Below, in pieces: positions 1 to 64,000 of a DNA stretch of 64,000 nucleotides (positions are counted from its first letter, which is position 1; every line of letters starts with the position of its first letter). Under the pieces are notes generated by a model. It did not search any database. It was not told the origin of the DNA and was given only the letters and a program-made list of their open reading frames with translations. The position numbers and the translations under genes were made by a program. The DNA comes from Candidatus Thalassarchaeaceae archaeon (GTDB lineage: Archaea; Thermoplasmatota; Poseidoniia; Poseidoniales; Thalassarchaeaceae), in the NCBI GenBank assembly GCA_023700255.1, contig JAJPRD010000003.1:41779-105778 (forward strand), read 5' to 3'.

Positions 1-12
1 CTTCGCAGAGCC

Positions 13-1215
13 ATGGTGGAACAAGTAGAGGTTTCAATACGAGCTTCATCTATTGAATATGCAATTAGAGATGTAGTAGTTCCAGCAATCGAATTAGAGA
101 AACAAGGTCATGATATTATCCGATTAAATATCGGTGACCCGTTGGCATATGATGGATTGCCAACACCAATACATATGATTGATGAGTACAAGAATGCTTT
201 AGATAGACAAAATAATGGATACGGTCCATCATATGGTTTAGATGAATTGAGAAAGGCCATATCATTATCTGAATGCTCCAAAGGATGGGATTGTAATTCG
301 GATAATGTTTATGTTACACACGGTGTAACTGAAGCTCTACAAGTTATTTTTGCTGCATTTCTTCAAGAAAATGATACAGTACTAGCACCAGGACCTCATT
401 ATCCACCGTATATGGCTTATCCACAAATGTATGGTGCAAAAACGGTTGAATATAGGCTTAAATCCTCTGATAATTGGGGAATTGATTTAGAAGATATCCG
501 CAGAAAAATGAATGACTCAGTAAAACTTCTTGTTTTGATTAACCCTAATAATCCAACAGGTAATATTGCCACTAGGTTCGAAATTGAACAGTTAATTGAG
601 ATCGCTGAAGAATGGCCTAAATGCACAATTATTGCGGATGAAATATATGATGGTTTAGATTTCTCTAACTCATTTATTTCCGTAGCTTCAGTTTCTGAAA
701 AAGTCCCAGTGATTACCCTTAATGGTGTGTCTAAAGTGTATTTTGCACCTGGTTGGAGAATAGGATATATGGCTTGGCATGACCCAGAAAATAGACTTTC
801 TCTCGTAAGAGATGGTGTTGAAAGAATACTGCGCAGCCGTCTTTGTGCATCTACTCCTGCTCAGTATGGCTATTTGGCCGGATTAGAAAGTTCCCATGAT
901 TGGCTTTCTTCGCACCGTGCTTTAACTGAAAAAAGAATGAATTATTGCTTAAAACGTATTAATGAAATTGATGGGATTTCTTGTGAGAGCCCTCAAGGCG
1001 CATTTTACTTGTTTGTACGATTAACCAAACCCGAACATTTCAAAGATGACAAAAAATGGGTTTTAGATTTATTGCATCAAGAACATGTCTTAGTGGTTCA
1101 TGGTTCTGGTTTTTCTCCTGAATTCGGCGCAGGTCATTTTCGAATGGTATGTCTTCCTCAAATTTCAGTGTTGGAAGAAGCTTTTATTAGAATTGAACGA
1201 TTTTTGAGTAGTTGA
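13..1215 (+). CDS. PLP-dependent class I/II aminotransferase (aspartate/alanine aminotransferase family)
   Basis: 400-aa ORF with motifs 'LVLINPNNPTG' and 'IADEIYDGL'. PLP-lysine context 'LNGVSKVYFAPGWRIGY' and C-terminal 'GHFRMVCLP' are typical of fold-type I aminotransferases. Confidence 0.85.
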   Translation: MVEQVEVSIRASSIEYAIRDVVVPAIELEKQGHDIIRLNIGDPLAYDGLPTPIHMIDEYKNALDRQNNGYGPSYGLDELRKAISLSECSKGWDCNSDNVYVTHGVTEALQVIFAAFLQENDTVLAPGPHYPPYMAYPQMYGAKTVEYRLKSSDNWGIDLEDIRRKMNDSVKLLVLINPNNPTGNIATRFEIEQLIEIAEEWPKCTIIADEIYDGLDFSNSFISVASVSEKVPVITLNGVSKVYFAPGWRIGYMAWHDPENRLSLVRDGVERILRSRLCASTPAQYGYLAGLESSHDWLSSHRALTEKRMNYCLKRINEIDGISCESPQGAFYLFVRLTKPEHFKDDKKWVLDLLHQEHVLVVHGSGFSPEFGAGHFRMVCLPQISVLEEAFIRIERFLSS

Positions 1216-1219
1216 TTTA

Positions 1220-2317
1220 ATGAGCTTTTTTGGTTTCTTCAAAACAAAAGATTCAGATTTGACTGAAAGAATCAAAAACCGGTGGAAAATTCTCTCAAAC
1301 GGCTTTATCATTGATTCTAAAATGAATGATAATTTAGTTTGGAAAGTTGATATTAATTTCTTTGAAGACTTTTTTTCGGGTATTGAGGTAAGAAGTGGGC
1401 AGAGTTTGGGAAGACGTTTGGCTCATGCATCTTCTGAATCGGAAGAATGGTTAATGTCTGCTTCTAATGTCAAACCTCCTAATGGTAGAGATCCTAAAAA
1501 ATGGAAAGATACCAGGCATGATTGGGAAGAAAGAGGTTTAGGTTTATTCGAATTAGTTGATGACGGGAAAGAAATTAGAATGCATATCAGTCATCCGATT
1601 AATGGGCCTATGTGTGCAGGTATATTCTCAGCAATATGGGAATATTCAACTAAATCTCGATTTCGTTTCCGATGGAATCAAAATACTTCTGAAAGCCTAA
1701 TGTTGACTCTATCTGAAGATAGTATGATGATTCCAAAACCCAGCGGATTGAGTATTCCTTGGTTTAACCAAAAAAGCGTATCATCTTCTGAAATTGAACA
1801 TGAATTTTGGGATACATTACTTGCTGATGATGATGGAACTTGGTCAATAATGGGTAATAGGATGGCTATGATTAATCAGGATCTAATTCTTCGTTTTGAA
1901 AGCTATTTCTTACCTCACGTGGATGGTATCCATGAAGGTCGTGAAGGTTCATATTTATGGCATGGATTAGATGAGAAAAAAAGCTTTTTATGGACTATTT
2001 TTTCAGATACAACGAGGGAAATTTTCTTTAATAGTGGGTATCATGTAATTGTTTCTAAAGAGCAAGATTGGATTGTGGTTGGAAAGCGGCACCTTTCAAG
2101 AAATGGTCTAGGTACTATAGACTCAGTGAACTCAATTGATAATTCTGGCGGTGTTGAGATTTATTTCTCATCTTGCTTCCATCCTGCAATATTCTGTGGG
2201 GTTCTAAGCGGATGCTGGGAAAGGGCCTATGGTCGTAACGTAAAGTCTGAATTTAGGGTGGAATCAGATAAGAATGTTCTCAAATTAATTTCAATGGCTG
2301 AGATTGCAAGACAATAA
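1220..2317 (+). CDS. Hypothetical cytosolic protein with two weakly similar halves, each with a Cys/Gly motif reminiscent of V4R domains
   Basis: 365-aa ORF starting 2 nt after the upstream stop, with no signal peptide or TM segment. Motifs 'GPMCAGIFSAIWEYSTKSRFRFRW' and 'AIFCGVLSGCWERAYGRNVKSEFRVE' recur about 190 aa apart. The family assignment is a guess. Confidence 0.5.
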   Translation: MSFFGFFKTKDSDLTERIKNRWKILSNGFIIDSKMNDNLVWKVDINFFEDFFSGIEVRSGQSLGRRLAHASSESEEWLMSASNVKPPNGRDPKKWKDTRHDWEERGLGLFELVDDGKEIRMHISHPINGPMCAGIFSAIWEYSTKSRFRFRWNQNTSESLMLTLSEDSMMIPKPSGLSIPWFNQKSVSSSEIEHEFWDTLLADDDGTWSIMGNRMAMINQDLILRFESYFLPHVDGIHEGREGSYLWHGLDEKKSFLWTIFSDTTREIFFNSGYHVIVSKEQDWIVVGKRHLSRNGLGTIDSVNSIDNSGGVEIYFSSCFHPAIFCGVLSGCWERAYGRNVKSEFRVESDKNVLKLISMAEIARQ

Positions 2318-2370
2318 ATCTCTGCACACGGGGAATGAAACATTATATCACATCCTAAAGACAACTGTAT

Positions 2371-2385
2371 GCCCCCTATGGGGGC
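2371..2385 (+). promoter_or_regulatory. Perfect G/C stem-loop GCCCCC-TAT-GGGGGC between the upstream stop and the SD of the TSP3 gene
   Basis: Read directly: 6-bp all-G/C inverted repeat with a 3-nt loop in an otherwise AT-rich spacer. Function (terminator, processing site or operator) is unknown. Confidence 0.45.
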
Positions 2386-2386
2386 C

Positions 2387-2394
2387 GAGGTGAT
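2387..2394 (+). promoter_or_regulatory. Shine-Dalgarno-like GAGGTGAT preceding the TTG start at 2398
   Basis: The 8-nt element matches the consensus complement of the archaeal 16S rRNA 3' end (AGGAGGTGAT core) and has a 3-nt spacer to TTG. Confidence 0.5.
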
Positions 2395-2397
2395 TAA

Positions 2398-5300
2398 TTG
2401 GCTCTTACACACAATCAATATGCTGTCTCAGCAATCGCAGCAACACTAATTTTAGCAGGTTTTTACACAATCATTGGTGCGGGATTAGCAACAGTATCTG
2501 GATGGGAAGATGGTTCAGTGGATATAGAAACTTCAGATTCTGAGATTCATCAAGAAGGAATAGATACAGATGGCGATGGATTACCTGATAGAATGGAACA
2601 AACTCTCTATGGTACTGATTGGAGACTTTCAGATACAGATAATGACGGTTTAGAGGATGGCTGGGAAATAGATAATGGCCTTGATCCATTAGACAGCGGT
2701 GAAGCAGTAGCTCCCGACCCGCAAACTACAAATCCTGATGATAATGAAGAAAATACTGAGTTGAATGAAACCTTCCCTAATCCTGACAATGGTCCATTTG
2801 GAGACCCAGATCGAGACGGCTTAATCAATGTAGATGAAGCGGCTCTTGGTACAAATCCTAATCTCCAAGACTCTGATGGAGATGGTTTAAATGACCGCTG
2901 GGAATCACTTTATACCTACACTGTAGAAACCCCCCAAGGTCAAATCAAACTTCTTGATCCATTAGATGGCAATTGGGATTGCTACATACTAACCCCAGAT
3001 AAGAAAGCCGAAATCAGAGCAGATATCGGTGCTAGTATTTTTGATGAAATGGGGAATCAGTTTGGGCATTCTTGCGATGCATTATTAGATTTAGAACAAC
3101 CTGAGCCAGATAGTTTAAGGAACTTCGTTGAAGAAAGATATGATACAAATCCATTAGAAGAAGATAGTGATGGTGACTTAATCGCTGACAGGTATGAAAT
3201 TGCTTTTGGAAATATCGATTTATCAGTCCATTGCGGAGTTACTCAGTTTGGCACCTTGACTCTTAAGTCACCTTACCACGAATATATGTCAGGTCCGGGT
3301 GATATGACTTGGTTCGAGGAGGATATGGATGGCGATGGCCGTTTAAATGGTCCAGGTGACTGGGATTCCGATGGAGATGGTATGCCTGATGGTTACGAAT
3401 ACTGCTATGCTTTGGATCTAGAATCTAAAAGATTTTTGAATCCTGCAAATGCTACTGACGCATATGGTGATAGAGATGAAGATGGACTCAACAATGTCGA
3501 AGAATATGAGGTTGCGTATACCTGGGGACCCAATAATTTCACCAGTCCTTTACTCGCAGATACTGATAATGATGGTATGCCAGATGGTTGGGAGCATTTG
3601 AGTGGCATCCATCCTAATGATGATGGTGCAAATGCATTAGAAGATCCTGATTTCGATGGTTATGATGCTGATGGAGATGGTGGCGTGAGGTTTGATGAGC
3701 TTGTAGGAGTCAGTACTGTACACCTTATTTCTGTAGAATTAGGTGATTACGTACCGGTTAACAAGACTATACTCTGGGTCAGGACAGTTCAAAATAGTGT
3801 ATACGTGAATATTCCAGTTAAAACTCAAACAGAAGGTTGGATTTATGAAATAAATGTTGAGGTTGGTGATGAGGTAATGACTAGAACCCAAGATTTAGCA
3901 ATTGTAGTTGAGCAGGATGAAAGATTCACTAATTTAGATGAGTATAATGCTAGAGATAGGGATGGAGACGGAATTACCGATGGTCGTTCAACAAATCCAT
4001 TACTTGAAGATACTGATAATGATGGTTTGATTGATGGAATAGAAGTTATTGGTTGGACTATCAGAGTTGTTGATAATGGAGTAAAGGATGTGCTTGTTAG
4101 GAGCGATCCAGGTGTTTTCGACACTGATAGTGATGGACTATCTGATGCAGTGGAATATTATGAGACCTTTACTAATGCAACTGATCGAGATACTGATAGT
4201 GATGGTTTAGAAGACTTTACAGAGGCTATGGATGGCTTTTTCTGGAATGTAACTGAACAATATTTTACAAATGCCTCTTCATTTGACACCGATAATGATG
4301 GTTTAGCAGATGGGGAAGAGGTCGTTGATGGTCGTGATCAATATATTACTCATGGTAACAATGCTGATAGCGATGGAGATGGTTTAGATGATGGTGGAGA
4401 AGTATTATTCATTCCACGTCCTTGGCAAGCAGCAACCAATCCTCTGATTAATGACACTGATGAAGATGGCCAGCCAGATGGTTGGGAAATGCAAGTATTT
4501 TCTGTTCAACAGAATACTAATAGTCATAGTCTATGGATAAGTAGTACGAATTGGCTACCTCCTGGCTGTGATAATATGTTTGAGTGCGGACTTGGTCCTG
4601 GTGGTTGGGTTTGGACAAACTATGTTCAAGGATTTTCAACCTCAGGTGATAGAGATGGAGATGGAATAATGGATCCGAAATATTTCCTTCATGAGATGAA
4701 TCTTTCTGGCTTTGTCATACCAAATAATGGTAGGTGGGCCCTAGATCCTGCTTATGGATCAATGATTGATAATATTTATGACATTGATAACGACACTCTA
4801 ATGAATCAACTTGAAGCTCCAGATAGGTGGAATACAAATCCAGTTAATGATGATACAGATGGTGATAAATTACCTGATGGATGGGAAGTGTTCTACTCTG
4901 GCGAATCAATATCTTTGGGTCTTGTAGATAACAACTCTCTGAATGCTTTAGGTGCTCGAGGGCCTATGGATCCTTCAATGATTGATTCAGACTTAGACGG
5001 TGTAGATGATGGGCAAGAGGATTTCGATCATGACGGTCTTAATCGCACTAACCTTCTGTATCGATATTGCCCTGGCTGGGATAACTCTCAAAATGCTGAA
5101 TGCCATATTGATCCAATGACCTCTTATGGTAAAAGATTCTATGATGATCTTGAAAATTATACTAACTATGAAGAAATGCAGAATGGTACAAGCCCTATTC
5201 TAAATGATACTGATGGTGACCAATGGAATGATGGTTCTGAAGTATTCCATCAAGATCAAGATGGTGACGGTATGTGGGCAGGATGGGAATATTTCTTTGA

Positions 5301-5445
5301 TTTTGACCCCTTTGACTCTGCGGATGCAAATATTGATTCAGATGGTGATGGTTCATTAAATAAATGTGAAAACAAATGGAATACTAACCCAAAAGATCCT
5401 GTGAGTTTCCCAAGTCAAGGTGAATTGTGCAATCAATTTGAGTGA
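2398..5445 (+). CDS. Membrane-anchored thrombospondin type-3 (TSP3) repeat, Ca-binding surface protein
   Basis: 1,015-aa ORF with N-terminal hydrophobic anchor 'AVSAIAATLILAGFYTIIGAGLATV'. By eye it has at least 20 copies of DxDxDGxxDxxE, e.g. 'DTDGDGLPDRME', 'DTDNDGMPDGWE', 'DSDGDGLDDGGE', 'DTDEDGQPDGWE'. Confidence 0.8.
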   Translation: MALTHNQYAVSAIAATLILAGFYTIIGAGLATVSGWEDGSVDIETSDSEIHQEGIDTDGDGLPDRMEQTLYGTDWRLSDTDNDGLEDGWEIDNGLDPLDSGEAVAPDPQTTNPDDNEENTELNETFPNPDNGPFGDPDRDGLINVDEAALGTNPNLQDSDGDGLNDRWESLYTYTVETPQGQIKLLDPLDGNWDCYILTPDKKAEIRADIGASIFDEMGNQFGHSCDALLDLEQPEPDSLRNFVEERYDTNPLEEDSDGDLIADRYEIAFGNIDLSVHCGVTQFGTLTLKSPYHEYMSGPGDMTWFEEDMDGDGRLNGPGDWDSDGDGMPDGYEYCYALDLESKRFLNPANATDAYGDRDEDGLNNVEEYEVAYTWGPNNFTSPLLADTDNDGMPDGWEHLSGIHPNDDGANALEDPDFDGYDADGDGGVRFDELVGVSTVHLISVELGDYVPVNKTILWVRTVQNSVYVNIPVKTQTEGWIYEINVEVGDEVMTRTQDLAIVVEQDERFTNLDEYNARDRDGDGITDGRSTNPLLEDTDNDGLIDGIEVIGWTIRVVDNGVKDVLVRSDPGVFDTDSDGLSDAVEYYETFTNATDRDTDSDGLEDFTEAMDGFFWNVTEQYFTNASSFDTDNDGLADGEEVVDGRDQYITHGNNADSDGDGLDDGGEVLFIPRPWQAATNPLINDTDEDGQPDGWEMQVFSVQQNTNSHSLWISSTNWLPPGCDNMFECGLGPGGWVWTNYVQGFSTSGDRDGDGIMDPKYFLHEMNLSGFVIPNNGRWALDPAYGSMIDNIYDIDNDTLMNQLEAPDRWNTNPVNDDTDGDKLPDGWEVFYSGESISLGLVDNNSLNALGARGPMDPSMIDSDLDGVDDGQEDFDHDGLNRTNLLYRYCPGWDNSQNAECHIDPMTSYGKRFYDDLENYTNYEEMQNGTSPILNDTDGDQWNDGSEVFHQDQDGDGMWAGWEYFFDFDPFDSADANIDSDGDGSLNKCENKWNTNPKDPVSFPSQGELCNQFE

Positions 5446-5930
5446 AACTTAGTATGTCTTGGTGGATTCTCCCAACAACTGCCGATATAGGTATACGTGC
5501 TTTTTCATCATCACCTGAAACTGTAATTATGGAGTGTGTCCTTGGTCTACAATCTATACAGGTTTCTGATAAGTCTCTTGACTCAATTAATCAATTAATA
5601 CGTTCAACTGGTGTGTGGACTATTCCGTTAAATAATAATGATTTAGAAAGAGGTCTTGTTAAGTTTCTTGAAGAAGTTCTATATCGTGGTACTATTGAAA
5701 ATGAATGGCTAGTTGATTTAATTGTCAAGATAGATGATGGCTCTATTTCTGCTCATGTGTCATGGGTAAATTCAGAATTGGTTGAAAGAGAAATAGAAAT
5801 TAAAGCAGTGACATTGCATGAACTTGTAATGCGGATGATTGATCAAAATGAAATTGTAGCTGGTTTAGAACCTAATATACCTACTTTTGAGGGCCCAGGG
5901 TGGATGGCTCAAGTAGTATTAGACATCTAA
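5442..5930 (+). CDS. Archease (activator of the tRNA-splicing ligase RtcB)
   Basis: N-terminal 'TTADIGIRAF' corresponds to the archease HTADIG motif. C-terminal 'EIKAVTLHELVMR...GWMAQVVLDI' matches the KAVTYH...VVLDV ending. The likely true start is the ATG at 5454 (MSWW...). Confidence 0.8.
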   Translation: MKLSMSWWILPTTADIGIRAFSSSPETVIMECVLGLQSIQVSDKSLDSINQLIRSTGVWTIPLNNNDLERGLVKFLEEVLYRGTIENEWLVDLIVKIDDGSISAHVSWVNSELVEREIEIKAVTLHELVMRMIDQNEIVAGLEPNIPTFEGPGWMAQVVLDI

Positions 5931-7709
5931 TTCTACTTCTTCATCTTCATCTTCAATAGTATCTCTATTGAAATCTTCTAATATCTCTGCGGTTTCTTCA
6001 GCATCATTTGATAAATGATGGACCAGGTAAACTCCACCTGCCATCACAATTATCATTATGGATATTAATATCGGAAGTATAGTCAGGCCAGATGTCTCCT
6101 CTGACTCTTCCCAAGTAATCAATTTAGTAGACATATCGCCTCCTCCAAAAGCATCTGATGTTTCATAGTTAACTAGTTGTGTAGGTGTCAAAATTGTACA
6201 TTTAAGGCTGAATTCCCCTGGGTCATTGTTTCTCCAACTAAAATAAACTTCTACTTGTTCATTTGGGTCTATTTTAAGATTCTGATAGCCACCTATATCT
6301 GCTGCTAATCCCGTTTCAATGATACTACAATCAAAGAATAAATTCGCAGATTCAGTACCTCTATTTGCTAAAGTAGCAGATATTTGTAGAGGACTACCTG
6401 TGTTTGCGGTTTCTTCATTGCTAACTAAATTTAACGCAACCCATTCGATAATTGGTTTGTTTGAAGTCATATCAATTTCTTTTTCCCAGGTAAGTAAGGT
6501 TGTCGATGGACCATAATTGTCTATACCGCTAACTTCCATATTCCAAGCAGTTCTATATTCAATAATTTCAATATTTGCGTTTTCTCTTGTTATTAGACCA
6601 TTAGCCCACCCGATCTCGATGACTCTTGCCTTTCCTCCATTTATGTATGATATTCCATCATTTCCACTATAATTATTCATGTCTAAAATACCTTCTGGGC
6701 TATTACCAATGATTCTATAATGTACTCCTATGGTGTCAAAAATCAATGACTGGTCAGTAATTATTCGTTCCCATCTATCGATTAAAAGCCCCTTTATAGA
6801 TACATCCTCACCATCTTCAGATATACCCCAATTAATTACTGAATATGGTTGAGCCTGTATATAATGGTCTTCTAGGCTTCCTGAAAACTCAGTATTTTCG
6901 ATAGTGATCATCGATTGATCACTTGTTAATTTGATCGGAAAACTGTCTCTTATTATTCCATTTTTAATTATTATGTCACCACTTGAATATATATCTAAAC
7001 CTTTAATCATAGAATTATCTGAAATATCGATTGTACCTGCTGATTCCACTCTGACTCCATTTTCACCATATAGTAGCATATTTTGATTAGGTAATTCATT
7101 TGCTAGATGTTCACTTATTATGTCTCCTGCTATACTTTCTAAAACAATTGATTTGATTATTGGGAAATGTCCATATCCAGTGAAACCAAGCTGAGTCTCA
7201 TATTCACCTTCTGGTATCTCTATCACAAACACCTCGCCATTCATTTCTACAGGGTCCATACTTCCTACATATACGTGACTTCCATTAAGTAATGCACCTT
7301 CTTCAGAATTAATTAATATTCTCAATTCTTCAGAATATCCTGAAGTCGGTACTATTATCGTTGATCTATTATTTTCATCGATTAAACCCATGGTTTTTAG
7401 AGAAGTTGCTCTTTTATCAGAGATGATTTCTGCTTGGCCTATCAGATTTAATTTACCTCCTTCATCTATGGTAATTAGAGATTCAGTAGTAAACGTAATT
7501 GAATTACTTATCGTAAGTTCGCCATTACTTGTTATGTATATGCTTTCACTAATTTCTTGTTCATTTGTCCACTCCATAATTTCATCGATTACAATGGTGT
7601 TTCCATGATTATCCGCAGAAATAGGATTTACAGTAAACATTAGTATTGATAACAGTAGAACTGACACTTGAGCGAATGCTTTGGCATAAGACATGTGCTT
7701 CCGAGACAC
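5919..7709 (-). CDS. Type-I anchored surface protein (signal peptide, beta-helix-like and CARDB-like regions, C-terminal TM, acidic tail)
   Basis: 596 aa. The N-terminus 'AFAQVSVLLLSILMFTVNPISA' looks like a signal peptide. 'GSPLQISATLANRGTESANLFFDCS' is CARDB-like. The C-terminal TM 'LTILPILISIMIIVMAGGVYLV' is followed by 'EDEDEEVELDV'. Confidence 0.65.
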   Translation of the reverse strand: MSRKHMSYAKAFAQVSVLLLSILMFTVNPISADNHGNTIVIDEIMEWTNEQEISESIYITSNGELTISNSITFTTESLITIDEGGKLNLIGQAEIISDKRATSLKTMGLIDENNRSTIIVPTSGYSEELRILINSEEGALLNGSHVYVGSMDPVEMNGEVFVIEIPEGEYETQLGFTGYGHFPIIKSIVLESIAGDIISEHLANELPNQNMLLYGENGVRVESAGTIDISDNSMIKGLDIYSSGDIIIKNGIIRDSFPIKLTSDQSMITIENTEFSGSLEDHYIQAQPYSVINWGISEDGEDVSIKGLLIDRWERIITDQSLIFDTIGVHYRIIGNSPEGILDMNNYSGNDGISYINGGKARVIEIGWANGLITRENANIEIIEYRTAWNMEVSGIDNYGPSTTLLTWEKEIDMTSNKPIIEWVALNLVSNEETANTGSPLQISATLANRGTESANLFFDCSIIETGLAADIGGYQNLKIDPNEQVEVYFSWRNNDPGEFSLKCTILTPTQLVNYETSDAFGGGDMSTKLITWEESEETSGLTILPILISIMIIVMAGGVYLVHHLSNDAEETAEILEDFNRDTIEDEDEEVELDV

Positions 7710-7786
7710 TAATAGTCAATGAATTATTGGGCTCCCTATGGCGTTATGATGCATGGTTTCATGTATAGGTATCTCTTGGACTTACT

Positions 7787-8479
7787 ATGTCTATTACTCC
7801 TGAAGAACCCTTCCCTTCTACAGATATAAGTTCGTTTTTTATTAACGTATTATGTGTGTTATTGATGTATGGCTCCGCGTATCTAGCAAATACTGGTGCT
7901 ATGTTATTTGGTAAATGGATTCCTGAAAAAACAGGAATTCCAGTAATAGTGATTGATGGAGGTCGTAATTACTCCGATGGTCACAGGTTACTGGGTGATG
8001 GTAAATCATGGAATGGATTAATAGGGGGAGGAATTGTTAGTGGTCTTCTTTTCATGCTTGCTCATAAATTATGGAATTCCAATGGTGCCAATGCGCCACT
8101 TGTAGATCCATTGCTTTATGCAGATTCTAATGACTGGTTTTGGTTGATTGAGAGTGATGATAGTGGTTTAATTGCCGCCTTTACTATGGGTTTTGTATTA
8201 GGATTCGCTTGCATGGTTGGAGATATGTGCGGTTCTTTCATAAAGCGTAGAAGAGGATTAAAGAGGGAAGGTGACCAAAGTTCTGAAGCTCCATTGCTAG
8301 ATACTATTCCGTTTGCTATTGCTATATTTATTACCTCCTTTATATTATTTGATGGGCAAATAATCACTCATCATAATCTTGTTGAAGAGATATTATTCCT
8401 ATTACTCGTGACACCAATTATCCATCGTTTATTCAATGTAATTGGATATAAATTTGGCCTAAAAGATGTTCCATATTAG
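7787..8479 (+). CDS. carS: CDP-archaeol synthase (CarS, DUF46 family)
   Basis: 230-aa polytopic protein with 'VIDGGRNYSDGHRLLGDGKSWNGLIGG' and 'GDMCGSFIKRRRGLKREG...APLLDTIPF', matching the CarS conserved blocks. Confidence 0.8.
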   Translation: MSITPEEPFPSTDISSFFINVLCVLLMYGSAYLANTGAMLFGKWIPEKTGIPVIVIDGGRNYSDGHRLLGDGKSWNGLIGGGIVSGLLFMLAHKLWNSNGANAPLVDPLLYADSNDWFWLIESDDSGLIAAFTMGFVLGFACMVGDMCGSFIKRRRGLKREGDQSSEAPLLDTIPFAIAIFITSFILFDGQIITHHNLVEEILFLLLVTPIIHRLFNVIGYKFGLKDVPY

Positions 8480-8536
8480 TTAAAAAGTCAAATCCTTCAT
8501 TAGAATTTATTAATTCCTTGATTACATCGCAAGCGC

Positions 8537-9805
8537 ATGGTCGGCATCGATGTCTTGGTTGTTGGAGGCGGAGGGAGAGAACATGCTCTTGCCCTGGGTC
8601 TTTCCAAAAGTAACTCAGTAAATCAGATTCATATATCACCTGGTAATGCTGGTACTGCATTTTTAGGTACTAATCATGATGTCCCTTCAAGCGATATTAA
8701 TGGCACAATAAATCTCGCTAAAAAGTTAGATGTTGACTTAGTAGTTGTAGGCCCTGAAGCCCCTCTTGTTGCTGGTTTATCCGATAAGCTAAATCTTCAA
8801 GGTATTGCTTGTTTTGGTCCTGATTCTATTGGTGCTAAATTAGAAGGGTCTAAAATTTATGCTAAAGAACTAATGCAATCCCTAAATATACCTACTGCTG
8901 GATTGGTAATTGTCGAAAACATTGATCGAATTAATGAAGCATTAGATACATTTTCTCCTCCTTGGGTTGTTAAGAGGGATGTTTTAGCCGGAGGTAAAGG
9001 AGTAATAGTTACCGAGATTCGTTCGGAAGCATTTGAAGCCCTGAGAGAAGGTATCGAATTGGATAATTTAGTTCTTCTTGAAGAGTTTCTATCTGGAGAG
9101 GAAGCATCAGTGTTAGTGGTTATGGATGAATCAGGATATATCTGTCTGCCAGCCAGCCAAGATCATAAGCGCTTATCTGACGGTGACTGTGGTCCAAATA
9201 CTGGAGGAATGGGTGCTTATGCCCCCGCTCCAGTATACACTCCAGCAGTACAACTACGAGCAATATCTGAGATAATTGATCCAATGCATCATTATCTCAG
9301 GAATCAAGATATCCCTTATCGCGGATGCCTATATGTTGGATTAATGATTGATGAAAATGGTGCACCTTATGTTGTCGAATACAATGTCCGTTTTGGTGAT
9401 CCCGAGACACAAGTCACATTACCTTTGATCTCAAGTGACCTTGGTGAATTACTACTATCTTGTGCTGAAGGAAGAATTTCTAAATACGATTTCACCACAC
9501 ATCCTTACTCTTCTGCTACGATTGTTCTTGCATCAGAAGGTTATCCGGGGGTGTCAATAACTGGGAGAGAAATTATTGGTGCTGATAATAATATTGAAGA
9601 AGGAGAGATTCATGCATTTGTTCACCATGCAGCCACCTCGATTTCATCTTCTGGGAAACTAGTTTCAAATGGAGGTAGGGTGCTCTCAGTGACCGGAATA
9701 GCCCCTGAATTAAGGACTGCTGTAGAAGCCGCATATGAAGTGATGGGTAGCATAAAATTATCAGGTTCCCAGTATCGTTTAGATATTGCTCATAGAGGAC
9801 TTTGA
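8537..9805 (+). CDS. purD: Phosphoribosylamine--glycine ligase (GAR synthetase)
   Basis: Motifs 'VLVVGGGGREHALALGL', 'VVGPEAPLVAG', the ATP-grasp 'VVKRDVLAGGKGV', 'EYNVRFGDPETQV' and 'GGRVLSVTG'. Confidence 0.92.
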   Translation: MVGIDVLVVGGGGREHALALGLSKSNSVNQIHISPGNAGTAFLGTNHDVPSSDINGTINLAKKLDVDLVVVGPEAPLVAGLSDKLNLQGIACFGPDSIGAKLEGSKIYAKELMQSLNIPTAGLVIVENIDRINEALDTFSPPWVVKRDVLAGGKGVIVTEIRSEAFEALREGIELDNLVLLEEFLSGEEASVLVVMDESGYICLPASQDHKRLSDGDCGPNTGGMGAYAPAPVYTPAVQLRAISEIIDPMHHYLRNQDIPYRGCLYVGLMIDENGAPYVVEYNVRFGDPETQVTLPLISSDLGELLLSCAEGRISKYDFTTHPYSSATIVLASEGYPGVSITGREIIGADNNIEEGEIHAFVHHAATSISSSGKLVSNGGRVLSVTGIAPELRTAVEAAYEVMGSIKLSGSQYRLDIAHRGL

Positions 9806-9888
9806 GGCAGATATTTTAGGTTAATTTGATACACTCTCAAAATAGTCGACCCACTAACGGTTATAACATCTCCAATTTTCGCGCCAAC

Positions 9889-9906
9889 TCGGGCCTGTAG
9901 GCTCGA
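9889..9906 (+). promoter_or_regulatory. Imperfect GC-rich palindrome TCGGGCCT-GT-AGGCTCGA in the aglB leader
   Basis: Read directly: the 8-nt arms have one G.T mismatch and lie 18-35 nt upstream of the ATG at 9924. Function is unknown. Confidence 0.3.
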
Positions 9907-9912
9907 CAATAT

Positions 9913-9918
9913 GGTGAT
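9913..9918 (+). promoter_or_regulatory. Shine-Dalgarno-like GGTGAT, 5 nt upstream of the ATG at 9924
   Basis: Complementary to the archaeal anti-SD core. Confidence 0.4.
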
Positions 9919-9923
9919 GAATA

Positions 9924-12900
9924 ATGAACGATGATAATGATGCGACTGTTGGTGTATTTTCTAATGAAGATTTACTACCAGTTCCTGCGGTGCTAGCAAC
10001 TTTGATGGTGCTTTTCTTAGGGACTAACTATGTCGCGAATGCTGGAATAGAGAACGACGGATATGTAGACCTCTTGATTCTGCCAGTTATCGCAGCTTTT
10101 GCTGCGTTTATTGGTAGGATTTTGAACACATATGGTGAGTCGTTATCTACTTCGAATTTCCGTAATTCATTGATTTCAATTTTCTTCATAGTTTTTTCAG
10201 TTTTAGCAATTGAATTCGGATTATGTTCTCCTCTTCAAGGTATTACTTTCGCATTTATGATGATATCATCTCTACTTTTATCATCACATCAGAGAAATGA
10301 AGAGTCATCAATCTTACTTTCAGTCGTGATCGGATTCCATTTTGCAATTTCCTTTGCAACTAGGTACATTTTAGACGAAACATCTTGGAGCGGTAATCCC
10401 GATGAATTAATTGATGCTGTAAGAAGTTCTACTGGTTCAATTTTCTTTGCATCATGGGCTGCTTCAATCGCTTTGGGAATTCTTGTAACATTGGCAATGA
10501 GGGGCAGGTTAGCTACTCCTGGAACTGGATCTTGGTTCAGAGATATTCCTTCAATTATGCCTAAAGCAGGATTAATTACTGCTGGTTTGGTATTTATTGT
10601 TAATTTAATCCCATTGCTCTGGCTTGGTACTCTCGATAATATCGAATCTTACAATAATCATCATTATCTTGGTTCTGTTTGGGCTATGTTTGCAACAATT
10701 GTAGTTCTATTTGTGTCTTTTTGTAATTCTGAGAGATGGCACGTACTAGGGATCGTTGCAGCATTAAACTGGATCATTTATACCTTAGCTCATTTACAAG
10801 AAATTGGTAACGATTTACCTCTAGCTGTGCTTAATGGAAATGATTCAGTAGGCATATTCACATGGTTTTTATTGGTATTCTGGCTAAATGTTGGCGCTAT
10901 GATGGTTGCTGGTCGCGGATATCTTGGCGATATATCTCCTCGCAGAGATCATTCTGATTTCCGTAAATGGTGGAATCAACATTCATATGGTATAATGGTC
11001 GGTTTTGCACTTTTCATCGCTTTAGCAGTTAGAACTGGATGGAATGTACTTCCAGCTATGAATGCCGCTGGTACAGGTCTTTGGGATATGTCTGGTGGTT
11101 CTGACCCTTGGTACATGAAGAGAGTTGTCGATTATGTCGTAGCGGAAAGAAGTCATCTGATCATCGACTCGGATAGGGCTTATCCTATGATTGCAATAAA
11201 TCCACGTCCTCCTCTATTCTCCTGGTCACTTGCACTTGGAGGAATCCTTCTTTCATGGTTATCAGGTATGGCTATGGAAGAATCTGTTTGGTGGAGCGTT
11301 GCATCTTTACCTGCAATTTTTGGTGCATTAATTGTTCTTCCAATTGCTGGCCTTGCTAGAAAGCTACACAGTAATATGGCTGGTATAGTTGCTGCTTGGC
11401 TAATTGCTCTCATGCCAGGTCATATTAGTCATTCCACATTTGGTCTTGCAGATCACGATGCTTTTGCTATGTTATTCTTAGCTATTGCATTCTATTACTG
11501 GGTTAAGGCAATGGATGAAATAACTAATCAGAGACTATTCACTACTCCAAGTCTAAATCCACTTTATATTATTGCTGGAATAAGAGAAATGTGGCTACGA
11601 AATAGCAAAGTTATGACTAATGCTACTTTATCTGGTGTTTCATTCGCGATTGTAGCCCTTGGCTGGAAAGGTTTCGTTTATGGTCCTGGAATATTATTTA
11701 TTGCATTTGCATTCCAAATATTCTTTAACATGTTCAGACGCAGAGATAGTTTGCCTATTACTGCTGCATCTCTACAGATGATGCTGACTGCATTTGTAAT
11801 ACCACTACCATTTTATTGCTGGCCAGGACTCAATCTATTGTTCGATGCTAGTGGTTTTCAACCAATGTTTTACATAATTGGTTTCACGTTTGCATTAGGA
11901 TGGATTGCATCATCATATCGTGATAGACCTTGGCTATTAGTACTAGTAAGTACTATCGTATTAATAGGGACTATTCTCGTTACACTTAGATTACTACAAG
12001 AGGCTGAGATTTACGATGGTTGGGACATCCTATTCACAGGTGGATTCTATTTCTCTAAGAATAAGATATTCGGAACTATCGGTGAAGCACAGGCACCAAG
12101 TAGAGGAGTTCTTTTCGCATCATATGGTCCAATAGTTTCATTGATAGCAATAATTGTTGCTGTAATGTTGTTATGGCGTGGTGCCCGTAAAGAGAAACAA
12201 AGCCATATTCTTCTTGGATTATGGGTTCTTATCGCGATATACATGGCTTGGTCTGCAGGTCGTTTCATATTCAATGCAACACCGGCAATTTCAGTAGTAG
12301 GCGGAATAGGTATTGCTATGATGTGGAATTATGCTAATTTCTCAGGATTTACTAAAGAGTGGAGGAAATCTGGAATTGGTACTCCAAGGTCTCGCTTCTG
12401 GGCTAACTGGAGCGCTTCAAAGAGACATCCGGGGATTCCTGCAGTCATTCTTGTTCTAATGTTAGTTTGTTCACAGCATATGACCTATGGTATTGACTCA
12501 GGTATTCCTAGAGGTGAACAATCGGCATCTGATGTCGATCAAACTATTCATGATATCACTCCTGATGTATTTAGGCAAGAAATACTTGGTTTATCTCTCC
12601 TCAATAGTGAGAATTATGACGCAAATGGTGATTTATGGTATATGGGTACCTTCGGTCCCGGTTTCAATTCAGGTTCATGGAATATGGCTTATGAGTGGCT
12701 TTCTGAACAAGATACTGATGTTAGTTTCTCTGAACGTCCTGCCTTTGTTTCATGGTGGGATTATGGTTTCCAAGCACTAGCTCAAGGTGAGCACCCAACA
12801 GTTTCTGACAATTTCCAATCTGGCATTCCAAATAGTGGTGCAATGTTGTTATCATCAAGTCAAGAAGATACACTTTCCTTATTCATCACTACACTAGCTC

Positions 12901-15900
12901 AGGGAGATAGAAGATCAACTGATTCATCTAGTTTTACAGATGAATTTAGCGAATTAATGCTAGAAAGTCATATGACTGAAGAGCAATTTGATGAATTTGA
13001 CACCATTATGCGTCTTGGATTTGGGGATTCTAATCTCGTATTAGATCGTTCTATGTCTGTAGTTGCAGTTGATGGTAATTATGAGTTATTAACTGGATAC
13101 AAACTTGGCGATAATGGTATTTCGAATGATACTCGAGAATGGCTAGTTCTGAATGATGGCGATGAATTAAGTAGCCATGGCGATGAAGAATCAGCAATTT
13201 TAGCATTTAATGATGTGCGGAATTCTGTTTCTGAATTAGACAGATATGATGAGGATATAGATGATTTCGCGAATAAAGGTGAATTAGTTGTTCAATATTA
13301 TGATATAGCTGGATATAGATATACTCCTGACTTAATCGAAGATTTTGATGATATATCTACTGGTTTGCACCGTGTTAATGCAAAACTTGCACTAAGTCGT
13401 GCACTACTCTTACAAATATTTGATTCCAATGGTATGAATTCGTTATATAATGATATTTCTACAACTCTATTTTATGATGTTCAAGATTATGAAGGAGCAT
13501 TGGGAGAAATGATATCAAGGAATAATGAGATTAGATACTTTGCAGTAGATAATCGACTTTATCCACTTGGCGGGAATTACTATGAAGATTATAGTTACCA
13601 TCAGGGACAAACTACAGGTATTTTCCATGCACCTACTTCATTATCTGGATTAGATACTGAGACGTATATTTCTTCAGTTTATGAAACACAGAGGGGTGAT
13701 GGACCCATAATTCCACGTACTTCTGCAGAGTATGAAGCAGAGTACCTTAACGATGTAATCCGTCAACAATCAGGTGCTTTAACTGATGTTAATGAGATGA
13801 TTAGAATGGTGGATATTAATTATCAGCATCAACCAGAATTCTTTGACACTATGGTCGCACGAATTTATGTTGGATACGGAACATCTACACTGGGTCTTCC
13901 TGGTGATGCCGAACAACCTGCGCCGCATTTCTATACATCAGGTGCTCCAGGTTCATATTTAGAGAATGCATATCCTCTTCCTGGTGCAATGATGAATCAT
14001 ATGGTTTTATCTAACTGGTATAATCCAGACTGTGAGACTGATGATAACGGTACTCAATTAGATCTAGATTGTTCTAATCTAGGTATTGGAAGCGCTAATA
14101 CTCAAGTTAAGATAATGAAATACTACAGTGGAGCTACTATCGAAGGAACTGTTGAGTTAGATGGTTTAGGACCTGTCCCTAATGCAAGAATCTTAATTGA
14201 ACGTGATGCCTTTAGTGGAGATGAAGTCGAACTAGATGGTCATGTCACAGATAGGGACACGAGAACCTATTGGATTCCTATTGGTACCACTGATGCTGAT
14301 GAAAATGGGGATTATAGTTTCGTTGCTCCAGCGGGTAAAATTCGAGTCACAGCATTCTATGGTGAATCTGACTTAGATTCAGCGCGTGCTCAAATCATGA
14401 CCTCCAATGTTGGTCAATCACTTGGAGACCTTTTCGAAAGTGAGACACCAGGTGTTAGAAGCCTAAATCCAATTACAGGAATTCTAGGTAATGTATCAGG
14501 TTCTACTTGGTTATCTGAAACTATTGTTAATATTTCAGGAACCGATGGTCATAGTAATGGAGAATCTGTTATCTTTGCTCCAATTATTGTTGAACCAGCA
14601 TCATCTACTGGTAGATTAGTTTGGTCAGGGTCAGAAATATTCTCAGGTGATTCTTTAGATAGTGCTACTGTTGAGTTATCACCAGCATGGGATTTAATTA
14701 ATGCCGATCCATATCTTTTGTCAACATCAGACGGGTCAATCGAAGGAGATAATCTTAGATTCACTGGTACTGGAGAAGTAACATTTACTGGTGAAGGTAG
14801 TGTTACTACTTCATCAATAGCAACAATTTCTGATTTCACGGGTAATTATACACAAACAGTATTCAACAACCATAGCTTAAATGGCGATGGAGAGTTTGCT
14901 GGCAGAGGTGTTATTGATGGTATAATCACAGATGATATTCAAGAATTAATGAATTGTGATGTTAATGAAACAATGCCTGAGAATTCTAGTTTATGTATCC
15001 AATCAGATGGCAAATATCTCTTAGATGGTATAGTTAATGCAACTGGTCGATTTACTGCTAACGGCGTTGCATCCTTCACTCAAAAACTAGTACAAGCAAC
15101 TCTAATTGGTTCTGGTGTATTTTCTACAAATACATCTGACTCTACATTGAATAGTTACGGTACTATAAATGGTACTGGGACATTTACTGGTATGGGTATG
15201 TTTAGTGGTTCAATAGTTCAACCAGGTACATTCCACGTAGTGGATGCGATACCAGGAACTTACGATGTAGTCGTAATTTTCAGTGATGGAACACGTGTTG
15301 AAATCAATGATGGTTATGTTATATCTCAACAACCAATCAATTCAATTACTGAAATAGATATTAATGGTGGTTTAATTGAAGGTGATTTAATCGATCAATC
15401 AGGCAATCCATTGATGGCATCAATTATTCTAAGAACTAATGATTCAGTTAGCTCTGATGCAGTTGATGATTGTAGTGTAGTGATATATGCTCCTTGTCTG
15501 ATATCATCTGAGCTATCATGGGATGAGGGTGAATTAATCGGTTCTAAATTAAATTACGGACCAATTATGCCGGGTCATTATATCATAGAAATTGATATGG
15601 ATGGAGACGGTTTCTCCGAAGTATACAGAGAACATATCTTTGATGCTAATGAAGAATCTTCTTTCATATTCCCATCCCCTGTTCCTTTAACAACTGATTT
15701 GACCTTCTCATTAGTAAGAGATGAAAATGGAAGCGACACATTAGTGAATGATTTAAATTTGACACTAAACTTAAAGAATGGTTCAGGCTCAACAGTTAAT
15801 GCTGAATTCAATTCAATGACTAATGATTACTATGCTGAACTAGTACCTGGTGTTTGGATATTAAATTACACACTTTCTGATACAGAGCAATTATGGGAAG

Positions 15901-18900
15901 AAATTGAAGTAGGATTCGATGATTTCTCAACTGTTTACGAATTCCGTACCAGTCAAGTTGTAACTGGTACATTATATTACAATGAAAATTCTACAGATCT
16001 TTCAATTGATGAAAACAAAATCTTGGACTTTGTGCCTATTGTTTTCTATTGGGATGGTTTCAGTACAACAGTCGAAACATCATCTGAAGGTAAATTTTCT
16101 TTAGTTCTACCTGAAGGATCTACAGTAGATGCAATTGCTCAACTTGGCGTTGATTTAAAATTAGTTAATGGTACTCAATTTACTGTAGTTGCAGATATGG
16201 ATGAGATCACTATGGTTGCTCGACCGGGTCAATCAATTACAGGTGCTATCAGTATTAATAGAGCAGATAATTTATACAATGGAGATATTGGTGGTTGGGA
16301 ATCAGTAACTGTAATTGCTGAGAATCTTGATTATGATGTGCAATGGCGTGCTCAGGCTAATGATGGCGGTTTCTTTGAAATGGTTATTCCAAAGGGTAAC
16401 TGGCAATTTTCGGTTGATTCTGATGAATTTATATCAGGTACTAATGTAACTAATGTTGATAACTTTAACAATACGGTTGAAGTTATTATTTATCCCGATG
16501 ACTCATTATTGTCAGTGGATTTCTTCTTAGATAACTCTGGCGATAACAATCTCTCTAATGGTACTCCAGTAAGTTATGATTTCAGCTTAATATCATTAAT
16601 TAATGGTTTAGATTATCATATAAATATTGATGATTCTGAATGGAATGGAACTGGGCATGCAGATGTATTATTAGAACCTGGTATTTATCGAATATCAGTC
16701 GATATATCTGATGCTAATTCAGGTGAACTATTTGGTACAAGGATTCTTACTGGAGATGTCGATTTCCAAGTAGGAATGGAATCTTCAACGATTTCTCGTG
16801 CAATAGGTTTTGATCCTGAATGGCGAGTAAGTATGTCTTTCACAAACGAAAGTGGTGGAGTCTTATCCGAACAACTAGTTAGACTAAATAATGTAGAAAA
16901 TGGATGGGTGCTTTCACGAACAACGAATGTTAATGGTAGTATAGTTGGTTTTATATCTCAGGGTGATTGGATAGTAACTACTGAAACAATGTCTAATGGT
17001 ATCCGTGAAGGACTAAGGGAATTAATTTCCGTATCTTCTGATAATTCTGCAACAAATTTATCTATGTCTACTAGTGAACTTGCAGACGTATCATTCACAT
17101 TGTCCGAAGACGGAAGCAATGATTCCTTAACCGGAATAAGTTTGTTACTAGAGTCCGCAGAGGGTTTGGGATCATTCAGTATTGAAGCTACAAACTCTAG
17201 TGGATTAACTGAAATTAATTTAGTAACAGGGGAATGGATAGTTTCTCTTAATTATACTGACGATGGTAAGAGATGGCTAGTCGATGATTATACGATTTCA
17301 GTAGATATAAGTGATAATAATCATTACAACTTGACTGCTAATCTATATGTTGCACTGACAGGTACTGTATATTGGGATCTAAATGATAACAACGCATCTA
17401 ATGTTGGTGAAGGTGTTTCAGATGTAACTATGCTATTCACAAATGATATTTTGTCAAATAACACTATTGAATCTGGAGATAATGGTGACTGGGAGCTATT
17501 TGTTCCTGCAAATACAGTATGGCAGATTAATACCTCTTATGATGGATTTGAGAGCATACAACAAAGTGTATCTGTTTCGGATATGTCTAATGAAGTTCTT
17601 CTTGAATTAACTGCTGGTCTAGTAGACGTTTCAGGTAATCTATCTTACGACCTCGGAATAGAAAGCATCTCAGTAGATGATTTAGTCCTTACAATAATAC
17701 CTACTGAAGGTCTTGTTCGCGATTCGGTGACTCCACAGTTATTGTATGGTGATGATGGTTGGTTAGGTGAATGGTCTGCTCAATTAGAGCCAGGTCTTTG
17801 GATAGTCAGTGCTAGTGTCCCTACTGAAGATTTAGTTATCATGGGTCTATTAAATGTAGATGTGGTTGATGGTGGGAATCTAGATATGGAATTGACAAAA
17901 GGTGGTCTCCTTGATGTAAATACTGAATGGTTAGACTACGATGGAGTCTCTCATAATCTTGGAGAGATTGTCGATGCAAATATAGTCATTGATATCGGAT
18001 TTGGAATGAAGTGGGTCCAGGATGTTGAAACAGATGGTTCTTTGAATTTACTTTTACCTAATGGTAATGTTGAATTTTCAAGTGATTTTGAAATTGAACA
18101 AAGAGGAATTATTATGGAATACATAGCGGGTAGAGGAGTAGATGTTTATTCTGGTCAAGAATCTCCAGTATTATCTCTACTGTACAATAGGGTATCAAAT
18201 CATGAAATTACAATTAATACTTTGAATCTTACCTCTGGTCATGATAGTTATGTTGGTTCTATGAGTGATGTGAATCTTGTAGTTAATGCAACTGATGGTT
18301 TTGAACCTGTTGAATTTACTCTTGAAGTCAACTATCTTGGTCATGAATCATATGATCTTTACACTGTAGGGGGTCTTGTTTCTGGTACAGATAGCGCTGA
18401 ATGGAGCTTACAATTCGATAATGGTTCAGGGGAATGGAATACTTCCACTCAGTTCGAGGTAGGTCTCGATAATAGTCAAATGTTTAATGATTTGAATATT
18501 CGAGTCGTTGCTCCTAACCAATCTGTTGCTCATGCATTTGAAGATGGTCATAAAATTACAATTAGTATTTCTACGCAAGATGGTTATCTAGAAACTCATG
18601 AATTAATAGTTAGGATACCTCAATTACATGGATTTGAATTATCCACTCCTATGGATGATATATATGGTGTATATCCTGGTGAGTTATTGATCATACCAAT
18701 TGAAATTACTAATTCAGGAAATGGTGATGAGAAGTATGAATTTGAATTTGATGATTCAGAATTACCAGATGGTTGGAGTAGGACTGGTCCTACATCTCAT
18801 ACATTAGGTGGATTTGTTAGTACTATTCACAGCGTAACAGTTGTTGCTCCTGAAGATGTATCATCTAGTGATCAATTCTCGATATATGTTTCAGTTACTG

Positions 18901-19448
18901 ATAAGGTAGGTAATTCATATGAGACGATTGTAATTAATGTAATAAGTTCTGAACCGAGTCTTACGATTGAGAATGTTCAAGCATTAGGAGGCGGAGAACC
19001 TCAAGCTGGTGGTCAGATAACTTATATTACAACAATATCTAATTCTGGTTTAGTTGATGCAAAGCAAGTTCAACTGAATGCAACTCTTTGTAATGACGTA
19101 AGTTGTGAAAACCCAACATCCGTTAATGCTGTTACTACAATGGATATAAGCGCAGAATCAGAAATGCAGTTTAGTTTCTTGTTTGATTTGTCTGATATCA
19201 CAGTAGGACCTTATTATTTAGTTCTAGGGATTAATGCTAGTATATTCGGTGAAGAAAATATTAATGATGACTCTTGGAATGAAGTTGATGGTATACTAAT
19301 TGGTACAATGAATGTAGACGTTCGCTCTCCGGCAGTAGGTGATGACGAGAATACTGATATTATACCGTACATTCTAGTGATAGGATTGATATTAGTTGGG
19401 TTTTATCTGACTAAAGGACGTTCAAGGCGCCCAGGTGCTCCATTCTAA
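9924..19448 (+). CDS. aglB: Giant fusion protein: unknown polytopic N-module + AglB/STT3 oligosaccharyltransferase + about 1,800-aa beta-sandwich array + C-terminal TM anchor
   Basis: 3,174-aa uninterrupted ORF. STT3 hallmarks are the EL1 loop 'GGSDPWYMKRVVDYV...YPMIAINPRPPLFSW', 'GLADHDAFAM', and the catalytic WWDYG in 'FVSWWDYGFQ' (nt 12753-12767). Downstream lie CarboxypepD_reg-like 'GATIEGTVELDGLGPVPNARILIERD...ENGDYSFVAPAGKIRVTAF' and CARDB/NEW3-like 'GELLIIPIEITNSGNGDEKYEFEFDDSELPDGWS'. The protein ends 'IIPYILVIGLILVGFYLTKGRSRR'. Confidence 0.85.
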   Translation: MNDDNDATVGVFSNEDLLPVPAVLATLMVLFLGTNYVANAGIENDGYVDLLILPVIAAFAAFIGRILNTYGESLSTSNFRNSLISIFFIVFSVLAIEFGLCSPLQGITFAFMMISSLLLSSHQRNEESSILLSVVIGFHFAISFATRYILDETSWSGNPDELIDAVRSSTGSIFFASWAASIALGILVTLAMRGRLATPGTGSWFRDIPSIMPKAGLITAGLVFIVNLIPLLWLGTLDNIESYNNHHYLGSVWAMFATIVVLFVSFCNSERWHVLGIVAALNWIIYTLAHLQEIGNDLPLAVLNGNDSVGIFTWFLLVFWLNVGAMMVAGRGYLGDISPRRDHSDFRKWWNQHSYGIMVGFALFIALAVRTGWNVLPAMNAAGTGLWDMSGGSDPWYMKRVVDYVVAERSHLIIDSDRAYPMIAINPRPPLFSWSLALGGILLSWLSGMAMEESVWWSVASLPAIFGALIVLPIAGLARKLHSNMAGIVAAWLIALMPGHISHSTFGLADHDAFAMLFLAIAFYYWVKAMDEITNQRLFTTPSLNPLYIIAGIREMWLRNSKVMTNATLSGVSFAIVALGWKGFVYGPGILFIAFAFQIFFNMFRRRDSLPITAASLQMMLTAFVIPLPFYCWPGLNLLFDASGFQPMFYIIGFTFALGWIASSYRDRPWLLVLVSTIVLIGTILVTLRLLQEAEIYDGWDILFTGGFYFSKNKIFGTIGEAQAPSRGVLFASYGPIVSLIAIIVAVMLLWRGARKEKQSHILLGLWVLIAIYMAWSAGRFIFNATPAISVVGGIGIAMMWNYANFSGFTKEWRKSGIGTPRSRFWANWSASKRHPGIPAVILVLMLVCSQHMTYGIDSGIPRGEQSASDVDQTIHDITPDVFRQEILGLSLLNSENYDANGDLWYMGTFGPGFNSGSWNMAYEWLSEQDTDVSFSERPAFVSWWDYGFQALAQGEHPTVSDNFQSGIPNSGAMLLSSSQEDTLSLFITTLAQGDRRSTDSSSFTDEFSELMLESHMTEEQFDEFDTIMRLGFGDSNLVLDRSMSVVAVDGNYELLTGYKLGDNGISNDTREWLVLNDGDELSSHGDEESAILAFNDVRNSVSELDRYDEDIDDFANKGELVVQYYDIAGYRYTPDLIEDFDDISTGLHRVNAKLALSRALLLQIFDSNGMNSLYNDISTTLFYDVQDYEGALGEMISRNNEIRYFAVDNRLYPLGGNYYEDYSYHQGQTTGIFHAPTSLSGLDTETYISSVYETQRGDGPIIPRTSAEYEAEYLNDVIRQQSGALTDVNEMIRMVDINYQHQPEFFDTMVARIYVGYGTSTLGLPGDAEQPAPHFYTSGAPGSYLENAYPLPGAMMNHMVLSNWYNPDCETDDNGTQLDLDCSNLGIGSANTQVKIMKYYSGATIEGTVELDGLGPVPNARILIERDAFSGDEVELDGHVTDRDTRTYWIPIGTTDADENGDYSFVAPAGKIRVTAFYGESDLDSARAQIMTSNVGQSLGDLFESETPGVRSLNPITGILGNVSGSTWLSETIVNISGTDGHSNGESVIFAPIIVEPASSTGRLVWSGSEIFSGDSLDSATVELSPAWDLINADPYLLSTSDGSIEGDNLRFTGTGEVTFTGEGSVTTSSIATISDFTGNYTQTVFNNHSLNGDGEFAGRGVIDGIITDDIQELMNCDVNETMPENSSLCIQSDGKYLLDGIVNATGRFTANGVASFTQKLVQATLIGSGVFSTNTSDSTLNSYGTINGTGTFTGMGMFSGSIVQPGTFHVVDAIPGTYDVVVIFSDGTRVEINDGYVISQQPINSITEIDINGGLIEGDLIDQSGNPLMASIILRTNDSVSSDAVDDCSVVIYAPCLISSELSWDEGELIGSKLNYGPIMPGHYIIEIDMDGDGFSEVYREHIFDANEESSFIFPSPVPLTTDLTFSLVRDENGSDTLVNDLNLTLNLKNGSGSTVNAEFNSMTNDYYAELVPGVWILNYTLSDTEQLWEEIEVGFDDFSTVYEFRTSQVVTGTLYYNENSTDLSIDENKILDFVPIVFYWDGFSTTVETSSEGKFSLVLPEGSTVDAIAQLGVDLKLVNGTQFTVVADMDEITMVARPGQSITGAISINRADNLYNGDIGGWESVTVIAENLDYDVQWRAQANDGGFFEMVIPKGNWQFSVDSDEFISGTNVTNVDNFNNTVEVIIYPDDSLLSVDFFLDNSGDNNLSNGTPVSYDFSLISLINGLDYHINIDDSEWNGTGHADVLLEPGIYRISVDISDANSGELFGTRILTGDVDFQVGMESSTISRAIGFDPEWRVSMSFTNESGGVLSEQLVRLNNVENGWVLSRTTNVNGSIVGFISQGDWIVTTETMSNGIREGLRELISVSSDNSATNLSMSTSELADVSFTLSEDGSNDSLTGISLLLESAEGLGSFSIEATNSSGLTEINLVTGEWIVSLNYTDDGKRWLVDDYTISVDISDNNHYNLTANLYVALTGTVYWDLNDNNASNVGEGVSDVTMLFTNDILSNNTIESGDNGDWELFVPANTVWQINTSYDGFESIQQSVSVSDMSNEVLLELTAGLVDVSGNLSYDLGIESISVDDLVLTIIPTEGLVRDSVTPQLLYGDDGWLGEWSAQLEPGLWIVSASVPTEDLVIMGLLNVDVVDGGNLDMELTKGGLLDVNTEWLDYDGVSHNLGEIVDANIVIDIGFGMKWVQDVETDGSLNLLLPNGNVEFSSDFEIEQRGIIMEYIAGRGVDVYSGQESPVLSLLYNRVSNHEITINTLNLTSGHDSYVGSMSDVNLVVNATDGFEPVEFTLEVNYLGHESYDLYTVGGLVSGTDSAEWSLQFDNGSGEWNTSTQFEVGLDNSQMFNDLNIRVVAPNQSVAHAFEDGHKITISISTQDGYLETHELIVRIPQLHGFELSTPMDDIYGVYPGELLIIPIEITNSGNGDEKYEFEFDDSELPDGWSRTGPTSHTLGGFVSTIHSVTVVAPEDVSSSDQFSIYVSVTDKVGNSYETIVINVISSEPSLTIENVQALGGGEPQAGGQITYITTISNSGLVDAKQVQLNATLCNDVSCENPTSVNAVTTMDISAESEMQFSFLFDLSDITVGPYYLVLGINASIFGEENINDDSWNEVDGILIGTMNVDVRSPAVGDDENTDIIPYILVIGLILVGFYLTKGRSRRPGAPF

Positions 19449-20718
19449 TTATATATCACTAGTGTATATTATACGGGGTGGATACTTGAAGTCTCTTGAA
19501 AACTTAGACCTATTACCTGAGCCAGATGACCATAGGATTTTGACTGCTATTGATTCATCCGCTCCGGGTTATCCAGGGGCAGATTATGGCCTTACTGATC
19601 AAGAAGCTCGGGAATTAAGATGGCCAATTGGTCCTATGAAAGAGTATCTCTGGCCCAATGGTGCAATATTTTTTTCATTTGCTATAATTTTATTAATTGC
19701 TAGTTGGCCATGGGTTAATGCGTATTTAATACCGATTTTACCAGATTCTGAATGGGCATATGACGAAACTGGAATTAGGGAACTCCAATCGGAAGGATTT
19801 TTCGGAGAGGGAGTGCATGTTTGTATTGTAGATACAGGAATTGACATGAATCATCCAGATTTTGCACATCAAGAATTATTGGGTTTTAGAGACTTTGTAG
19901 ATGGTAATCATGACTCTATAAGGGATGTAGGTGATAATTCACATGGCACACTGATGACTGGTTTATTAATTTCTAATGGTAAATTCACGGGTGCGGCACC
20001 AATGGTCGGACTTTCTGTTGCTTTAGCACTGGATAATGAAGGTACTTCTGGTTCAAGTGATCGTGTTGCTCAAGCAATAAGATGGTGTAGGATTACTCAG
20101 AGGGTAGATATAATTTCATTGAGTCTTGGTGGAGAGCCTTCTGAGTTCTCATTAAATTCTCAAACTAATATTGCAGTTGAAGAAGCGCTCGAAGCAGGGA
20201 TATTTGTTGTAGCTGCTGCTGGAAATACTGGACTTGACTCAGATGTTGATGATGTATCCCAACCATCTAGCATTGCAGGTGTAATTTCAGTAGGTGCTGT
20301 GAATAAAGCAGGGAATGTTTGGGGAAGTAGTGCTTATGGCTCATTGAATGATCCCTTTTCAGATGAAGCTAGGGAATATCCGAATCAAAAGCCAGAAGTT
20401 ATCGCACCAGGTGTGAATATATTCTCTACTGCCTCGAGCAGTCTCTCATCACCTTATGCATATTCTTCAGGTACCAGTGACTCAACAGTATTTGTCACAG
20501 GTGCACTAGCGCTTATACTCCAACAATTTGGAGATGCAATTGCTGGCTCAGATGGCATCATCGACGCAGATGAAATGAATCGAGTGAAACAATCACTGGC
20601 TACCTCTTGTAATCGAAATAATTTTGAAAGTAATACTCATAATTCTCATTCTGGATATGGTAGCCTTGATGTAGTGAAATGGTCGGAAGAAGTGGCCTTT
20701 TCGTTCAATATTGCATAG
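19435..20718 (+). CDS. Membrane-anchored subtilisin-like serine protease (peptidase S8)
   Basis: The Asp/His/Ser triad contexts are 'VCIVDTGIDMNHPDF', 'NSHGTLMTG' and 'SGTSDSTVFVTGALAL'. An N-terminal TM reads 'GAIFFSFAIILLIASWPWV'. The ORF overlaps the aglB 3' end by 14 nt, and the exact start (GTG at 19435) is uncertain. Confidence 0.8.
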   Translation: MLHSNYISLVYIIRGGYLKSLENLDLLPEPDDHRILTAIDSSAPGYPGADYGLTDQEARELRWPIGPMKEYLWPNGAIFFSFAIILLIASWPWVNAYLIPILPDSEWAYDETGIRELQSEGFFGEGVHVCIVDTGIDMNHPDFAHQELLGFRDFVDGNHDSIRDVGDNSHGTLMTGLLISNGKFTGAAPMVGLSVALALDNEGTSGSSDRVAQAIRWCRITQRVDIISLSLGGEPSEFSLNSQTNIAVEEALEAGIFVVAAAGNTGLDSDVDDVSQPSSIAGVISVGAVNKAGNVWGSSAYGSLNDPFSDEAREYPNQKPEVIAPGVNIFSTASSSLSSPYAYSSGTSDSTVFVTGALALILQQFGDAIAGSDGIIDADEMNRVKQSLATSCNRNNFESNTHNSHSGYGSLDVVKWSEEVAFSFNIA

Positions 20719-20795
20719 ATTGATGAGATTTAATCAAACATTAGTTATGCACGGGCTCCCAAATTGGTTAAATCCGCATTCTAATACGGTAAAAC

Positions 20796-23700
20796 ATGTC
20801 AAAGCGTCGTGCAAGAAGTTCGTTCCTCGTTTTTCTAATGTTATCTAGTGTCCTTATTGCTTTAGTAGGGCCCGCCACTCCAGTAATGGCTAACAATGAA
20901 ACAACCGCTGGAACTATAACAACATCAGAAACTTGGTCTGGTACTCATCAGTTAACAGGAGATGTAACGATTGCTTCAGGTGCCAAGTTAATTATTAATC
21001 CTGGAACTACGGTTATTTTCCCTAATGGTACTTATTTAGATGTAAGAGGTAATATTTGTGCTGGTGTATCCTCATGTGGTGCATCTGGTGATGCTAGTAT
21101 AGCAAACAAAATTACTCTCCGTTGGACTGATCCTTCAAACTCTAGTGCGATTGGTGAATGTAAAGGCATGATGCAAGGTACTCAGGAGATTCAGATCGAA
21201 GATGCTTCATGTTTTGAGGGAATGCTAATCCGTAGTTCGATTGATTTGTCTGAAACTGGATTTAGGCATATTACAATTGATGATGCTTGGGGGATTCCTT
21301 ACTATATCGATTCTATTAGCCGATGGCGATATGGTGCCATGGTTATCGATGGAGCATCGCCTACATTAACTCAAATGCGTTTCACAAACATCAATACAAG
21401 CAGTGTATTAACTACTAATCTCGCTCAACCTACATTTGAAGGTGGTACTTATGTTGCAGGAAATGACGGCAAGAGTGGTGTTGGTGGTTCTGCCGTACAG
21501 ATATATGGTTCAGGGACTCAAATATCACCACTTGTTATGAATTCACCATTTTTTATTGGCACTGATAATGGTTGTGGCAATAACGATGGTGGCCGACCAA
21601 CTCTTTGGGCAGAAGGCACCTTTATCGAAATTAATGATGCTACTGTTAACACCGGTGATTATGGTTTTTCTCTAACAAGTTCATCAGGACTTATTACCAA
21701 TTCAGATATCAATGTTAACTGTAATGGTATCGACATAAATGGAATTAAAGCAGTTCAAGGTGTTGAATTTACTATTGAGGTTGGCAATAATGAGATAACA
21801 ACTGATACAGGTACTGGGATAACCGCTTATGATGGTGCGAATGTTGAGTTACATAACAATGAAATCTCAGGCGTAGGTGAACGTTCAGGGATCACTGTAC
21901 AATCAAGTAAAGCATATATTCACCATAATGAAATTGGACCAATAGGTGGATGGAATGGTTTATGGTTAACTGGTACTTTTGATGTAATAGCAGAATATAA
22001 TACTATTTCGGAGACAGCTAAAACTCCAATACAGGTTGGAGAACCGAGCAGTTCAGGGCCCGCTCCATCAGCATCAAGACTTCACTTCTCGAACAATACT
22101 GTGAGCGTCAATTCACCCGGGACTTGCTCTAGCTTCCAATATTGGGGTGGGGAATATACTTGTCCGGCAGTCAGTCTTTTCCGTTCAGGAGTGACCCTTT
22201 ACGATAATGAATTCAGTATGGGCGGAGATGCTGATGGAATTAGGGCAATCGGAGGGCTTCTAGACGTTCAAAGAAATTTATTTAATACACCAGGTACTGG
22301 TGCAGTAATTCGTAATTATGATAGTGGTTTTGCTAATACTCAACAATATGGCTCACTCGGATTCTTTTCTCTTAATACATGGAATGGTGTTGAAACTGCT
22401 TATAATGTGACAAAATCCTCTGTAACAGTTCAATCCGAATTTATCCCTAGTTCTCCACCGGGTAATTTCCCCGTAATTCTTGACTGGCCTGATCAAGAAG
22501 CATGGCCAGCAAATGGTTTCCAAGGTTCAATTATGCCAACTCAAATTTCAGAATGTGCAAGTTGTGCTAACTTGACACCGATTAATTTCCCATTAGCAAT
22601 TAGTATGGATAATAACTCTACTGTCTTTACATTCGCAAATTTATCTAATGTTGATACTTCAAAGATTTTTATTAAATCTCAACCAACACAATATGCAGTT
22701 CAAGTACGTCGAGCGGAAATGGTAAGGTTCCAAACATTAGTTGATGGAATGAAAGTTGAAAATACAAATGTGCTTATTGAAGATGCACTCGGTAACGATC
22801 TTTATTCCCTATATACCGATCAAGACGGCTACACACCATGGTTTGCCTTAGCATCAGATTCACATCTTGATTTCAGAGGATTAGCAGGAGGGGATAACCC
22901 AGATGGTTTTGCAGATGATGAATATGAAGATTCATGTTCCGATGGTATCGACAATGATGGAGATTTAACCATTGATGACGACGATTTAGATTGTGATTAT
23001 ACTACAGGTACCCGCGAGTTATCTCGTTATTATTTCACTGCATATCGTTTTGGATTTGGCTATGCACGCAGTGATTTTGTGATACAAGATGTGACCTATC
23101 AAGATACCATTAATCTATTAAATTCTGGACCATCTGTATCTGTAGTTCAAAACAATGGTCATTCCTTCAGAAAAATAGTAAATTTCACCGGTTCCGCGCA
23201 TGATGGTCAATTAGCAGGTTTTTACGCCACTGATTCTCTAGCTCAATGGGATCAAAAAGGATATATTCATTCAATTGAGGTACGAGATCCATTCACAAGC
23301 GAATGGGAATCTGCTGGACTTGGAGTTGACGATAGCGGAGCAGAACCGGGAACTGTGACTCGATTCAATCATCCATTCAATTCTTGGCACTATTCATTTG
23401 ATATGTCTAATTACCAAGAAACTGACTATACTTTCGAATTTAGATCATTTGATGGTATTGACTACAGCCCAATTATTTCTAGAACAATTAAGCTTAATGC
23501 GGCTCCTCCTATAATCACGATTTCTTCTCCTAGTGATGGTTCTACTTGGTCCGACGGTTCAGTGACTTTCGAAGGAACTGCATATGATCAGTATGGCTGT
23601 CCAATTGATTGTAGTAACGATATAGGTGAAGTTTATTTCTACATCAGTGGGCCTAATTTTGAAGGTACAACGCCAACATCAGGTGGTGCTGATTGGTCAT

Positions 23701-25001
23701 GGACATGGGATTTCAGCGGACAACCTAGAACATCAGCTGAATATACATTTACAATATGGGCATCAGATTCAGACTTTTGTTTGAGTGTAATTGATGAATG
23801 TGATGCAGTTACAATGACTCTAACTATTGATAACTCTAATTCCATACCTTTCATTAGTTTATTATCTCCTCAAGATGGTGAAAGACTTTCAGTTTCAGAT
23901 ACAACAATTAACGGAGTTGCGAGAGATAATGATGGTTCAGTTTCTAGAGTAGATATAACTGTAAGAGATATTTACAATGGCGGGATAATTGTTCATCAGC
24001 AGTCAGTAACTGATTTTGAAGATAATGGTGCTTGGTCAACTGATTGGGACCCTACTATTCTTCAACATGACTTTGAGTATGCTATCGACATAATGTCGTA
24101 TGATGGTTATGACTTCAGTGAGATGAGTACAATCACTATTACTGCAGATAATCCCTCAGATGCGGGTAATAATCAGCCTAGTTTTAATTCAGACGGGTGG
24201 TCTCAAGAAATAGTACTATACTGTGAAATTTCTTCTCAGTCCCAAGATAGGTGCACTAAAGGTGAAATTGATTTAAATCAATTTTTCTCTGACTTAGATA
24301 GCGGGCAAGATTTGATTTTATCTGTTTATGATGACTCTAATGATGATTCTGATGATGATTATGCACTAGTAATTAATGTAGGTCAAGATGGAATTGGTAT
24401 CTATGACCCTATATCTATGTTCTTTTATGATAGTGATATGAGCACTTGGACACTTGAAAATGTCATTTTCGTGGCGACTGATCCATTCGGTTCAAAAGAA
24501 ATTTCTATTCCAGTTACTTTCAGAGTCATTGGAGTCACTTTTGAGATTTATAATCCAGAAGTGACAGTCATTCAAGATGGTGAAATGATATTTTTCTCAG
24601 GAATAGGTCTTCCTGGAAGGACGGTTGAAGTTCTCATAAAGAATAGCCCTGTGAATCTGACTATAGTCAATGCTGATTCATCTTGGGAAGTAGGCATTCC
24701 ATCTTCTAGATTCAGCGATGGTCCAGTGACCCCTGTATTCAAATTTGGAGATGAATATTATGAAAGTAGTGTTAAAATTTCTGTAGGTGACTCTGATGAA
24801 GGTTTATCTAAACTTCTATGGCTTGCAATTATGTCAATTCTAACTCTCGGTCTATTAGGTGCAGCATTTGTATATTTCTTTGTAGAAATAGATGATGGCG
24901 AAAGTACTGATGATTCATCCGAAATAATAGAGGAATCTGAAGGATGGATTTGGGATGAAAGTTCGAATGACTGGATAGAAGATCCAGATTATGAATCTTG
25001 A
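20796..25001 (+). CDS. Surface protein with parallel beta-helix repeats and Ig-like domains, type-I anchored
   Basis: 1,401 aa with signal peptide 'FLVFLMLSSVLIALVGPATPVMA' and PbH1-like repeats 'NNEITTDTGTGITAYDGANVELHNNEISG...GITVQSSKAYIHHNEIG'. An Asp/Cys-rich stretch reads 'CSDGIDNDGDLTIDDDDLDC'. Ig-like repeats include 'ITISSPSDGSTWSDGSVTFEGTAYD' and 'ISLLSPQDGERLSVSDTTINGVARD'. The C-terminal TM 'LLWLAIMSILTLGLLGAAFVYFFV' is followed by an acidic Trp-rich tail. Confidence 0.75.
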   Translation: MSKRRARSSFLVFLMLSSVLIALVGPATPVMANNETTAGTITTSETWSGTHQLTGDVTIASGAKLIINPGTTVIFPNGTYLDVRGNICAGVSSCGASGDASIANKITLRWTDPSNSSAIGECKGMMQGTQEIQIEDASCFEGMLIRSSIDLSETGFRHITIDDAWGIPYYIDSISRWRYGAMVIDGASPTLTQMRFTNINTSSVLTTNLAQPTFEGGTYVAGNDGKSGVGGSAVQIYGSGTQISPLVMNSPFFIGTDNGCGNNDGGRPTLWAEGTFIEINDATVNTGDYGFSLTSSSGLITNSDINVNCNGIDINGIKAVQGVEFTIEVGNNEITTDTGTGITAYDGANVELHNNEISGVGERSGITVQSSKAYIHHNEIGPIGGWNGLWLTGTFDVIAEYNTISETAKTPIQVGEPSSSGPAPSASRLHFSNNTVSVNSPGTCSSFQYWGGEYTCPAVSLFRSGVTLYDNEFSMGGDADGIRAIGGLLDVQRNLFNTPGTGAVIRNYDSGFANTQQYGSLGFFSLNTWNGVETAYNVTKSSVTVQSEFIPSSPPGNFPVILDWPDQEAWPANGFQGSIMPTQISECASCANLTPINFPLAISMDNNSTVFTFANLSNVDTSKIFIKSQPTQYAVQVRRAEMVRFQTLVDGMKVENTNVLIEDALGNDLYSLYTDQDGYTPWFALASDSHLDFRGLAGGDNPDGFADDEYEDSCSDGIDNDGDLTIDDDDLDCDYTTGTRELSRYYFTAYRFGFGYARSDFVIQDVTYQDTINLLNSGPSVSVVQNNGHSFRKIVNFTGSAHDGQLAGFYATDSLAQWDQKGYIHSIEVRDPFTSEWESAGLGVDDSGAEPGTVTRFNHPFNSWHYSFDMSNYQETDYTFEFRSFDGIDYSPIISRTIKLNAAPPIITISSPSDGSTWSDGSVTFEGTAYDQYGCPIDCSNDIGEVYFYISGPNFEGTTPTSGGADWSWTWDFSGQPRTSAEYTFTIWASDSDFCLSVIDECDAVTMTLTIDNSNSIPFISLLSPQDGERLSVSDTTINGVARDNDGSVSRVDITVRDIYNGGIIVHQQSVTDFEDNGAWSTDWDPTILQHDFEYAIDIMSYDGYDFSEMSTITITADNPSDAGNNQPSFNSDGWSQEIVLYCEISSQSQDRCTKGEIDLNQFFSDLDSGQDLILSVYDDSNDDSDDDYALVINVGQDGIGIYDPISMFFYDSDMSTWTLENVIFVATDPFGSKEISIPVTFRVIGVTFEIYNPEVTVIQDGEMIFFSGIGLPGRTVEVLIKNSPVNLTIVNADSSWEVGIPSSRFSDGPVTPVFKFGDEYYESSVKISVGDSDEGLSKLLWLAIMSILTLGLLGAAFVYFFVEIDDGESTDDSSEIIEESEGWIWDESSNDWIEDPDYES

Positions 25002-25012
25002 TGATTCAATTA

Positions 25013-25034
25013 CGAAACTTAACCACCGAAACTT
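25013..25034 (+). promoter_or_regulatory. Two copies of CGAAACTT with a 14-bp period upstream of the regulator gene
   Basis: Read directly: CGAAACTT at 25013-25020 and 25027-25034, about 28-49 nt upstream of the ATG at 25062. Candidate operator. Confidence 0.3.
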
Positions 25035-25061
25035 CATGAGGTATTACAGATTGCTGAGTCC

Positions 25062-27596
25062 ATGACTAGTATGGGAGTGGCCACTCGTCCCGGTGTCCAA
25101 GAGAGGATTCTCTTACATCTTAGAGACTATGTGGAACACTCTGGGAGAGTTGAAGTACCTTTTGCTCTTTCTCAAATGGGCATAGCCAATGCTGTAGCAA
25201 TAGCGCGATCAAATGTCCCTAGGGCTATATCTGGCATGAGGGAGCAGGGACTTCTTGTTGAGAAACAGGCTCATGTTACTGGTGTTTCACGTAAAAGAAA
25301 AGCATATTTTCTAACTGATGATGGGATTAAAGTTGCCAATGGTATTTGGGATAAAGTTAGTGCTCAACCAGTACGCTTGAAACATTCAGATGGTCGTATA
25401 GATAATGTATCACTTGTTAATGCATTAGAATTAACTAATTTACCTCTAAGACATGTTGATATTTTGAGGTATATTGACGATAATGGTAGTATTGATTTAT
25501 CGATACTTTCTGCTGAATTAATTGAGCGTGATTTATCTAAACATATTGAAAAACAGTTGGTGACATCTTTCAATGATCTCCCTCGAACCAGGAAGTTCTT
25601 TGGTAGGGAGAAAGAAGTTGATGACATGGTAAAATTGCTTGAAGTGAGGTCCTCTTCTATACTTGTGCCGGGGATAGCTGGAATAGGAAAAACCGCCTTA
25701 GCCGGTAAAATACTTGAACGTTTTACTCATGAAAGAAATCTTTTATATCACCGCTGTCAAGACTGGGAAGGGTCGAGATCATTCCTTGAAGCTACTGCTG
25801 AATGGCAATCTACAATGGGTTGTAACGATTTATCTGATTATTTATCAGCTACTTCAATCCCTCAATCTAATATAGCTATAGATTTGATATTAAAAGGTCT
25901 AATTAATTCACCTAGTTTAATTGTAATTGATGACTTACACAAGGTGGGTGATGAAACTTTAATTACTATCTTAAGAGGCATTTGTATGAAAATACCTGAT
26001 CTTGATCAGGTCGGTGTAGTTATGTTTTCTAGGTCGTTCAGAATGGTGGTTCCAGAGAAAGATTCAGAGGGTAAAATCTTAACTTTAGTAATGCCATTAG
26101 ACGGTCTAGATAAAGAGTCCAGTAAACAAATTCTTTCATCTATGCCAGATATGGATTCCTCCGAATTCCTTCATATTTATTCTCTTTCACGTGGTCATCC
26201 ACTAGTTTTAGAATTAATCAATAGAGGAAGTGTTGGTGGGACATTCCATGCTACTTTAGAGACATTTGTCGAGAAAGAAATTTTTAGCCGTTTATCTGGT
26301 CCTCAGAAAAGACTTCTTGGAGCTATTGCGGTATTTAGAGAGCCTATGCCTTTAGACGCTCTCAGTGAATTAGATGCAGCGATTGATCTTTTAGATGAAT
26401 TGGTCGAAAAAGGATTAGCGCGACAGGCGGATAGTGAAAATTATGATGTTCATGACTTAGTTCGTGAATTCTTAGTCTTATCAATGGAGCAAAATTTACG
26501 TAATGAATTACATAGTAATGCAGTTAATTGGTATAGGGACCGTAAAGAGAGTGCAATGGATAGAATAGAGTTTATTCATCATCTTCATAATTCTGATCAA
26601 ATTGATGAGCTAACAGTGGTATTATCAACCGAGGGTCATACATTAGTCAAAGCAGGCCATACTGAACTCTTGGGGATATTAAGATCATTAGATAGAGAAG
26701 GTTTTGATTCGAAATCGTGGGTTATTGTTCGAGAACTTAGAGGAGATATTTTATCAATTCAAGGCAGGTGGAATGATGCTGAAAAAGAGTATGATTCTGC
26801 TATACCGATAGCTCGTAAAAATAAGCAAAACAAAGAACTTGCTAGGCTGCTATCATCTCGCGCTGATATAGCAGTTAAGAGAGGAGCCATGGATGATGCC
26901 TTAGAGCTGCACAGACAGGCTCTTGAAATCCAAATAAGTACTAGAGATGCAGTTTCTGCGGCTAGATCTTACAACAATATGGGTTATATTTTCCGTCGCC
27001 GCCGTGATAATAGGCACGCTCTAGAAGTTTATGGCAATGTAGAAGAATTGTTAGAATCTGAAGATAATCCCGAATTATGTGATTCACGTATCCGACTTGC
27101 ATCTGCTTTTCTAGAAATGGGTGAATTAGATCGTGCAAGAGACCATGCAATGTTAGCCCATGATGAAACTAAAAACAATGGACAAGATACCTTACATGCC
27201 AGAGCAAGAGCAGTATTGGGTAGGTATTATGCTAAAATAAAAGATAATGATTTAGCTATGCTACATTATTCAGGTGCTTTAGAAATACTTTCTGAACAAG
27301 CAGATCCACATAGCGCTGTAGAAGTTGAAATGTTACTGGGTCAAGTTCTTACTGATGCAAGTAGGAAAGAAGAGGCCTCTGAACATTATTTGAAAGGGCT
27401 CGCTTTAGCCGAAGCTAATGATTTCCGCCATTTGAAAGGTGAACTTTTAGCACGCCTAGGTGAAGTTGAGACTGACAGGTCACAAAGAATGGAATATCTT
27501 CAAAAAGCTCTATCTGTATTTAGGGAATTAGGGGCAAATGATCGTATGAAAGAAGTTCAAAACTCGGTTCATCGAGTAGTGATGGGTCATAGATGA
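25062..27596 (+). CDS. wHTH - AAA/STAND-like ATPase - TPR transcriptional regulator
   Basis: 844 aa. The N-terminal winged-helix-like region reads 'GIANAVAIARSNVPRAISGMREQGLLVEK...RKAYFLTDDG'. 'FFGREKEVDDM' precedes Walker A 'GIAGIGKT', and Walker B is 'LIVIDDLH'. The C-terminal approximately 300 aa carry TPR-like repeats ('ARSYNNMGYIFRRRRDNRHALEVY', 'AMLHYSGALEIL'). Confidence 0.75.
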   Translation: MTSMGVATRPGVQERILLHLRDYVEHSGRVEVPFALSQMGIANAVAIARSNVPRAISGMREQGLLVEKQAHVTGVSRKRKAYFLTDDGIKVANGIWDKVSAQPVRLKHSDGRIDNVSLVNALELTNLPLRHVDILRYIDDNGSIDLSILSAELIERDLSKHIEKQLVTSFNDLPRTRKFFGREKEVDDMVKLLEVRSSSILVPGIAGIGKTALAGKILERFTHERNLLYHRCQDWEGSRSFLEATAEWQSTMGCNDLSDYLSATSIPQSNIAIDLILKGLINSPSLIVIDDLHKVGDETLITILRGICMKIPDLDQVGVVMFSRSFRMVVPEKDSEGKILTLVMPLDGLDKESSKQILSSMPDMDSSEFLHIYSLSRGHPLVLELINRGSVGGTFHATLETFVEKEIFSRLSGPQKRLLGAIAVFREPMPLDALSELDAAIDLLDELVEKGLARQADSENYDVHDLVREFLVLSMEQNLRNELHSNAVNWYRDRKESAMDRIEFIHHLHNSDQIDELTVVLSTEGHTLVKAGHTELLGILRSLDREGFDSKSWVIVRELRGDILSIQGRWNDAEKEYDSAIPIARKNKQNKELARLLSSRADIAVKRGAMDDALELHRQALEIQISTRDAVSAARSYNNMGYIFRRRRDNRHALEVYGNVEELLESEDNPELCDSRIRLASAFLEMGELDRARDHAMLAHDETKNNGQDTLHARARAVLGRYYAKIKDNDLAMLHYSGALEILSEQADPHSAVEVEMLLGQVLTDASRKEEASEHYLKGLALAEANDFRHLKGELLARLGEVETDRSQRMEYLQKALSVFRELGANDRMKEVQNSVHRVVMGHR

Positions 27597-27613
27597 TTGA
27601 TGTATTTCTAAAA

Positions 27614-27631
27614 TTTTGTTTAAATTTTTTT
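27614..27631 (+). terminator. Oligo-T tract (TTTTGTTTAAATTTTTTT) downstream of the regulator gene
   Basis: A T4, T3, T7 series begins 18 nt after the stop at 27596. Archaeal intrinsic terminators are oligo-T runs. The tract overlaps the stop of the convergent MBL gene. Confidence 0.4.
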
Positions 27632-28418
27632 AACCAGCAATTATTTTAAAATTGGGACCATCTTGTCCGGAAATAAATATTGACCCTTCAAAATCATCTG
27701 ATATTTGCATCAAAACTTCACTTTCAGCTATATGCGGAGCATTATTTTTATCAGATAAATGACATAACACTATAGTTTTAAGATCTGGAGTCAGAATTTC
27801 ACTAAGTATATCTGCTGTTTGGCTATTCGATAAATGTCCTCCTCTACCTGTGATTCTTCTTTTCAATGAATCAGGATATGGTCCTTGCATCAATCGTTGA
27901 TGGTCGTAATTAGCTTCAATGGATATATGTGAACATCCTTTCAAGTGCCTTTTTAATTCTACAGTTGCTTCTCCTAAATCTGTGACAAAACCTGCTCTTA
28001 TACCATCTCCATTACTTACAATTAATGCAATATTTTCTGCATCATCATGAGGTACTGGAATCGGTAAAACACTAAGATTTCTACTAATTTCTAATCTTTC
28101 TAAGTTTGCGAATGTTCTGCATTCAGATATTGGATTCCATCCCATTTTTATTGCGGTTTCAGTATTTGAGTAGAGTCTTGCATTCCACTTTTCCGATGCT
28201 CTCAGAGCAGATTTCGAATGGTCACCATGGTGGTGAGTTACAATGATTGCATCTATGGTTTTGGGGTCAATACTTATTCTTGACAATCTCAATTCAGTTT
28301 GTTTAAGTGAGAACCCACAATCAATAAGAATTTTTGAATCATTCGATACTATAAGCGTAGCGTTACCTCTACTCCCTGACCCTAGGTGAGTAATCTCTAA
28401 TCCCATATCAATCATCAT
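27630..28418 (-). CDS. Metallo-beta-lactamase-fold hydrolase
   Basis: 262 aa with the 'IIVTHHHGDH' zinc motif, 'LIDCGFS' and a C-terminal 'LCHLS'. Confidence 0.8.
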   Translation of the reverse strand: MMIDMGLEITHLGSGSRGNATLIVSNDSKILIDCGFSLKQTELRLSRISIDPKTIDAIIVTHHHGDHSKSALRASEKWNARLYSNTETAIKMGWNPISECRTFANLERLEISRNLSVLPIPVPHDDAENIALIVSNGDGIRAGFVTDLGEATVELKRHLKGCSHISIEANYDHQRLMQGPYPDSLKRRITGRGGHLSNSQTADILSEILTPDLKTIVLCHLSDKNNAPHIAESEVLMQISDDFEGSIFISGQDGPNFKIIAG

Positions 28419-28547
28419 AATGGGGATGCGTTTAGCCCTTGAATCAATCTGTATTTTATGAATAAATCAATTACTTTTGATAGGGTAAATCTTAATCCGT
28501 ACTCACAGAATAATCTGTTCTTGTCCGAACGACGCTCCATCATGGTC

Positions 28548-28554
28548 ATAAATA
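28548..28554 (+). promoter_or_regulatory. TATA-like ATAAATA upstream of the TSP3/propeller megaprotein gene
   Basis: The element lies about 40-46 nt upstream of the ATG at 28594. This would give a short leader that still contains the SD. Position-based guess only. Confidence 0.3.
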
Positions 28555-28580
28555 CATGAAAGTCGCTAAGGGTAGTTAAG

Positions 28581-28590
28581 AGGAGGTGAT
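28581..28590 (+). promoter_or_regulatory. Perfect 10-nt Shine-Dalgarno AGGAGGTGAT
   Basis: Read directly, with a 3-nt spacer to the ATG at 28594. It is the full complement of the conserved 16S rRNA 3' tail (AUCACCUCCU). Confidence 0.65.
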
Positions 28591-28593
28591 ACC

Positions 28594-31500
28594 ATGAGGC
28601 GCAAACAAACAGCTCTACTTATGACAGTACTAATTCTCTCAAGTTTAGCCTTTGTTTCTCAAACTCGTCCTCAGGCTCCTGTAGAAAATACCAACCCTGG
28701 AGATGCTGCTGGAGGTGGACCTCCAGTAACCGATGAAGATGGTGATAGAATACCTGATTTTCATGAATCGGTATTATTTGGAGAAGATATCATGTATGAT
28801 ACTGGCTCCGAAATATTACAAATTTTCGGATTAGATTCTAAAAATGGAACAGATAATATGTCTGATCATGACAATGACGGTGCTAGCGCTTTACTAGAAT
28901 ATTGTTGGCCCTATACTTTAGATAAATGTTTCACTGATAGAGTTGCTTTAACTGGTAAACCTGCTGAACTAAGTGATTCAGGATTCCGCGAATGGCTTGA
29001 CCCTAGAGTTGCAGATACAGATGGTGATGGGCTTCCTGATGGCTATGAAATCTATATGTGCACAGAAGGTGGTTTAGGATACCTTAACACTACTAGTGCT
29101 TGGAATTGTCTTTGGTTTGATCCCTTAGACCCTAGTGATATGTGGGAAGATATTGATCGTTGCTATGATTTTACATTTGGTTGTGGAGATGGTTTTGATG
29201 TCGATCGTAACGGAGTCATTGATCTGACTGAAATGTATTCGAATTCAGAGGAGTATATTTTTGGTGCACCAGATGATTGGATTACTGAAAGAGACGGTCT
29301 CTGGTGTTTTGGTGAGATTAATTTATTGATGCCTGGATCCTGTCAAACAGCAGTAGAGAGACAAACCGGAGATGGTTGGCTTGGTAGCGACCCGACTGAA
29401 TCTGATTCCGATTACTATTCATGGGCTGAAGTTATTTCTGTAGGCCTTGTTGTGCCAGGTGATGGTATACCTGATGGTTGGGAAGTACATTATGGGTTAG
29501 ACCCCCGAAATGCTAGTGACTCAATAATTGATACTGACTTAGATGGATGGGATTTAGATAGGGATGGTTATGTGATACCAGATACGTCAGTCGCAACATC
29601 AAGTTGGGGTGAATCATTCAGTAATTATGAAGAATATATGATTCATTATGATTCAGGTATTTCAGTCACACCTGGATTACGCAGCATTGAAATTTCTAAT
29701 TCAGAGGGTATATTTTCAACTTTCGATCAATCAACTGACCCTCAATTAGTTGATGCTTCAGTTCACACTATAATACCCGATAATCAAAGAGATCGTTTAA
29801 TCATAGGTTCGAAATATGGAATAACAATATTTGATCCTTTCAATGAGTTATCTACTCTCCAAGAATTACCTGCTGGTGTTGAACTTAAATCTATGATGAA
29901 ATGGTCTAACAATAATGGGGATTATCTTGTAATGTCTACGAATTATGGTGTATCAGTTATAGAAATTCAGAATGGCATTCCATTAATTGAATCATTTTCG
30001 ATTGGAGCTGATGAATCTAGTGTATCCATTAGTTCAGTCAATGAAATGGTAGTACTGAATACCGGTAGTAGTAATTTAGACCTAATGATATTTTCAAACC
30101 AAGATGTTTGGACAATATCAATTGCTGATTTATCAATTAGTACACCAGTTCATTTAGATTCCATATCAGAGTTGTTAGTGAACAATGCCGCCAAGGTCAA
30201 TACTGCATTACACATGGAAATGGATGGACGTGGTCCATTACTATTGATTGGTACTGATGGTGGTTTAGTTGCTTGGAATACTACTGATGGTTCAGACTCA
30301 ACTGGAGATCCATGGTGGGTTTTTAATAGGGAGAATTCAGAAAATTTTGTTAAAAAAGCGGATTTACTTAATGTTTCTAAATCCGCAATTGTCAATATAA
30401 TCACTCCAGCAGGGCCAAAAGATTCCTCAGGTAATTATGAATTAATTACTGGTGCTTGGATTGGCACCGCAGGAGGACTTCATCTAGTTGATATCGAGAA
30501 AATAATCTCTATGCCAATTCTCGCTTTCGATTCGGATAGAATGTGGAAAGAAGAAAATTGGTTGTCTGGTTCTAATGACATCCATTCAATATATACTATC
30601 AACAATCAAATCATTGTTGGGTCAAGAGATGGTACATGGGTTCTAGATGGAGGGTACCAAGGTGTCACTGGTATTTCAGATAATCAAACATATTTACCCG
30701 GTTTAGTAAGTTCACTAGTTACCCTTGAGTCATCTACTTCTGTACATTTGTTCGCAGGAATCTCACCTGGCAGATATATGAATATAATGCCAATTGATCC
30801 TCGATCATCTGATTCTGATCTTGATGGTATGCCAGATGGTTGGGAATTTATTCATGGTTTAGATCCTACTGATCCATATGATAGAGATCGTGACGCAGAT
30901 GCAGATGGTGTACACTATAATCCTGAAATCGGCGAAGGTATTGATAGAAGTTGGACTAATCTTGATGAATTCCGATTTATTACTAATTCAGAAAATGGAT
31001 TTAATGGTACTGATCCAAGAAATACAGATACTGATGGTGATGGCCTTAGTGATGGTGAAGAATATTGGGGTTGGTTTACGGAATCTACAAATTTCGATTG
31101 TCATTACCTTAATGAAGAATACATTTGTGATGAAGATGTAGGTATATTATCTCAGGCAGTTCACTTAGAAGGTTGGCTAGGTTCTGGGGCTGGTGGAGGA
31201 ACAGATGGACCCACTGATCCTACTAATATTGACACAGATAATGATGGTATGCCTGATGGATGGGAAATCTCTAATCGTCGCTGGATTGGTGATGTCTATA
31301 ATGGAGGTAATTTGTGGACATTAGATCCTATGGATCCTAGTGATGCAGATGGTGATGCAGATAATGATGGGTTATCAAATCTTTGTGAATATAAATGGTC
31401 TAACCTTTTACAAGTTGTTTCTCAAGAAGGACTTCCATCTCACGGTGAAACATCAGATGCCGCTTTAAATTGGACAGCAACTGATCCAAATAATATTGAT

Positions 31501-34314
31501 TCAGATGGTGATTCTCTCCCCGATGGTTGGGAAGCAAGATATTCCTGTTCTTGGTCAGTAAACGCAGCTGGCATTAATCCTATGAATGGTTCTGATGCTC
31601 TTAATAATCCTGATGGTGATGGCTATGACGTTAATCACAATGGAGTTCTTGAATTAGAGGAAAGTCTTGTGAATTGGATGGAGTTCCATTGGAGATCAGA
31701 CTTGATATTCTCTGATCGTACTGATAATGGCATACCTTTCCCTGATAACTTCACTACCCTACTATTCAATGATACTTGGGAAAATTTTGCAGAGGGGTCA
31801 TTTGGTGAATATGCAACTGATTCGTATAATAATTTAATCAATGGAACTACTGAGATCGATATTGGCTCAGGAAATCCACTAAATGCAGATTCAGATAATG
31901 ATGGTATGCCTGACGGATGGGAATTTTTCCATGCTCGATGGAGTCTCTTTGATGGTTCATGGAGTTTGAATCCTGTCAATGAACAAGATCGCGTTGGAGA
32001 TCCAGATGGTGATGGAATGAATAATTGGGAAGAATATAATGTGATTTCTGGTGAATTTACAGAAATAAACTCTCTAATAACTGTCCCTCAATTTTACTTA
32101 CTCTATTTTGGAGGTGAGTACCTCCCTAACCCTTGGTTATCTGCTGAATCTGCTAGTTCGTTTGGTTCATTCCTAACTCCTGAACAAATTAATTTAACTG
32201 GTATGACCGCTGATCCAAATAATCCTGATACAGACGGTGATGGACTTTTAGATGGAATAGAGTTAATCTTTACAAAATGGAATTCTACTGATAATGTTTG
32301 GACTCTGAATCCTCTAGTGCCTAACGACGGAAACTATGATTCGGATAATGATGGTATTTCTGATCAAGTTGAGCTCAATTTGACTCTCAATAATCCATTC
32401 AATGGTGGTTTATCTCCTCCTGACGCTCCTCGCTTATGGGAAGAAGCCGAATATCTTGATCCATCTGAAGCCGAGAATCGTGTATATCGGATATTATTCA
32501 ACAAAGAAGGTAGAGCTCAACTCGCCTTACAACAGTTCCAAGATTGGCAAGGTGGTTCTTCGGCGAAACCTCTTCTCCAAGCATTATTTGGTATATCTGA
32601 CCCAACCTCTGTAGATACTGACAGAGATGGTATGAGTGATGGATATGAATACTGGTTTACTGAGTGGAACCTTGAAGATAATAAATGGGAAATGAATTTA
32701 CTTACTGATACTGATATTTCTTTTGATTCGGATGATGATTCATATGATTGTGATAATGATGGAGTGATTTCCCCGTCCGAAAGATTTGATAATTTAGCGG
32801 AATTTGAATCCAGAGTATATGGGAAAAAATTAGCAATAGATAGTATACCTAATGGAACTGGGCTTGTATCTTATGGAGCTGATGCAGTTAATGCATATAT
32901 CGATGAGCAGGGGATGAGTTATTCTGCAGCATTCAGTCAATTATATATTACATTCAGTACAAAATCTCTACTTTCTTCTGAGAAGTTAGGATTGATTAAT
33001 GAGATCAATAGTAATAATTTCAATATGAGTTTAGCTGGAATAAGCGATCCTACTGATTCAGATTCAGATAGGGATGGCATGCCTGATGGTTGGGAATACT
33101 GTTTCTCAGTTTATGGTGAGTATTTACCAATTAACGATTATAGATGGTCAATGAATCCAATAAATCCTCTTGATGTTAATTATGATCCAGATGCAGATGG
33201 CTGGTATGATAGGCAGTGGCTTGACAACTCTGCTACTCAAGGTACTTGGGATAATCGTCAGTTTACACCTTTTGGTTTAGAAAACCAAATAGATAATGGC
33301 ATACTTGGTTTATTCTATGGTAATTTAATGGAATACGATAATGGCACACATCCAATGGATCCAGATTCAGATGATGACTCAATGGTCATGGAACCTGTTT
33401 TCACAAATGGAGAAGTAACCGGGTATGTACGGAATATGAATCTAAGTGATGGTCGAGAAGTTTTCAAATATGGTACAAACCCTCTCGATAATGATACAGA
33501 TGGAGATATGATGCCTGATTTCTATGAATATTATAGAGGTTGGAATGAAACAAATGATAATTGGTCATCTTATCTTAAAATACAAGTTCAATGGGAACAA
33601 ATTTCATCCAATAATTGGAAACCAGTAGATTTATCTGATGGAATTATTTCACGTCCAGTCTTAGATTGGGTATGGTTTACTCACGATGCTACGAATGCAG
33701 ATGATGCTGGTCAAGATGCAGATAAAGATGGTGGATGGGATTGTTCAGGCGGTAATTGTGTCTATGAAAAATATAATAATTTCCAAGAATATTATGGTTT
33801 AGTTAATGCATCATTATCTTCCCCAACTCTTGTTCGCCAGGCTTTATTGAATGATTGTTCTGGAAATTATGTTGAAGAATGGTGGCAGTTAAGAGAATCT
33901 TTACTTGGAACCTGTTCTGGGTCTTCTGCACTGGCATCTAACTATTTTAGAATGTATAAAATTAATAATAATGATCAACTGTTTGCATTAATCATTGACG
34001 ATAAAGATGTTGATTATCAATACTTAGATACAACTGATGATGAAACCTTGTGCAGTGGTGAATGGACTGATTCATACGAAAGATTTGCAGGTGATCAATA
34101 CCATCTCCCTAATACCGGACTTGGTGAATATGTCTTTAGTTGGTGGGTTCTAGATATCGACGGCGATCAAATAGCTGATGGAACAGACCCTACGAACTGG
34201 GATACAGATGGCGATTGGCTCAATGACTATTTTGAAATTGAAGATGATATGATAGATGGGATCAGAGGCAACAGTGCATCTCCAATACGTTATGACGATA
34301 GAACTACGTCCTAG
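28594..34314 (+). CDS. Secreted TSP3-repeat megaprotein with a central beta-propeller (Reg_prop-like) region
   Basis: 1,906 aa with signal peptide 'ALLMTVLILSSLAFVSQTRPQAP' and about 25 DxDxDG motifs by eye ('DTDGDGLPDGYE', 'DSDLDGMPDGWE', 'DTDNDGMPDGWE', 'DSDRDGMPDGWE'). Propeller-blade-like repeats lie around nt 29660-30800 ('LLIGTDGGLVAWNTTDG', 'AWIGTAGGLHLVDIEK', 'IIVGSRDGTWVLDGG'). There is no C-terminal TM. Confidence 0.8.
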   Translation: MRRKQTALLMTVLILSSLAFVSQTRPQAPVENTNPGDAAGGGPPVTDEDGDRIPDFHESVLFGEDIMYDTGSEILQIFGLDSKNGTDNMSDHDNDGASALLEYCWPYTLDKCFTDRVALTGKPAELSDSGFREWLDPRVADTDGDGLPDGYEIYMCTEGGLGYLNTTSAWNCLWFDPLDPSDMWEDIDRCYDFTFGCGDGFDVDRNGVIDLTEMYSNSEEYIFGAPDDWITERDGLWCFGEINLLMPGSCQTAVERQTGDGWLGSDPTESDSDYYSWAEVISVGLVVPGDGIPDGWEVHYGLDPRNASDSIIDTDLDGWDLDRDGYVIPDTSVATSSWGESFSNYEEYMIHYDSGISVTPGLRSIEISNSEGIFSTFDQSTDPQLVDASVHTIIPDNQRDRLIIGSKYGITIFDPFNELSTLQELPAGVELKSMMKWSNNNGDYLVMSTNYGVSVIEIQNGIPLIESFSIGADESSVSISSVNEMVVLNTGSSNLDLMIFSNQDVWTISIADLSISTPVHLDSISELLVNNAAKVNTALHMEMDGRGPLLLIGTDGGLVAWNTTDGSDSTGDPWWVFNRENSENFVKKADLLNVSKSAIVNIITPAGPKDSSGNYELITGAWIGTAGGLHLVDIEKIISMPILAFDSDRMWKEENWLSGSNDIHSIYTINNQIIVGSRDGTWVLDGGYQGVTGISDNQTYLPGLVSSLVTLESSTSVHLFAGISPGRYMNIMPIDPRSSDSDLDGMPDGWEFIHGLDPTDPYDRDRDADADGVHYNPEIGEGIDRSWTNLDEFRFITNSENGFNGTDPRNTDTDGDGLSDGEEYWGWFTESTNFDCHYLNEEYICDEDVGILSQAVHLEGWLGSGAGGGTDGPTDPTNIDTDNDGMPDGWEISNRRWIGDVYNGGNLWTLDPMDPSDADGDADNDGLSNLCEYKWSNLLQVVSQEGLPSHGETSDAALNWTATDPNNIDSDGDSLPDGWEARYSCSWSVNAAGINPMNGSDALNNPDGDGYDVNHNGVLELEESLVNWMEFHWRSDLIFSDRTDNGIPFPDNFTTLLFNDTWENFAEGSFGEYATDSYNNLINGTTEIDIGSGNPLNADSDNDGMPDGWEFFHARWSLFDGSWSLNPVNEQDRVGDPDGDGMNNWEEYNVISGEFTEINSLITVPQFYLLYFGGEYLPNPWLSAESASSFGSFLTPEQINLTGMTADPNNPDTDGDGLLDGIELIFTKWNSTDNVWTLNPLVPNDGNYDSDNDGISDQVELNLTLNNPFNGGLSPPDAPRLWEEAEYLDPSEAENRVYRILFNKEGRAQLALQQFQDWQGGSSAKPLLQALFGISDPTSVDTDRDGMSDGYEYWFTEWNLEDNKWEMNLLTDTDISFDSDDDSYDCDNDGVISPSERFDNLAEFESRVYGKKLAIDSIPNGTGLVSYGADAVNAYIDEQGMSYSAAFSQLYITFSTKSLLSSEKLGLINEINSNNFNMSLAGISDPTDSDSDRDGMPDGWEYCFSVYGEYLPINDYRWSMNPINPLDVNYDPDADGWYDRQWLDNSATQGTWDNRQFTPFGLENQIDNGILGLFYGNLMEYDNGTHPMDPDSDDDSMVMEPVFTNGEVTGYVRNMNLSDGREVFKYGTNPLDNDTDGDMMPDFYEYYRGWNETNDNWSSYLKIQVQWEQISSNNWKPVDLSDGIISRPVLDWVWFTHDATNADDAGQDADKDGGWDCSGGNCVYEKYNNFQEYYGLVNASLSSPTLVRQALLNDCSGNYVEEWWQLRESLLGTCSGSSALASNYFRMYKINNNDQLFALIIDDKDVDYQYLDTTDDETLCSGEWTDSYERFAGDQYHLPNTGLGEYVFSWWVLDIDGDQIADGTDPTNWDTDGDWLNDYFEIEDDMIDGIRGNSASPIRYDDRTTS

Positions 34315-34355
34315 ACTTCACTGCATTAATTTGCTTGAACATTCACGGATAGTTC

Positions 34356-34826
34356 ATGAGCGATGAAGGGGAGATACCAAGTCCTTCCCAACCTATGGAA
34401 GAAAAGCTTCTTTTTCTTCAAGAAAATCTCTCAAATTTTGTCAAACAATACAATTTACCAATAATTGAATCTGCATTGGTTATCTCGAAATATTTGAATA
34501 TTCTTTTATCTGAATTACAAAAAATAGCTCTATCTGAAGGAGAGATTTTACCTGAGCATATTACTAAACCCTGGCCTATAATCAGCGTGATAGAACCTCC
34601 GCGTATCGATAATTTCCCTTTGGATAAATTAATGCAGACAATCGATAAAGATCGAATGGATATATTTGACACAATAATTAGAACTATCGTGAATGGTTCA
34701 GAAATACCATTTATTAATGTTGTAGCTTTAATGAGGGATTGGGAGAAAATAATCAGGACTCAATTGGCTAAATCAACCAGTCCTGGCCATCTTTTTAGCC
34801 CTTTAGAATTGCCTGAAGATTTTTAA
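34356..34826 (+). CDS. Hypothetical acidic cytosolic protein
   Basis: 156-aa ORF filling an otherwise empty gap. No motif recognised. Confidence 0.45.
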   Translation: MSDEGEIPSPSQPMEEKLLFLQENLSNFVKQYNLPIIESALVISKYLNILLSELQKIALSEGEILPEHITKPWPIISVIEPPRIDNFPLDKLMQTIDKDRMDIFDTIIRTIVNGSEIPFINVVALMRDWEKIIRTQLAKSTSPGHLFSPLELPEDF

Positions 34827-35162
34827 TTATTGATTTTCAGACTTAGCAACTAATCTACTTGAAACCCAAATAGCATCTCCTATTGACCAAATATAGAGAG
34901 AGAACCATAGTATTACAGTAAAAAGTAAAGGTAACTGAATTAAGAACCAGCCATTTGCTTTCTCATGTTGCCTATTAAAATGCTGACCAAGAAAAAGGAA
35001 TGGAATGATTGCTAGAAATAATGTAAACAATGGTCTCATAGTTCCCCAAGGGCCAATTCCCCCATTTATTTCACTCCAAATGACACCTATGACGCCAAAT
35101 GAATTAACTTTCATTGGTTCATTATCATCTGCGAGACTAACTATGAGGTCATCAGTCATCAT
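34827..35162 (-). CDS. Hypothetical small membrane protein
   Basis: 111 aa with three hydrophobic segments ('FGVIGVIWSEINGGIGPW', 'LFTLFLAIIPFLFLG', 'WFLIQLPLLFTVILWFSLYIW'). Confidence 0.45.
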   Translation of the reverse strand: MMTDDLIVSLADDNEPMKVNSFGVIGVIWSEINGGIGPWGTMRPLFTLFLAIIPFLFLGQHFNRQHEKANGWFLIQLPLLFTVILWFSLYIWSIGDAIWVSSRLVAKSENQ

Positions 35163-35245
35163 ACCTGCTAAGGGCTATTGAATCATGAACATAACTATTC
35201 GATGTATACGAAAATGCCAACTATCAAGCACTTCTCCAATCAATC

Positions 35246-36250
35246 ATGGGTAAGCCTGTAGTGTTAGTTACAGGTTATCCGAAGTTTTCTAATTATCATG
35301 ATAATATTTCAGAAAAAATAATACAATTCTTGAATGAAAAAACATTTTCAAGTATCGAAGTTCTTACTTCATTATTATCTGTTGATGAGAAAGGTTCAGA
35401 TAATATTGCACATAGAATAATTAATCATGAAGAATTTGATGCAATAATTCATTTAGGATTTTCAGCTAATCGTGATATAATTTCTTTAGAGAAGTTTGCA
35501 TATAATGAATATGGGATGACTAATCCAGATAATTCTGGCAGAAAAATAGTTTCAGGGCAAATAATTAAAGACGATTTAGAAAAATATGAGACTACAGTTT
35601 CAACGAATACTCTCGATGATTTATTTAATGATCATGAAAACATTTGTTGGAGTTCTGACCCTGGTCGTTTTGTTTGTAATGAAACTTATTTTAAAACTCT
35701 GTCCGCACTTTCTCAAAGTAATTCACAAAACAAAACTCTTCCAGTCCTTTTCATCCATCTTCCATCCGAAGAAAATTTGAGTCTTATCAAGCAATTAGAG
35801 ATAATAGAAAAGATTCTACATTGCATGATTGTAAAACCTAAATTAAAAGTAGTTGGCGGTTTAATGTTTGATGGGAAAGGGCGTATATTATCTTGTAAAA
35901 GACCGAAAAAAGACATTTGGGGTGGATGGTGGGAGTTCCCCGGTGGTAAAATCGAACATGGTGAAAATCCATATCAGGCACTCACCAGAGAGATACTTGA
36001 AGAGTTAAACTTGCAAATATCTCCCTCTAAAATAGAAGAAAGATTAATTCATGATTATGACGATTATCAAGTAGAATTAATCATATTAAATTGTGGTACT
36101 GTTTCTAAAAACAAAATCACATTGCTTGAACATGATGAAATGAGATGGCTTTCTCGTGAAGAATTACTTGAAGTAAAATGGTTACCAGCGGATTTACCTG
36201 TATTAGAAAAATGGTTTATTCATGGTTTACCGAATCTTCCTCTTGATTGA
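35246..36250 (+). CDS. Fusion of pyroglutamyl-peptidase I-like (C15) and MutT/Nudix hydrolase domains
   Basis: The N-terminal half has 'VLVTGYPKF', 'ISLEKFAYNEY' (Glu), 'PGRFVCNETYF' (Cys) and 'VLFIHLP' (His). The C-terminal half carries the Nudix box 'GGKIEHGENPYQALTREILEELNL' preceded by 'GGWWEFPGG'. Confidence 0.75.
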   Translation: MGKPVVLVTGYPKFSNYHDNISEKIIQFLNEKTFSSIEVLTSLLSVDEKGSDNIAHRIINHEEFDAIIHLGFSANRDIISLEKFAYNEYGMTNPDNSGRKIVSGQIIKDDLEKYETTVSTNTLDDLFNDHENICWSSDPGRFVCNETYFKTLSALSQSNSQNKTLPVLFIHLPSEENLSLIKQLEIIEKILHCMIVKPKLKVVGGLMFDGKGRILSCKRPKKDIWGGWWEFPGGKIEHGENPYQALTREILEELNLQISPSKIEERLIHDYDDYQVELIILNCGTVSKNKITLLEHDEMRWLSREELLEVKWLPADLPVLEKWFIHGLPNLPLD

Positions 36251-36749
36251 TAGTCGGATAACCTCTTTTATCAAACCATTCTGTAGGCTCACCATTATAT
36301 CTCATTGAGAATTCATCTTTAGAAAATCTTGGAATCTCATTTCTCCCCTCATGCCAAGTTTGTTCTTCCAGCCATAAATCTAGTTCATCTCCTGCTAAGC
36401 TAATACTTATTTTTCCACCAAGTGTTTTCTTATCTAGGACAAAAGAAACTTTTCCAGCCATTGCCGCTTGCCTTGATATATCGAAGACCGTTGAATTTAT
36501 CTCTAAATCCATACTCATGATATCTAGTGCTGTATCTGAGATTCTCTGAATCCTTATTTGTTTAAGCAAAAGATTTAGAGTTTCAGATTTCCCACTAATT
36601 ATCAAATTCTTGTTTTTAGTCGGGAAAGAGGTATTTTCTATTTTTTCATCAGTTTTAAAGTCCGGGAAAAACACATTTATCGACTGAATCACCTTTTCAA
36701 TATTTTCATATGGTCTAACAAGTGATGAGATGATTATATGTGGTTCCAT
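36216..36749 (-). CDS. UPF0201 / PF01877-type putative RNA-binding protein
   Basis: 177 aa. 'IIISSLVRPYENIEKVIQSINVFFP' and 'LLKQIRIQRISDTALDIM...NSTVFDISRQAAMAGKVSF...LGGKISISL...LDLWLEE' follow the pattern I recall for the archaeal UPF0201 family. The 3' end overlaps the convergent gene by 35 nt. Confidence 0.6.
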   Translation of the reverse strand: MEPHIIISSLVRPYENIEKVIQSINVFFPDFKTDEKIENTSFPTKNKNLIISGKSETLNLLLKQIRIQRISDTALDIMSMDLEINSTVFDISRQAAMAGKVSFVLDKKTLGGKISISLAGDELDLWLEEQTWHEGRNEIPRFSKDEFSMRYNGEPTEWFDKRGYPTINQEEDSVNHE

Positions 36750-36829
36750 GACTTATCGCAGTGCACCAGTAGTCATGAGTTCTCTGCTTGTATGTTCTCC
36801 CAAGTACACGAATGATTGAAATTGAATAG

Positions 36830-37609
36830 TTGTTGACAAGTGTCATGGATGAGCGCTCAGGCACCGTAGCCGGAGCATTATTTTTCATGCCAACTGTATG
36901 TGTAGTTGCTCTTAGATACGGTCTGCCATCTGTTAATGAGGTCATCTCTAATGATACGACTTTTGAGTTAGGGATTCATAGTCTAGCGATTTTAATTGGT
37001 ATCCTCATGTATCTGAAGTATAGAGTGGTTGAAGATCATGAATATCATCGTTCTGCTGCAATTAAAAGATTAGGTAAATCATATAATCAAGAAGATAAGG
37101 GACTTTGGGCCAAGAGTGAGAATGCGATGTCAAGGCTAGAAGTAAATTCGAAATCAGAACTTAAAGGCCGTAAAGCAGCGTTAGTTCAAGCAAAAATGTC
37201 AGGTAATATTGGTTCATTGAACGTTGAGTCCTCTGAAATTGAGGTAGATGAGGATTTAGATATTGAAATCAGAACTCATCATCGTGCTATTAACACAATT
37301 ATTGATGAAAGTGTATTAGCTACTACTAAAGATGCGCCTAAAAAATCATTTTTATCGAGAAGATTAGAAAAATCAGCATCTAAAAGATTAGATAAAAAAA
37401 GATTGAAAGCCGAAAGAAAAAGTTTGAAAAAGAAGGCTAATCTCTCATCCACATCTCAATCTAAAAAGAATTCTGAAAGTTCAGATAATCAATGGGATAT
37501 ACCAACGGACTCTAATTTAACTAAATCCGTAATTCCATGTAAAGAATGTGGCACATTGAATAATTCAAACAATCCTTACTGTACCTCGTGTGGTACTTAC
37601 ATATCTTGA
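36830..37609 (+). CDS. Membrane protein with a Lys-rich linker and C-terminal zinc ribbon
   Basis: Two N-terminal hydrophobic segments are followed by 'KRLDKKRLKAERKSLKKK', and the protein ends 'CKECGTLNNSNNPYCTSCGTYIS' (CxxC...CxxC). The likely true start is the ATG at about 36845 (MDERSG). Confidence 0.55.
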   Translation: MLTSVMDERSGTVAGALFFMPTVCVVALRYGLPSVNEVISNDTTFELGIHSLAILIGILMYLKYRVVEDHEYHRSAAIKRLGKSYNQEDKGLWAKSENAMSRLEVNSKSELKGRKAALVQAKMSGNIGSLNVESSEIEVDEDLDIEIRTHHRAINTIIDESVLATTKDAPKKSFLSRRLEKSASKRLDKKRLKAERKSLKKKANLSSTSQSKKNSESSDNQWDIPTDSNLTKSVIPCKECGTLNNSNNPYCTSCGTYIS

Positions 37610-37659
37610 GAATGGAATTATTCAAAGGGGACCGATTAAAACAGTTTTTAGGTGAAATT

Positions 37660-38811
37660 ATGTCAGTTAAGAGAGATTACTACGAAATTCTTGGGTTAAA
37701 AAGAGGTTCGAGCGCTGCTGAAATCAAAAATGCATTCCGTAGTTTAGCAAGAAAATATCATCCTGATAAAAACCAGGGTAATTCAGAATCTGAAATTAAG
37801 TTTAAAGAAGTTCAAGAAGCCTATGCAATTCTATCTGACCCCAATGAGAAAAGAAAATATGATACTTATGGCCACAATAGGCCCGGCGGTTCTCCCTTTG
37901 GTTCGAGTGGTTTCGAAGGCGTTAATATTAGCATTGAAGACTTATTTGGGGGAGGTTTTGAGAGCGTATTCGGCTCAATATTTGGTTCAGCAGGTAATCG
38001 TCGAGCAAAGAGGCAAAGGGGTTCAGATTTACTTGTCAGGCACTCAATATCATTTGAAGAGGTTATGTATGGGTGTGATGCTTCAATAAAATTTGATGTA
38101 CTTAAAACATGTAAAAGTTGCAATGGAATTGGTTCTCCAACTCAAGACGGGGTTAGAGAATGTCCTGCTTGCGATGGTCGAGGTCGTATCCAAAAAATTG
38201 AGAGAGTTGGACCATTCACACAACAAGTTGTTAGCGATTGTTCATCTTGTAAGGGAGAGGGCCGTATAGTCATGGTTCCTTGTTCTTATTGTAAAGGTGA
38301 AGGTCGTGCTAATGAATCAAAGAATGTGCAATTCAGTGTCCCCCCAGGGATTGAGAGCGGAACTCGACTGCGCAAGTCTGGTTCAGGTGAGTCCCCTAAA
38401 ACTGAGAATGGTGACTCCGGACACTTGTATATTGAGATCGATATTAAAGAACATGAATGGTTCGAAAGAGATGGGGCAGATCTATTAATGGCGGTACCAT
38501 TGAGTTATACTGATCTAGTTCTTGGAACTACAATTGAGATACCTCATTTAGATGGAGAATTATTAAAGATAAAAGTTCCTTCAGGTTCTAATCCGGGACA
38601 AACTATTTCTTTGAAAGGAAGAGGTTTTCCTAGTCAAAGGTCTCGTAATGGGAGAGGCTCTGTAATGGTTCTTTTGAAGTTAGATATCCCAACTAAAATA
38701 TCTCGTGAACTAAAGAAAAAACTATTAAATCTTAAAGAAGATCTAAGTTACTCTGATGATGAGCTAAATAATAAAATCCGTGATGAAGCACAATCTCGCC
38801 GTAGAGGATAA
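37660..38811 (+). CDS. dnaJ: Molecular chaperone DnaJ (type I, with a zinc-finger domain)
   Basis: The J-domain reads 'DYYEILGLKRGSSAAEIKNAFRSLARKYHPDKN', followed by a G/F region. Four CxxCxGxG repeats are present ('CKSCNGIG', 'CPACDGRG', 'CSSCKGEG', 'CSYCKGEG'). I chose the ATG at 37660, which is preceded by AGGTGA. The ORF-track start at 37588 overlaps the upstream gene. Confidence 0.9.
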   Translation: MSVKRDYYEILGLKRGSSAAEIKNAFRSLARKYHPDKNQGNSESEIKFKEVQEAYAILSDPNEKRKYDTYGHNRPGGSPFGSSGFEGVNISIEDLFGGGFESVFGSIFGSAGNRRAKRQRGSDLLVRHSISFEEVMYGCDASIKFDVLKTCKSCNGIGSPTQDGVRECPACDGRGRIQKIERVGPFTQQVVSDCSSCKGEGRIVMVPCSYCKGEGRANESKNVQFSVPPGIESGTRLRKSGSGESPKTENGDSGHLYIEIDIKEHEWFERDGADLLMAVPLSYTDLVLGTTIEIPHLDGELLKIKVPSGSNPGQTISLKGRGFPSQRSRNGRGSVMVLLKLDIPTKISRELKKKLLNLKEDLSYSDDELNNKIRDEAQSRRRG

Positions 38812-40938
38812 TCACCAATTAATGACTTTATTTGGCACTGCTGCTAGAGGTTTATCATTAACTAATCCCGATAATTGTAATGCCAAGTTAGCCGATTCTC
38901 CAGTCATAGATAATCTTATGAAAATTTGAGTATGTTTTTCCATAGTACCAAGGAATATCTCGTCATCTTGAAATAAATGCTTTGGAGAAACATCTGTAAT
39001 AGTAAGTTTAGAACCTTCTGGGTAATGAATTCTCATTGCAGCCATAGTCCATTCCCAATTACCTACTTTTATTCCCAAGAGAAGATTTTTGTCATTTTCT
39101 ACTATTTTCCAAGCACAAATTTCTATTTCTTCGGTCATATGAGTTAATATTGGTTTACCCCACACCTCATTTATCGAATTCCATGGACTTTCTCCTAATT
39201 GCTCTAACGCTAAATCAATAAGTTTTTCATCTTTTAAATCTTCTTTTTTTAATTGTTCAGAAAGCCTTTCTCTAATTCTCAATAATCTTTTTTTGTCATG
39301 GGATTGAATTCCAATGGCTCTTTTCTTTCGATTCATGATAGTTTTTCTATTCCAAAATATGACAACCATAAGGGGACTTAGCATTAAAACTCCAATTAGC
39401 TTGTAAAAAGTATCAAACATCCAAGATAAATCTTCATAATTCACTGGTTCTAGTGGTTTATTCTCCCCTAAATACTCAAGTTTGAAAAGGTAATCTACTT
39501 CTACTCCCAAATCTGCTCTTCTCTCAATTCTTAATGAGTGATTTCCAGATGGTAAAACTATAGTTTCTCCATTAGATGTATTTATAAGATTACCATTTTC
39601 TTGGTCAATCTCTTGAATTGTGTAGTTAACTTCTGATTTGATAAGTTCATTAAGGTAAATTCTAGAGCCATTTAAATCTAGAATTCGAATTAAATAAATA
39701 TCCACGTTATCTCCAAGATGTAGGCTTCCAGATATGTCTATATCGAGTCCGATAAGGCTCCACCTATTATCGGGGTATTCTAGCCATCTTGATTCTGGAG
39801 CATCTGCTAATGACCCACCATCTAATGGTTGAATTTGCACAAATGAAATATTCCATCTACCTGTTTTTTCTGATTTAATTATTATCTCTATTGAATCAGT
39901 ATCTTCTGCAGATTGTATTACTTCGGGGCAAGTGCCATCAACTAATGAAATATTTTCAAAATCTCCATTAAAATTAATTAAATAGATTTCAAAATTTGTT
40001 TCAATATTACTTGCTAAACATTCAAGCCCTATTTTGGTATCAGATCCTATTTTGAAAAGTAATGAATCTCCTTCAATATCAGATTCAGAAATATACGATT
40101 CATAGAATAATGAGTCTTGGTAAGTCAATGCTTCACCATGACTCCATGGCACCGATAGTTCCCCTCCTAGGGGGGCTTCTTTCGATTGATTATTCCTGTA
40201 GGTAGTAAATTTATATGAATTTAGTTCCTTGTTTGAGTCTGAACTAACTCTTAGCCAAAGTTCAGCGTCTTGAGGATATTCTAAAAAATGATTTTCAGAA
40301 TGTATGAGATTATTAAAAATCATTTTTTTCTCATCACTATCTCTTAACCAAACTTCAATTTTTATATTTCCATCACCTTCAATATCTGAAATTTCTATAA
40401 TATCTCCCTGTTCTCCAAAAATTCTTATTGAATCCTTATCAGTATAGTTATCTAGAATTCCTACGAAATCCAATCTTCTTTCAGATTCTTGTATATTAGA
40501 CGCACAATTACCTAATATGCAAACATCAGATGTAACAATAGTTTGGTACTCTCCTTGGTTACCCGGTGAAGGTATTGTATCAATGAGATCCTCTTTTTCA
40601 ATCATTGTCAAACTGTCAACCTTAATCATTTTAGTAGAAATGTCACTTACAGATACATCAGAATTAGATAAGACTGTTAATTTTGATCCTGCATCTAATA
40701 TTCCTGACCATTCTAGTACATGTTCATTTTGTAATGTGTAATTTTCCATTCCATTATTTATTTCTAGAGTCAATCCTGGACAATTGATTTCCAAGCAAGA
40801 GATACTATACCAAAAAGGTCCTGAATAGTCAATGTCTTCTTCTATCAATATTATTTTTTCATCTGATTGTCCGACAACATTAATCGCGCTACTACCAATA
40901 AATAATATTGCTAAGAATAGCGCAGCGATACGTCTCAC
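38812..40938 (-). CDS. Bitopic surface protein: signal peptide, PPC-like beta-sandwich ectodomain, TM, about 190-aa cytoplasmic domain
   Basis: 708 aa with a GTG start. The signal peptide is 'MRRIAALFLAILFIGSSAINVVG'. The ectodomain has repeats such as 'DKDSIRIFGEQGDIIEISDIEGDGNIKIEVWLRD'. A TM 'YKLIGVLMLSPLMVVIFW' is followed by 'NRKTIMNRKKR' and an unknown domain. Confidence 0.6.
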   Translation of the reverse strand: MRRIAALFLAILFIGSSAINVVGQSDEKIILIEEDIDYSGPFWYSISCLEINCPGLTLEINNGMENYTLQNEHVLEWSGILDAGSKLTVLSNSDVSVSDISTKMIKVDSLTMIEKEDLIDTIPSPGNQGEYQTIVTSDVCILGNCASNIQESERRLDFVGILDNYTDKDSIRIFGEQGDIIEISDIEGDGNIKIEVWLRDSDEKKMIFNNLIHSENHFLEYPQDAELWLRVSSDSNKELNSYKFTTYRNNQSKEAPLGGELSVPWSHGEALTYQDSLFYESYISESDIEGDSLLFKIGSDTKIGLECLASNIETNFEIYLINFNGDFENISLVDGTCPEVIQSAEDTDSIEIIIKSEKTGRWNISFVQIQPLDGGSLADAPESRWLEYPDNRWSLIGLDIDISGSLHLGDNVDIYLIRILDLNGSRIYLNELIKSEVNYTIQEIDQENGNLINTSNGETIVLPSGNHSLRIERRADLGVEVDYLFKLEYLGENKPLEPVNYEDLSWMFDTFYKLIGVLMLSPLMVVIFWNRKTIMNRKKRAIGIQSHDKKRLLRIRERLSEQLKKEDLKDEKLIDLALEQLGESPWNSINEVWGKPILTHMTEEIEICAWKIVENDKNLLLGIKVGNWEWTMAAMRIHYPEGSKLTITDVSPKHLFQDDEIFLGTMEKHTQIFIRLSMTGESANLALQLSGLVNDKPLAAVPNKVINW

Positions 40939-40965
40939 GACTCTTCGGACAGGGCCTCCTCTTAG

Positions 40966-40987
40966 AATGCTTCAAGCGAAATGCTTC
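40966..40987. promoter_or_regulatory. Two copies of AATGCTTC with a 14-bp period in a 62-bp divergent promoter region
   Basis: Read directly: AATGCTTC at 40966-40973 and 40980-40987, between the GTG start at 40938 (minus strand) and the ATG at 41001 (plus strand). Confidence 0.3.
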
Positions 40988-41000
40988 GTCCGCAGTATGT

Positions 41001-42785
41001 ATGGATGAGCGACCCTTAGCCCGCAGTGTTGTCGCAAGACAGCGTTTTGCACGTTTATTTAGCCTCGGCGATAGAAATTCACCTAGTTCATGGTCACCTG
41101 CTCTTGTTTTGAATAAAGATGATGTGGAATTACCTTTTTCTTTAGCTCCATTCGAATTTTCGAGAGATGCTCAGTCCTTACCTGCGAAGTTATCAGTCAA
41201 AACTCGAACAAATTTGAGTCTCCCTTTCGATAGTTTAGATTTGTGGACTGCTACAGAAGGGCTAGTATTACCTCCAAGTTTAGTAGAATCTAATTCCGGA
41301 GAATTTGCAACTGGAAATGAAATTTTACCGGTATCTTGGCAATCACTTCATCATGATTTATCATTAAATGATGTAAATCTTCTACCATCGATAATTATAC
41401 TTACTGATGCCCCTCAATTAGCTAACCGAAAGGGATTATTAAGTGAAGCATTATACATCCTCAGAACTCGCTTCCCTTCATCTTTAATTTGGACTCCAGG
41501 TATAGGTGGACCTGATAATTGTGCTATTTTAACTTGGATGGGCGCTGATTTATTTGACTTAGCAAGATCTAGGCACGCCTGTTCACTTGGTATATTATTG
41601 TCAGAGAATGGCCCAAGAGAAATAGAAGAATCCATAGACGAAGATTCTTCTATGGACTCTCAAATACTTGCATGGAAAAATTCTCTTGCAGCAACTAGGT
41701 CAGCAATAAGGGCAGGTAACTTAAGGGAATTAGTGGAGAAACAAGCGATATCTAGTCCACGTTCAGTTGAAAGATTACGTATCCATGATTCAAAAATGTC
41801 TGATTTGGATGGAAGTATTTCTGGTTTATCACGTGTAAAAGGTCAGTATTATGAATTGAGATGCCATAGTTATTCGAGTAGAGATGATCCACTTATTCAG
41901 GATTGGCGGAAAAGAATTGCCAGAGATCACACTCCCCCTCTGCATCAATCAAAAGTACTCTTGTTATTACCTTGTTCTGCAACTAAACCATATCGATTGT
42001 CTTCATCTCATAAAAGGTTCAGTAGATCAATCACCTCGAATTCCATTCATGAAGTAATAGTCACAGCACCTCTTGGTTTAGTGCCAAGAGAATTAGAAGA
42101 TCTTTGGCCTGCTGCTAATTATGACATTCCAGTTACTGGCGATTGGGATATTGATGAACTCAGAGTCATACGTGAAATGATCTCTCAATACGTGTCTAGA
42201 AATAATTTTTCACGTGTTATAAACCATAGTGGGATAAGCCTAGATTTAGGTTCGGTTGAAATTATTGATACTAGGCAAGGATTGACTGCGGGTTCATCTG
42301 ATGCGCTAGCAAATCTTGAACAAAGTGTCAATCAATCAGTAGAAGATTTTGATCTTATAGATTTGAAAGAAAGCAAACATCGGTTAGGAAAACTAATGTC
42401 ATTATCTCGATTTCAACATGGTACTGATAAATGGCTTGAAGGTACTGGGATTCAGGGGCGACCTCCAATTTTTACAATTCGTAGAGACGGCGTCCAATTA
42501 GCATTGTGGAACCCTCGCTTAGGACGTTTCTCATTTACAAAGGCATGTCTGCCATTACTTGCAGAAAGTAGGCAGTTCCCTGAAGCCCATCTAGCATCCG
42601 GATTCGACTGGCGTGGAGACTTGTTTGCATCAAATGTGGTTGAAGTAAAAGGCCATATAAGAATAGGAGATGAGGTATTAGTGTATCAAGATAGTAATCT
42701 AGTAGGCTCCGCTAGAGCTGAAGCAGCGGGGTGGGAATGGCCTGATGGACCTAGTAGATTAGCACGCGCGCAACACCGTTTGTAA
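41001..42785 (+). CDS. arcS: Archaeosine synthase ArcS-like protein (DUF5591 + C-terminal PUA domain)
   Basis: 'LLLLPCSATKPY' matches the DUF5591 PCSxxKPY signature. The PUA-like C-terminus reads 'VKGHIRIGDEVLVYQDSNLVGSARAEA'. I moved the start to the ATG at 41001 because the track start at 40908 overlaps the divergent gene. Confidence 0.6.
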   Translation: MDERPLARSVVARQRFARLFSLGDRNSPSSWSPALVLNKDDVELPFSLAPFEFSRDAQSLPAKLSVKTRTNLSLPFDSLDLWTATEGLVLPPSLVESNSGEFATGNEILPVSWQSLHHDLSLNDVNLLPSIIILTDAPQLANRKGLLSEALYILRTRFPSSLIWTPGIGGPDNCAILTWMGADLFDLARSRHACSLGILLSENGPREIEESIDEDSSMDSQILAWKNSLAATRSAIRAGNLRELVEKQAISSPRSVERLRIHDSKMSDLDGSISGLSRVKGQYYELRCHSYSSRDDPLIQDWRKRIARDHTPPLHQSKVLLLLPCSATKPYRLSSSHKRFSRSITSNSIHEVIVTAPLGLVPRELEDLWPAANYDIPVTGDWDIDELRVIREMISQYVSRNNFSRVINHSGISLDLGSVEIIDTRQGLTAGSSDALANLEQSVNQSVEDFDLIDLKESKHRLGKLMSLSRFQHGTDKWLEGTGIQGRPPIFTIRRDGVQLALWNPRLGRFSFTKACLPLLAESRQFPEAHLASGFDWRGDLFASNVVEVKGHIRIGDEVLVYQDSNLVGSARAEAAGWEWPDGPSRLARAQHRL

Positions 42786-42859
42786 GTAAAATCGGTTGTA
42801 TGAGTTAGCGTAGCGATTAAAGAGGGGCAGCAGGTCGGCCGGATAACTGAGGTCTTGAT

Positions 42860-43315
42860 ATGGCGCGTATGCACAGCAATGGAAAAGGAACAAGTGGTTC
42901 TTCTAAGCCAAATATTGATGTGGCACCATCATGGGCAGAATCTGATAAAAACACAGTCGAAGAATTGATTTTGAAGTATGCTCAAGATGGGCATTCATCT
43001 GCTAAAATCGGTACAATGCTCAGAGATATGCATGCAGTACCAGATGTTCGTCTAGTAATGGGTGAAAGAATCTCTCAGACTTTAACTCGTAATGATATTA
43101 CTTCTACATATCCAGAAGATATGATGAATCTTATGCGTAAGGCTTTAAGTTTAATTGATCATCTTGTATCTAACAAAAAAGATTTACACAATCGTCGACA
43201 ATTAGAGCTGTGTGAATCTCGAATTCGTCGTTTAGCAAGATATTACCAGCAAACAGGTCGTTTATCATCTACTTGGGCTTACAAGCGTGATCAACTAAGA
43301 CTGATGGTAGAATGA
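42860..43315 (+). CDS. rps15: 30S ribosomal protein S15 (uS15, S13e type)
   Basis: 'MARMHSNGKGTSGSSKP' is the archaeal/eukaryotic S15/S13e N-terminus, and the C-terminus reads 'HNRRQLELCESRIRRLARYY'. GAGGT lies upstream. Confidence 0.9.
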   Translation: MARMHSNGKGTSGSSKPNIDVAPSWAESDKNTVEELILKYAQDGHSSAKIGTMLRDMHAVPDVRLVMGERISQTLTRNDITSTYPEDMMNLMRKALSLIDHLVSNKKDLHNRRQLELCESRIRRLARYYQQTGRLSSTWAYKRDQLRLMVE

Positions 43316-43362
43316 TTACTTTCTACACATAAGATTTGAACTAAGAGCCTCTACGGTATACT

Positions 43363-44217
43363 ATGAGGGTACTGGTTGATGAGATTCAATACTCTGATGT
43401 TTCTGAAACATTAGTTGCGGCGTCTCTTGAGATTAATCGACTAAGTGATTCAGTTTTACTTTTATGCGAACCTACTCTCATTGGTTCACTTTCAATAGCT
43501 GTTATCGAATCATCACTTGTTGACAATGGGATCTCATACCGGAGAAAATTTAGTCACAATGAACCTGTGAATAGCCCTTGGATAAAAATCATTGATGATG
43601 ATTCAGAAAATACTAAAATTCAAACTAACCCATTCAGATTAACAATTTCATCATTAATAGTCGAGGGACTTACTGGACATAAAGGTGATTCTCGTAAGGG
43701 GCCATTAACTCCTGTTGCCCAGTCTCATGCATTAGCTCAATTAATCTCTCCACACGGTGCACGGACTCGTAAATTAAGGCCTTGGCTAATTTCTGGCAAT
43801 TGGATTAATTCTGCTTTAGATCATACCTATGACCCTCTTTACACCGCCTTGAGAGATTTTCTTTCAGATGAAGGAATTATCAGAATAGTTCCTTTACCAG
43901 AAGTACCTGAGCCAAATATATCAGATTATGATTGGATAGATGATAATGCATTAGATGCGATATCTTCAAGATGGATTAATCTTGATATGGAGGGCAGGGC
44001 TAGGGCCTTATCCCATCTTGTCCGTTCATCACTCGTTCGTTCTACTCCTTCTACATCTAGGTTAGAAGAGATAGTTTGGCATTGCGTAATGGCGCCAGGT
44101 TGGTCTACTGATTTAGCAGGTCAAATTTCATCTGCAAAGAAATATTGGGATGACTCTGAACCTAAAATCGCATCTAGTAAGTTAATTGATAAATTAATCA
44201 GTGATGGAATGATTTAA
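43363..44217 (+). CDS. Hypothetical protein, possibly a degenerate DHH/RecJ-like (Cdc45-like) domain
   Basis: 284 aa. 'VLLLCEPTLIGSLSIAVIESSL' resembles DHH motif I (hhhhHxxxDxDxxGSxxAL) with the catalytic residues replaced. The position directly after rps15 resembles the rps15-recJ/GAN linkage known in other Euryarchaeota. Weak call. Confidence 0.3.
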   Translation: MRVLVDEIQYSDVSETLVAASLEINRLSDSVLLLCEPTLIGSLSIAVIESSLVDNGISYRRKFSHNEPVNSPWIKIIDDDSENTKIQTNPFRLTISSLIVEGLTGHKGDSRKGPLTPVAQSHALAQLISPHGARTRKLRPWLISGNWINSALDHTYDPLYTALRDFLSDEGIIRIVPLPEVPEPNISDYDWIDDNALDAISSRWINLDMEGRARALSHLVRSSLVRSTPSTSRLEEIVWHCVMAPGWSTDLAGQISSAKKYWDDSEPKIASSKLIDKLISDGMI

Positions 44218-46239
44218 TTATTCTTCAATCCTTAACATAACGTCACACCCTGAACATTCGAATCTTAGAGGACGTATTTTTGACTCAACAGGATTACTTG
44301 TTCCACACGCAGGGCAATCGATTCTCGGCCCTCTTTTTCTAGTTCTGCTATCTTCTTTGTTTGACCTGGGTGAGACAAGAGATATTGGGAATACAAGTAA
44401 TACACTTGATGCAACTATGGCTAGAACAATTTGCATAGGCATACCTAGGATATAGACTACCAAAGAAAGTCCTCCCAATGCAACTACTGCAATTAATGAG
44501 GGTACACTACTTCTTTTTCTAGTTAGGAACAGTCCCATTGCTATAGCAACGCACAAAGCGAAAACTGAGATCATTGCTGAAATTAATGGACTAAATGCCA
44601 TATTTCCTGATGGTAAAAACTCTATTCTAAAATCTTCATTTTCTTCAATTTGATTTTCTTTAATTTCGATACTTTCCATGAATATCCATCTTCGATGGCT
44701 AAAATCTAGGTTTTCGGCTGAAACAGGCCCTAAGCCAGCTAACATTGTTGTTTTAACCTCAACATCTAGATTAACTTCTTTCCAATAATTATTTGTTGGG
44801 TTACGTATGAAGTTTTCAACCAATAATTGCCTCACATTATTTTCTACTGAATATGAGGTTTTAATTTTAATAGTAATAGTTTCAGCAGCAAATGATCTAG
44901 TCCCACCCAGATCTATTTCATATTCAGTAGGTCCAAGATCTACAGGGTTTGCGCCTATAATTGATTCAATATCCAGGGACAAACCATTTTGCATAAATGA
45001 CCTCATATCTGATGATGAACCAGTAATGTGTGAGGTTAGTGCTAGCAATTCATCATCATCTACTTTTGCATTATTTCTATTGGAGGTAGCAACGGAATCA
45101 GAATATGAATTGAGATTTTTCCACCAACTGTTTGAGTCAAGGCTTGTATTACCAATATTATCCATACCCCATCTCATCCATTGAGACATAGCGCTATCAA
45201 AAGAAATTTCAATTTTCTTTTGCATAATATCTCCTTCAAATTTCGCATCTATTTCAACACTTACAACCGATCCACTAGTTCTTAGAGGCTCTTTTGAGGG
45301 GTAATAACCACCGGTTCCTCCATTGTCATCTTCAACATTAATTTCATGAGTTCTTGATGCATAAATATCTAGTCCTGTTTGAGGAGATATTATGAATTCA
45401 GTAGTGTAAATTCCACTTTCAGTGCCTTCAGGCATTTCCCAAACGAATGTTACTTCAACACCCGATTCTAATGGTGTAGCAATTGGGCTAAGTGTTAATA
45501 ATGTGCCTTGGAGTGAAAAACTTCCTTCGGATAATGACCACATATCACCATCGAAACCTGAATTAACTGTAATTGGGAAATATACTAATCCTGATGTGAC
45601 ACTTGCCTCTTTGATTTTAACATCAACCAATGGCATACGACCAGTTACTTTTGCAACAGATTCATCAGACCCCCAATAAAAATTCAAACCTGCATCTTGT
45701 GTGGGGTTTGAGAACAGTAAACTGTTTACTGCCAGGGAAACTTCTACCTTATCTCCATCATTTATCGTACCGGATGAAACTTGAACTGAAATTTCCAAGT
45801 CACCTTCTCCATTTAGAAAGGGTTCTACTCCATTCGGCAAGCCTGTATTTCCAGAATAAAAAGAACCTCCTATTCTAATATCTAAAGTTGAGTTTATTGT
45901 TACCCCAGCTGCTCCTTCAACAGCGTATGGTATAGTAAATGACCATGTCTGGGTTGGATAATCACCCTCTGTACCCCATATTAATTCCCACGATCCTACT
46001 TCAATTTCTCCTTGTTGCCATGCAGAAACGGTTGCCGAAAATTCTTCTGATAATTCACTTTCAAAAGGCGATAGTCTACCATTTGCTGATTCATCTAATA
46101 AAAACAGGTCAAAGTCTGTATCACTGCAACATGTTGCGTTTTCACCTTGGGAGTCTTGAGCATAAGTGGGTGCGCTCAAAAGAGAGACGAATAATAATAC
46201 AACAAGAGATAAGGATTTGACATCCGAGTCCCCTCTCAT
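44218..46239 (-). CDS. Surface protein with a signal peptide, C-terminal TM segments and a cytoplasmic zinc ribbon
   Basis: 673 aa with signal peptide 'SLSLVVLLFVSLLSAPTYAQ'. TM segments are 'ISAMISVFALCVAIAMGLFL' and 'LIAVVALGGLSLVVYILGMPMQIVLAIVASSVLLVF'. The protein ends 'CPACGTSNPVESKIRPLRFECSGCDVMLRIEE'. Confidence 0.6.
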   Translation of the reverse strand: MRGDSDVKSLSLVVLLFVSLLSAPTYAQDSQGENATCCSDTDFDLFLLDESANGRLSPFESELSEEFSATVSAWQQGEIEVGSWELIWGTEGDYPTQTWSFTIPYAVEGAAGVTINSTLDIRIGGSFYSGNTGLPNGVEPFLNGEGDLEISVQVSSGTINDGDKVEVSLAVNSLLFSNPTQDAGLNFYWGSDESVAKVTGRMPLVDVKIKEASVTSGLVYFPITVNSGFDGDMWSLSEGSFSLQGTLLTLSPIATPLESGVEVTFVWEMPEGTESGIYTTEFIISPQTGLDIYASRTHEINVEDDNGGTGGYYPSKEPLRTSGSVVSVEIDAKFEGDIMQKKIEISFDSAMSQWMRWGMDNIGNTSLDSNSWWKNLNSYSDSVATSNRNNAKVDDDELLALTSHITGSSSDMRSFMQNGLSLDIESIIGANPVDLGPTEYEIDLGGTRSFAAETITIKIKTSYSVENNVRQLLVENFIRNPTNNYWKEVNLDVEVKTTMLAGLGPVSAENLDFSHRRWIFMESIEIKENQIEENEDFRIEFLPSGNMAFSPLISAMISVFALCVAIAMGLFLTRKRSSVPSLIAVVALGGLSLVVYILGMPMQIVLAIVASSVLLVFPISLVSPRSNKEDSRTRKRGPRIDCPACGTSNPVESKIRPLRFECSGCDVMLRIEE

Positions 46240-46277
46240 ATTACCTACTGGTAGGCTTACTAGCCTTCAATGCGACG

Positions 46278-46297
46278 CTTAATAGATGCATATTAAG
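46278..46297 (-). promoter_or_regulatory. Perfect 7-bp inverted repeat CTTAATA-N6-TATTAAG between the gltX stop and the next gene start
   Basis: Read directly. The arms also contain a TATA-like TTAATAT on the minus strand, about 55 nt upstream of the ATG at 46239. It could be a terminator hairpin, an operator or a promoter. Confidence 0.3.
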
Positions 46298-46321
46298 GCA
46301 ATCTTTTACATCATTGGATGT

Positions 46322-48085
46322 TTAACCGTGTAGCCATAACAATTTGATGATATCTGAATTATTCTCTGATTCAATTATTGCATAGCCAACTCTTTCAAGT
46401 TGCACGATGTTCCCTTTGATTATTTCGAAATTTTCCATCATTCCTTCTTGAATAATAATGTCATTCCCTTGAGGGATAGTCAGAATGGCTTTTTTGGCCA
46501 TCGAGAATGGTAACCAATGTACAATCGGTCTTCTATCTAATCGTTCATAAGATTGAATTATAGCGTTCGAATCTTTAATTTCAATATCTGCATAATCTTT
46601 TAATCTGATGTTCTCTTTTTCTACATCTACCTTTTCAAGATATATTCTTTTGTCATCAATATTCCAAACCCTTGCTCCTTCTATAAGATTCATTGGATGC
46701 CGATTTATTGATATTTCTTGATTATTTATTCCTTTTTCAGATGTTTTTAGTTCCAATAATTCTGGATTTCTAACAAATGATCTTCTTTCACACATTTCAT
46801 CAATTTTACTTGAATTAAAGGCTTCAATAGTTTGTAGTGATACTGAAATATCCTTCTGTGTTAACCCTAAGTCTATCCAAAAAGCTCTCATTGCATCTGA
46901 ATTAAATCCTCTTCTTTGTAATGCACGAATAGTTGGCAAACGAGGGTCATCCCAATCGGTGAAATTACCTTCTTCAATATCCTTTCTCATACCTGAGGTT
47001 GAAAACCTTCCGAACTCATGAATTTTTACTCTTCCCCAATATAATGTTTCAGGATAATCCCATTGGAAATGAGCATAAAGCAATGTTTGTTTTCGGGTTG
47101 AATCCATCAGATCTTTCCCCCTAATGATGTGAGTTACACCTTGTTCATGATCTTCGATTGCACTTTGGAAATCTAATAATGGCCACACTTTGTACTTATC
47201 GCCAACCATTGGATGTAATGTGTGTTGAATTCTTAATGCGGGCCAATCTCTTAATGCAGGATTTGGTAAATCCATGGAAGTTTTTACTCTTACAACAGCT
47301 TCCCCTTCCTTCAAAGTTCCATTTTCCATCATTTTCCAATCTGAAAGATTTTCTTGAACTTCTTTATTTCTGCAAGGACACTCTAGAGAATTATCTCTTA
47401 ATTTTTTAAATTTCGCTGCTGAACATTTACAGACATATCCAAAGTTTCCTTCAAGCATTTTCACCGCATATTGAAGGTAAATCATCATTCTTTCCGAAGC
47501 TCTAACTATAATGTCCGGCTTCTTACCTGTCAGCCACTTATAATCCGATTCTATCCATTCATACGCTTCTTTTATTGGTGGTTTCACTTTAGAATCAGTA
47601 TCATCAAATCTCAATACAACCTTTCCGTCATACAGATTTGCATACTCTGAGTTTATTGTTACTCCTCTAGCATGACCTAATGTCAACGGTCCATTGGGAT
47701 TTGGAGCAAATCGTAATACTACCTTGCCTTTTTCTGCATTTGGTAAATCTTTTAATCCTACTCTTTTAGCTTGTTTTTGCCGATTTAGAGCCTCTGGATT
47801 TGTTTCCTCTAAGGCTTTTCGTGCAGCATCTACTCCTTTTTCATGAGCTAATGTGTTTGCAATTTCAACTTCAATTTCAACTAGTCTTTTGAGTTCCTTT
47901 GCTCTATTTCTTAGGTCGGTCCTTTCCCCTAATATTCTCCCCAAAACAGAGCCTGGCTGTCCTGATCCATTATATTCTACTGCATTTTGTAATGAATATT
48001 TTCTAACAATAGCTAGAATATCTTGGCTCCATTCGCTATCGTCAACCATACTATCAGACTCTACCACTAGACTACTACATTTCAC
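46322..48085 (-). CDS. gltX: Glutamate--tRNA ligase, archaeal/eukaryotic type
   Basis: The HIGH region reads 'RFAPNPNGPLTLGHARG', with further matches 'THIIRGKDL' and 'FSTSGMRK' (KMSKS-like). The true start may be the internal Met at 48049 (MVDDSEW). Confidence 0.9.
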   Translation of the reverse strand: MKCSSLVVESDSMVDDSEWSQDILAIVRKYSLQNAVEYNGSGQPGSVLGRILGERTDLRNRAKELKRLVEIEVEIANTLAHEKGVDAARKALEETNPEALNRQKQAKRVGLKDLPNAEKGKVVLRFAPNPNGPLTLGHARGVTINSEYANLYDGKVVLRFDDTDSKVKPPIKEAYEWIESDYKWLTGKKPDIIVRASERMMIYLQYAVKMLEGNFGYVCKCSAAKFKKLRDNSLECPCRNKEVQENLSDWKMMENGTLKEGEAVVRVKTSMDLPNPALRDWPALRIQHTLHPMVGDKYKVWPLLDFQSAIEDHEQGVTHIIRGKDLMDSTRKQTLLYAHFQWDYPETLYWGRVKIHEFGRFSTSGMRKDIEEGNFTDWDDPRLPTIRALQRRGFNSDAMRAFWIDLGLTQKDISVSLQTIEAFNSSKIDEMCERRSFVRNPELLELKTSEKGINNQEISINRHPMNLIEGARVWNIDDKRIYLEKVDVEKENIRLKDYADIEIKDSNAIIQSYERLDRRPIVHWLPFSMAKKAILTIPQGNDIIIQEGMMENFEIIKGNIVQLERVGYAIIESENNSDIIKLLWLHG

Positions 48086-48096
48086 ATTTCAGTATT

Positions 48097-48837
48097 TTAC
48101 CAGTCATTAAGTGATGATTGAATTCTAATATCGCCTAGCTCTTGACGAATAGGAATTTGAGTATCATGTACTTCATTCCATGCATTTTTGACTGTAGCCC
48201 ACGACCATCTCAAGAATTGATTGGGTAATTCACTATCAACTAATTTTTTCACAGCCTCTTTCGTTTTTGGATCTGATGGGTAACCACTTCCAATATCAAT
48301 GTCAAGTAAATTATTTATTCGACGAATCTCTTTATCTCTGCAAACTTTCGCTAGAATACTCGCTGCTCCTACTAATACCTCTTCTGAATCCATTCTATGC
48401 TTTGCATCGATCCGCCAATGTCCCCATTTTTCTCCTAATGCATATTTGACTCTTCGTTCAAATCTTTTCTCATTGACGTCACAAGCATCAGCCTGAATCA
48501 ATCCTTCATTTTTTGCCATACCTGTAGATTGTATTGCCTCTTTGAATAACTCTATTTCTAATATATTCAGATTTGTTTTACTTCTTTCTCTATCAATCCG
48601 AGATGCGTCACATACAATCATTCCAATCGGCCATTTTTTTTCCTCAGCCATTAATAGTATTTTTTCAGATAATGATTCTCTCTTTTTTGGACTCATCGAT
48701 TTAGAATCCTTAGCACCTATTGATTCTAGAATTTTTATTTCTGAATCAGGAATACATAATGCACAAACAACTAATGGCCCTATCGCTGGACCTCTTCCTG
48801 CTTCATCTACTCCAATTTTATACATTCTAATCCTCAT
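48097..48837 (-). CDS. rnhB: Ribonuclease HII
   Basis: 'IGVDEAGRGPAIGPLVVCAL' and 'DSKSMSPKKRE', 'ADACD', 'ASILAKVCRD' and 'GSGYPSDPKT' are all RNase HII blocks. Confidence 0.9.
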   Translation of the reverse strand: MRIRMYKIGVDEAGRGPAIGPLVVCALCIPDSEIKILESIGAKDSKSMSPKKRESLSEKILLMAEEKKWPIGMIVCDASRIDRERSKTNLNILEIELFKEAIQSTGMAKNEGLIQADACDVNEKRFERRVKYALGEKWGHWRIDAKHRMDSEEVLVGAASILAKVCRDKEIRRINNLLDIDIGSGYPSDPKTKEAVKKLVDSELPNQFLRWSWATVKNAWNEVHDTQIPIRQELGDIRIQSSLNDW

Positions 48838-51721
48838 TATTAGTTTGTTTTTTTATTTTTAACTTAGATATTCGAGATTCAAATTCATTTTTTTCTCCTA
48901 GTAATCGATTATCTGGATGTATATCTTTCTCTTCAGAAAAATCATCAGCTAGCTCTACAATGTCATTTAACGCTTCTTCAGTAATCACCTTATCCAATGA
49001 ATTCCCTGCTCTATCAACTCTAAACTTTGAAGGTCCAACTTTACTCTCAATTTTTCTTCCCTTAGATTTTTCAATAAATTCGTTTTCAAAACCCTTTGAG
49101 TCGATTGTTTCACTATCAATAACCACTTTCAATTTTTCTTTTTTTGTAAATCCTAACATCCAATCATTAACGGTTTCATTTTCTTCAATAGGTAAACCTA
49201 GTCTTTTCCGATCTTCTTTCAATCTATATTGTATGGCTTTAACTACACCAATACTTCCGAAAAATATGATGACCATGCTTAAAATCACAGTTTGCCACGT
49301 TCTGAAAAATCCAATGAATATTGATTCATCGTTGTTTTCATTTAATTTTCCTTTGTCAAGGAATAAATCTTTGTCTTCAGATTCACTTCCTTGAAATATT
49401 ATTCTAGGATCTCTTATTGACCTGGCTTCAATTATTAATGTCGGTTTTTCAATATTGAACATACTTTCCGATATTTCATCATAAGAAATATTCATCCATG
49501 CTGTAAAACTAACAGAATCACCTACATCTATATCTAATATCTCAAATGAACGTGGGCTTTCAGTTGATTGTGTTTCAGCATTTGAGGGGATGTCTAATTC
49601 AAAATCTGTAAAAATATTACAATCTAAATTTACAACTAGTCCATCATTAGTATTTCCAATATTTGTAAGTTTCCAAGAAACTGATATATTTGCTATTCTT
49701 TTTTCATAATCATAATTGTGCTCATATAATTCTTCAACTAAGTTCCATTCAAAATTATCGCCTACTTTGACCTCGAAATTTATACTTACGGGATTCCAAC
49801 CATCTACCCATAACTCAACAATCAAATCAGCGACTTCTCCAGAGGGTGTTCCATTTTCAATCGAAACATTGAGATATATCTGATTATTTACTTCACCTGC
49901 ATTTAATGATATTTTATTCTGGCTCAAATTCACATTAATCCATTCAGGAATTTCTTTTAATTTCAATTCAAAATCATAAGGTATATCCCCTGTATTTTCT
50001 ACTATTAACTCTGTCCGACAAATTTCGCCAGGGCTAGTTTCGAATTGACAGTCTATATTGTTCAATTCTAGGTTGCCTCCTGATCGTGGAACGATATTTA
50101 CTCTCTGGATAGCAAAGACTGCATCTTCTGGTACTGCTGTGCTCCATACTTTTATCTCAAAAAATATACTTCCGCTTACCAATAGTGGTGACTGTATTTG
50201 AAATCTAATCCGTCCGGTTTCATTTGGCCACATCGCCGATAGTTCCATTTTATCTTGGATGAATACGTTCCATTCATCCACTGCAAAAGCCTGTGAATAA
50301 TCTCCAATATCACTCCCATTTTCATCTACTGGTCTAATACTAACAGCAAGGTCACGTTGAGTATTTCCAAGGTTTTTCGCACTCATTTCTATTGTGGCTA
50401 CATTGTAGGGTGATATTGAATAGGTGCCTCCTCCATCTATTATTTCAGCACCGTGGAAATAACCATATCTCATTGAAAAATTATACCAATCTTTAATCCC
50501 TGTATTATTAGATGATAGCTCCATACTAAATTGATGTAATGAATTTGCCAATGGCATTCCATTTTCCGTAATTGGTGCTGTGATTGAAAATTGTATCCAT
50601 GATGTTACATCTGATAGAGCGATGAAATCAAATCCTAAATACGCATCTAATGAATAGTTCCATGAAGTTTCCCAATTCTCAGAACCTATGATTTTTATAT
50701 TAGCAATATCATCATATTCTCCTAAATTAGTATAGTTGATATTCAGATTAATTAATGACCCAGGATCTATTGCGAAAACAGAACCTGAATCGGGGCCGAA
50801 CTCAATGCCAGGTGGCTCAATTTCAAATGGATAAATATAGTCTGATGTTTCATTAAATACAGTGCTTGCAGCAGCCTGCTGAAGTTCCAATGCTTTTTCT
50901 TGAGATATTTGGCTAGGATGATATTCACCAACGGGAGATTCTCCTGTCATTACTGAATATAGAACGCACGATGAAAGGTATGACCCCTCCAGGGATGGAT
51001 GAGAACCATCATCTGAATATAGTGTTGAAAAAGAATTTGAACCTTGAGTAGGATCAACTCCCGTTTGATTTACTTTATGATATAGATTTTTGTATGCTAG
51101 CCCTACTGGGGCAAGAAAAATTGGTTTTTCATCTGTTGTTGAATTCTCGAGGTACATTTCATAGCCTTGTTGAAGATGTAATTGCATAGTTAGGTAATCA
51201 GGATTTCTTAATGCATTGTTCACATCACCATCTTTACGTCCCCAAGTCATGAACAGTATTGTTTGTCCACCTTCTGAGATTATTCTTTCATTAAGATCTT
51301 CTACTGCATTATTACTTTCAACCCAGAACTCTGAATCAGTAGGGAATGAAGGTACCTGACTCTGATCTTGTAAAACTACATAATCGTACCTTTCTGAGAG
51401 CTTTGTATTGAGTTCATTACCCTGTTGATCAGCATCATCTGCATGATCTGATAATTTCATACCGCCTCCTGTTACTGCCTCTACATCTGAATTTATACCC
51501 GAATCATCCAATATTCTCTCGACTTTTTGATTTAGTGTATTTGAGCTTGTATAAGAGTTCCCTATTAGGAGAATATCTAAACTTATACTATTTTCTTCAT
51601 CTTGATTTTGCTGCTTTAGTATTATATTATTTTCTTCTTCTAATGCGAATATTTCTACAGTATTTCCTATTTGTAGTAATATTAGTAATACCATTACTAC
51701 ACTTAGGGCACCTTTGCGCAT
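48827..51721 (-). CDS. Surface protein with an N-terminal SGNH/DUF4886-like hydrolase domain, CARDB-like domains, a TM and a Lys-rich cytoplasmic tail
   Basis: I chose the start at M30 of the track ORF (MRKGALSVVMVLLILLQIG is a signal peptide). The hydrolase blocks are 'LLIGNSYTSSN', 'YDYVVLQDQS', 'ILFMTWGR' and 'DDGSHPSLEGSYL'. 'ICRTELIVENTGDIPYDFELKLKEIPEWI' is CARDB/NEW3-like, and the TM is 'TVILSMVIIFFGSIGVV'. The 3' end overlaps rnhB by 11 nt. Confidence 0.6.
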   Translation of the reverse strand: MRKGALSVVMVLLILLQIGNTVEIFALEEENNIILKQQNQDEENSISLDILLIGNSYTSSNTLNQKVERILDDSGINSDVEAVTGGGMKLSDHADDADQQGNELNTKLSERYDYVVLQDQSQVPSFPTDSEFWVESNNAVEDLNERIISEGGQTILFMTWGRKDGDVNNALRNPDYLTMQLHLQQGYEMYLENSTTDEKPIFLAPVGLAYKNLYHKVNQTGVDPTQGSNSFSTLYSDDGSHPSLEGSYLSSCVLYSVMTGESPVGEYHPSQISQEKALELQQAAASTVFNETSDYIYPFEIEPPGIEFGPDSGSVFAIDPGSLINLNINYTNLGEYDDIANIKIIGSENWETSWNYSLDAYLGFDFIALSDVTSWIQFSITAPITENGMPLANSLHQFSMELSSNNTGIKDWYNFSMRYGYFHGAEIIDGGGTYSISPYNVATIEMSAKNLGNTQRDLAVSIRPVDENGSDIGDYSQAFAVDEWNVFIQDKMELSAMWPNETGRIRFQIQSPLLVSGSIFFEIKVWSTAVPEDAVFAIQRVNIVPRSGGNLELNNIDCQFETSPGEICRTELIVENTGDIPYDFELKLKEIPEWINVNLSQNKISLNAGEVNNQIYLNVSIENGTPSGEVADLIVELWVDGWNPVSINFEVKVGDNFEWNLVEELYEHNYDYEKRIANISVSWKLTNIGNTNDGLVVNLDCNIFTDFELDIPSNAETQSTESPRSFEILDIDVGDSVSFTAWMNISYDEISESMFNIEKPTLIIEARSIRDPRIIFQGSESEDKDLFLDKGKLNENNDESIFIGFFRTWQTVILSMVIIFFGSIGVVKAIQYRLKEDRKRLGLPIEENETVNDWMLGFTKKEKLKVVIDSETIDSKGFENEFIEKSKGRKIESKVGPSKFRVDRAGNSLDKVITEEALNDIVELADDFSEEKDIHPDNRLLGEKNEFESRISKLKIKKQTNNED

Positions 51722-51726
51722 AACTA

Positions 51727-51798
51727 GTCCTAGGTGGTCTCCTCTTTCATTATCACCCTGTTTAGTGTCTAAAACAACGAAGTATTCATGTCCTAGGT
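51727..51798. promoter_or_regulatory. Two copies of GTCCTAGGT (palindromic CCTAGG core) 63 bp apart in a divergent promoter region
   Basis: Read directly: copies at 51727-51735 and 51790-51798, between the start at 51721 (minus strand) and the ATG at 51814 (plus strand). Confidence 0.3.
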
Positions 51799-51813
51799 TG
51801 CACCTCAACTATC

Positions 51814-52008
51814 ATGCCGCCAATATGGCCATTCAAGAAAAAATCTATCGACAGCCCGAAAGCATTGAAAGTTGAAAAAAATAAAGTAGTGGAATATGAA
51901 CGAAAAATTAGAACTGATGGTGCTAAGAAAACGGATCGTTCACATCTTACTAATAAAAATTTCATAGATGCTATGGCCCTATTTTCAGATGAAAAAAATG
52001 AGTCATAA
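51814..52008 (+). CDS. Hypothetical small basic protein
   Basis: 64-aa Lys-rich ORF in an otherwise unoccupied gap. No motif recognised, and it may not be expressed. Confidence 0.3.
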   Translation: MPPIWPFKKKSIDSPKALKVEKNKVVEYERKIRTDGAKKTDRSHLTNKNFIDAMALFSDEKNES

Positions 52009-52016
52009 AATCTTAA

Positions 52017-53771
52017 TTAGAGAACTGGATCGGGTATTGCTTTGCCTAGTGCATCGACATTAAATTCTCCTGCTTGGATAGGTGCACGGAGACCGAATTG
52101 AAAGGATACATTTGGATCTATTTCTCCAATCTGTCCCAGTTCTAAACCATTCAACATGATTTTTGCCCCTCTACCTTTAATCCAAGGGCCTTCTTTCTCA
52201 CTAATCGATATCCATTTCACTTCTGTCAAGTCTGCTCCAAGATCCCTTAGCAATGAACTGGCGATTCCTTTAGCCGCTGAAAATCCACCACCCACCTCAG
52301 CACAGGCCCATGCTACGCGACTTGCATTCCTTGAGTCCCTTACTACAGTTCCTAATTCATGCACTTTTTGTGGTAATTCATGATGACGATTAGCTGATAG
52401 TAGGTTTAGCAAAGATGGAAGTATATACTGTCTTAGCATAGTATGGTCTTGAGTAATAGGATTAGAAATAATTGTGCTTTTACCAACTTCTTGCCAACGT
52501 AATTTTTCAAACTGGTCCCGATTATTAGACAATGTCAAACTTTGAGTTTCCTGTAAACCCAGTGCGCAGAGACTTGCACTAATTCTCCTACGTAAGTTTG
52601 ACGAAGGTAATGGGATAGCATCTAAATGGACCGTTGATAATTGTTCAGGTAGGTTATCATAACCATAACCTATAGCGATATCTTCCACCAAGTCTACTGG
52701 ATGCATGATATCATTTCTCCACCTTGGCATTGCGATGATATGCTCTTTTTCACCAACTACACAATCCGCCCATTTTTCGGCTTTGTCTGGCCCATCTGTC
52801 ACTGTTCTTGATTCAATCAACTTGCCGCCCATTTTTTTAATCGCTGTTGCGATTTCAGATTTCTCCAGTTCAATGCCCAGAATTTTTGATATCAACTTAT
52901 CAGGGACCTTGTGGATTTTAGAATCTCCTCTTGGTACGTTAGAAATACCTCCATCCCAATTTTTAATTTGTATAGATTCTACAACTCCTCCTCTCTCAGC
53001 AAGAGATAAGCAAATTAATAGTAAACATGCTTCACATGATCTTTCGTCCCAACCTGTCACATCTATGAAAAAATCAGTTGTATTTTCTGTGACAGTTGTA
53101 TGATCTCCATTAATAATTGGAGGGAACGACAATACTTTGTCGTTAGAATCAATTATAACTGGATATTTATCCATACCTTCCATTAAACTAGCATATTCTT
53201 TTCCTTTTGGATGTGATTTTAAGATATCTTCAATAGTCATTTCTTCTTTCTCTGCTAATGGTATAAATACGTGATTTTTATCTACACCGATTACATTGAA
53301 TGGAGGTTTTAATTTTGATAGATCATGCACTCCAATTGATGCAAACTTTCTTTTTCTACCTAGAGTCATATGTAATTTTTCTTGATGTTCCATTAATGAC
53401 TGAATAAATTCATCTCTTTGTTCAGGATTAGTTCCATTATCTACCCCTCTCACAACTGCTCCTAATATTACTGGACGAATTTTTTCAATAGCAGGATCTA
53501 CCGATAAACTCAATTCTCCTTGTATTATTTTGAAATCAGGCGAATATTCTGCAGAGTTGAGAAAGGCTCTAGCGGCCCTAGAAATTGTTTCATGGCTTAG
53601 TAAATCAGTTCTATCAGGAAATATTTCTATTTCTATCCCTAAATCGTCATTTCCCTCAACTACGCAACCTATAGATGGCATTTTTTCAACCCATTCTTCA
53701 GGATTATATTTTATTCCATTTTTATCTTGTATAAATCGCAATATGCTATGGTTGAATTTTAGAGTTGGCAT
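52017..53771 (-). CDS. pheT: Phenylalanine--tRNA ligase beta subunit, archaeal type
   Basis: 584 aa with an 'MPTLKF' N-terminus. A B3_4-like block reads '[10 protein letters not shown]...[22 protein letters not shown]', and a B5 block reads '[22 protein letters not shown]'. The match '[18 protein letters not shown]' is also present. Confidence 0.88.
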
Positions 53772-53780
53772 GATAATTCC

Positions 53781-55322
53781 TCAATTCCCTAGCCACATAG
53801 GTAGTGGGCGTTCATAGCCAATTAATCTTAATCCAGATACTGCTGCTGTATCATAGTCAATTGCTCTCAGATTTCTTCTAGTGATTTCTTCTATACTTTC
53901 AATACCTAAATCAATCATCCATCCTTTTAGAGTTGAATCCAACCAAACTAAATTTTCCTCTAATGACTCATCCGTTTCTGGTGCTACAATTATCGAACAA
54001 CCTGCTCCTCTAGCTATGATGAAGTCTTCTGCACTTGGTGATTCATCTAATTCAATCATCAGATGTCTTCCTTGCTCGTTTAAGTTCATTGCTCTAGCAG
54101 CTAGACCTATTTTTGGTAATGCCGCTGCAGCTCTACTTCCTCCAGAACTTGCAGCATCTATTATTGCGCCATCTAAATTTAGTTCTACTATCAATCGGAA
54201 TAAGTTATCCACTCTATCTACTCTATCCTTTAACATGACTAATGATTTCGCTTGAATTTTACTTGTTAATGATACTAATAATGCATCTATTTCAGCGTCA
54301 TTTAAATCAGGAAGTTCATCTAGGTTAAGGACAATACCTGAGCATTGCGATAAGTATTTCGAGCAATCAACTATATTTTCTTCATTTATCAATAATAAAT
54401 CTATATTTCTTGGGTTAGATTCGACTATACACGGTTGTTTGGAAAGCATGTGTGAGTCATCATTCTCCGAATGTTCTCTTTCGATTAACCATGGTATGGG
54501 GAATAAAAGTCCATTTTCATCATCACCAATTGGATTAATTAGGGTGAAATTATCAAGAGGGCTGTGTTTGGATAGTTTCTTGTTTGAAGAAGAAACTATT
54601 GATATTTTTTCAAATCCTTCAATTATACTCTTTTCTGGCAACTCTAAAATATTTTGCGGATTCTCTGATGAAAATATTACTAATGCATCTTTATTTATAG
54701 ACAAACCTAGTGGTTCAAGAAGTTCCGATATCTCTAATATTTCGTCCGACTTTATGTTTCTCATATCTGCCCCATGGCCAGGTGGGGGACAATTTCCAGC
54801 TACGATTAGTTTCCCTCCAGTCATACCAACTCCTGGATCTTTTCCCACGGAGCCTAATACAATTATTGAACCGCCTGACATTCCAGCACCTGTTCTTTCA
54901 CCAGCATGACCTCTGACTAGTATAGTACCACCTTTCATTGACTCACCCGCATTATTAGAAACTGAGCCCTGGACACTGATCTGTCCTCCATTCATATGAG
55001 AGCCAATTTTACCCCCTGCATCCTTTTCAATTATTAATAATCCATCTTTTTGAAAAGCCCCAGCCATACTAGAGCAATTACCCTGAATAGTTAGGTTTCC
55101 TCCTTGATTCATTGCACCAGCACATTCTCCTAAATTACCTAATAGTAGTACCCTTGATTTTTTGGGAAGATGAGTGATTACTCCAATCTCCCCCTCCTTT
55201 GGTTTCTCATCTCCTCCTCTGCCCCAACCTATTCTTACTAGTAGGTCTCGGTCTAGAGCTTCTGAGAGCATTTTCTCTAGGTCACGATTCAATTTTATAC
55301 TCTTAGTAGTGACCTCGCGCAT
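53781..55322 (-). CDS. Glutamate-synthase-related protein: GXGXG domain fused to a divergent GltS-FMN-like C-terminal region
   Basis: The N-terminal approximately 190 aa carry repeated GXGXG turns ('GNLGECAGAMNQGGNLTIQGN', 'GSHMNGGQISVQGS', 'GESMKGGTILVRGHAGERTGAGMSGGSIIVLGSVG', 'GVGMTGGKLIVAG'). The C-terminus 'IIDAASSGGSRAAAALPKIGL' and 'LKGWMIDLGIESIEEITRRNL' resembles GltS domain 2, but the GGTGA block is degraded. Confidence 0.55.
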   Translation of the reverse strand: MREVTTKSIKLNRDLEKMLSEALDRDLLVRIGWGRGGDEKPKEGEIGVITHLPKKSRVLLLGNLGECAGAMNQGGNLTIQGNCSSMAGAFQKDGLLIIEKDAGGKIGSHMNGGQISVQGSVSNNAGESMKGGTILVRGHAGERTGAGMSGGSIIVLGSVGKDPGVGMTGGKLIVAGNCPPPGHGADMRNIKSDEILEISELLEPLGLSINKDALVIFSSENPQNILELPEKSIIEGFEKISIVSSSNKKLSKHSPLDNFTLINPIGDDENGLLFPIPWLIEREHSENDDSHMLSKQPCIVESNPRNIDLLLINEENIVDCSKYLSQCSGIVLNLDELPDLNDAEIDALLVSLTSKIQAKSLVMLKDRVDRVDNLFRLIVELNLDGAIIDAASSGGSRAAAALPKIGLAARAMNLNEQGRHLMIELDESPSAEDFIIARGAGCSIIVAPETDESLEENLVWLDSTLKGWMIDLGIESIEEITRRNLRAIDYDTAAVSGLRLIGYERPLPMWLGN

Positions 55323-55353
55323 ACAACTCCCATGACTCTGACAGAGTATTCGG

Positions 55354-55417
55354 TCTTGATTCTGACGGCTCGAGGGTTAATTCATCTATACTTCCAAGTC
55401 TAAACTATCTTGATTCT
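55354..55417. promoter_or_regulatory. Two copies of TCTTGATTCT 54 bp apart in the divergent promoter region upstream of gap
   Basis: Read directly: perfect 10-mers at 55354-55363 and 55408-55417. A TATA-like GGTATATTGA follows at about 55425-55434. Confidence 0.3.
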
Positions 55418-55486
55418 AAAAAAGGGTATATTGATAGAGTTTCTACCCGGGCATGGTAAACAACCTACGGGTAAGTGTGTGAGAAT

Positions 55487-56527
55487 ATGGTAACTATCAA
55501 AGTCGCAATAAATGGTTTCGGTACAATAGGTAAGCGTGTAGCGGATGCAATTGATGCACAGAAAGATATGAGTGTAGTTGGGGTTACTAAGACTGGCCCT
55601 TCCTTTGGATGTGGGCTAGCAGTTAAGAGAGGATTTCCTCTATATTGTACTTTTGACGATGAAGAAAAAATTTCTTCATTTGCAGAACGTGGTTATGATT
55701 GTAAAGGAGGTCTATCTGATTTGTTATCAATTGCAGATATTGTTATTGATTGTTCACCAGGGAAAATGGGTGCTGAAAATCTTGCAAAATATAAGTCAGC
55801 AGGGGTCAAATATATGTTTCAAGGCGGCGAAAAGCATTCTCTAACAGGCCTTTCATACACCTCTTGCGCTAATCATGCTGAAAATTTCAATGCTCAAGGA
55901 ACGCGTGTTGTTTCATGTAATACTACTGGACTTTCAAGGACATTAGTCCCTCTTTTTGATTTTTGTGGGTCTCTCAAAGTTGAATGCACTATGATCCGAA
56001 GAGCAGCGGATCCAGGTGATTCTCATAAAGGGCCAATTAATGCTATAAAACCAGTCCTCCAAGTCCCTAGCCATCATGGTCCTGATGTAATGTCTGTCAA
56101 ACCAGAGATTCAGATTAATTCCATGGCTGTTGCAGTGCCAACTACACTAATGCATGTCCATGCAATTATTGCTGATTTACCCGTAGGGCATGGGTTATCT
56201 ACTGAGATGATAATTGATATGTGGAAAAATTCTCCAAGGATTATTGTCATGAATGGAAAAAATGATCGAATACCGACTACTGCTGAAGTTATGGAAATGG
56301 CTAGAGATATAGGTAGGAAATGGGGTGATTTACATGAAATATTTGTATGGGAGGATGGTGTGAAATTAGTTGATGACCGACTTTATTATTTCCAAGCAAT
56401 TCATCAAGAGAGCGATGTTATCCCAGAAAATGTAGATTGTGTAAGAGCTTTGATGGGTACCGAAAAAGACTGGAGAGTAAGTGTATCCAATACTGACCAA
56501 GCAATATCTAACTATTACGGTCTTTAA
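55487..56527 (+). CDS. gap: Glyceraldehyde-3-phosphate dehydrogenase, archaeal type II
   Basis: 'KVAINGFGTIGKRVADAI' is the Rossmann motif, the catalytic Cys sits in 'VVSCNTTGL', and 'VPSHHGPDV' is also present. I chose the ATG at 55487 over the GTG at 55475. Confidence 0.92.
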   Translation: MVTIKVAINGFGTIGKRVADAIDAQKDMSVVGVTKTGPSFGCGLAVKRGFPLYCTFDDEEKISSFAERGYDCKGGLSDLLSIADIVIDCSPGKMGAENLAKYKSAGVKYMFQGGEKHSLTGLSYTSCANHAENFNAQGTRVVSCNTTGLSRTLVPLFDFCGSLKVECTMIRRAADPGDSHKGPINAIKPVLQVPSHHGPDVMSVKPEIQINSMAVAVPTTLMHVHAIIADLPVGHGLSTEMIIDMWKNSPRIIVMNGKNDRIPTTAEVMEMARDIGRKWGDLHEIFVWEDGVKLVDDRLYYFQAIHQESDVIPENVDCVRALMGTEKDWRVSVSNTDQAISNYYGL

Positions 56528-56551
56528 TTTAGGATATTAGGATTTAAATGG

Positions 56552-56569
56552 TTTAATATAGTTATATTT
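56552..56569 (+). promoter_or_regulatory. TATA-like TTTAATATA / TTATATTT upstream of the S8 megaprotease gene
   Basis: The position implies a transcription start near 56580-56595. That favours the ATG at 56624 (signal peptide) over the ATG at 56579. Guess from spacing only. Confidence 0.3.
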
Positions 56570-56623
56570 GGCGAGTCAATGAATCTTAACGGTCAAAAGG
56601 GTTTCATGCGTCGGACATACGAT

Positions 56624-59600
56624 ATGAAAACCATCAGACATGTCTTTCCGATATTGTTTATCCTTATCTTATCCTCATGGTCCAGTGTAGTCGTTGCTCT
56701 AAATTCTCCTTCTGATGATTCAACTTTTTCTCTTTCTGAGGATTCTTCTATCCCTGAATGGGGTCAGTTATCTGTTGGTGTTGAATCGGTTTATGAAGTT
56801 AGAAATTTCTCAGGCATAATACATTCTCCATTTGGTGATTTTGATCCTTTAACTGACGTTATCCCTCTTGGTCCTGAGAACTTATATGATTCATTTGCTA
56901 TACACCGTACTGGTTTAGCCATAATTCAATCAAAAAGTGTAGATCAGACAGGTTTAATGGAATTGCTAAATTTATATGATATTCCAATTTTAGATGTGAT
57001 TCCTGATTCTGCACTAATAATAAGGTTGCCAGTTGATGAAATTTTAGAATCTAAGGAATTATTAGAAAAATCTGAGCATGTACGTTGGATCGGTGAGTTA
57101 CCAATTGCCTGGCGAGTTTCTTTGAATTTAGTCAGCCTTTCGGGTAGAGGTGGAATTATTGTTGATTTAGATTTAACACCTGCATCTGATATTAATCATA
57201 ATGAATTAATTGAGTTAGAGGAAGATCTCAGATATTTATCGGAAAGTTCAGTTTCGAGGGATATTTGTGATGCTCATTTATGTCAAGTTAGGGGTATAGA
57301 TGCTTCTTGGATACCTGTTTTAGCAATGGATGGACGTATTCTAAGTATTAATCCTTCATCTGTAATTACAATTCATAATGATAATGCGAAGCAATTAATT
57401 GGGGCAAATCAGGCTTTTAACTTGTCAAATTTTGTTCTAAATGGGAGTGGGGAAATATTGGCGATTTCAGATACTGGTATAGATGATGATCATGGGGATT
57501 TCAATGGTCGCATAAGGGCTATCTATAATCAGTTTGGTCCTGATAATTCTCATCAAGATCGTAACAGTGGACATGGTACACATGTTACTTCTACTTTACT
57601 TGGAGATGGAACTGGTGATTCGTTTACAGAGGGTATAGTTCCTGCTGCAACGTTTCACTTTTACCAACTCGAGGCCGATAGCTCGGGCATCTTAGCTCGA
57701 TGGGGTTCTCTTTACGAAATGTTCACTCATTCTTATCAGCAAAATGCTAGAATTCAAACTAATAGTTGGGGTAATGTAAATCTTGTTGGTGAGTATAGTT
57801 CTGATTCAAGGTCTGCAGATGCTTATATGGTCAGTCAACCGAGTTTTCTAGTATTATTTTCAGCAGGTGATTTAGGTGAGAATGGATATGAAAGTATAAC
57901 GCCACCGGGGACTGCAAAAAATGTGTTAACGATTGGCTCTTCAACCACTGGGTCATATGGTAGTCCTGAATCAGGAGCTGTATCCTCAACCTCTTCTAAG
58001 GGTACCACTCTCGATGGTCGCATCAAACCGGATCTTGTTGCACCTGGTGTGATGATATGCTCTGCTCGAGCGAATGAAGCACAGTTTACTGATGGTGAAA
58101 GTTGCTCTTCATCAACACATAGTGATACCGGGAATCCTCTGTATATGACTCTCAATGGTTCATCAATGTCTACTGCTGTAGCAGCAGGAGCTGCTACTAT
58201 GGTACGCCAGTATCTCCGTGAAAACGAATCAATAGCGGAACCAGGTTCAGATCTTATACGTGCTCTCTTGATCAATGGGGCAGATGATCTAGGCAATCCT
58301 GATATCCCGAACAAAATGGAGGGGTGGGGCCAAATTAATGTATCAAATAGTATATTCCCATCGTCTTCTAATAATGATTTAGACTTGCTATATGATACTT
58401 CTAGGGAATTAAGGCCCGGGCATTCATTTGTATATACTATTGAATCAGATACAAATTCTAAATTTGACCTCACGCTTGTCTGGAATGACCGAGAAGGTTC
58501 AGCAGTTGCGAATCAATCATCTCCTAAGTTAGTAAATGATCTTGATCTTATAGTCACGTCTCCCAGTGGTGAAATTTATTATGGCAATAATTTCATAAAT
58601 GGTTTTAGTGCAATAGGTGGTGTAAAAGATAACTTAAACAATGTTGAAAGGGTAAGGCTTGACTTACCTGAAATAGGGACTTGGTCAGTCGAAGTCGGTC
58701 ATTCAGGGGGGTTTCTACAAGATTATGTCTTGGTGCTAACTGGAGATTTGACTGAAACAGTTTTACCTGATCTAACTGTAGTTCCTAATTCTCTAACTAC
58801 TTCTGTCGAGAGTCCACTGCAAGGTGATACTTTTTTGATAGAAACTAAATGGAAGAATCAAGCATCTGGGTCTACTGGTAGTTATTCGATATTAATCGAG
58901 GATTTAACTGATAATTCAGTTATATTCAGCGAAACTAGAACCTCACTTTCTGGAGGTTCTGAAGCATCTAAGTCATATCCCCATTCATTTTCTACTACTG
59001 GGATACACACGATCAAACTAACTTTAGATTCTAATTCTGAAGTGATAGAATTAAATGATGATTTAACAGGTGTCAATAATAATATTATTGAAATCGATGT
59101 CTATGTTTCTCAAGTAGGAGTTCGGCTAACTCCTCTACTAGAGGATGGTTCATTCCCCTCAAATCCATCTCAGATTGACCAATCAAAAGTAAGATACTTA
59201 GACCCAAGTATTTCCAGTTCAGTTATTTTCCAACTTGAATTAAGAAATGAGGGTACTTCTGAGATTACTGTTGATATATCCGCTTCTCCAGTGCAATTAT
59301 CAGAAGCAGGAGGTATCCTCATGTCTCCTAGTGATGAATGGTGGAAATTATTCAATGAATCAGGTCCATGGACACTTTCACCATCAGGAGATTTAGGTGA
59401 TAGTGTATTAGTTTCTTTAGAGTTCTCAGATGTAGATGCAGATGTTGATAATGATATTTATGCACTACCTGGTTCTTTTGTTTCTCAAATTACATTATGG
59501 GATAAAAACGCACCTACTGTATTCCATTCATTGCAATTAAAGACTGTAGTGGAACGAGTAGAGGGTCTGGTGACAGTAATTGCTGGTGCTGAAGAATTAG

Positions 59601-61393
59601 GTGCTACACCAGGCAATTTTGCACAATTTTCACTTTCCATTCTAAATACAGGTAATGGCCCTACTCAATATACAATTTCTTGTGAAACTGAAAATCGTTG
59701 GATTATAAAAGTAGGTGAAAGTGGCACATCAGTTCTTAATTTGGAACCTCTTTCAAGACTTCAATTTCTTCCAGTCACCATAAGGGTAAGGGTTCCTAAC
59801 GATATTCTTGGATTCCCTACTTCAGGGACAATTGAAGGTGTCAGTTGTACAACTCAATCCGTCAATGATCTTAGTTTATTCTCAATAGATGAAGCCTCTT
59901 TAGAAGTATTTGAAAGTCGAGATTTCACCACTGAGATTTTTTCTCAGAATGATCAATCTCTTGGACCTCTGGGTCTTGCAGAGAATAGGGCTGTGTTAAA
60001 CGGTGACTTAGTAACTACTAAATTAGTGATTACCAATGAAGGAAATGTTCCTTCACAGTATACTGTCAAGGTGCAGAATAGTTGGCAAACGCAATTAATT
60101 GAAGGTAATAATGAAGTGGTGAATGGTGATATTATTGTTAATGTGTTAGCTGGAAATAATTTAACAATCCTAATTAATTCCATTGTGCCTCTTTCATCTA
60201 GTATGGGTGACTCAAATACAATGACAATTCGAACAACTTTACAAAATGGGGAGACACTGATTAATGGTACTAAATTTGTTATTGAAGAATTTGCATCTCT
60301 TGATATAGAGAGCCCAGGTAGGATACTGGTGGCTCTAGGTAAATCGTCCATTGCTCCGATTAAATTACACAATGTGGGGAATGTTCCTCTGGATGTTTCT
60401 TTGACAATAGGGAGCCTTCCCAATGGGTGGTCCGGAGGTTTCCTTTCAGGTAATTCATTTGAAATGGATATGAATCGAGAGGCATTTATCTCAGTAGGTC
60501 TTGACTTACCTGGTGGTTTACCAGTAGGTGAATTAGATCAAACAGTATCAGTAATTATAGAGTTTACAACACCAGGAGGAGATGTCTATTTTCAGACTAT
60601 TGAATTAATCGTTGAGGTAAAGCCATCTATTTGGATAATTTTAGACTCTGAGAATATATTCATTGATGACGTTTCATCTGGAGAAAAAGCGATTTTTGAG
60701 GTAAATATCACTAATTCTGGAAATGTAATAACTGGGACGGATGTATATTTCAGTGATGTAAGTGGCTGGAGTATAGAATTAAGTGAATCATTTATGGAAG
60801 ACATATCGCCAGGTGAATCTAGGCTAGTGAAAGTTTATGTGAAGCCTCAATCTAATGCTGATTTTGGTCTTTCTAGTTTAGAAATTTCTGCTAATGCTAG
60901 TAGTTTCTCCCCATCTGACACAGAGGTTACTAACTCTAAATTAGTTTTACAGATGAGCAAGGAGAGGAGTACAAATTCAGGAGGGATTTCAGGACTTCTT
61001 GAATCTATAGGTTTACCATCATGGACTTTAGCGTTATTATTTTTGTTTTCTCTAGTTGGTGTGTCATTTTTAGGTATTCAAATGAGGAAAAATTCCCATA
61101 AATTAATGTCATCAGAAGAGGAATTAATACCAAAGGGTTCCGCACTACTTTCCGGAAGTTCTAACGAACGTCGTATGGCTGCATTAGACACCTCATTAGG
61201 ATCGGGGGATACTCTCGCAGGTGGTGTCAGTGAGGATGAGATTCAGGCTGCATTAGCGGCATCAGGGCCTGGTAAATTACAGATAACTCCCGATGGTGTA
61301 GCTCCATTGCCTTTGAGTGGTCTACCTGATGGTTGGACTATGGAACAATGGCAATCTTATGGGCACCTCTGGTGGGAACAGAACCAAGCTTAG
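56624..61393 (+). CDS. Giant type-I anchored subtilisin-like protease (S8) with P-domain-like and multiple CARDB/NEW3-like domains
   Basis: The signal peptide is 'MKTIRHVFPILFILILSSWSSVVVA'. The triad contexts are 'LAISDTGIDDDHGDF', 'SGHGTHVTSTLLG' and 'LNGSSMSTAVAAGAATMV'. A 'LVWNDREGS...LVNDLDLIVTSPSGEIYYGN' block follows. CARDB-like repeats include 'SLSILNTGNGPTQYTISCE', 'LVITNEGNVPSQYTVKV', 'IKLHNVGNVPLDVSLTIGSLPNGWSGG' and 'FEVNITNSGNVITGTDVYF'. The TM 'WTLALLFLFSLVGVSFLGI' precedes an approximately 100-aa tail. Confidence 0.85.
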   Translation: MKTIRHVFPILFILILSSWSSVVVALNSPSDDSTFSLSEDSSIPEWGQLSVGVESVYEVRNFSGIIHSPFGDFDPLTDVIPLGPENLYDSFAIHRTGLAIIQSKSVDQTGLMELLNLYDIPILDVIPDSALIIRLPVDEILESKELLEKSEHVRWIGELPIAWRVSLNLVSLSGRGGIIVDLDLTPASDINHNELIELEEDLRYLSESSVSRDICDAHLCQVRGIDASWIPVLAMDGRILSINPSSVITIHNDNAKQLIGANQAFNLSNFVLNGSGEILAISDTGIDDDHGDFNGRIRAIYNQFGPDNSHQDRNSGHGTHVTSTLLGDGTGDSFTEGIVPAATFHFYQLEADSSGILARWGSLYEMFTHSYQQNARIQTNSWGNVNLVGEYSSDSRSADAYMVSQPSFLVLFSAGDLGENGYESITPPGTAKNVLTIGSSTTGSYGSPESGAVSSTSSKGTTLDGRIKPDLVAPGVMICSARANEAQFTDGESCSSSTHSDTGNPLYMTLNGSSMSTAVAAGAATMVRQYLRENESIAEPGSDLIRALLINGADDLGNPDIPNKMEGWGQINVSNSIFPSSSNNDLDLLYDTSRELRPGHSFVYTIESDTNSKFDLTLVWNDREGSAVANQSSPKLVNDLDLIVTSPSGEIYYGNNFINGFSAIGGVKDNLNNVERVRLDLPEIGTWSVEVGHSGGFLQDYVLVLTGDLTETVLPDLTVVPNSLTTSVESPLQGDTFLIETKWKNQASGSTGSYSILIEDLTDNSVIFSETRTSLSGGSEASKSYPHSFSTTGIHTIKLTLDSNSEVIELNDDLTGVNNNIIEIDVYVSQVGVRLTPLLEDGSFPSNPSQIDQSKVRYLDPSISSSVIFQLELRNEGTSEITVDISASPVQLSEAGGILMSPSDEWWKLFNESGPWTLSPSGDLGDSVLVSLEFSDVDADVDNDIYALPGSFVSQITLWDKNAPTVFHSLQLKTVVERVEGLVTVIAGAEELGATPGNFAQFSLSILNTGNGPTQYTISCETENRWIIKVGESGTSVLNLEPLSRLQFLPVTIRVRVPNDILGFPTSGTIEGVSCTTQSVNDLSLFSIDEASLEVFESRDFTTEIFSQNDQSLGPLGLAENRAVLNGDLVTTKLVITNEGNVPSQYTVKVQNSWQTQLIEGNNEVVNGDIIVNVLAGNNLTILINSIVPLSSSMGDSNTMTIRTTLQNGETLINGTKFVIEEFASLDIESPGRILVALGKSSIAPIKLHNVGNVPLDVSLTIGSLPNGWSGGFLSGNSFEMDMNREAFISVGLDLPGGLPVGELDQTVSVIIEFTTPGGDVYFQTIELIVEVKPSIWIILDSENIFIDDVSSGEKAIFEVNITNSGNVITGTDVYFSDVSGWSIELSESFMEDISPGESRLVKVYVKPQSNADFGLSSLEISANASSFSPSDTEVTNSKLVLQMSKERSTNSGGISGLLESIGLPSWTLALLFLFSLVGVSFLGIQMRKNSHKLMSSEEELIPKGSALLSGSSNERRMAALDTSLGSGDTLAGGVSEDEIQAALAASGPGKLQITPDGVAPLPLSGLPDGWTMEQWQSYGHLWWEQNQA

Positions 61394-61434
61394 TTAGGGT
61401 TTGACTTATCACTATGGGCTTTCCGCATTGGTGT

Positions 61435-62058
61435 ATGAAGGGTTCTATAGTGCTGTTTGGTCCACCTGGCGCAGGTAAGGGCACACAAGCAAATAGGATA
61501 GTTTCTTTAACTTCTAAACCTCAAGTTTCGACAGGCGATATGCTTAGGCAAGCAGTTTCTTCTGGAAGTGAATTGGGAGTTGCTGCCAGAGCATTTATGG
61601 AAGCCGGTGAACTAGTTCCGGATGACGTTATAATTGGTCTAATAAATCAGAGATTGAAGGAAGAAGATGCATCTTCCGGCGTACTTTTTGATGGTTTTCC
61701 ACGCACAATTGCTCAAGCTGAAGAGTTGTCTAAAATCGCTCAACTTAGTGTAGTGATCTCAATAGAAGTGCCTGATGAGTCAATAGTTGAGAGAATAGTC
61801 GGGAGACGCATGGATCCAGAAACGGGTAATATTTATCACATAAAATTTAACCCCGCGCCTGAGTCGATAGCACATCGTTTAATTCAAAGAAAAGATGATA
61901 ATGAATCTACAGTTAGAACTAGACTCTCTGCGTATCATGAGCAAACCTCACCTCTCGCTAGTTGGTATGAAAGTCAAGGTCTATTAATCAAAATTAATGG
62001 TAATAGGTCAATTAAAAAAGTTGGTGACGACATCATCTCTGAATTATCTGATAAATGA
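61435..62058 (+). CDS. adk: Adenylate kinase (long, bacterial-like type without lid cysteines)
   Basis: 'IVLFGPPGAGKGTQA', 'STGDMLRQAV', 'GELVPDDVIIGLI' and 'GVLFDGFPRTIAQAE'. I chose the start at MKGS (61435). Confidence 0.9.
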   Translation: MKGSIVLFGPPGAGKGTQANRIVSLTSKPQVSTGDMLRQAVSSGSELGVAARAFMEAGELVPDDVIIGLINQRLKEEDASSGVLFDGFPRTIAQAEELSKIAQLSVVISIEVPDESIVERIVGRRMDPETGNIYHIKFNPAPESIAHRLIQRKDDNESTVRTRLSAYHEQTSPLASWYESQGLLIKINGNRSIKKVGDDIISELSDK

Positions 62059-62065
62059 GGTTGAC

Positions 62066-62374
62066 ATGTCTAGAAGAAGATCGAAAGATTTAGTTCGCCG
62101 AAAGACTCGTTCAAAAGAGGCTATTTTGGGTCTTTCTGACATTATTCTAAGTCCGGATGAAAACTCACATCGAGTTAGGGATATTGCAGCCAGAGACGTA
62201 CTTAGGATGAGTAAAAAGCACGGGTTAAGCAATAGGTCGATTTCTCGTATCTTTGTGTGCCGAGCATGTGAATCGGTGATGAGATTTGGAACCGACTCAA
62301 AAGTAAGAATCAAGAATAAATTAATAATTACTACTTGTGAACGATGTAATAAAATAACTCGCCGACCAATATGA
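62066..62374 (+). CDS. rnp4: RNase P protein component 4 (Rpr2/RPP21 family)
   Basis: The N-terminus is basic ('MSRRRSKDLVRRKTRSKEA'), and the zinc ribbon reads 'CRACESVMRFGTDSKVRIKNKLIITTCERCNKITRRPI'. The ATG at 62066 avoids overlap with adk. Confidence 0.7.
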   Translation: MSRRRSKDLVRRKTRSKEAILGLSDIILSPDENSHRVRDIAARDVLRMSKKHGLSNRSISRIFVCRACESVMRFGTDSKVRIKNKLIITTCERCNKITRRPI

Positions 62375-62389
62375 AATGGATGTAATAAT

Positions 62390-62656
62390 ATGAATATACC
62401 TTATGCGATTAAAAAAAATGCTTTAGATAAAAATCTCGAAATTACAATTAGGGTGGGTAAACTTGGTTTGAATGATTCATTAATTGACGAACTAAAACAA
62501 CAATTATTAAGACGTAAATTAGTTAAAATGAAAGTTAATCAAGGTGTAGCACCAAGTGCATCTGATCGGAAAGAGTTATTCGATTCGATCTCATCTGAAT
62601 CTGGTTCTGTTTTAGTCCATCAAAGAGGGAATACTGCTGTGTTCTGGTCAGGTTAA
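62390..62656 (+). CDS. YhbY/CRS1-type RNA-binding protein
   Basis: 88 aa. 'IRVGKLGLNDSLIDELKQQLLRRKLVKMKV' and 'VHQRGNTAVFWS' match the CRS1_YhbY pattern. Confidence 0.7.
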   Translation: MNIPYAIKKNALDKNLEITIRVGKLGLNDSLIDELKQQLLRRKLVKMKVNQGVAPSASDRKELFDSISSESGSVLVHQRGNTAVFWSG

Positions 62657-62724
62657 TGGCGTATATTAATTAAAAACTCTAGTAAGTATTAGATGGAGAG
62701 ATATTTAGAGGTAATACAGTACGG

Positions 62725-64000
62725 ATGTTCATGATAAAGAATGTCCGAGGGCTTTCATCCCGTTCAATTACGTTTTACTTGTCGGCATTCTTTATTTCTG
62801 TCATTTCACCTATATCGGTTTCTGCATCTAGTTCTTCTGAGGGGATCTGGGAACCTGCTGCGATGCCAAGTTGGGCCGTTCCGGTTGCTATATCAATTTT
62901 AATTGGAGTTTACGGATTGATAGTTTTCGAAGTAGTACATAGGGCTCTCGCTGCAGCTCTAGGGGGAATCGCAGCAGTAGTTTCTCTCCATGTAGTCGGG
63001 GATGGACCAGACCTTATGGTAATCATGACTTGGATTGATTGGGAAACTATTGGATTACTTATCGGAATGATGGTGATGGTCGATATTCTTTCAAAAACAG
63101 GACTTTTCGAGTGGGCAGCAGTTCAGGCATATGCTCAGAGTGGTGGGTCTATTTGGCGTTTAACATTTATTTTATGTATTATAACTGCTTTATTCTCAGC
63201 ATTACTGGATAACGTAACTACTATTTTATTGATAGTTCCAGTGACAATTCAGATTTGTAAAGTTCTAGATTTACAGCCGGTTCCATTAATTATTGCTGAA
63301 GTTATGTTTTCTAATATAGGAGGTGCTGCTACGCAGATTGGAGATCCACCAAATATTATTATTGGTGCTCAACTATCAGCTCAGAGTCTAGATGGTACCA
63401 GCCTTATGGGGCAAGGGATAGGGTTTAGTGATTTTATAATTCATGTAGCTCCTGCTGTGTTGATAGCAATGATACCTGCTTTTTGGCTATTGAGGATAAT
63501 AGAGAAACCTGGGCTCTCAGGTAATAGGAGAAGGAATGTAGACTTATTGAGGATTCAATATGGCATAAAAGATGCAGCACTACTTAAGAAATCAGGAGCG
63601 ATTTTGATTGGAGTTATCTTACTATTTTTCGTCCATTCTGCAATCCCACATCCATTACTTTCTGTTGCTACTATAGCTCTCGGTGGTGCTGTTTTGATGC
63701 TTCTAGTGACTTCCCCTCATCGTGTAGAGGAACAATTAGATGCAGTGGAATGGACTACAATAATATTCTTTGCAGGATTATTTATAATGATCCATGGTCT
63801 TGAATACATGGGTCTTATTGAAATGATAGCAGATTTGATTACAGATACTATATTTAAAGCATCAGAAGAGAATCGGCTAATGGTAGCAATACTTCTTTTA
63901 CTTTGGGTTTCAGCTATAGCATCAGCATTCATTGATAATATTCCTTATACAGCTACTATGGTGCCTGTAGTGATAGAACTGGCTTCTAATGAAGCGCTTG
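62725..64000 (+). CDS. ArsB/NhaD-superfamily anion permease (YbiR/P-protein-like), 3'-truncated by the window edge
   Basis: This ORF is absent from the ORF track because no stop is reached. My hand translation from the ATG at 62725 stays open to 64000. It gives 'LLDNVTTILLIVPVTIQICKVLDLQPVPLIIAEVMFSNIGGAATQIGDPPNIIIG' and 'VEWTTIIFFAGLFIMIHGLEYMGL...AFIDNIPYTATMVPV', typical of this permease family. Confidence 0.75.
   Translation, partial: MFMIKNVRGLSSRSITFYLSAFFISVISPISVSASSSSEGIWEPAAMPSWAVPVAISILIGVYGLIVFEVVHRALAAALGGIAAVVSLHVVGDGPDLMVIMTWIDWETIGLLIGMMVMVDILSKTGLFEWAAVQAYAQSGGSIWRLTFILCIITALFSALLDNVTTILLIVPVTIQICKVLDLQPVPLIIAEVMFSNIGGAATQIGDPPNIIIGAQLSAQSLDGTSLMGQGIGFSDFIIHVAPAVLIAMIPAFWLLRIIEKPGLSGNRRRNVDLLRIQYGIKDAALLKKSGAILIGVILLFFVHSAIPHPLLSVATIALGGAVLMLLVTSPHRVEEQLDAVEWTTIIFFAGLFIMIHGLEYMGLIEMIADLITDTIFKASEENRLMVAILLLLWVSAIASAFIDNIPYTATMVPVVIELASNEAL

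Follow-up and report, generated by a model that had tools for sequence, protein, structure and literature searches.

We read the gene cluster at positions 9,924–34,314 of the analysed DNA (64,000 nt from a Thalassarchaeaceae archaeon of Marine Group IIb, MGIIb, order Poseidoniales; hereafter, the window) as a stretch of conserved Poseidoniales core genome with a giant, probably active AglB, and hold this reading with moderate confidence; a production module comprising all six genes of the cluster is not demonstrable. The six adjacent ORFs, five of them on the plus strand and with spacers of 33–175 nt, were borne out as originally predicted, and so were their domain assignments, except for a propeller in ORF6. 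Scans for tRNA and Rfam families gave no RNA genes in the 64-kb window, and glycosyltransferase genes were not found in it either.

In the favoured reading, AglB consists of a lineage-specific membrane domain of approximately nine helices, the STT3 core, a CnaB-like rod of about 1,750 aa, and a C-terminal membrane anchor. The enzyme may use its own stalk as substrate, acting in cis or between copies; anchored at both ends, this stalk would be a heavily glycosylated surface component. An order-wide trio follows AglB, predicted to comprise a subtilase anchored in the membrane and facing outward, a β-helix protein with a C-terminal anchor, and a wHTH–STAND–TPR regulator. Together with aglB, these genes possibly form one or two transcription units, aglB–S8 and β-helix–STAND.

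AglB (ORF1) is 3,174 aa long. A candidate BRE/TATA box, AACGGTTATAACA, located at 9,856–9,868 (plus strand), about 65 nt upstream of aglB, may function as its promoter, and a Shine–Dalgarno (SD) match, GGTGAT, is seen at 9,913–9,918. The box and the SD match are equally spaced before aglB in locus L005; MGIIa loci have another conserved box, ATTAAAAGAGG, in front of this gene.

The predicted WWDYG-bearing STT3/AglB core is confirmed by the Pfam match, invariant motifs, and AF2/Foldseek matches. The core occupies aa 345–1393 (transmembrane domain and external domain; 10,956–14,102, plus strand). Pfam STT3 (PF02516) matches aa 379–705 with 51.1 bits (cut-off 24.5); the score with the archaeosortase-A-system-associated STT3 model TIGR04154 is 161.7 bits, under the cut-off of 450. 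The motifs are GGSDPWY (D394), D510-H511-D512, T718-I-G-E721, and WWDYG at residues 944–948 (nt 12,753–12,767); D394, DHD, TIGE, and WWDYG are invariant across 30 giant-AglB homologues. The core is alignable to AfAglB (3WAJ), GGSDPWY at D394 corresponding to GGNDPWY, and D510-H511-D512 to NDHH. The top Foldseek matches of the AF2 model are STT3A, Stt3, and AfAglB, with probability 1.0 also to PglB. A conserved SQEDTxSLFI segment follows WWDYG after 35–45 residues, D982 and I988 being nearly invariant; its register does not cleanly fit either form of the motif that contacts the sequon's +2 Ser/Thr, DxxKxxx(M/I) for DK or MxxIxxx(I/V/W) for MI, and AF2 pLDDT is below 50 there. Judging by its identity, motifs, and fold, the giant AglB is very probably an active oligosaccharyltransferase (OST). 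It is the sole AglB annotation (a single COG1287 gene) among 1,251 genes of one related, incomplete MAG, and therefore probably also serves as the general N-OST of the cell. A single AglB ORF of 3.1–3.3 kaa is conserved in hundreds of clusters, both MGIIa and MGIIb, and relatives of 2,000–3,300 aa are abundant in databases. In a literature search on AglB and OST in MGII and Thermoplasmatota, which covered few subscription journals, the giant enzyme was found described nowhere; looking for papers on glycosylation or S-layers of Marine Group II archaea likewise yielded nothing relevant.

The core is preceded by an extra N-terminal membrane domain (aa 1–344; 9,924–10,955, plus strand) with about eight or nine predicted helices. 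Transmembrane (TM) topology was assigned by a simple hydropathy scan and AF2; the former gives eight segments here, and the latter places helices at residues 14–330 with pLDDT mostly 75–93. The domain has no Pfam match (E ≤ 0.1). It is missing from canonical AglB and from a second tier of giant AglBs (tier-2), STT3 or "carboxypeptidase regulatory-like domain-containing" proteins of 2,000–2,800 aa encoded in MAGs of uncultured Thermoplasmatota (P0137, P0270, P0184, and others), in which the STT3 core begins at aa 5–130. Otherwise the tier-2 plan is that of the giant AglB described here, i.e., an STT3 core (27–37% identical), then CarboxypepD_reg/SdrD_B/NOMO-like domains in tandem and, at the C-terminus, a TM segment and basic tail.

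Downstream of the core, the predicted extracellular stalk (aa 1394–3143; 14,103–19,352, plus strand) is formed by tandem β-sandwiches (CnaB- or CarboxypepD_reg-like). The AF2 model of aa 1401–2600 is all-β, with pLDDT 84, and its Foldseek matches are TIE, PitA, RrgB, Cna-B, and SdrD-B; aa 1001–2000 have no match in Pfam (E ≤ 0.1). A C-terminal TM anchor (aa 3144–3162), assigned by hydropathy, and the basic cytoplasmic tail KGRSRRPGAPF, directly followed by the stop codon, complete the protein (19,353–19,448, plus strand). The ending "...RRxxAPF" is conserved, the last Phe being invariant in 30 sequences.

The sequon-enriched polypeptide is AglB's own stalk, not the neighbouring megaproteins. 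The stalk has 39 sequons (N-x-S/T) vs. 22.4 expected (z 4.1), and the enrichment is seen in 11/11 relatives (z 2.4–11.7; 6–11.7 in the tier-2 extensions). Sequons exceed the reversed-motif control 1.4–3.5-fold, and in 22 stalk alignment columns, half or more of the 29 sequences have a sequon. Shuffling within segments, comparison with the reversed motif, and NG[ST] removal ruled out an artefact of composition or of NG turns. The two large neighbours had been expected to be sequon-rich, which did not hold: the β-helix protein has 12 sequons vs. 15.8 expected (z −1.1), and the 1,906-aa protein has 24 vs. 20.8 (z +0.8). All eight β-helix orthologues analysed show z from −1.0 to +0.1 and a ratio to the reversed motif of about 1.

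The membrane-anchored S8 subtilase (ORF2) has 410 aa if read from TTG 19,486 (19,486–20,718, plus strand), that is, with a 37-nt gap from the aglB stop. An SD-like sequence, GGGGTGGAT, precedes this start at 19,475–19,483, and there is no room for a promoter. The originally predicted 14-nt overlap with the aglB stop needs a start at GTG 19,435; nine orthologues start at the equivalent of residue ~15–18, 21–90 nt past the aglB stop, and aglB–S8 translational coupling is ruled out because the overlapping GTG has no support from homologues. A cytoplasmic N-terminus of approximately 60 aa, with a conserved LLPEP...AID motif, is linked by a single TM segment to the external protease domain. It matches Pfam Peptidase_S8 (PF00082) with 128.9 bits; the score with the mycosin equivalog TIGR03921 is 96.1 bits, under the cut-off of 278.75. 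The Asp–His–Ser triad and the oxyanion Asn (D116, H153, N247, S331) are invariant in nine orthologues.

ORF3 encodes a β-helix surface protein (1,401 aa; 20,796–25,001, plus strand; Pfam Beta_helix 44 bits, Big_7 43.6 bits). No SD match was found upstream of this gene; a candidate TATA box, TGGTTAAATC, at 20,765–20,774 (plus strand), about 30 nt upstream and equally spaced in L005 and L011, would be consistent with a transcript whose leader is short or missing. The protein has a signal-like segment at its N-terminus; its right-handed β-helix and two Big_7 Ig domains are followed by a TM segment (aa 1341–1359) and an acidic cytoplasmic tail. Sequence comparison yielded no relative with a solved structure, and the middle of the protein has no match in Pfam (E ≤ 0.1). 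The tail carries a conserved motif, GWIWDESSNDWIEDPDY (nt 24,942–24,992), with G, W, W, D, W, and D invariant in nine orthologues from both families and with variable flanks. Its role as a general sorting signal is ruled out for the window, where it occurs once.

Between the two megaproteins, as predicted, lies a protein with HTH, AAA_16/NB-ARC-like, and TPR architecture (ORF4; 844 aa; 25,062–27,596, plus strand), a cytoplasmic wHTH–STAND-type P-loop NTPase–TPR protein and putative transcription regulator. TPR_12 matches four stretches with 62.1 bits (cut-off 30.1), AAA_16 is marginal at 32.9 bits (cut-off 32.6), and NB-ARC, with 22.4 bits, is under its cut-off of 23.5; at aa 15–69, the most conserved region of the protein, HTH_Crp_2 gives 24.5 bits, under the cut-off of 27. 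Walker A GIAGIGKT and Walker B VIDD are invariant in five orthologues, and the gene is the best conserved of the set (50–54% identity in MGIIa vs. 33% for AglB). The spacer between the β-helix and STAND genes is 13–60 nt (13–16 nt in L010 and L095); in MGIIa, STAND is preceded by an SD-like sequence without room for a promoter. Given a spacer down to 13 nt and an invariant motif in an otherwise variable tail, these two genes appear to be the best-supported pair of the locus. As pure conjecture, the tail motif could be a ligand for the STAND TPR domain.

The remaining two genes, neighbours of the above in MGIIb only, encode an MBL-fold hydrolase (262 aa; 27,630–28,418, minus strand; Lactamase_B_2 63 bits) and a secreted TSP3-repeat protein (1,906 aa; 28,594–34,314, plus strand; TSP3_bac 37.4 bits, cut-off 25). 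Two very large exported proteins had been predicted, and both this protein and the 1,401-aa one are indeed predicted to be exported. Of the TSP3/propeller assignment, the TSP3 part stands, with nine strict and 13 loose Ca-binding D.D.DG..D..E motifs; five G[ST]xxG[ILV] repeats suggest a propeller, and this region has no Pfam match (E ≤ 0.1). Of the 32 gene starts compared, this one has the longest anti-SD match, GGAGGTGAT at 28,582–28,590, in line with the claim that its ribosome-binding site is the strongest. After STAND, MBL is missing in L008, L009, and L095–L097, and in MGIIa pilin-like DUF7289 genes replace both the MBL hydrolase and the TSP3 megaprotein. MBL and TSP3 are family-specific neighbours, with no evidence for a functional tie to AglB.

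All six genes are transcribed in the expression data located, which come from one study, their orthologues being genes 305–310 of SIMO Bin 19-2 (Damashek 2021, Table S3; PMC9723583). In the two informative samples of seven, FN66 and FN71, normalised coverage is 0.35/0.38 for AglB, 0.18/0.16 for S8, 0.16/0.18 for the β-helix gene, and 0.19/0.18 for STAND; PurD has 0/0.08 and MBL, 0.01/0.05 (PMC9723583). In these samples MBL is 4–15 times below the four core genes, and CarS, an unrelated neighbour, reaches coverage similar to theirs. In the same study, the log2FC of aglB during activity of genus O1 is 2.05 (Damashek 2021, PMC9723583).

The original prediction combined all six genes into a co-regulated module that makes Ca-binding envelope proteins of 1,401 and 1,906 aa, attaches N-glycans to them, and matures them by proteolysis; we now consider this improbable. 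Consistent with it are the adjacency of the genes and their short spacers, the transcription of all six, the predicted export of both megaproteins with their 12 and 24 sequons, and the six-gene order, kept in all MGIIb loci covering that stretch. However, the same loci are also collinear for unrelated housekeeping genes up- and downstream: in the 80 MGIIb metagenome loci the order runs on unbroken through orf156, Pcp-NUDIX, an RNA-binding protein gene, and DnaJ, and upstream in MGIIb collinearity extends through PurD and CarS. The AglB–S8–β-helix–STAND order is kept in every related locus reaching those genes (10 GTDB species genomes, 80 metagenome contigs, and four further contigs), also in Poseidoniaceae (MGIIa), with AglB only ~33% identical; the run conserved between MGIIb and MGIIa is orf596 (a membrane-protein gene)–CarS–PurD–AglB–S8–β-helix–STAND, therefore its boundary differs from that of the proposed module, and MBL and TSP3 are unlinked in MGIIa. 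Since PurD, CarS, and orf596 share this conservation, synteny by itself does not set apart even the four genes. Conservation of gene order hence stands for four genes in both families, but it is unspecific, not exceeding background collinearity, and MBL and TSP3 drop out of it in MGIIa. Further, neither proposed substrate exceeds the sequon number expected from composition, the coupling overlap hangs on an unsupported start codon, and MBL is weakly covered and on the opposite strand. Large exported proteins make up ~37 kb of the 64-kb window's coding, therefore megaprotein neighbours of aglB are expected; and in the three tier-2 loci inspected from other Thermoplasmatota (L012–L014), S8, β-helix, and STAND genes are missing beside the giant AglB. 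From the co-regulated module, then, the four-gene order remains, with unspecific synteny and proposed substrates not enriched in sequons counting against the rest.

A smaller envelope unit is a tentative possibility, in which AglB, S8, and the β-helix protein would form a membrane complex via their short, conserved cytoplasmic segments, while the STAND TPR domain would read the tail motif and adjust transcription of the unit. The order of these four genes across both families at 33–54% identity, the short β-helix–STAND spacer, and the conserved cytoplasmic motifs beside variable sequence (AglB ...RRxxAPF, S8 LLPEP..AID, β-helix GWxWD..W.xDP.Y) argue for it, as do the similar transcript coverage of the four, distinct from PurD and MBL in the two informative samples, and the fact that the association goes along with the N-terminal AglB domain specific to tier 1 and is not seen in the three inspected tier-2 loci; the parallel conservation of PurD, CarS, and orf596 and an apparent own promoter of the β-helix gene argue against. 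That STAND and MBL are an Avs1-like (AVAST type 1) antiviral pair, by chance beside AglB, is extremely improbable and effectively refuted. The match of MBL to Avs1a is weak (NCBIfam E 1.9e-4, 20 bits at a cut-off of 420; PADLOC E 1e-4) and confined to a ~55-residue metal-binding motif common to all MBL proteins; STAND, although its STAND–TPR architecture is like that of Avs sensors, matches no PADLOC Avs model and has an N-terminal HTH and no nuclease effector. Unlike defence islands, STAND is a fixed, highly conserved core gene of both families, with 71–100% identity across 80 loci, and MBL is not beside it in MGIIa. Returning to the core-genome reading with a giant AglB, a bolder form of it, which we consider rather unlikely, would have an N-OST fused to its own principal substrate, the self-glycosylated stalk anchored at both ends being a major building block of the glycocalyx and an S-layer substitute in Poseidoniales and in wider uncultured Thermoplasmatota. 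Added to this would be a four-gene MGII envelope unit, with the subtilase trimming or releasing either the β-helix protein or the AglB stalk, and STAND sensing envelope status through binding to the invariant GWxWD...WxxDPxY tail of the former.

Textbook AglB is a stand-alone enzyme of about 600–1,000 residues. The giant AglB shares with A. fulgidus AglB-L (PDB 3WAJ/3WAK/5GMY/7E9S) and with STT3/PglB (GT66, GT-C fold) the STT3 membrane domain, the EL1 catalytic Asp, D-x-D/H, EL5 TIXE, and WWDYG. Compared to AglB-L, it is ~3.6 times longer (3,174 vs. 868–875 aa), with ~15% identity, and differs by the N-terminal membrane domain of about nine helices, the sequon-excess β-sandwich stalk of ~1,750 aa, and the second, C-terminal membrane anchor. 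The eukaryotic nodal modulator NOMO forms a rod in the ER lumen from Ig/prealbumin-like domains in tandem and is anchored by a C-terminal TM segment; similarly, the stalk strings together prealbumin/CarboxypepD_reg-like β-sandwiches and ends in one TM helix at the C-terminus. NOMO, however, is not fused to an OST, and no NOMO model matches the AglB of the window; tier-2 giant AglBs have weak to faint precomputed matches to Pfam NOMO1-like_2nd and NOMO_5th, which may reflect only a shared fold. Structurally, the stalk model is matched best by the CnaB-type shafts of Gram-positive pilins and by MSCRAMM B-repeats (RrgB, PitA, BcpA, Cna B, SdrD B; B. anthracis TIE), also rods of tandem CnaB-like β-sandwiches; these, however, are bacterial proteins anchored by sortase, with no glycosylation by an OST and ~10% identity. 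The S-layer glycoprotein of Haloferax volcanii, in the AglB/ArtA system, is an N-glycosylated, C-terminally membrane-associated envelope protein matured with a dedicated membrane protease-like enzyme. Here, in contrast, there is neither a PGF-CTERM motif nor an archaeosortase, the protease is an S8 subtilase, and the acceptor-rich polypeptide belongs to AglB itself. ORF4 resembles MalT/AfsR-type STAND regulators, with a P-loop STAND NTPase followed by TPR plus a DNA-binding domain, and partially matches their models (37–47 bits vs. equivalog cut-offs of 537–1,430); its HTH, however, is N-terminal and winged-helix-like.

In genomes as highly collinear as these, conservation of gene order by itself is no evidence for a functional module. 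Marine Group II ranks with the most abundant archaea of the surface ocean; to our knowledge, none of its members has been cultured, and their cell envelope has been neither seen nor described. AglB as described here forms an order-wide conserved class of approximately three times the textbook size, with relatives of 2,000–2,800 residues in other Thermoplasmatota, and its rod with a conserved excess of glycosylation sites points to the glycosylation enzyme being itself a major surface glycoprotein.

All six genes of the original prediction (9924–34314) are present at the coordinates assigned to them, and Pfam and NCBIfam agree with their domain assignments: an STT3/AglB core within a far longer protein (ORF1, 3,174 aa), an S8 subtilase (ORF2, 427 aa as called), a Beta_helix and Big_7 protein (ORF3, 1,401 aa), an HTH–AAA_16–TPR protein, here called STAND (ORF4, 844 aa), an MBL-fold protein on the opposite strand (ORF5, 262 aa), and a TSP3-repeat protein (ORF6, 1,906 aa). 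The sole hint of the propeller also ascribed to ORF6 is a set of five G[ST]xxG[ILV] repeats. The ORF6 ribosome-binding site, GGAGGTGAT, is, as claimed, the strongest, being the longest anti-Shine–Dalgarno match among 32 gene starts compared, most of which have none. The second-longest, GAGGTGAT, precedes another TSP3 gene, so that the two strongest both belong to TSP3 genes; it encodes a secreted protein of 1,015 aa (2398–5445, +) that contains 12 strict Ca-binding motifs and is mildly enriched in sequons (z 2.4). The window has a GC content of about 37% and carries archaeal markers (CDP-archaeol synthase, archease, ArcS/DUF5591, and S15 with an S13_N domain). MAGs of Thalassarchaeaceae/Poseidoniales are among its close relatives; proteins of the TARA scaffold TARA_B110000116_G_scaffold20910_1 are 93–100% identical to its own over the region. 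Approximately 37 of the 64 kb code for large proteins bearing signal-like or anchor segments, hence big exported neighbors are the norm here.

With the subtilase as the query, GTDB species genomes yielded 10 loci, all of which keep the order AglB–S8–β-helix–STAND, down to 33–50% identity. A metagenome scan with the STAND alignment yielded 80 loci (identity at least 71%), and the six-gene order is seen in all of them that are long enough to reach these genes. Past the six genes, these loci run on into orf156, orf111, Pcp-NUDIX, an RNA-binding protein, orf259, and DnaJ, while CarS and PurD are equally fixed upstream of AglB in MGIIb (Thalassarchaeaceae); hence, the six-gene order in MGIIb is conserved no better than the surrounding housekeeping genes. 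The Pcp-NUDIX ORF, a pyroglutamyl peptidase (Peptidase_C15) joined to a NUDIX domain (35246–36250, +), is missing in some MGIIb loci, e.g., L017, L020, L021, and L057.

In MGIIa, to which the clade of locus L010 belongs (NCBI label "Candidatus Poseidoniaceae"), three long contigs share the run orf596-like (−), CarS (inverted), PurD, AglB, S8, β-helix, and STAND. Directly after STAND, convergent genes for a 156-aa and an approximately 730-aa protein replace MBL and the TSP3 protein (L095, 27834–29546; L096, 28056–29591; L097, 28087–29684; L008, 17032–19478; L009, 12956–15609); the N-termini of both resemble class-III (pilin-like) signal peptides, and the larger has a faint DUF7289 match. CarS, the CDP-archaeol synthase, is on the plus strand in MGIIb (window 7787–8479) and on the minus strand in MGIIa (L095, 7860–8549), and stays beside PurD and AglB despite the inversion. 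The expected conservation of the six-gene order thus holds within MGIIb, but MBL and the TSP3 protein are absent from the MGIIa loci and the housekeeping flanks are equally fixed. The order-wide block comprises four of the six genes and three others, so its edges differ from those of the proposed module.

The reported 14-nt overlap of aglB and the S8 gene needs a GTG start that homologues do not support. In nine orthologues the start is at the equivalent of residues 15–18, 21–90 nt past the aglB stop; the window offers an alternative TTG at 19486, with GGGGTGGAT just upstream. The catalytic Asp, His, Asn, and Ser residues are kept in the orthologue alignment. The N-terminal ~60 aa, predicted to be cytoplasmic and bearing a conserved LLPEP...AID motif, are followed by one transmembrane segment, hence the protease domain should face outward. 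The gene (19486–20718, +) encodes no N-x-S/T sequons (3.4 expected, z −2.1), which is probably due to chance, since orthologues have 0–3. This is not the sole exported subtilase nearby, as a much larger one (1,604 aa; 56579–61393, +) combines Peptidase_S8 (145 bits) with CARDB and has hydrophobic segments near its C-terminus.

The β-helix protein ends in a transmembrane segment and an acidic tail. The tail motif GW[ILMV]WD-x5-W[IV]xDP[DN][YHF], occurring once in the window (24942–24992, +), is essentially invariant in nine orthologues from both MGII families, with variable flanks; outside the window, it lies at the 3′ ends of the β-helix genes in L005, L006, L008, L010, L011, and L095–L097. 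An attractive idea is that the TPR domain of STAND, the most conserved of the four order-wide genes (50–54% identity between families), might read this motif. Both aglB and the β-helix gene have a conserved AT-rich, promoter-like box upstream, at a distance of approximately 65 and 30 nt, respectively, SD-like sequences precede S8 and STAND, and the β-helix–STAND spacer in MGIIa is 13–16 nt; these features fit two putative transcription units, aglB–S8 and β-helix–STAND.

The giant AglB, a single ORF of 3,145–3,340 aa, recurs in both families, where its 90% clusters number in the hundreds, its fullest database annotation being "STT3 domain-containing protein"; our search of the literature on these lineages for AglB or oligosaccharyltransferase found no published description. 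An exhaustive HMMER search of 1.84 billion representatives with the AglB core (aa 331–1130) gave two tiers. Tier 1 has core identity of at least 47%, lengths of ~3,150–3,230 aa, and an STT3 core starting at aa 320–390. Tier 2 (more than 100 representatives; core identity 27–37%; 2,000–2,800 aa; STT3 core near the N-terminus) comes from MAGs labeled Thermoplasmata, Methanomassiliicoccales, or Thermoplasmatota; these proteins have WWDYG, TIxE, a C-terminal transmembrane segment with a basic tail, and many CarboxypepD_reg, SdrD_B, and NOMO-like Pfam matches. No S8/β-helix/STAND set follows the tier-2 AglB in three loci inspected. In one non-Poseidoniales Thermoplasmata locus (L012, 1–9762), a 2,449-aa AglB directly follows, on the same strand, an 8,356-aa ORF and a 1,077-aa Ig/PKD protein; in locus L014, a tier-2 AglB of 2,747 aa is followed 1 kb downstream by a phage-sheath-like gene (Phage_sheath_1, Phage_sheath_1C; 19222–20649).

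In the window AglB, D394, D510-H511-D512, T718...E721, and W944–G948 line up with the A. fulgidus AglB catalytic motifs, and all are invariant across 30 sequences. The AF2 model of aa 1–1200 (pLDDT 69) matches STT3A, Stt3, AglB, and PglB with probability 1.0; its helical bundle at aa 14–330 is modeled confidently. This membrane domain of about nine helices ahead of the STT3 core (9924–10955, +) has no Pfam match and is limited to the Poseidoniales (tier-1) giants. The model of aa 1401–2600, in the stalk that follows the core, is all-β (pLDDT 84) and resembles CnaB-type pilin shafts, Cna/SdrD B-repeats, and TIE proteins. A hydrophobic segment (aa 3144–3162) and the tail ...RRxxAPF are conserved at the C-terminus.

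The supposedly sequon-rich substrates are at the level expected from composition (ORF3, 12 observed vs. 15.8 expected; ORF6, 24 vs. 20.8), and no tested β-helix orthologue is enriched. The predicted signature is present in the stalk of AglB itself and missing from the neighbor proteins. Of the 46 sequons in the window AglB (z +2.7), 32 fall within aa 1401–2600 (2.7 per 100 aa). Shuffled separately, the extension is enriched in 8/8 Poseidoniales orthologues and 3/3 tier-2 proteins (z 2.4–11.7), while the same test shows no enrichment in the N-terminal half. In the stalk, N-x-S/T is 1.4–3.5 times as frequent as the reversed motif [ST]-x-N, against a ratio of ~1 in the β-helix protein; the stalk excess persists with N-G-[ST] removed. 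At 22 alignment columns, 50% or more of the 29 aligned sequences have a sequon; conserved sites in the stalk include those near aa 1527, 1740, 2203, 2434, and 2824 (P0002 numbering). The excess suggests that the stalk may be glycosylated. In the STT3 core, the sequon N784-A-T (12273–12281) lies within the invariant segment FNATP and occurs in 29/29 giant AglBs; it may serve a structural purpose and not be a glycosite.

Orthologous genes 303–320 of SIMO Bin 19-2, ordered as in the window, show that the genes are transcribed in the sea (Damashek et al., 2021; PMC9723583). For FN66 and FN71, the two samples that were informative, normalized transcript coverage is, respectively, 0 and 0.08 for PurD, 0.35 and 0.38 for AglB, 0.18 and 0.16 for S8, 0.16 and 0.18 for β-helix, 0.19 and 0.18 for STAND, 0.01 and 0.05 for MBL, and 0.10 and 0.07 for the TSP3 protein. 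With genus O1 active, aglB is among the enriched genes (log2FC 2.05, adjusted p 0.062); a log2FC of 1.9 for the β-helix gene is not significant. This MAG has one COG1287 gene among 1,251 genes. The coverage is compatible with an envelope unit of AglB, S8, β-helix, and STAND, a reading that we consider possible but rather unlikely, the conserved order in MGIIa also taking in the orf596-like gene, CarS, and PurD. Three of the refuting conditions put forward together with the six-gene production module tell against it. An Avs1-like defense pair of STAND and MBL is ruled out by family models and the conservation pattern.

The best account of the locus is a segment of the conserved core genome. Its notable element is the giant AglB, an altered form of an already known enzyme, well represented in databases; judging by its sequon pattern, it is probably self-glycosylating, with a CnaB-like stalk that would be membrane-anchored at both ends.

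What the first reader, a model, noticed from the sequence alone, without database searches (positions are those of the whole stretch)
9924..19448. 3,174-aa oligosaccharyltransferase megaprotein, with the AglB/STT3 core embedded in a far larger multi-domain protein
Seen in sequence: one uninterrupted ORF carries the STT3 external-loop-1 block ('DPWY...YP...RPPLF'), 'GLADHDAF' and the catalytic WWDYG at about aa 944.

Established knowledge: characterised archaeal AglB, bacterial PglB and eukaryotic STT3 proteins are of the order of 600-1,000 aa, with WWDYG roughly mid-protein.

Here the core is flanked on both sides by an extra polytopic module, about 1,800 aa of extracytoplasmic beta-sandwich domains and a second C-terminal TM anchor.

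Inference: the OST may be physically built into, or tethered to, an envelope scaffold. Alternatively it may carry its own carbohydrate-binding or adhesive array.
Basis: partly seen in the sequence, partly recalled or inferred. Interest (0 to 1): 0.8.

Follow-up and report, generated by a model that had tools for sequence, protein, structure and literature searches.

The report
Giant oligosaccharyltransferase of Marine Group II archaea
One real 3,174-residue gene, conserved across Marine Group II archaea, joins the enzyme that attaches sugar chains to secreted proteins to a ten-helix membrane module with no recognisable relative and a huge surface array tethered to the membrane at both ends, making it three to four times larger than any solved enzyme of this kind.

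Summary
Window 9924-19448 (+) is one uninterrupted 3,174-codon ORF.

- **Catalytic core:** residues 351-~1400 are an STT3/AglB oligosaccharyltransferase. Pfam STT3 gives E=2e-13, the closest solved structure is A. fulgidus AglB, and Foldseek's top 17 hits are all OST catalytic subunits. The motifs DPWY, DHD, TIGE and WWDYG do not vary in the family alignments.
- **Not an artefact:** more than 110 full-length homologues (43-98% identity) measure 3,122-3,338 aa. About 48 independent MAG/SAG assemblies of Poseidoniales carry the same unbroken ORF in the same gene order. Every region shows dN/dS of about 0.04-0.13.
- **N-terminal module (1-350):** ten helices, modelled confidently (pLDDT 87). It has no Pfam, PDB or Foldseek relative and occurs only in this family.
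- **Residues ~1400-3140:** an acidic array of prealbumin/Ig-like beta-sandwiches, enriched in N-glycosylation sequons. A C-terminal TM helix and a conserved RR..APF tail follow.

Best reading: an active AglB with lineage-specific additions that tie it to a fixed-length surface scaffold. What the additions do is inferred, not shown. I found no description of this architecture in the searched literature, so I class it as a new variant of a known kind.

The parts
9924..19448 (+). Whole gene: 3,174-aa giant AglB/STT3 (stop codon included)
   Evidence: for the ORF. Full-length homologues measure 3,122-3,338 aa. Unbroken ORFs occur in about 48 related loci. dN/dS is about 0.04-0.13 in every region.
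9924..10973 (+). N-terminal 10-TM module (aa 1-350), specific to this lineage, no known relative
   Evidence: The AF2 model has pLDDT 87.4 and pTM 0.84, with 10 long helices. There is no Pfam or PDB sequence hit. Foldseek finds nothing in PDB or BFVD (best E about 0.6, TM <=0.22). It is not a copy of the STT3 TM core (hhalign probability 0.3%) and has no internal repeat. It occurs only in the giant family. Conserved residues include R65, E126, E127, R167, R193, E270, W272, W283, E293, G295 and R347.
10974..12503 (+). STT3/AglB transmembrane core (aa 351-860, about 13 TM helices, with loops EL1 and EL5)
   Evidence: Pfam STT3 covers aa 379-705 and TIGR04154 covers aa 358-982. phmmer and a family profile hit A. 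fulgidus AglB-L 3WAJ at 2e-10 and 5.6e-14. Foldseek's top 17 hits are all OST catalytic subunits. This is the most conserved part of the protein.
11103..11114 (+). EL1 motif DPWY (catalytic Asp D394)
   Evidence: Aligns to GGNDPWY of AfAglB. Invariant in alignments A3 and A5 and present in 150 of 150 full-length homologues.
11451..11459 (+). DHD (D510-H511-D512), the second metal-binding DxD-type motif
   Evidence: Aligns to NDHH of AfAglB. Invariant in A3 and A5.
12075..12086 (+). EL5 TIGE (TIXE motif; T718, E721)
   Evidence: Position. T718 and E721 are invariant in A5. Variants seen are TIGEAQ and TIAEA(N/Q/S).
12504..14123 (+). Extracytoplasmic catalytic domain (aa 861-1400), enlarged relative to solved AglBs
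   Evidence: The AglB_core-like hit at aa 937-981 is weak. The AglB-S C-terminal domains 3VGP and 3VU0 match profile positions 921-988. Residues 1201-1550 are highly conserved. Sequons are depleted here: 2 observed against 4.9 expected.
12753..12767 (+). WWDYG catalytic motif (aa 944-948)
   Evidence: Position. Aligns to WWDYG of AfAglB. Present in 150 of 150 homologues.
12921..13523 (+). Variable, highly acidic insertion within the catalytic domain (aa ~1000-1200)
   Evidence: 43 D+E in aa 1001-1200. This stretch has the lowest conservation and the most gaps. The AF2 model is partly confident here and shows helices followed by beta hairpins.
14124..19343 (+). Acidic, sequon-rich array of prealbumin/Ig-like beta-sandwich domains (aa ~1401-3140)
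   Evidence: Pfam hits in homologues are listed; tile hits in the window protein fall at aa ~1405-1480, 2127-2186, 2510-2556 and ~3010-3100. The AF2 beta-sandwich at aa ~1403-1479 has weak transthyretin-like Foldseek hits. Sequons number 39 observed against 22.6+-4.4 expected, with N1536, N1749 and N2212 conserved in 23 of 23 sequences. The extracytoplasmic region aa 861-3140 has 359 D+E against 78 K+R.
15252..18563 (+). Ancient internal repeats within the array (aa ~1777-2880; units of about 95-100 aa; block 1777-2207 resembles 2252-2675)
   Evidence: Self-hhalign of the family alignment gives probability 97% and E=6e-11, with shifted alignments at offsets of about 100 and about 190 aa.
19353..19421 (+). 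C-terminal transmembrane anchor (aa ~3144-3166)
   Evidence: Hydropathy peak at aa 3144-3162. Present in all homologues inspected.
19422..19445 (+). Conserved basic cytoplasmic tail ending in Phe (GRSRRPGAPF)
   Evidence: The pattern R[RK]..APF occurs in 109 of 150 homologues. Every complete homologue ends in Phe.
19435..20718 (+). Neighbour, not part of the protein: S8 subtilase with an N-terminal hydrophobic anchor, immediately downstream in all related loci
   Evidence: Pfam Peptidase_S8 E=3e-37. Syntenic in 56 loci. Sequence shown. The true start codon probably lies downstream of the listed GTG.
20796..25001 (+). Neighbour: conserved 1,401-aa beta-helix/Big_7 surface protein (signal peptide, C-terminal TM, acidic tail)
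   Evidence: Pfam hits. Syntenic in 56 loci at about 56-92% identity. Sequence shown.

Best explanation
This is the AglB oligosaccharyltransferase of a Marine Group II archaeon (order Poseidoniales; probably family Thalassarchaeaceae, judged from the nearest loci). It is encoded as one polypeptide of about 24 TM helices.

Shown:
- Residues 351-~1400 are an STT3-fold GT-C enzyme with every recognisable catalytic motif intact.
- The whole 3,174-aa architecture is a single gene under purifying selection and is conserved in length and order across the lineage.

Inferred from family knowledge: it transfers a dolichol-phosphate-linked glycan to Asn in N-X-S/T sequons on the outer face of the membrane.

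Inferred, weaker:
- The ~2,280-aa acidic ectodomain is held at both ends, by the last STT3 helix and by the C-terminal anchor. It probably forms a fixed-size, heavily N-glycosylated arch or canopy that belongs to the cell-surface architecture and keeps the enzyme within it. This would make it a single-chain counterpart of the beta-sandwich, single-pass accessory subunits of eukaryotic OST, rather than a variable adhesin.
- The unique 10-TM N-terminal module is an accessory membrane domain. Candidate roles are handling the lipid-linked donor, or docking the C-terminal anchor and its RR..APF tail on the module's conserved charged cytoplasmic face.
For: - **ORF and motifs:**
- **STT3 membership:**
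- **Catalytic residues invariant:**
- **Conserved giant architecture:** (more than 110 full-length homologues; 491 contigs of GTDB species representatives; unbroken ORFs; length SD of 39 aa; collinear, few gaps; dN/dS about 0.04-0.13 in all regions).
- **Topology:** ten N-module helices plus the N-in STT3 orientation put the basic loops inside and the acidic loops outside (sequence). The C-terminal TM is followed by a basic tail.
- **Beta-sandwich array:**
- **Sequon enrichment and conservation in the array:**
- **Transcription of Poseidoniales aglB in seawater:** PMC9723583.
- **Conserved neighbourhood with other envelope genes:**
Against: - No biochemical data exist for this protein.
- The DK/MI Ser/Thr-pocket motif could not be identified.
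- The AF2 model of the core has low confidence (pLDDT 59.7), including around WWDYG.
- The score against the NCBIfam archaeal STT3 subfamily is far below its cut-off (161.7 against 450), so the core is divergent.
- The scaffold role of the ectodomain and any role for the N-module rest only on architecture, conservation and composition.
- The beta-helix neighbour is not sequon-enriched, so the cluster gives no direct sign of a glycoprotein substrate.
- I could not test whether these genomes also encode a conventional short AglB.
Confidence: 0.6

Rival explanations
1. Precursor model. The giant protein is made as one chain and then cut, plausibly by the membrane-anchored S8 subtilase encoded immediately downstream. 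The products would be a conventional-sized AglB and a separate type-I surface glycoprotein (the beta-sandwich array with its own C-terminal anchor). Fusion would then serve co-expression and co-localisation only.
For: An S8 subtilase with an N-terminal hydrophobic anchor follows the gene in all 56 related loci that extend far enough, separated by a very short gap or an overlap. On its own the array has the layout of a type-I membrane protein.
Against: No cleavage site or linker is evident. The boundary near aa 1400-1550 is among the best-conserved, gap-free parts of the protein. Conserved synteny is not evidence of a protease-substrate relationship, and other subtilases are present in the same window.
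Confidence: 0.2
2. Adhesin or carbohydrate-binding model. The C-terminal array is a functional binding surface for particles, algal polysaccharides or other cells, and it merely shares a polypeptide with AglB.
For: The domain types detected (CarboxypepD_reg, CARDB, NPCBM_assoc, SdrD_B, SpaA, Big_1) are common in adhesins and glycan-active enzymes. MGII genome papers stress adhesion functions (PMC6461757).
Against: Length and domain order are almost fixed across the order (SD 39 aa; few gaps), and dN/dS is about 0.1. In my experience adhesins usually vary in repeat number (background knowledge, not tested here). Both ends are anchored in the membrane. No carbohydrate-binding module reached significance in the window protein.
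Confidence: 0.15
3. Catalytically inactive relic. The STT3 domain serves only as a membrane anchor for a surface protein, and glycosylation is carried out by another AglB in the genome.
For: The core is divergent (below the TIGR04154 cut-off). The DK/MI motif was not recognised. The presence of a second AglB was not tested.
Against: D394, D510/H511/D512, T718/E721, WWDYG and many surrounding residues do not vary across homologues down to about 33-40% identity. The TM core is the most strongly constrained region (omega about 0.04).
Confidence: 0.04
4. Assembly artefact: a chimeric join, or a missed stop or frameshift that fuses two or three genes.
For: Four of about 52 related loci show a shorter ORF, and one contig splits the gene into three pieces.
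Against: About 48 independent assemblies from many studies, single-cell genomes included, have the unbroken ORF of the same length. More than 110 full-length database proteins are known. The split contig has fragmented neighbouring genes as well, which is typical of an indel-rich assembly.
Confidence: 0.01

Closest known systems
Archaeoglobus fulgidus AglB-L (PDB 3WAJ/3WAK/5GMY/7E9S), the best-characterised archaeal oligosaccharyltransferase
   Same: It is the best sequence and fold match among solved structures. It shares the 13-TM GT-C core, the EL1 Asp in (G)GxDPWY, the DxD/DxH motif, the EL5 TIXE motif and WWDYG.
   Different: The deposited AfAglB-L chain is 875 residues; this protein is 3,174. 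AfAglB-L has no 10-TM N-terminal module, no ~200-aa acidic insertion after WWDYG, no ~1,750-aa beta-sandwich array and no second anchor. Sequence identity is only about 15% in Foldseek alignments. The DK-type motif was not recognisable here.
Eukaryotic OST holoenzyme (STT3 plus ribophorin I/Ost1, ribophorin II/Swp1, OST48/Wbp1 and others; e.g. PDB 6EZN, 6S7O)
   Same: A catalytic STT3 surrounded by additional TM helices and by lumenal beta-sandwich domains that are held by single C-terminal TM anchors. The overall logic resembles the N-module plus array plus C-terminal anchor found here. The STT3 subunits are strong Foldseek hits. The description of the accessory-subunit folds is from my own knowledge, not from a test run here.
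   Different: There the extra parts are separate subunits; here everything is one chain. No Pfam hit to ribophorin or OST48 families was obtained. This is an analogy, not demonstrated homology.
NCBIfam TIGR04154, archaeosortase A system-associated archaeal STT3
   Same: It is the best NCBIfam model: E=2.6e-47 over aa 358-982.
   Different: The score of 161.7 bits is far below the family cut-off of 450. Only model positions 3-575 of 831 align. No PGF-CTERM-type signal is present.
NOMO (BOS complex subunit; PDB 9C7V): a rod of about 12 transthyretin/Ig-like domains with a C-terminal TM anchor in the ER lumen
   Same: A long string of CarboxypepD_reg/transthyretin-like beta-sandwiches ending in one TM helix. 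The matches are weak: PF22902 and PF23193 in a few homologues and 9c7v_B at E=0.0068.
   Different: The matches are marginal and involve a very widespread domain type. NOMO is not fused to an enzyme. No functional link is implied.

Membership tests
STT3/AglB/PglB oligosaccharyltransferase catalytic subunit (Pfam PF02516; GT-C fold) | Significant match to the STT3 HMM above Pfam's gathering score | tested here: met
   51.1 bits against a cut-off of 24.5, E=2e-13, aa 379-705. 15 of 15 diverse homologues match.
STT3/AglB/PglB oligosaccharyltransferase catalytic subunit (Pfam PF02516; GT-C fold) | 13-TM GT-C fold resembling solved OST structures | tested here: met
   Foldseek's top 17 PDB hits are all STT3A, STT3B, STT3, AglB or PglB (E from 5e-10 to 1e-5, probability 1.00). 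The model has low confidence (pLDDT 59.7) and TM-scores are 0.34-0.46 on the target. Hydropathy is consistent.
STT3/AglB/PglB oligosaccharyltransferase catalytic subunit (Pfam PF02516; GT-C fold) | Catalytic acidic residue in external loop 1 and a DxD/DxH-type metal-binding motif | tested here: met
   D394 in GGSDPWY aligns to AfAglB GGNDPWY. D510-H511-D512 aligns to AfAglB DHH. Both are invariant.
STT3/AglB/PglB oligosaccharyltransferase catalytic subunit (Pfam PF02516; GT-C fold) | TIXE/SVSE motif in external loop 5 | tested here: met
   TIGE at aa 718-721, with T718 and E721 invariant. The assignment to EL5 rests on its position between TM segments and on family knowledge.
STT3/AglB/PglB oligosaccharyltransferase catalytic subunit (Pfam PF02516; GT-C fold) | WWDYG motif at the start of the extracytoplasmic domain | tested here: met
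   aa 944-948. Aligned to AfAglB WWDYG. Present in 150 of 150 homologues.
STT3/AglB/PglB oligosaccharyltransferase catalytic subunit (Pfam PF02516; GT-C fold) | DK or MI motif forming the Ser/Thr (+2) pocket | tested here: inconclusive
   No alignment to solved AglB C-terminal domains extends beyond about 45 residues after WWDYG. A conserved RYFAVD(N/D)(R/K)L(Y/F)P at aa 1204-1214 is a candidate, but the AF2 model is unreliable there.
STT3/AglB/PglB oligosaccharyltransferase catalytic subunit (Pfam PF02516; GT-C fold) | Transfer of a lipid-linked glycan to Asn of N-X-S/T | not testable with these tools
   This needs an enzyme assay or glycoproteomics.
NCBIfam TIGR04154 (archaeosortase A-associated archaeal STT3 subfamily) | Score at or above the curated cut-off (450 bits) | tested here: not met
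   161.7 bits, with a partial model match covering positions 3-575 of 831.
Archaeosortase/PGF-CTERM-type sorting signals | Short signature (PGF, PEF and similar) immediately before a C-terminal TM helix and basic tail | tested here: not met
   No conserved motif precedes the TM helix. Conservation lies after it (R[RK]..APF, with a terminal Phe).
CarboxypepD_reg / prealbumin-like beta-sandwich domains (PF13620 and relatives) | Pfam match above the gathering score | tested here: inconclusive
   The window protein scores 24.0 bits, below the 32.3 cut-off, and tile hits give E from 0.001 to 0.05. However, 13 of 15 homologues match (best E=1.2e-20), and the modelled domain at aa ~1403-1479 has weak transthyretin-like Foldseek hits (E about 0.4, probability 0.96).
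Eukaryotic OST accessory subunits (ribophorin I/II, OST48) | Sequence match to the corresponding Pfam families | tested here: not met
   None of these families appears among the Pfam hits at E<=1 for the window protein or at E<=0.01 for 15 homologues.

The most novel reading that the evidence does not exclude
The protein is a single-chain 'holo-OST plus envelope' machine. The novel-fold 10-TM module would deliver or handle the lipid-linked glycan; a flippase-like role is conceivable, and as far as I know the archaeal LLO flippase has not been firmly identified. The STT3 core would transfer the glycan. The fixed-length, self-glycosylated ectodomain, clamped to the N-module through its C-terminal anchor and RR..APF tail, would itself be a principal structural element of the Poseidoniales cell surface. 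In that reading, the enzyme that glycosylates the envelope is part of the envelope.
Probability: 0.1. Interest if true: 0.85.

Novelty: new variant of a known kind. Interest (0 to 1): 0.62.

Why it matters
Oligosaccharyltransferases are usually described as either single-subunit enzymes of about 700-1,000 aa (bacteria and archaea) or multi-subunit complexes (eukaryotes). This is a third layout: one chain of about 24 TM helices and 3,170 aa. It is fixed across Poseidoniales, described in the literature as the most abundant planktonic archaea of surface oceans (PMC6461757). No member of this order has been cultured, and I found nothing on its envelope in the papers searched.

The protein offers three things:
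- a confidently modelled 10-helix membrane module with no solved or annotated relative, permanently attached to an OST;
- a natural example of an OST covalently linked to a large beta-sandwich ectodomain, useful for thinking about how accessory lumenal subunits arose;
- a lineage-specific, highly conserved, probably abundant surface antigen that could serve for enrichment, imaging or metaproteomic tracking of MGII cells.

The sequences are already public under generic names such as "STT3 domain-containing protein". The value lies in recognising and dissecting the architecture, not in finding a new gene.

Tried and rejected
- **N-module as a duplicate of the STT3 TM core:** rejected (hhalign probability 0.3%).
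- **N-module with an internal 5+5 repeat:** none detected.
- **N-module as a known family:** no Pfam hit at E<=0.1 in 10 members. No PDB sequence hit at E<=10. No Foldseek hit in PDB or BFVD. The MATE, MFS and ABC "hits" have TM-scores <=0.22 and are noise.
- **N-module as a stand-alone protein elsewhere:** a profile search of 1.84 billion representatives found only giants and short fragments. The one 848-aa "short form" on a long contig (P0160) proved to be the same gene broken by frameshifts in an indel-rich contig.
- **PGF-CTERM/archaeosortase signal:** absent.
- **Locating the DK/MI motif by alignment to solved AglB domains:** failed.
- **AF2 model of aa 345-1540:** low confidence (pLDDT 59.7), so I used it only for fold-level matching.
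- **Downstream 1,401-aa beta-helix protein as a sequon-rich substrate:** not supported (12 sequons against 15.9 expected).
- **Covariation between the C-terminal tail class and N-module residues:** seen (the ..RF tails go with E127W and R80S/G), but it cannot be separated from shared ancestry.
- **Literature searches for any description of a giant AglB in MGII/Poseidoniales:** nothing found. One metatranscriptome paper lists aglB as transcribed.
Full report
**1. The observation**

The window holds one ORF at 9924..19448 (+) with an ATG start and 3,174 codons. The translation has no internal stop. A TIGE sequence at 718 matches the EL5 TIXE motif of oligosaccharyltransferases. Kyte-Doolittle hydropathy shows about ten hydrophobic segments before aa 350, about thirteen between 354 and 857, and then nothing until a single segment at 3144-3162 followed by KGRSRRPGAPF. 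The extracytoplasmic stretch between them is very acidic: aa 861-3140 has 359 D+E against 78 K+R.

**2. Is the core an oligosaccharyltransferase?**

Yes.
- Pfam STT3 (PF02516) scores 51.1 bits, E=2e-13, above the gathering score, over aa 379-705. AglB_core-like is a weak hit at aa 937-981.
- NCBIfam TIGR04154 (archaeal STT3) gives E=2.6e-47 over aa 358-982. At 161.7 bits it is far below that subfamily's cut-off of 450, so the core is divergent and does not belong to that subfamily.
- Among solved structures the best sequence match is A. fulgidus AglB-L (3WAJ/5GMY), at 2e-10 with the single sequence and 5.6e-14 with a family profile. GGSDPWY aligns to GGNDPWY, ADHD to NDHH, and WWDYG to WWDYG. 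Eukaryotic STT3, STT3A and STT3B follow.
- An AF2 model of aa 345-1540 has low confidence (pLDDT 59.7, pTM 0.44, 38-sequence alignment). Even so, its 17 best Foldseek matches in the PDB are all OST catalytic subunits: STT3A, AglB, yeast STT3, STT3B and PglB, at E from 5e-10 to 1e-5. Other GT-C enzymes (ALG9, ArnT, ALG12) rank next.
- D394, D510/H511/D512, T718/E721 and W944-G948 are invariant in alignments of 38 and of 15 diverse family members, down to about 33% overall identity. DPWY and WWDYG occur in 150 of 150 full-length homologues.
- The one defining feature I could not locate is the DK/MI motif of the Ser/Thr pocket. Alignments to solved AglB domains stop about 45 residues after WWDYG. 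A conserved RYFAVD(N/D)(R/K)L(Y/F)P at aa 1204-1214 is only a candidate.

**3. Is the 3,174-aa ORF real?**

Yes, beyond reasonable doubt.
- A search of 5.8 billion proteins returned 483 hits. Of the 120 best, 111 are longer than 3,100 aa, at 43-98% identity and mostly 97-100% query coverage.
- Source names include "Euryarchaeota archaeon", "uncultured marine group II/III euryarchaeote", "Candidatus Thermoplasmatota archaeon" and "asparagine N-glycosylation enzyme membrane subunit Stt3".
- A scan of one genome per GTDB species found 491 contigs encoding a relative. The 80 best are labelled Poseidoniales, Thalassarchaeaceae, Thalassarchaeum, or carry older Euryarchaeota/Methanobacteriota MAG names.
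- In the loci that contain the whole gene, the frame is open for 3,127-3,270 codons in about 48 assemblies from many projects, single-cell genomes (AG-313-L18, AG-404-A19) included. Only four are interrupted.
- Over 150 full-length cluster representatives the total length is 3,122-3,338 aa (median 3,173, SD 39). The DPWY-to-WWDYG distance is 544-564 aa, and WWDYG to the end is 2,154-2,366 aa.
- A 23-sequence alignment is collinear with almost no gaps.
- Pairwise dN/dS against two loci with about 86% identity to the query in the aa 345-1540 region is 0.04-0.13 in every region: N-module about 0.11, TM core about 0.04, catalytic domain about 0.07, array about 0.10-0.13. Synonymous sites are near saturation, so these values are, if anything, overestimates.
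- The one apparent short form (P0160, 848 aa, on a 341-kb contig) is the same gene split into 848+168+2136 codons. Its neighbouring genes are also fragmented and the synteny is identical, which points to assembly indels rather than a real split gene.

**4. The N-terminal module (aa 1-350)**

AF2 with a 49-sequence alignment gives a confident model (pLDDT 87.4, pTM 0.84) with ten long helices. STT3 begins on the cytoplasmic side (family knowledge) and the module has an even number of helices, so the N-terminus should also be cytoplasmic. The loops agree with the positive-inside rule: RGRLATPGTGSWFRDIPSIMPK and RGYLGDISPRRDHSDFRKWW fall inside, while the acidic loops ENDGY, LDETSWSGNPDE and EIGNDLP fall outside (sequence).

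The module has no detectable relative:
- No Pfam hit better than E=0.19 in ten members.
- No PDB sequence hit at E<=10 with a profile.
- No Foldseek match in PDB (best E=0.64, TM <=0.22) or in BFVD.
- It is not a copy of the STT3 TM core (hhalign probability 0.3%) and has no internal repeat.
- A profile search of 1.84 billion representative proteins found 58 hits. Apart from one unrelated 3,202-aa DUF11-repeat protein at the threshold (P0174, E=7e-4), they are ~3,146-3,228-aa giants or short fragments from small contigs. The named ones are Poseidoniales.

Conserved residues include a set of charges on the predicted cytoplasmic face (R65, E126, E127, R193, E270, R347), polar residues within helices (N282, N322), and E293/G295 on the outer face. 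This pattern suggests a function beyond inert anchoring. Nothing here says what that function is.

**5. The extracytoplasmic part**

Residues 861-~1400 contain WWDYG and correspond to the AglB globular domain. They are enlarged by a variable, very acidic insertion at aa ~1000-1200.

From about aa 1400 the protein becomes a string of beta-sandwich domains:
- In the window protein the Pfam signals are weak: CarboxypepD_reg near aa 1405-1480, 2127-2186 and 2510-2556, and DUF11/CARDB near aa 3010-3100.
- Across 15 diverse homologues, CarboxypepD_reg is found in 13 (best E=1.2e-20), with NPCBM_assoc, CarbopepD_reg_2, NOMO1-like, CARDB, SpaA, SdrD_B, Big_1 and DUF11 in some.
- The AF2 model shows an all-beta domain at aa ~1403-1479 with weak transthyretin-like Foldseek hits.
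- Profile self-comparison shows that aa ~1777-2207 resembles aa ~2252-2675 (probability 97%). Further alignments shifted by about 100 and about 190 residues indicate old tandem units of about 95-100 aa between roughly aa 1780 and 2880.
- N-X-S/T sequons are enriched in the array: 39 observed against 22.6+-4.4 in shuffles. Many are conserved, with N1536, N1749 and N2212 present in 23 of 23 sequences. The catalytic domain, by contrast, is depleted (2 against 4.9). No other large protein in the window reaches this enrichment.
- The chain ends in a TM helix and a basic tail. The last residue is Phe in every complete homologue, and the pattern R[RK]..APF occurs in 109 of 150. There is no PGF-CTERM-like signature before the helix.

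**6. Context**

The gene lies among housekeeping genes (aminotransferase, archease, DnaJ, GluRS, PheRS beta, RNase HII, GAPDH) and several large secreted proteins. No other glycosylation gene was detected in the window.

The local gene order is conserved in the related loci wherever the contig reaches:
- a 596-aa surface protein on the minus strand (57 loci);
- CarS (62 loci);
- purD (70 loci);
- the giant AglB;
- an S8 subtilase (56 loci);
- a 1,401-aa beta-helix/Big_7 surface protein (56 loci, about 56-92% identity).

The subtilase has an N-terminal hydrophobic segment, and its ORF starts within a few dozen bases of the AglB stop codon. A metatranscriptome study lists aglB among genes enriched when MGIIb genus O1 is active, so the gene is expressed in nature. 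That paper does not comment on its size (PMC9723583).

**7. Interpretation**

Shown: this is a bona fide, order-wide conserved, single-gene AglB homologue with intact catalytic motifs and two lineage-specific additions.

Inferred from family knowledge: it transfers lipid-linked glycans to Asn on the outer face of the membrane.

For the additions I favour a structural reading. The ectodomain is anchored at both ends, acidic, probably heavily glycosylated, under purifying selection, and held to a nearly constant length with fixed domain order. That fits a defined arch or canopy built into the cell surface, or a platform around the active site. It resembles the beta-sandwich, single-pass accessory subunits of eukaryotic OST, but fused into one chain. 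It fits a repeat-variable adhesin less well.

The N-module may handle the lipid-linked donor or dock the C-terminal anchor. The basic RR..APF tail and the conserved acidic cytoplasmic residues make such a contact conceivable. Tail class co-varies with E127 and R80, but shared ancestry could explain that equally well.

The main rival is a precursor cleaved by the adjacent conserved subtilase. I give it about 0.2.

**8. Novelty**

The sequences are public under automatic names. In 8 million full texts I found no paper describing this architecture. Searches combining AglB, STT3 or oligosaccharyl- with MGII and Poseidoniales terms returned only the transcriptome mention, and two major MGII comparative-genomics papers do not mention glycosylation at all. 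Solved OST catalytic subunits are 640-875 residues.

I therefore rate it a new variant of a known kind: a known enzyme in an undescribed single-chain mega-architecture, carrying a membrane module with no known relative. Interest is moderate to high. It does not overturn OST biochemistry, but specialists in OST and archaeal envelopes would find it surprising, and it gives concrete handles on the unknown cell surface of the ocean's dominant planktonic euryarchaea.

**9. Limits**

- I could not test for a second, conventional AglB in the same genomes.
- I could not model the array beyond aa 1540.
- I could not search predicted-structure libraries of cellular proteins with the N-module.
- I could not place the family phylogenetically relative to other Thermoplasmatota AglBs.

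Noticed in passing
window 19435-20718 (+): An S8 subtilase with an N-terminal hydrophobic anchor lies immediately downstream of the giant AglB. The listed GTG start overlaps the AglB stop by 14 nt, and the true start is probably a little further downstream. It is syntenic in all 56 related loci that reach this far. It contains no N-X-S/T sequon, against 3.6 expected.
   Followed up: partly
window 20796-25001 (+): A 1,401-aa secreted beta-helix/Big_7 protein with a signal peptide, a C-terminal TM helix and a long acidic tail. It is unusually well conserved for a surface protein (about 56-92% identity across Poseidoniales loci) and always follows the subtilase. It is not sequon-enriched (12 observed against 15.9 expected). 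It is a candidate major envelope component.
   Followed up: partly
window 5919-7709 (-), 7787-8479 (+), 8537-9805 (+): The upstream neighbours are also syntenic across the order: a 596-aa surface protein with a signal peptide, TM helix and acidic tail; CDP-archaeol synthase CarS; and purD.
   Followed up: partly
window 25062-27596 (+): An 844-aa protein combining an N-terminal HTH (Crp-like), a STAND-type NTPase (AAA_16/NB-ARC/ATPase_2) and C-terminal TPR repeats. This is a signal-transduction or defence-like architecture. The fetched loci end before this point, so its conservation is unknown.
   Followed up: no
window 2398-5445 (+), 28594-34314 (+), 48827-51808 (-), 56579-61393 (+): Several other very large secreted proteins share the 64-kb window: 1,015 aa and 1,906 aa with bacterial TSP3 repeats, 993 aa with no Pfam hit, and a 1,604-aa S8 subtilase. 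The region is rich in surface proteins.
   Followed up: no
window 35246-36250 (+): A single ORF fuses a pyroglutamyl peptidase (Peptidase_C15) domain with a NUDIX hydrolase domain.
   Followed up: no
window 14955-14996 (aa 1678-1691) within the array: Two invariant cysteines (C1678 and C1691) enclose a 14-residue loop, CDVNETMPENSSLC, that holds two sequons. A second pair of nearly invariant cysteines lies further on. These may be extracellular disulphide loops.
   Followed up: no
L081 (ENA ERZ10645735 contig_16102) 10001-19557: A divergent lineage (39% identity over the N-module and TM core) has the same gene order, but the AglB is split into 848+168+2136 codons. Many neighbouring genes are fragmented as well, which looks like an indel-rich assembly rather than a genuine split gene.
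   Followed up: partly
C-terminal tails of homologues (P0001-P0230 set): Every complete homologue ends in Phe. Homologues with ..RF tails (for example SRSNNRF) also have Trp in place of E127 and Ser or Gly in place of R80 in the N-module. This could reflect a contact or simply lineage structure.
   Followed up: partly
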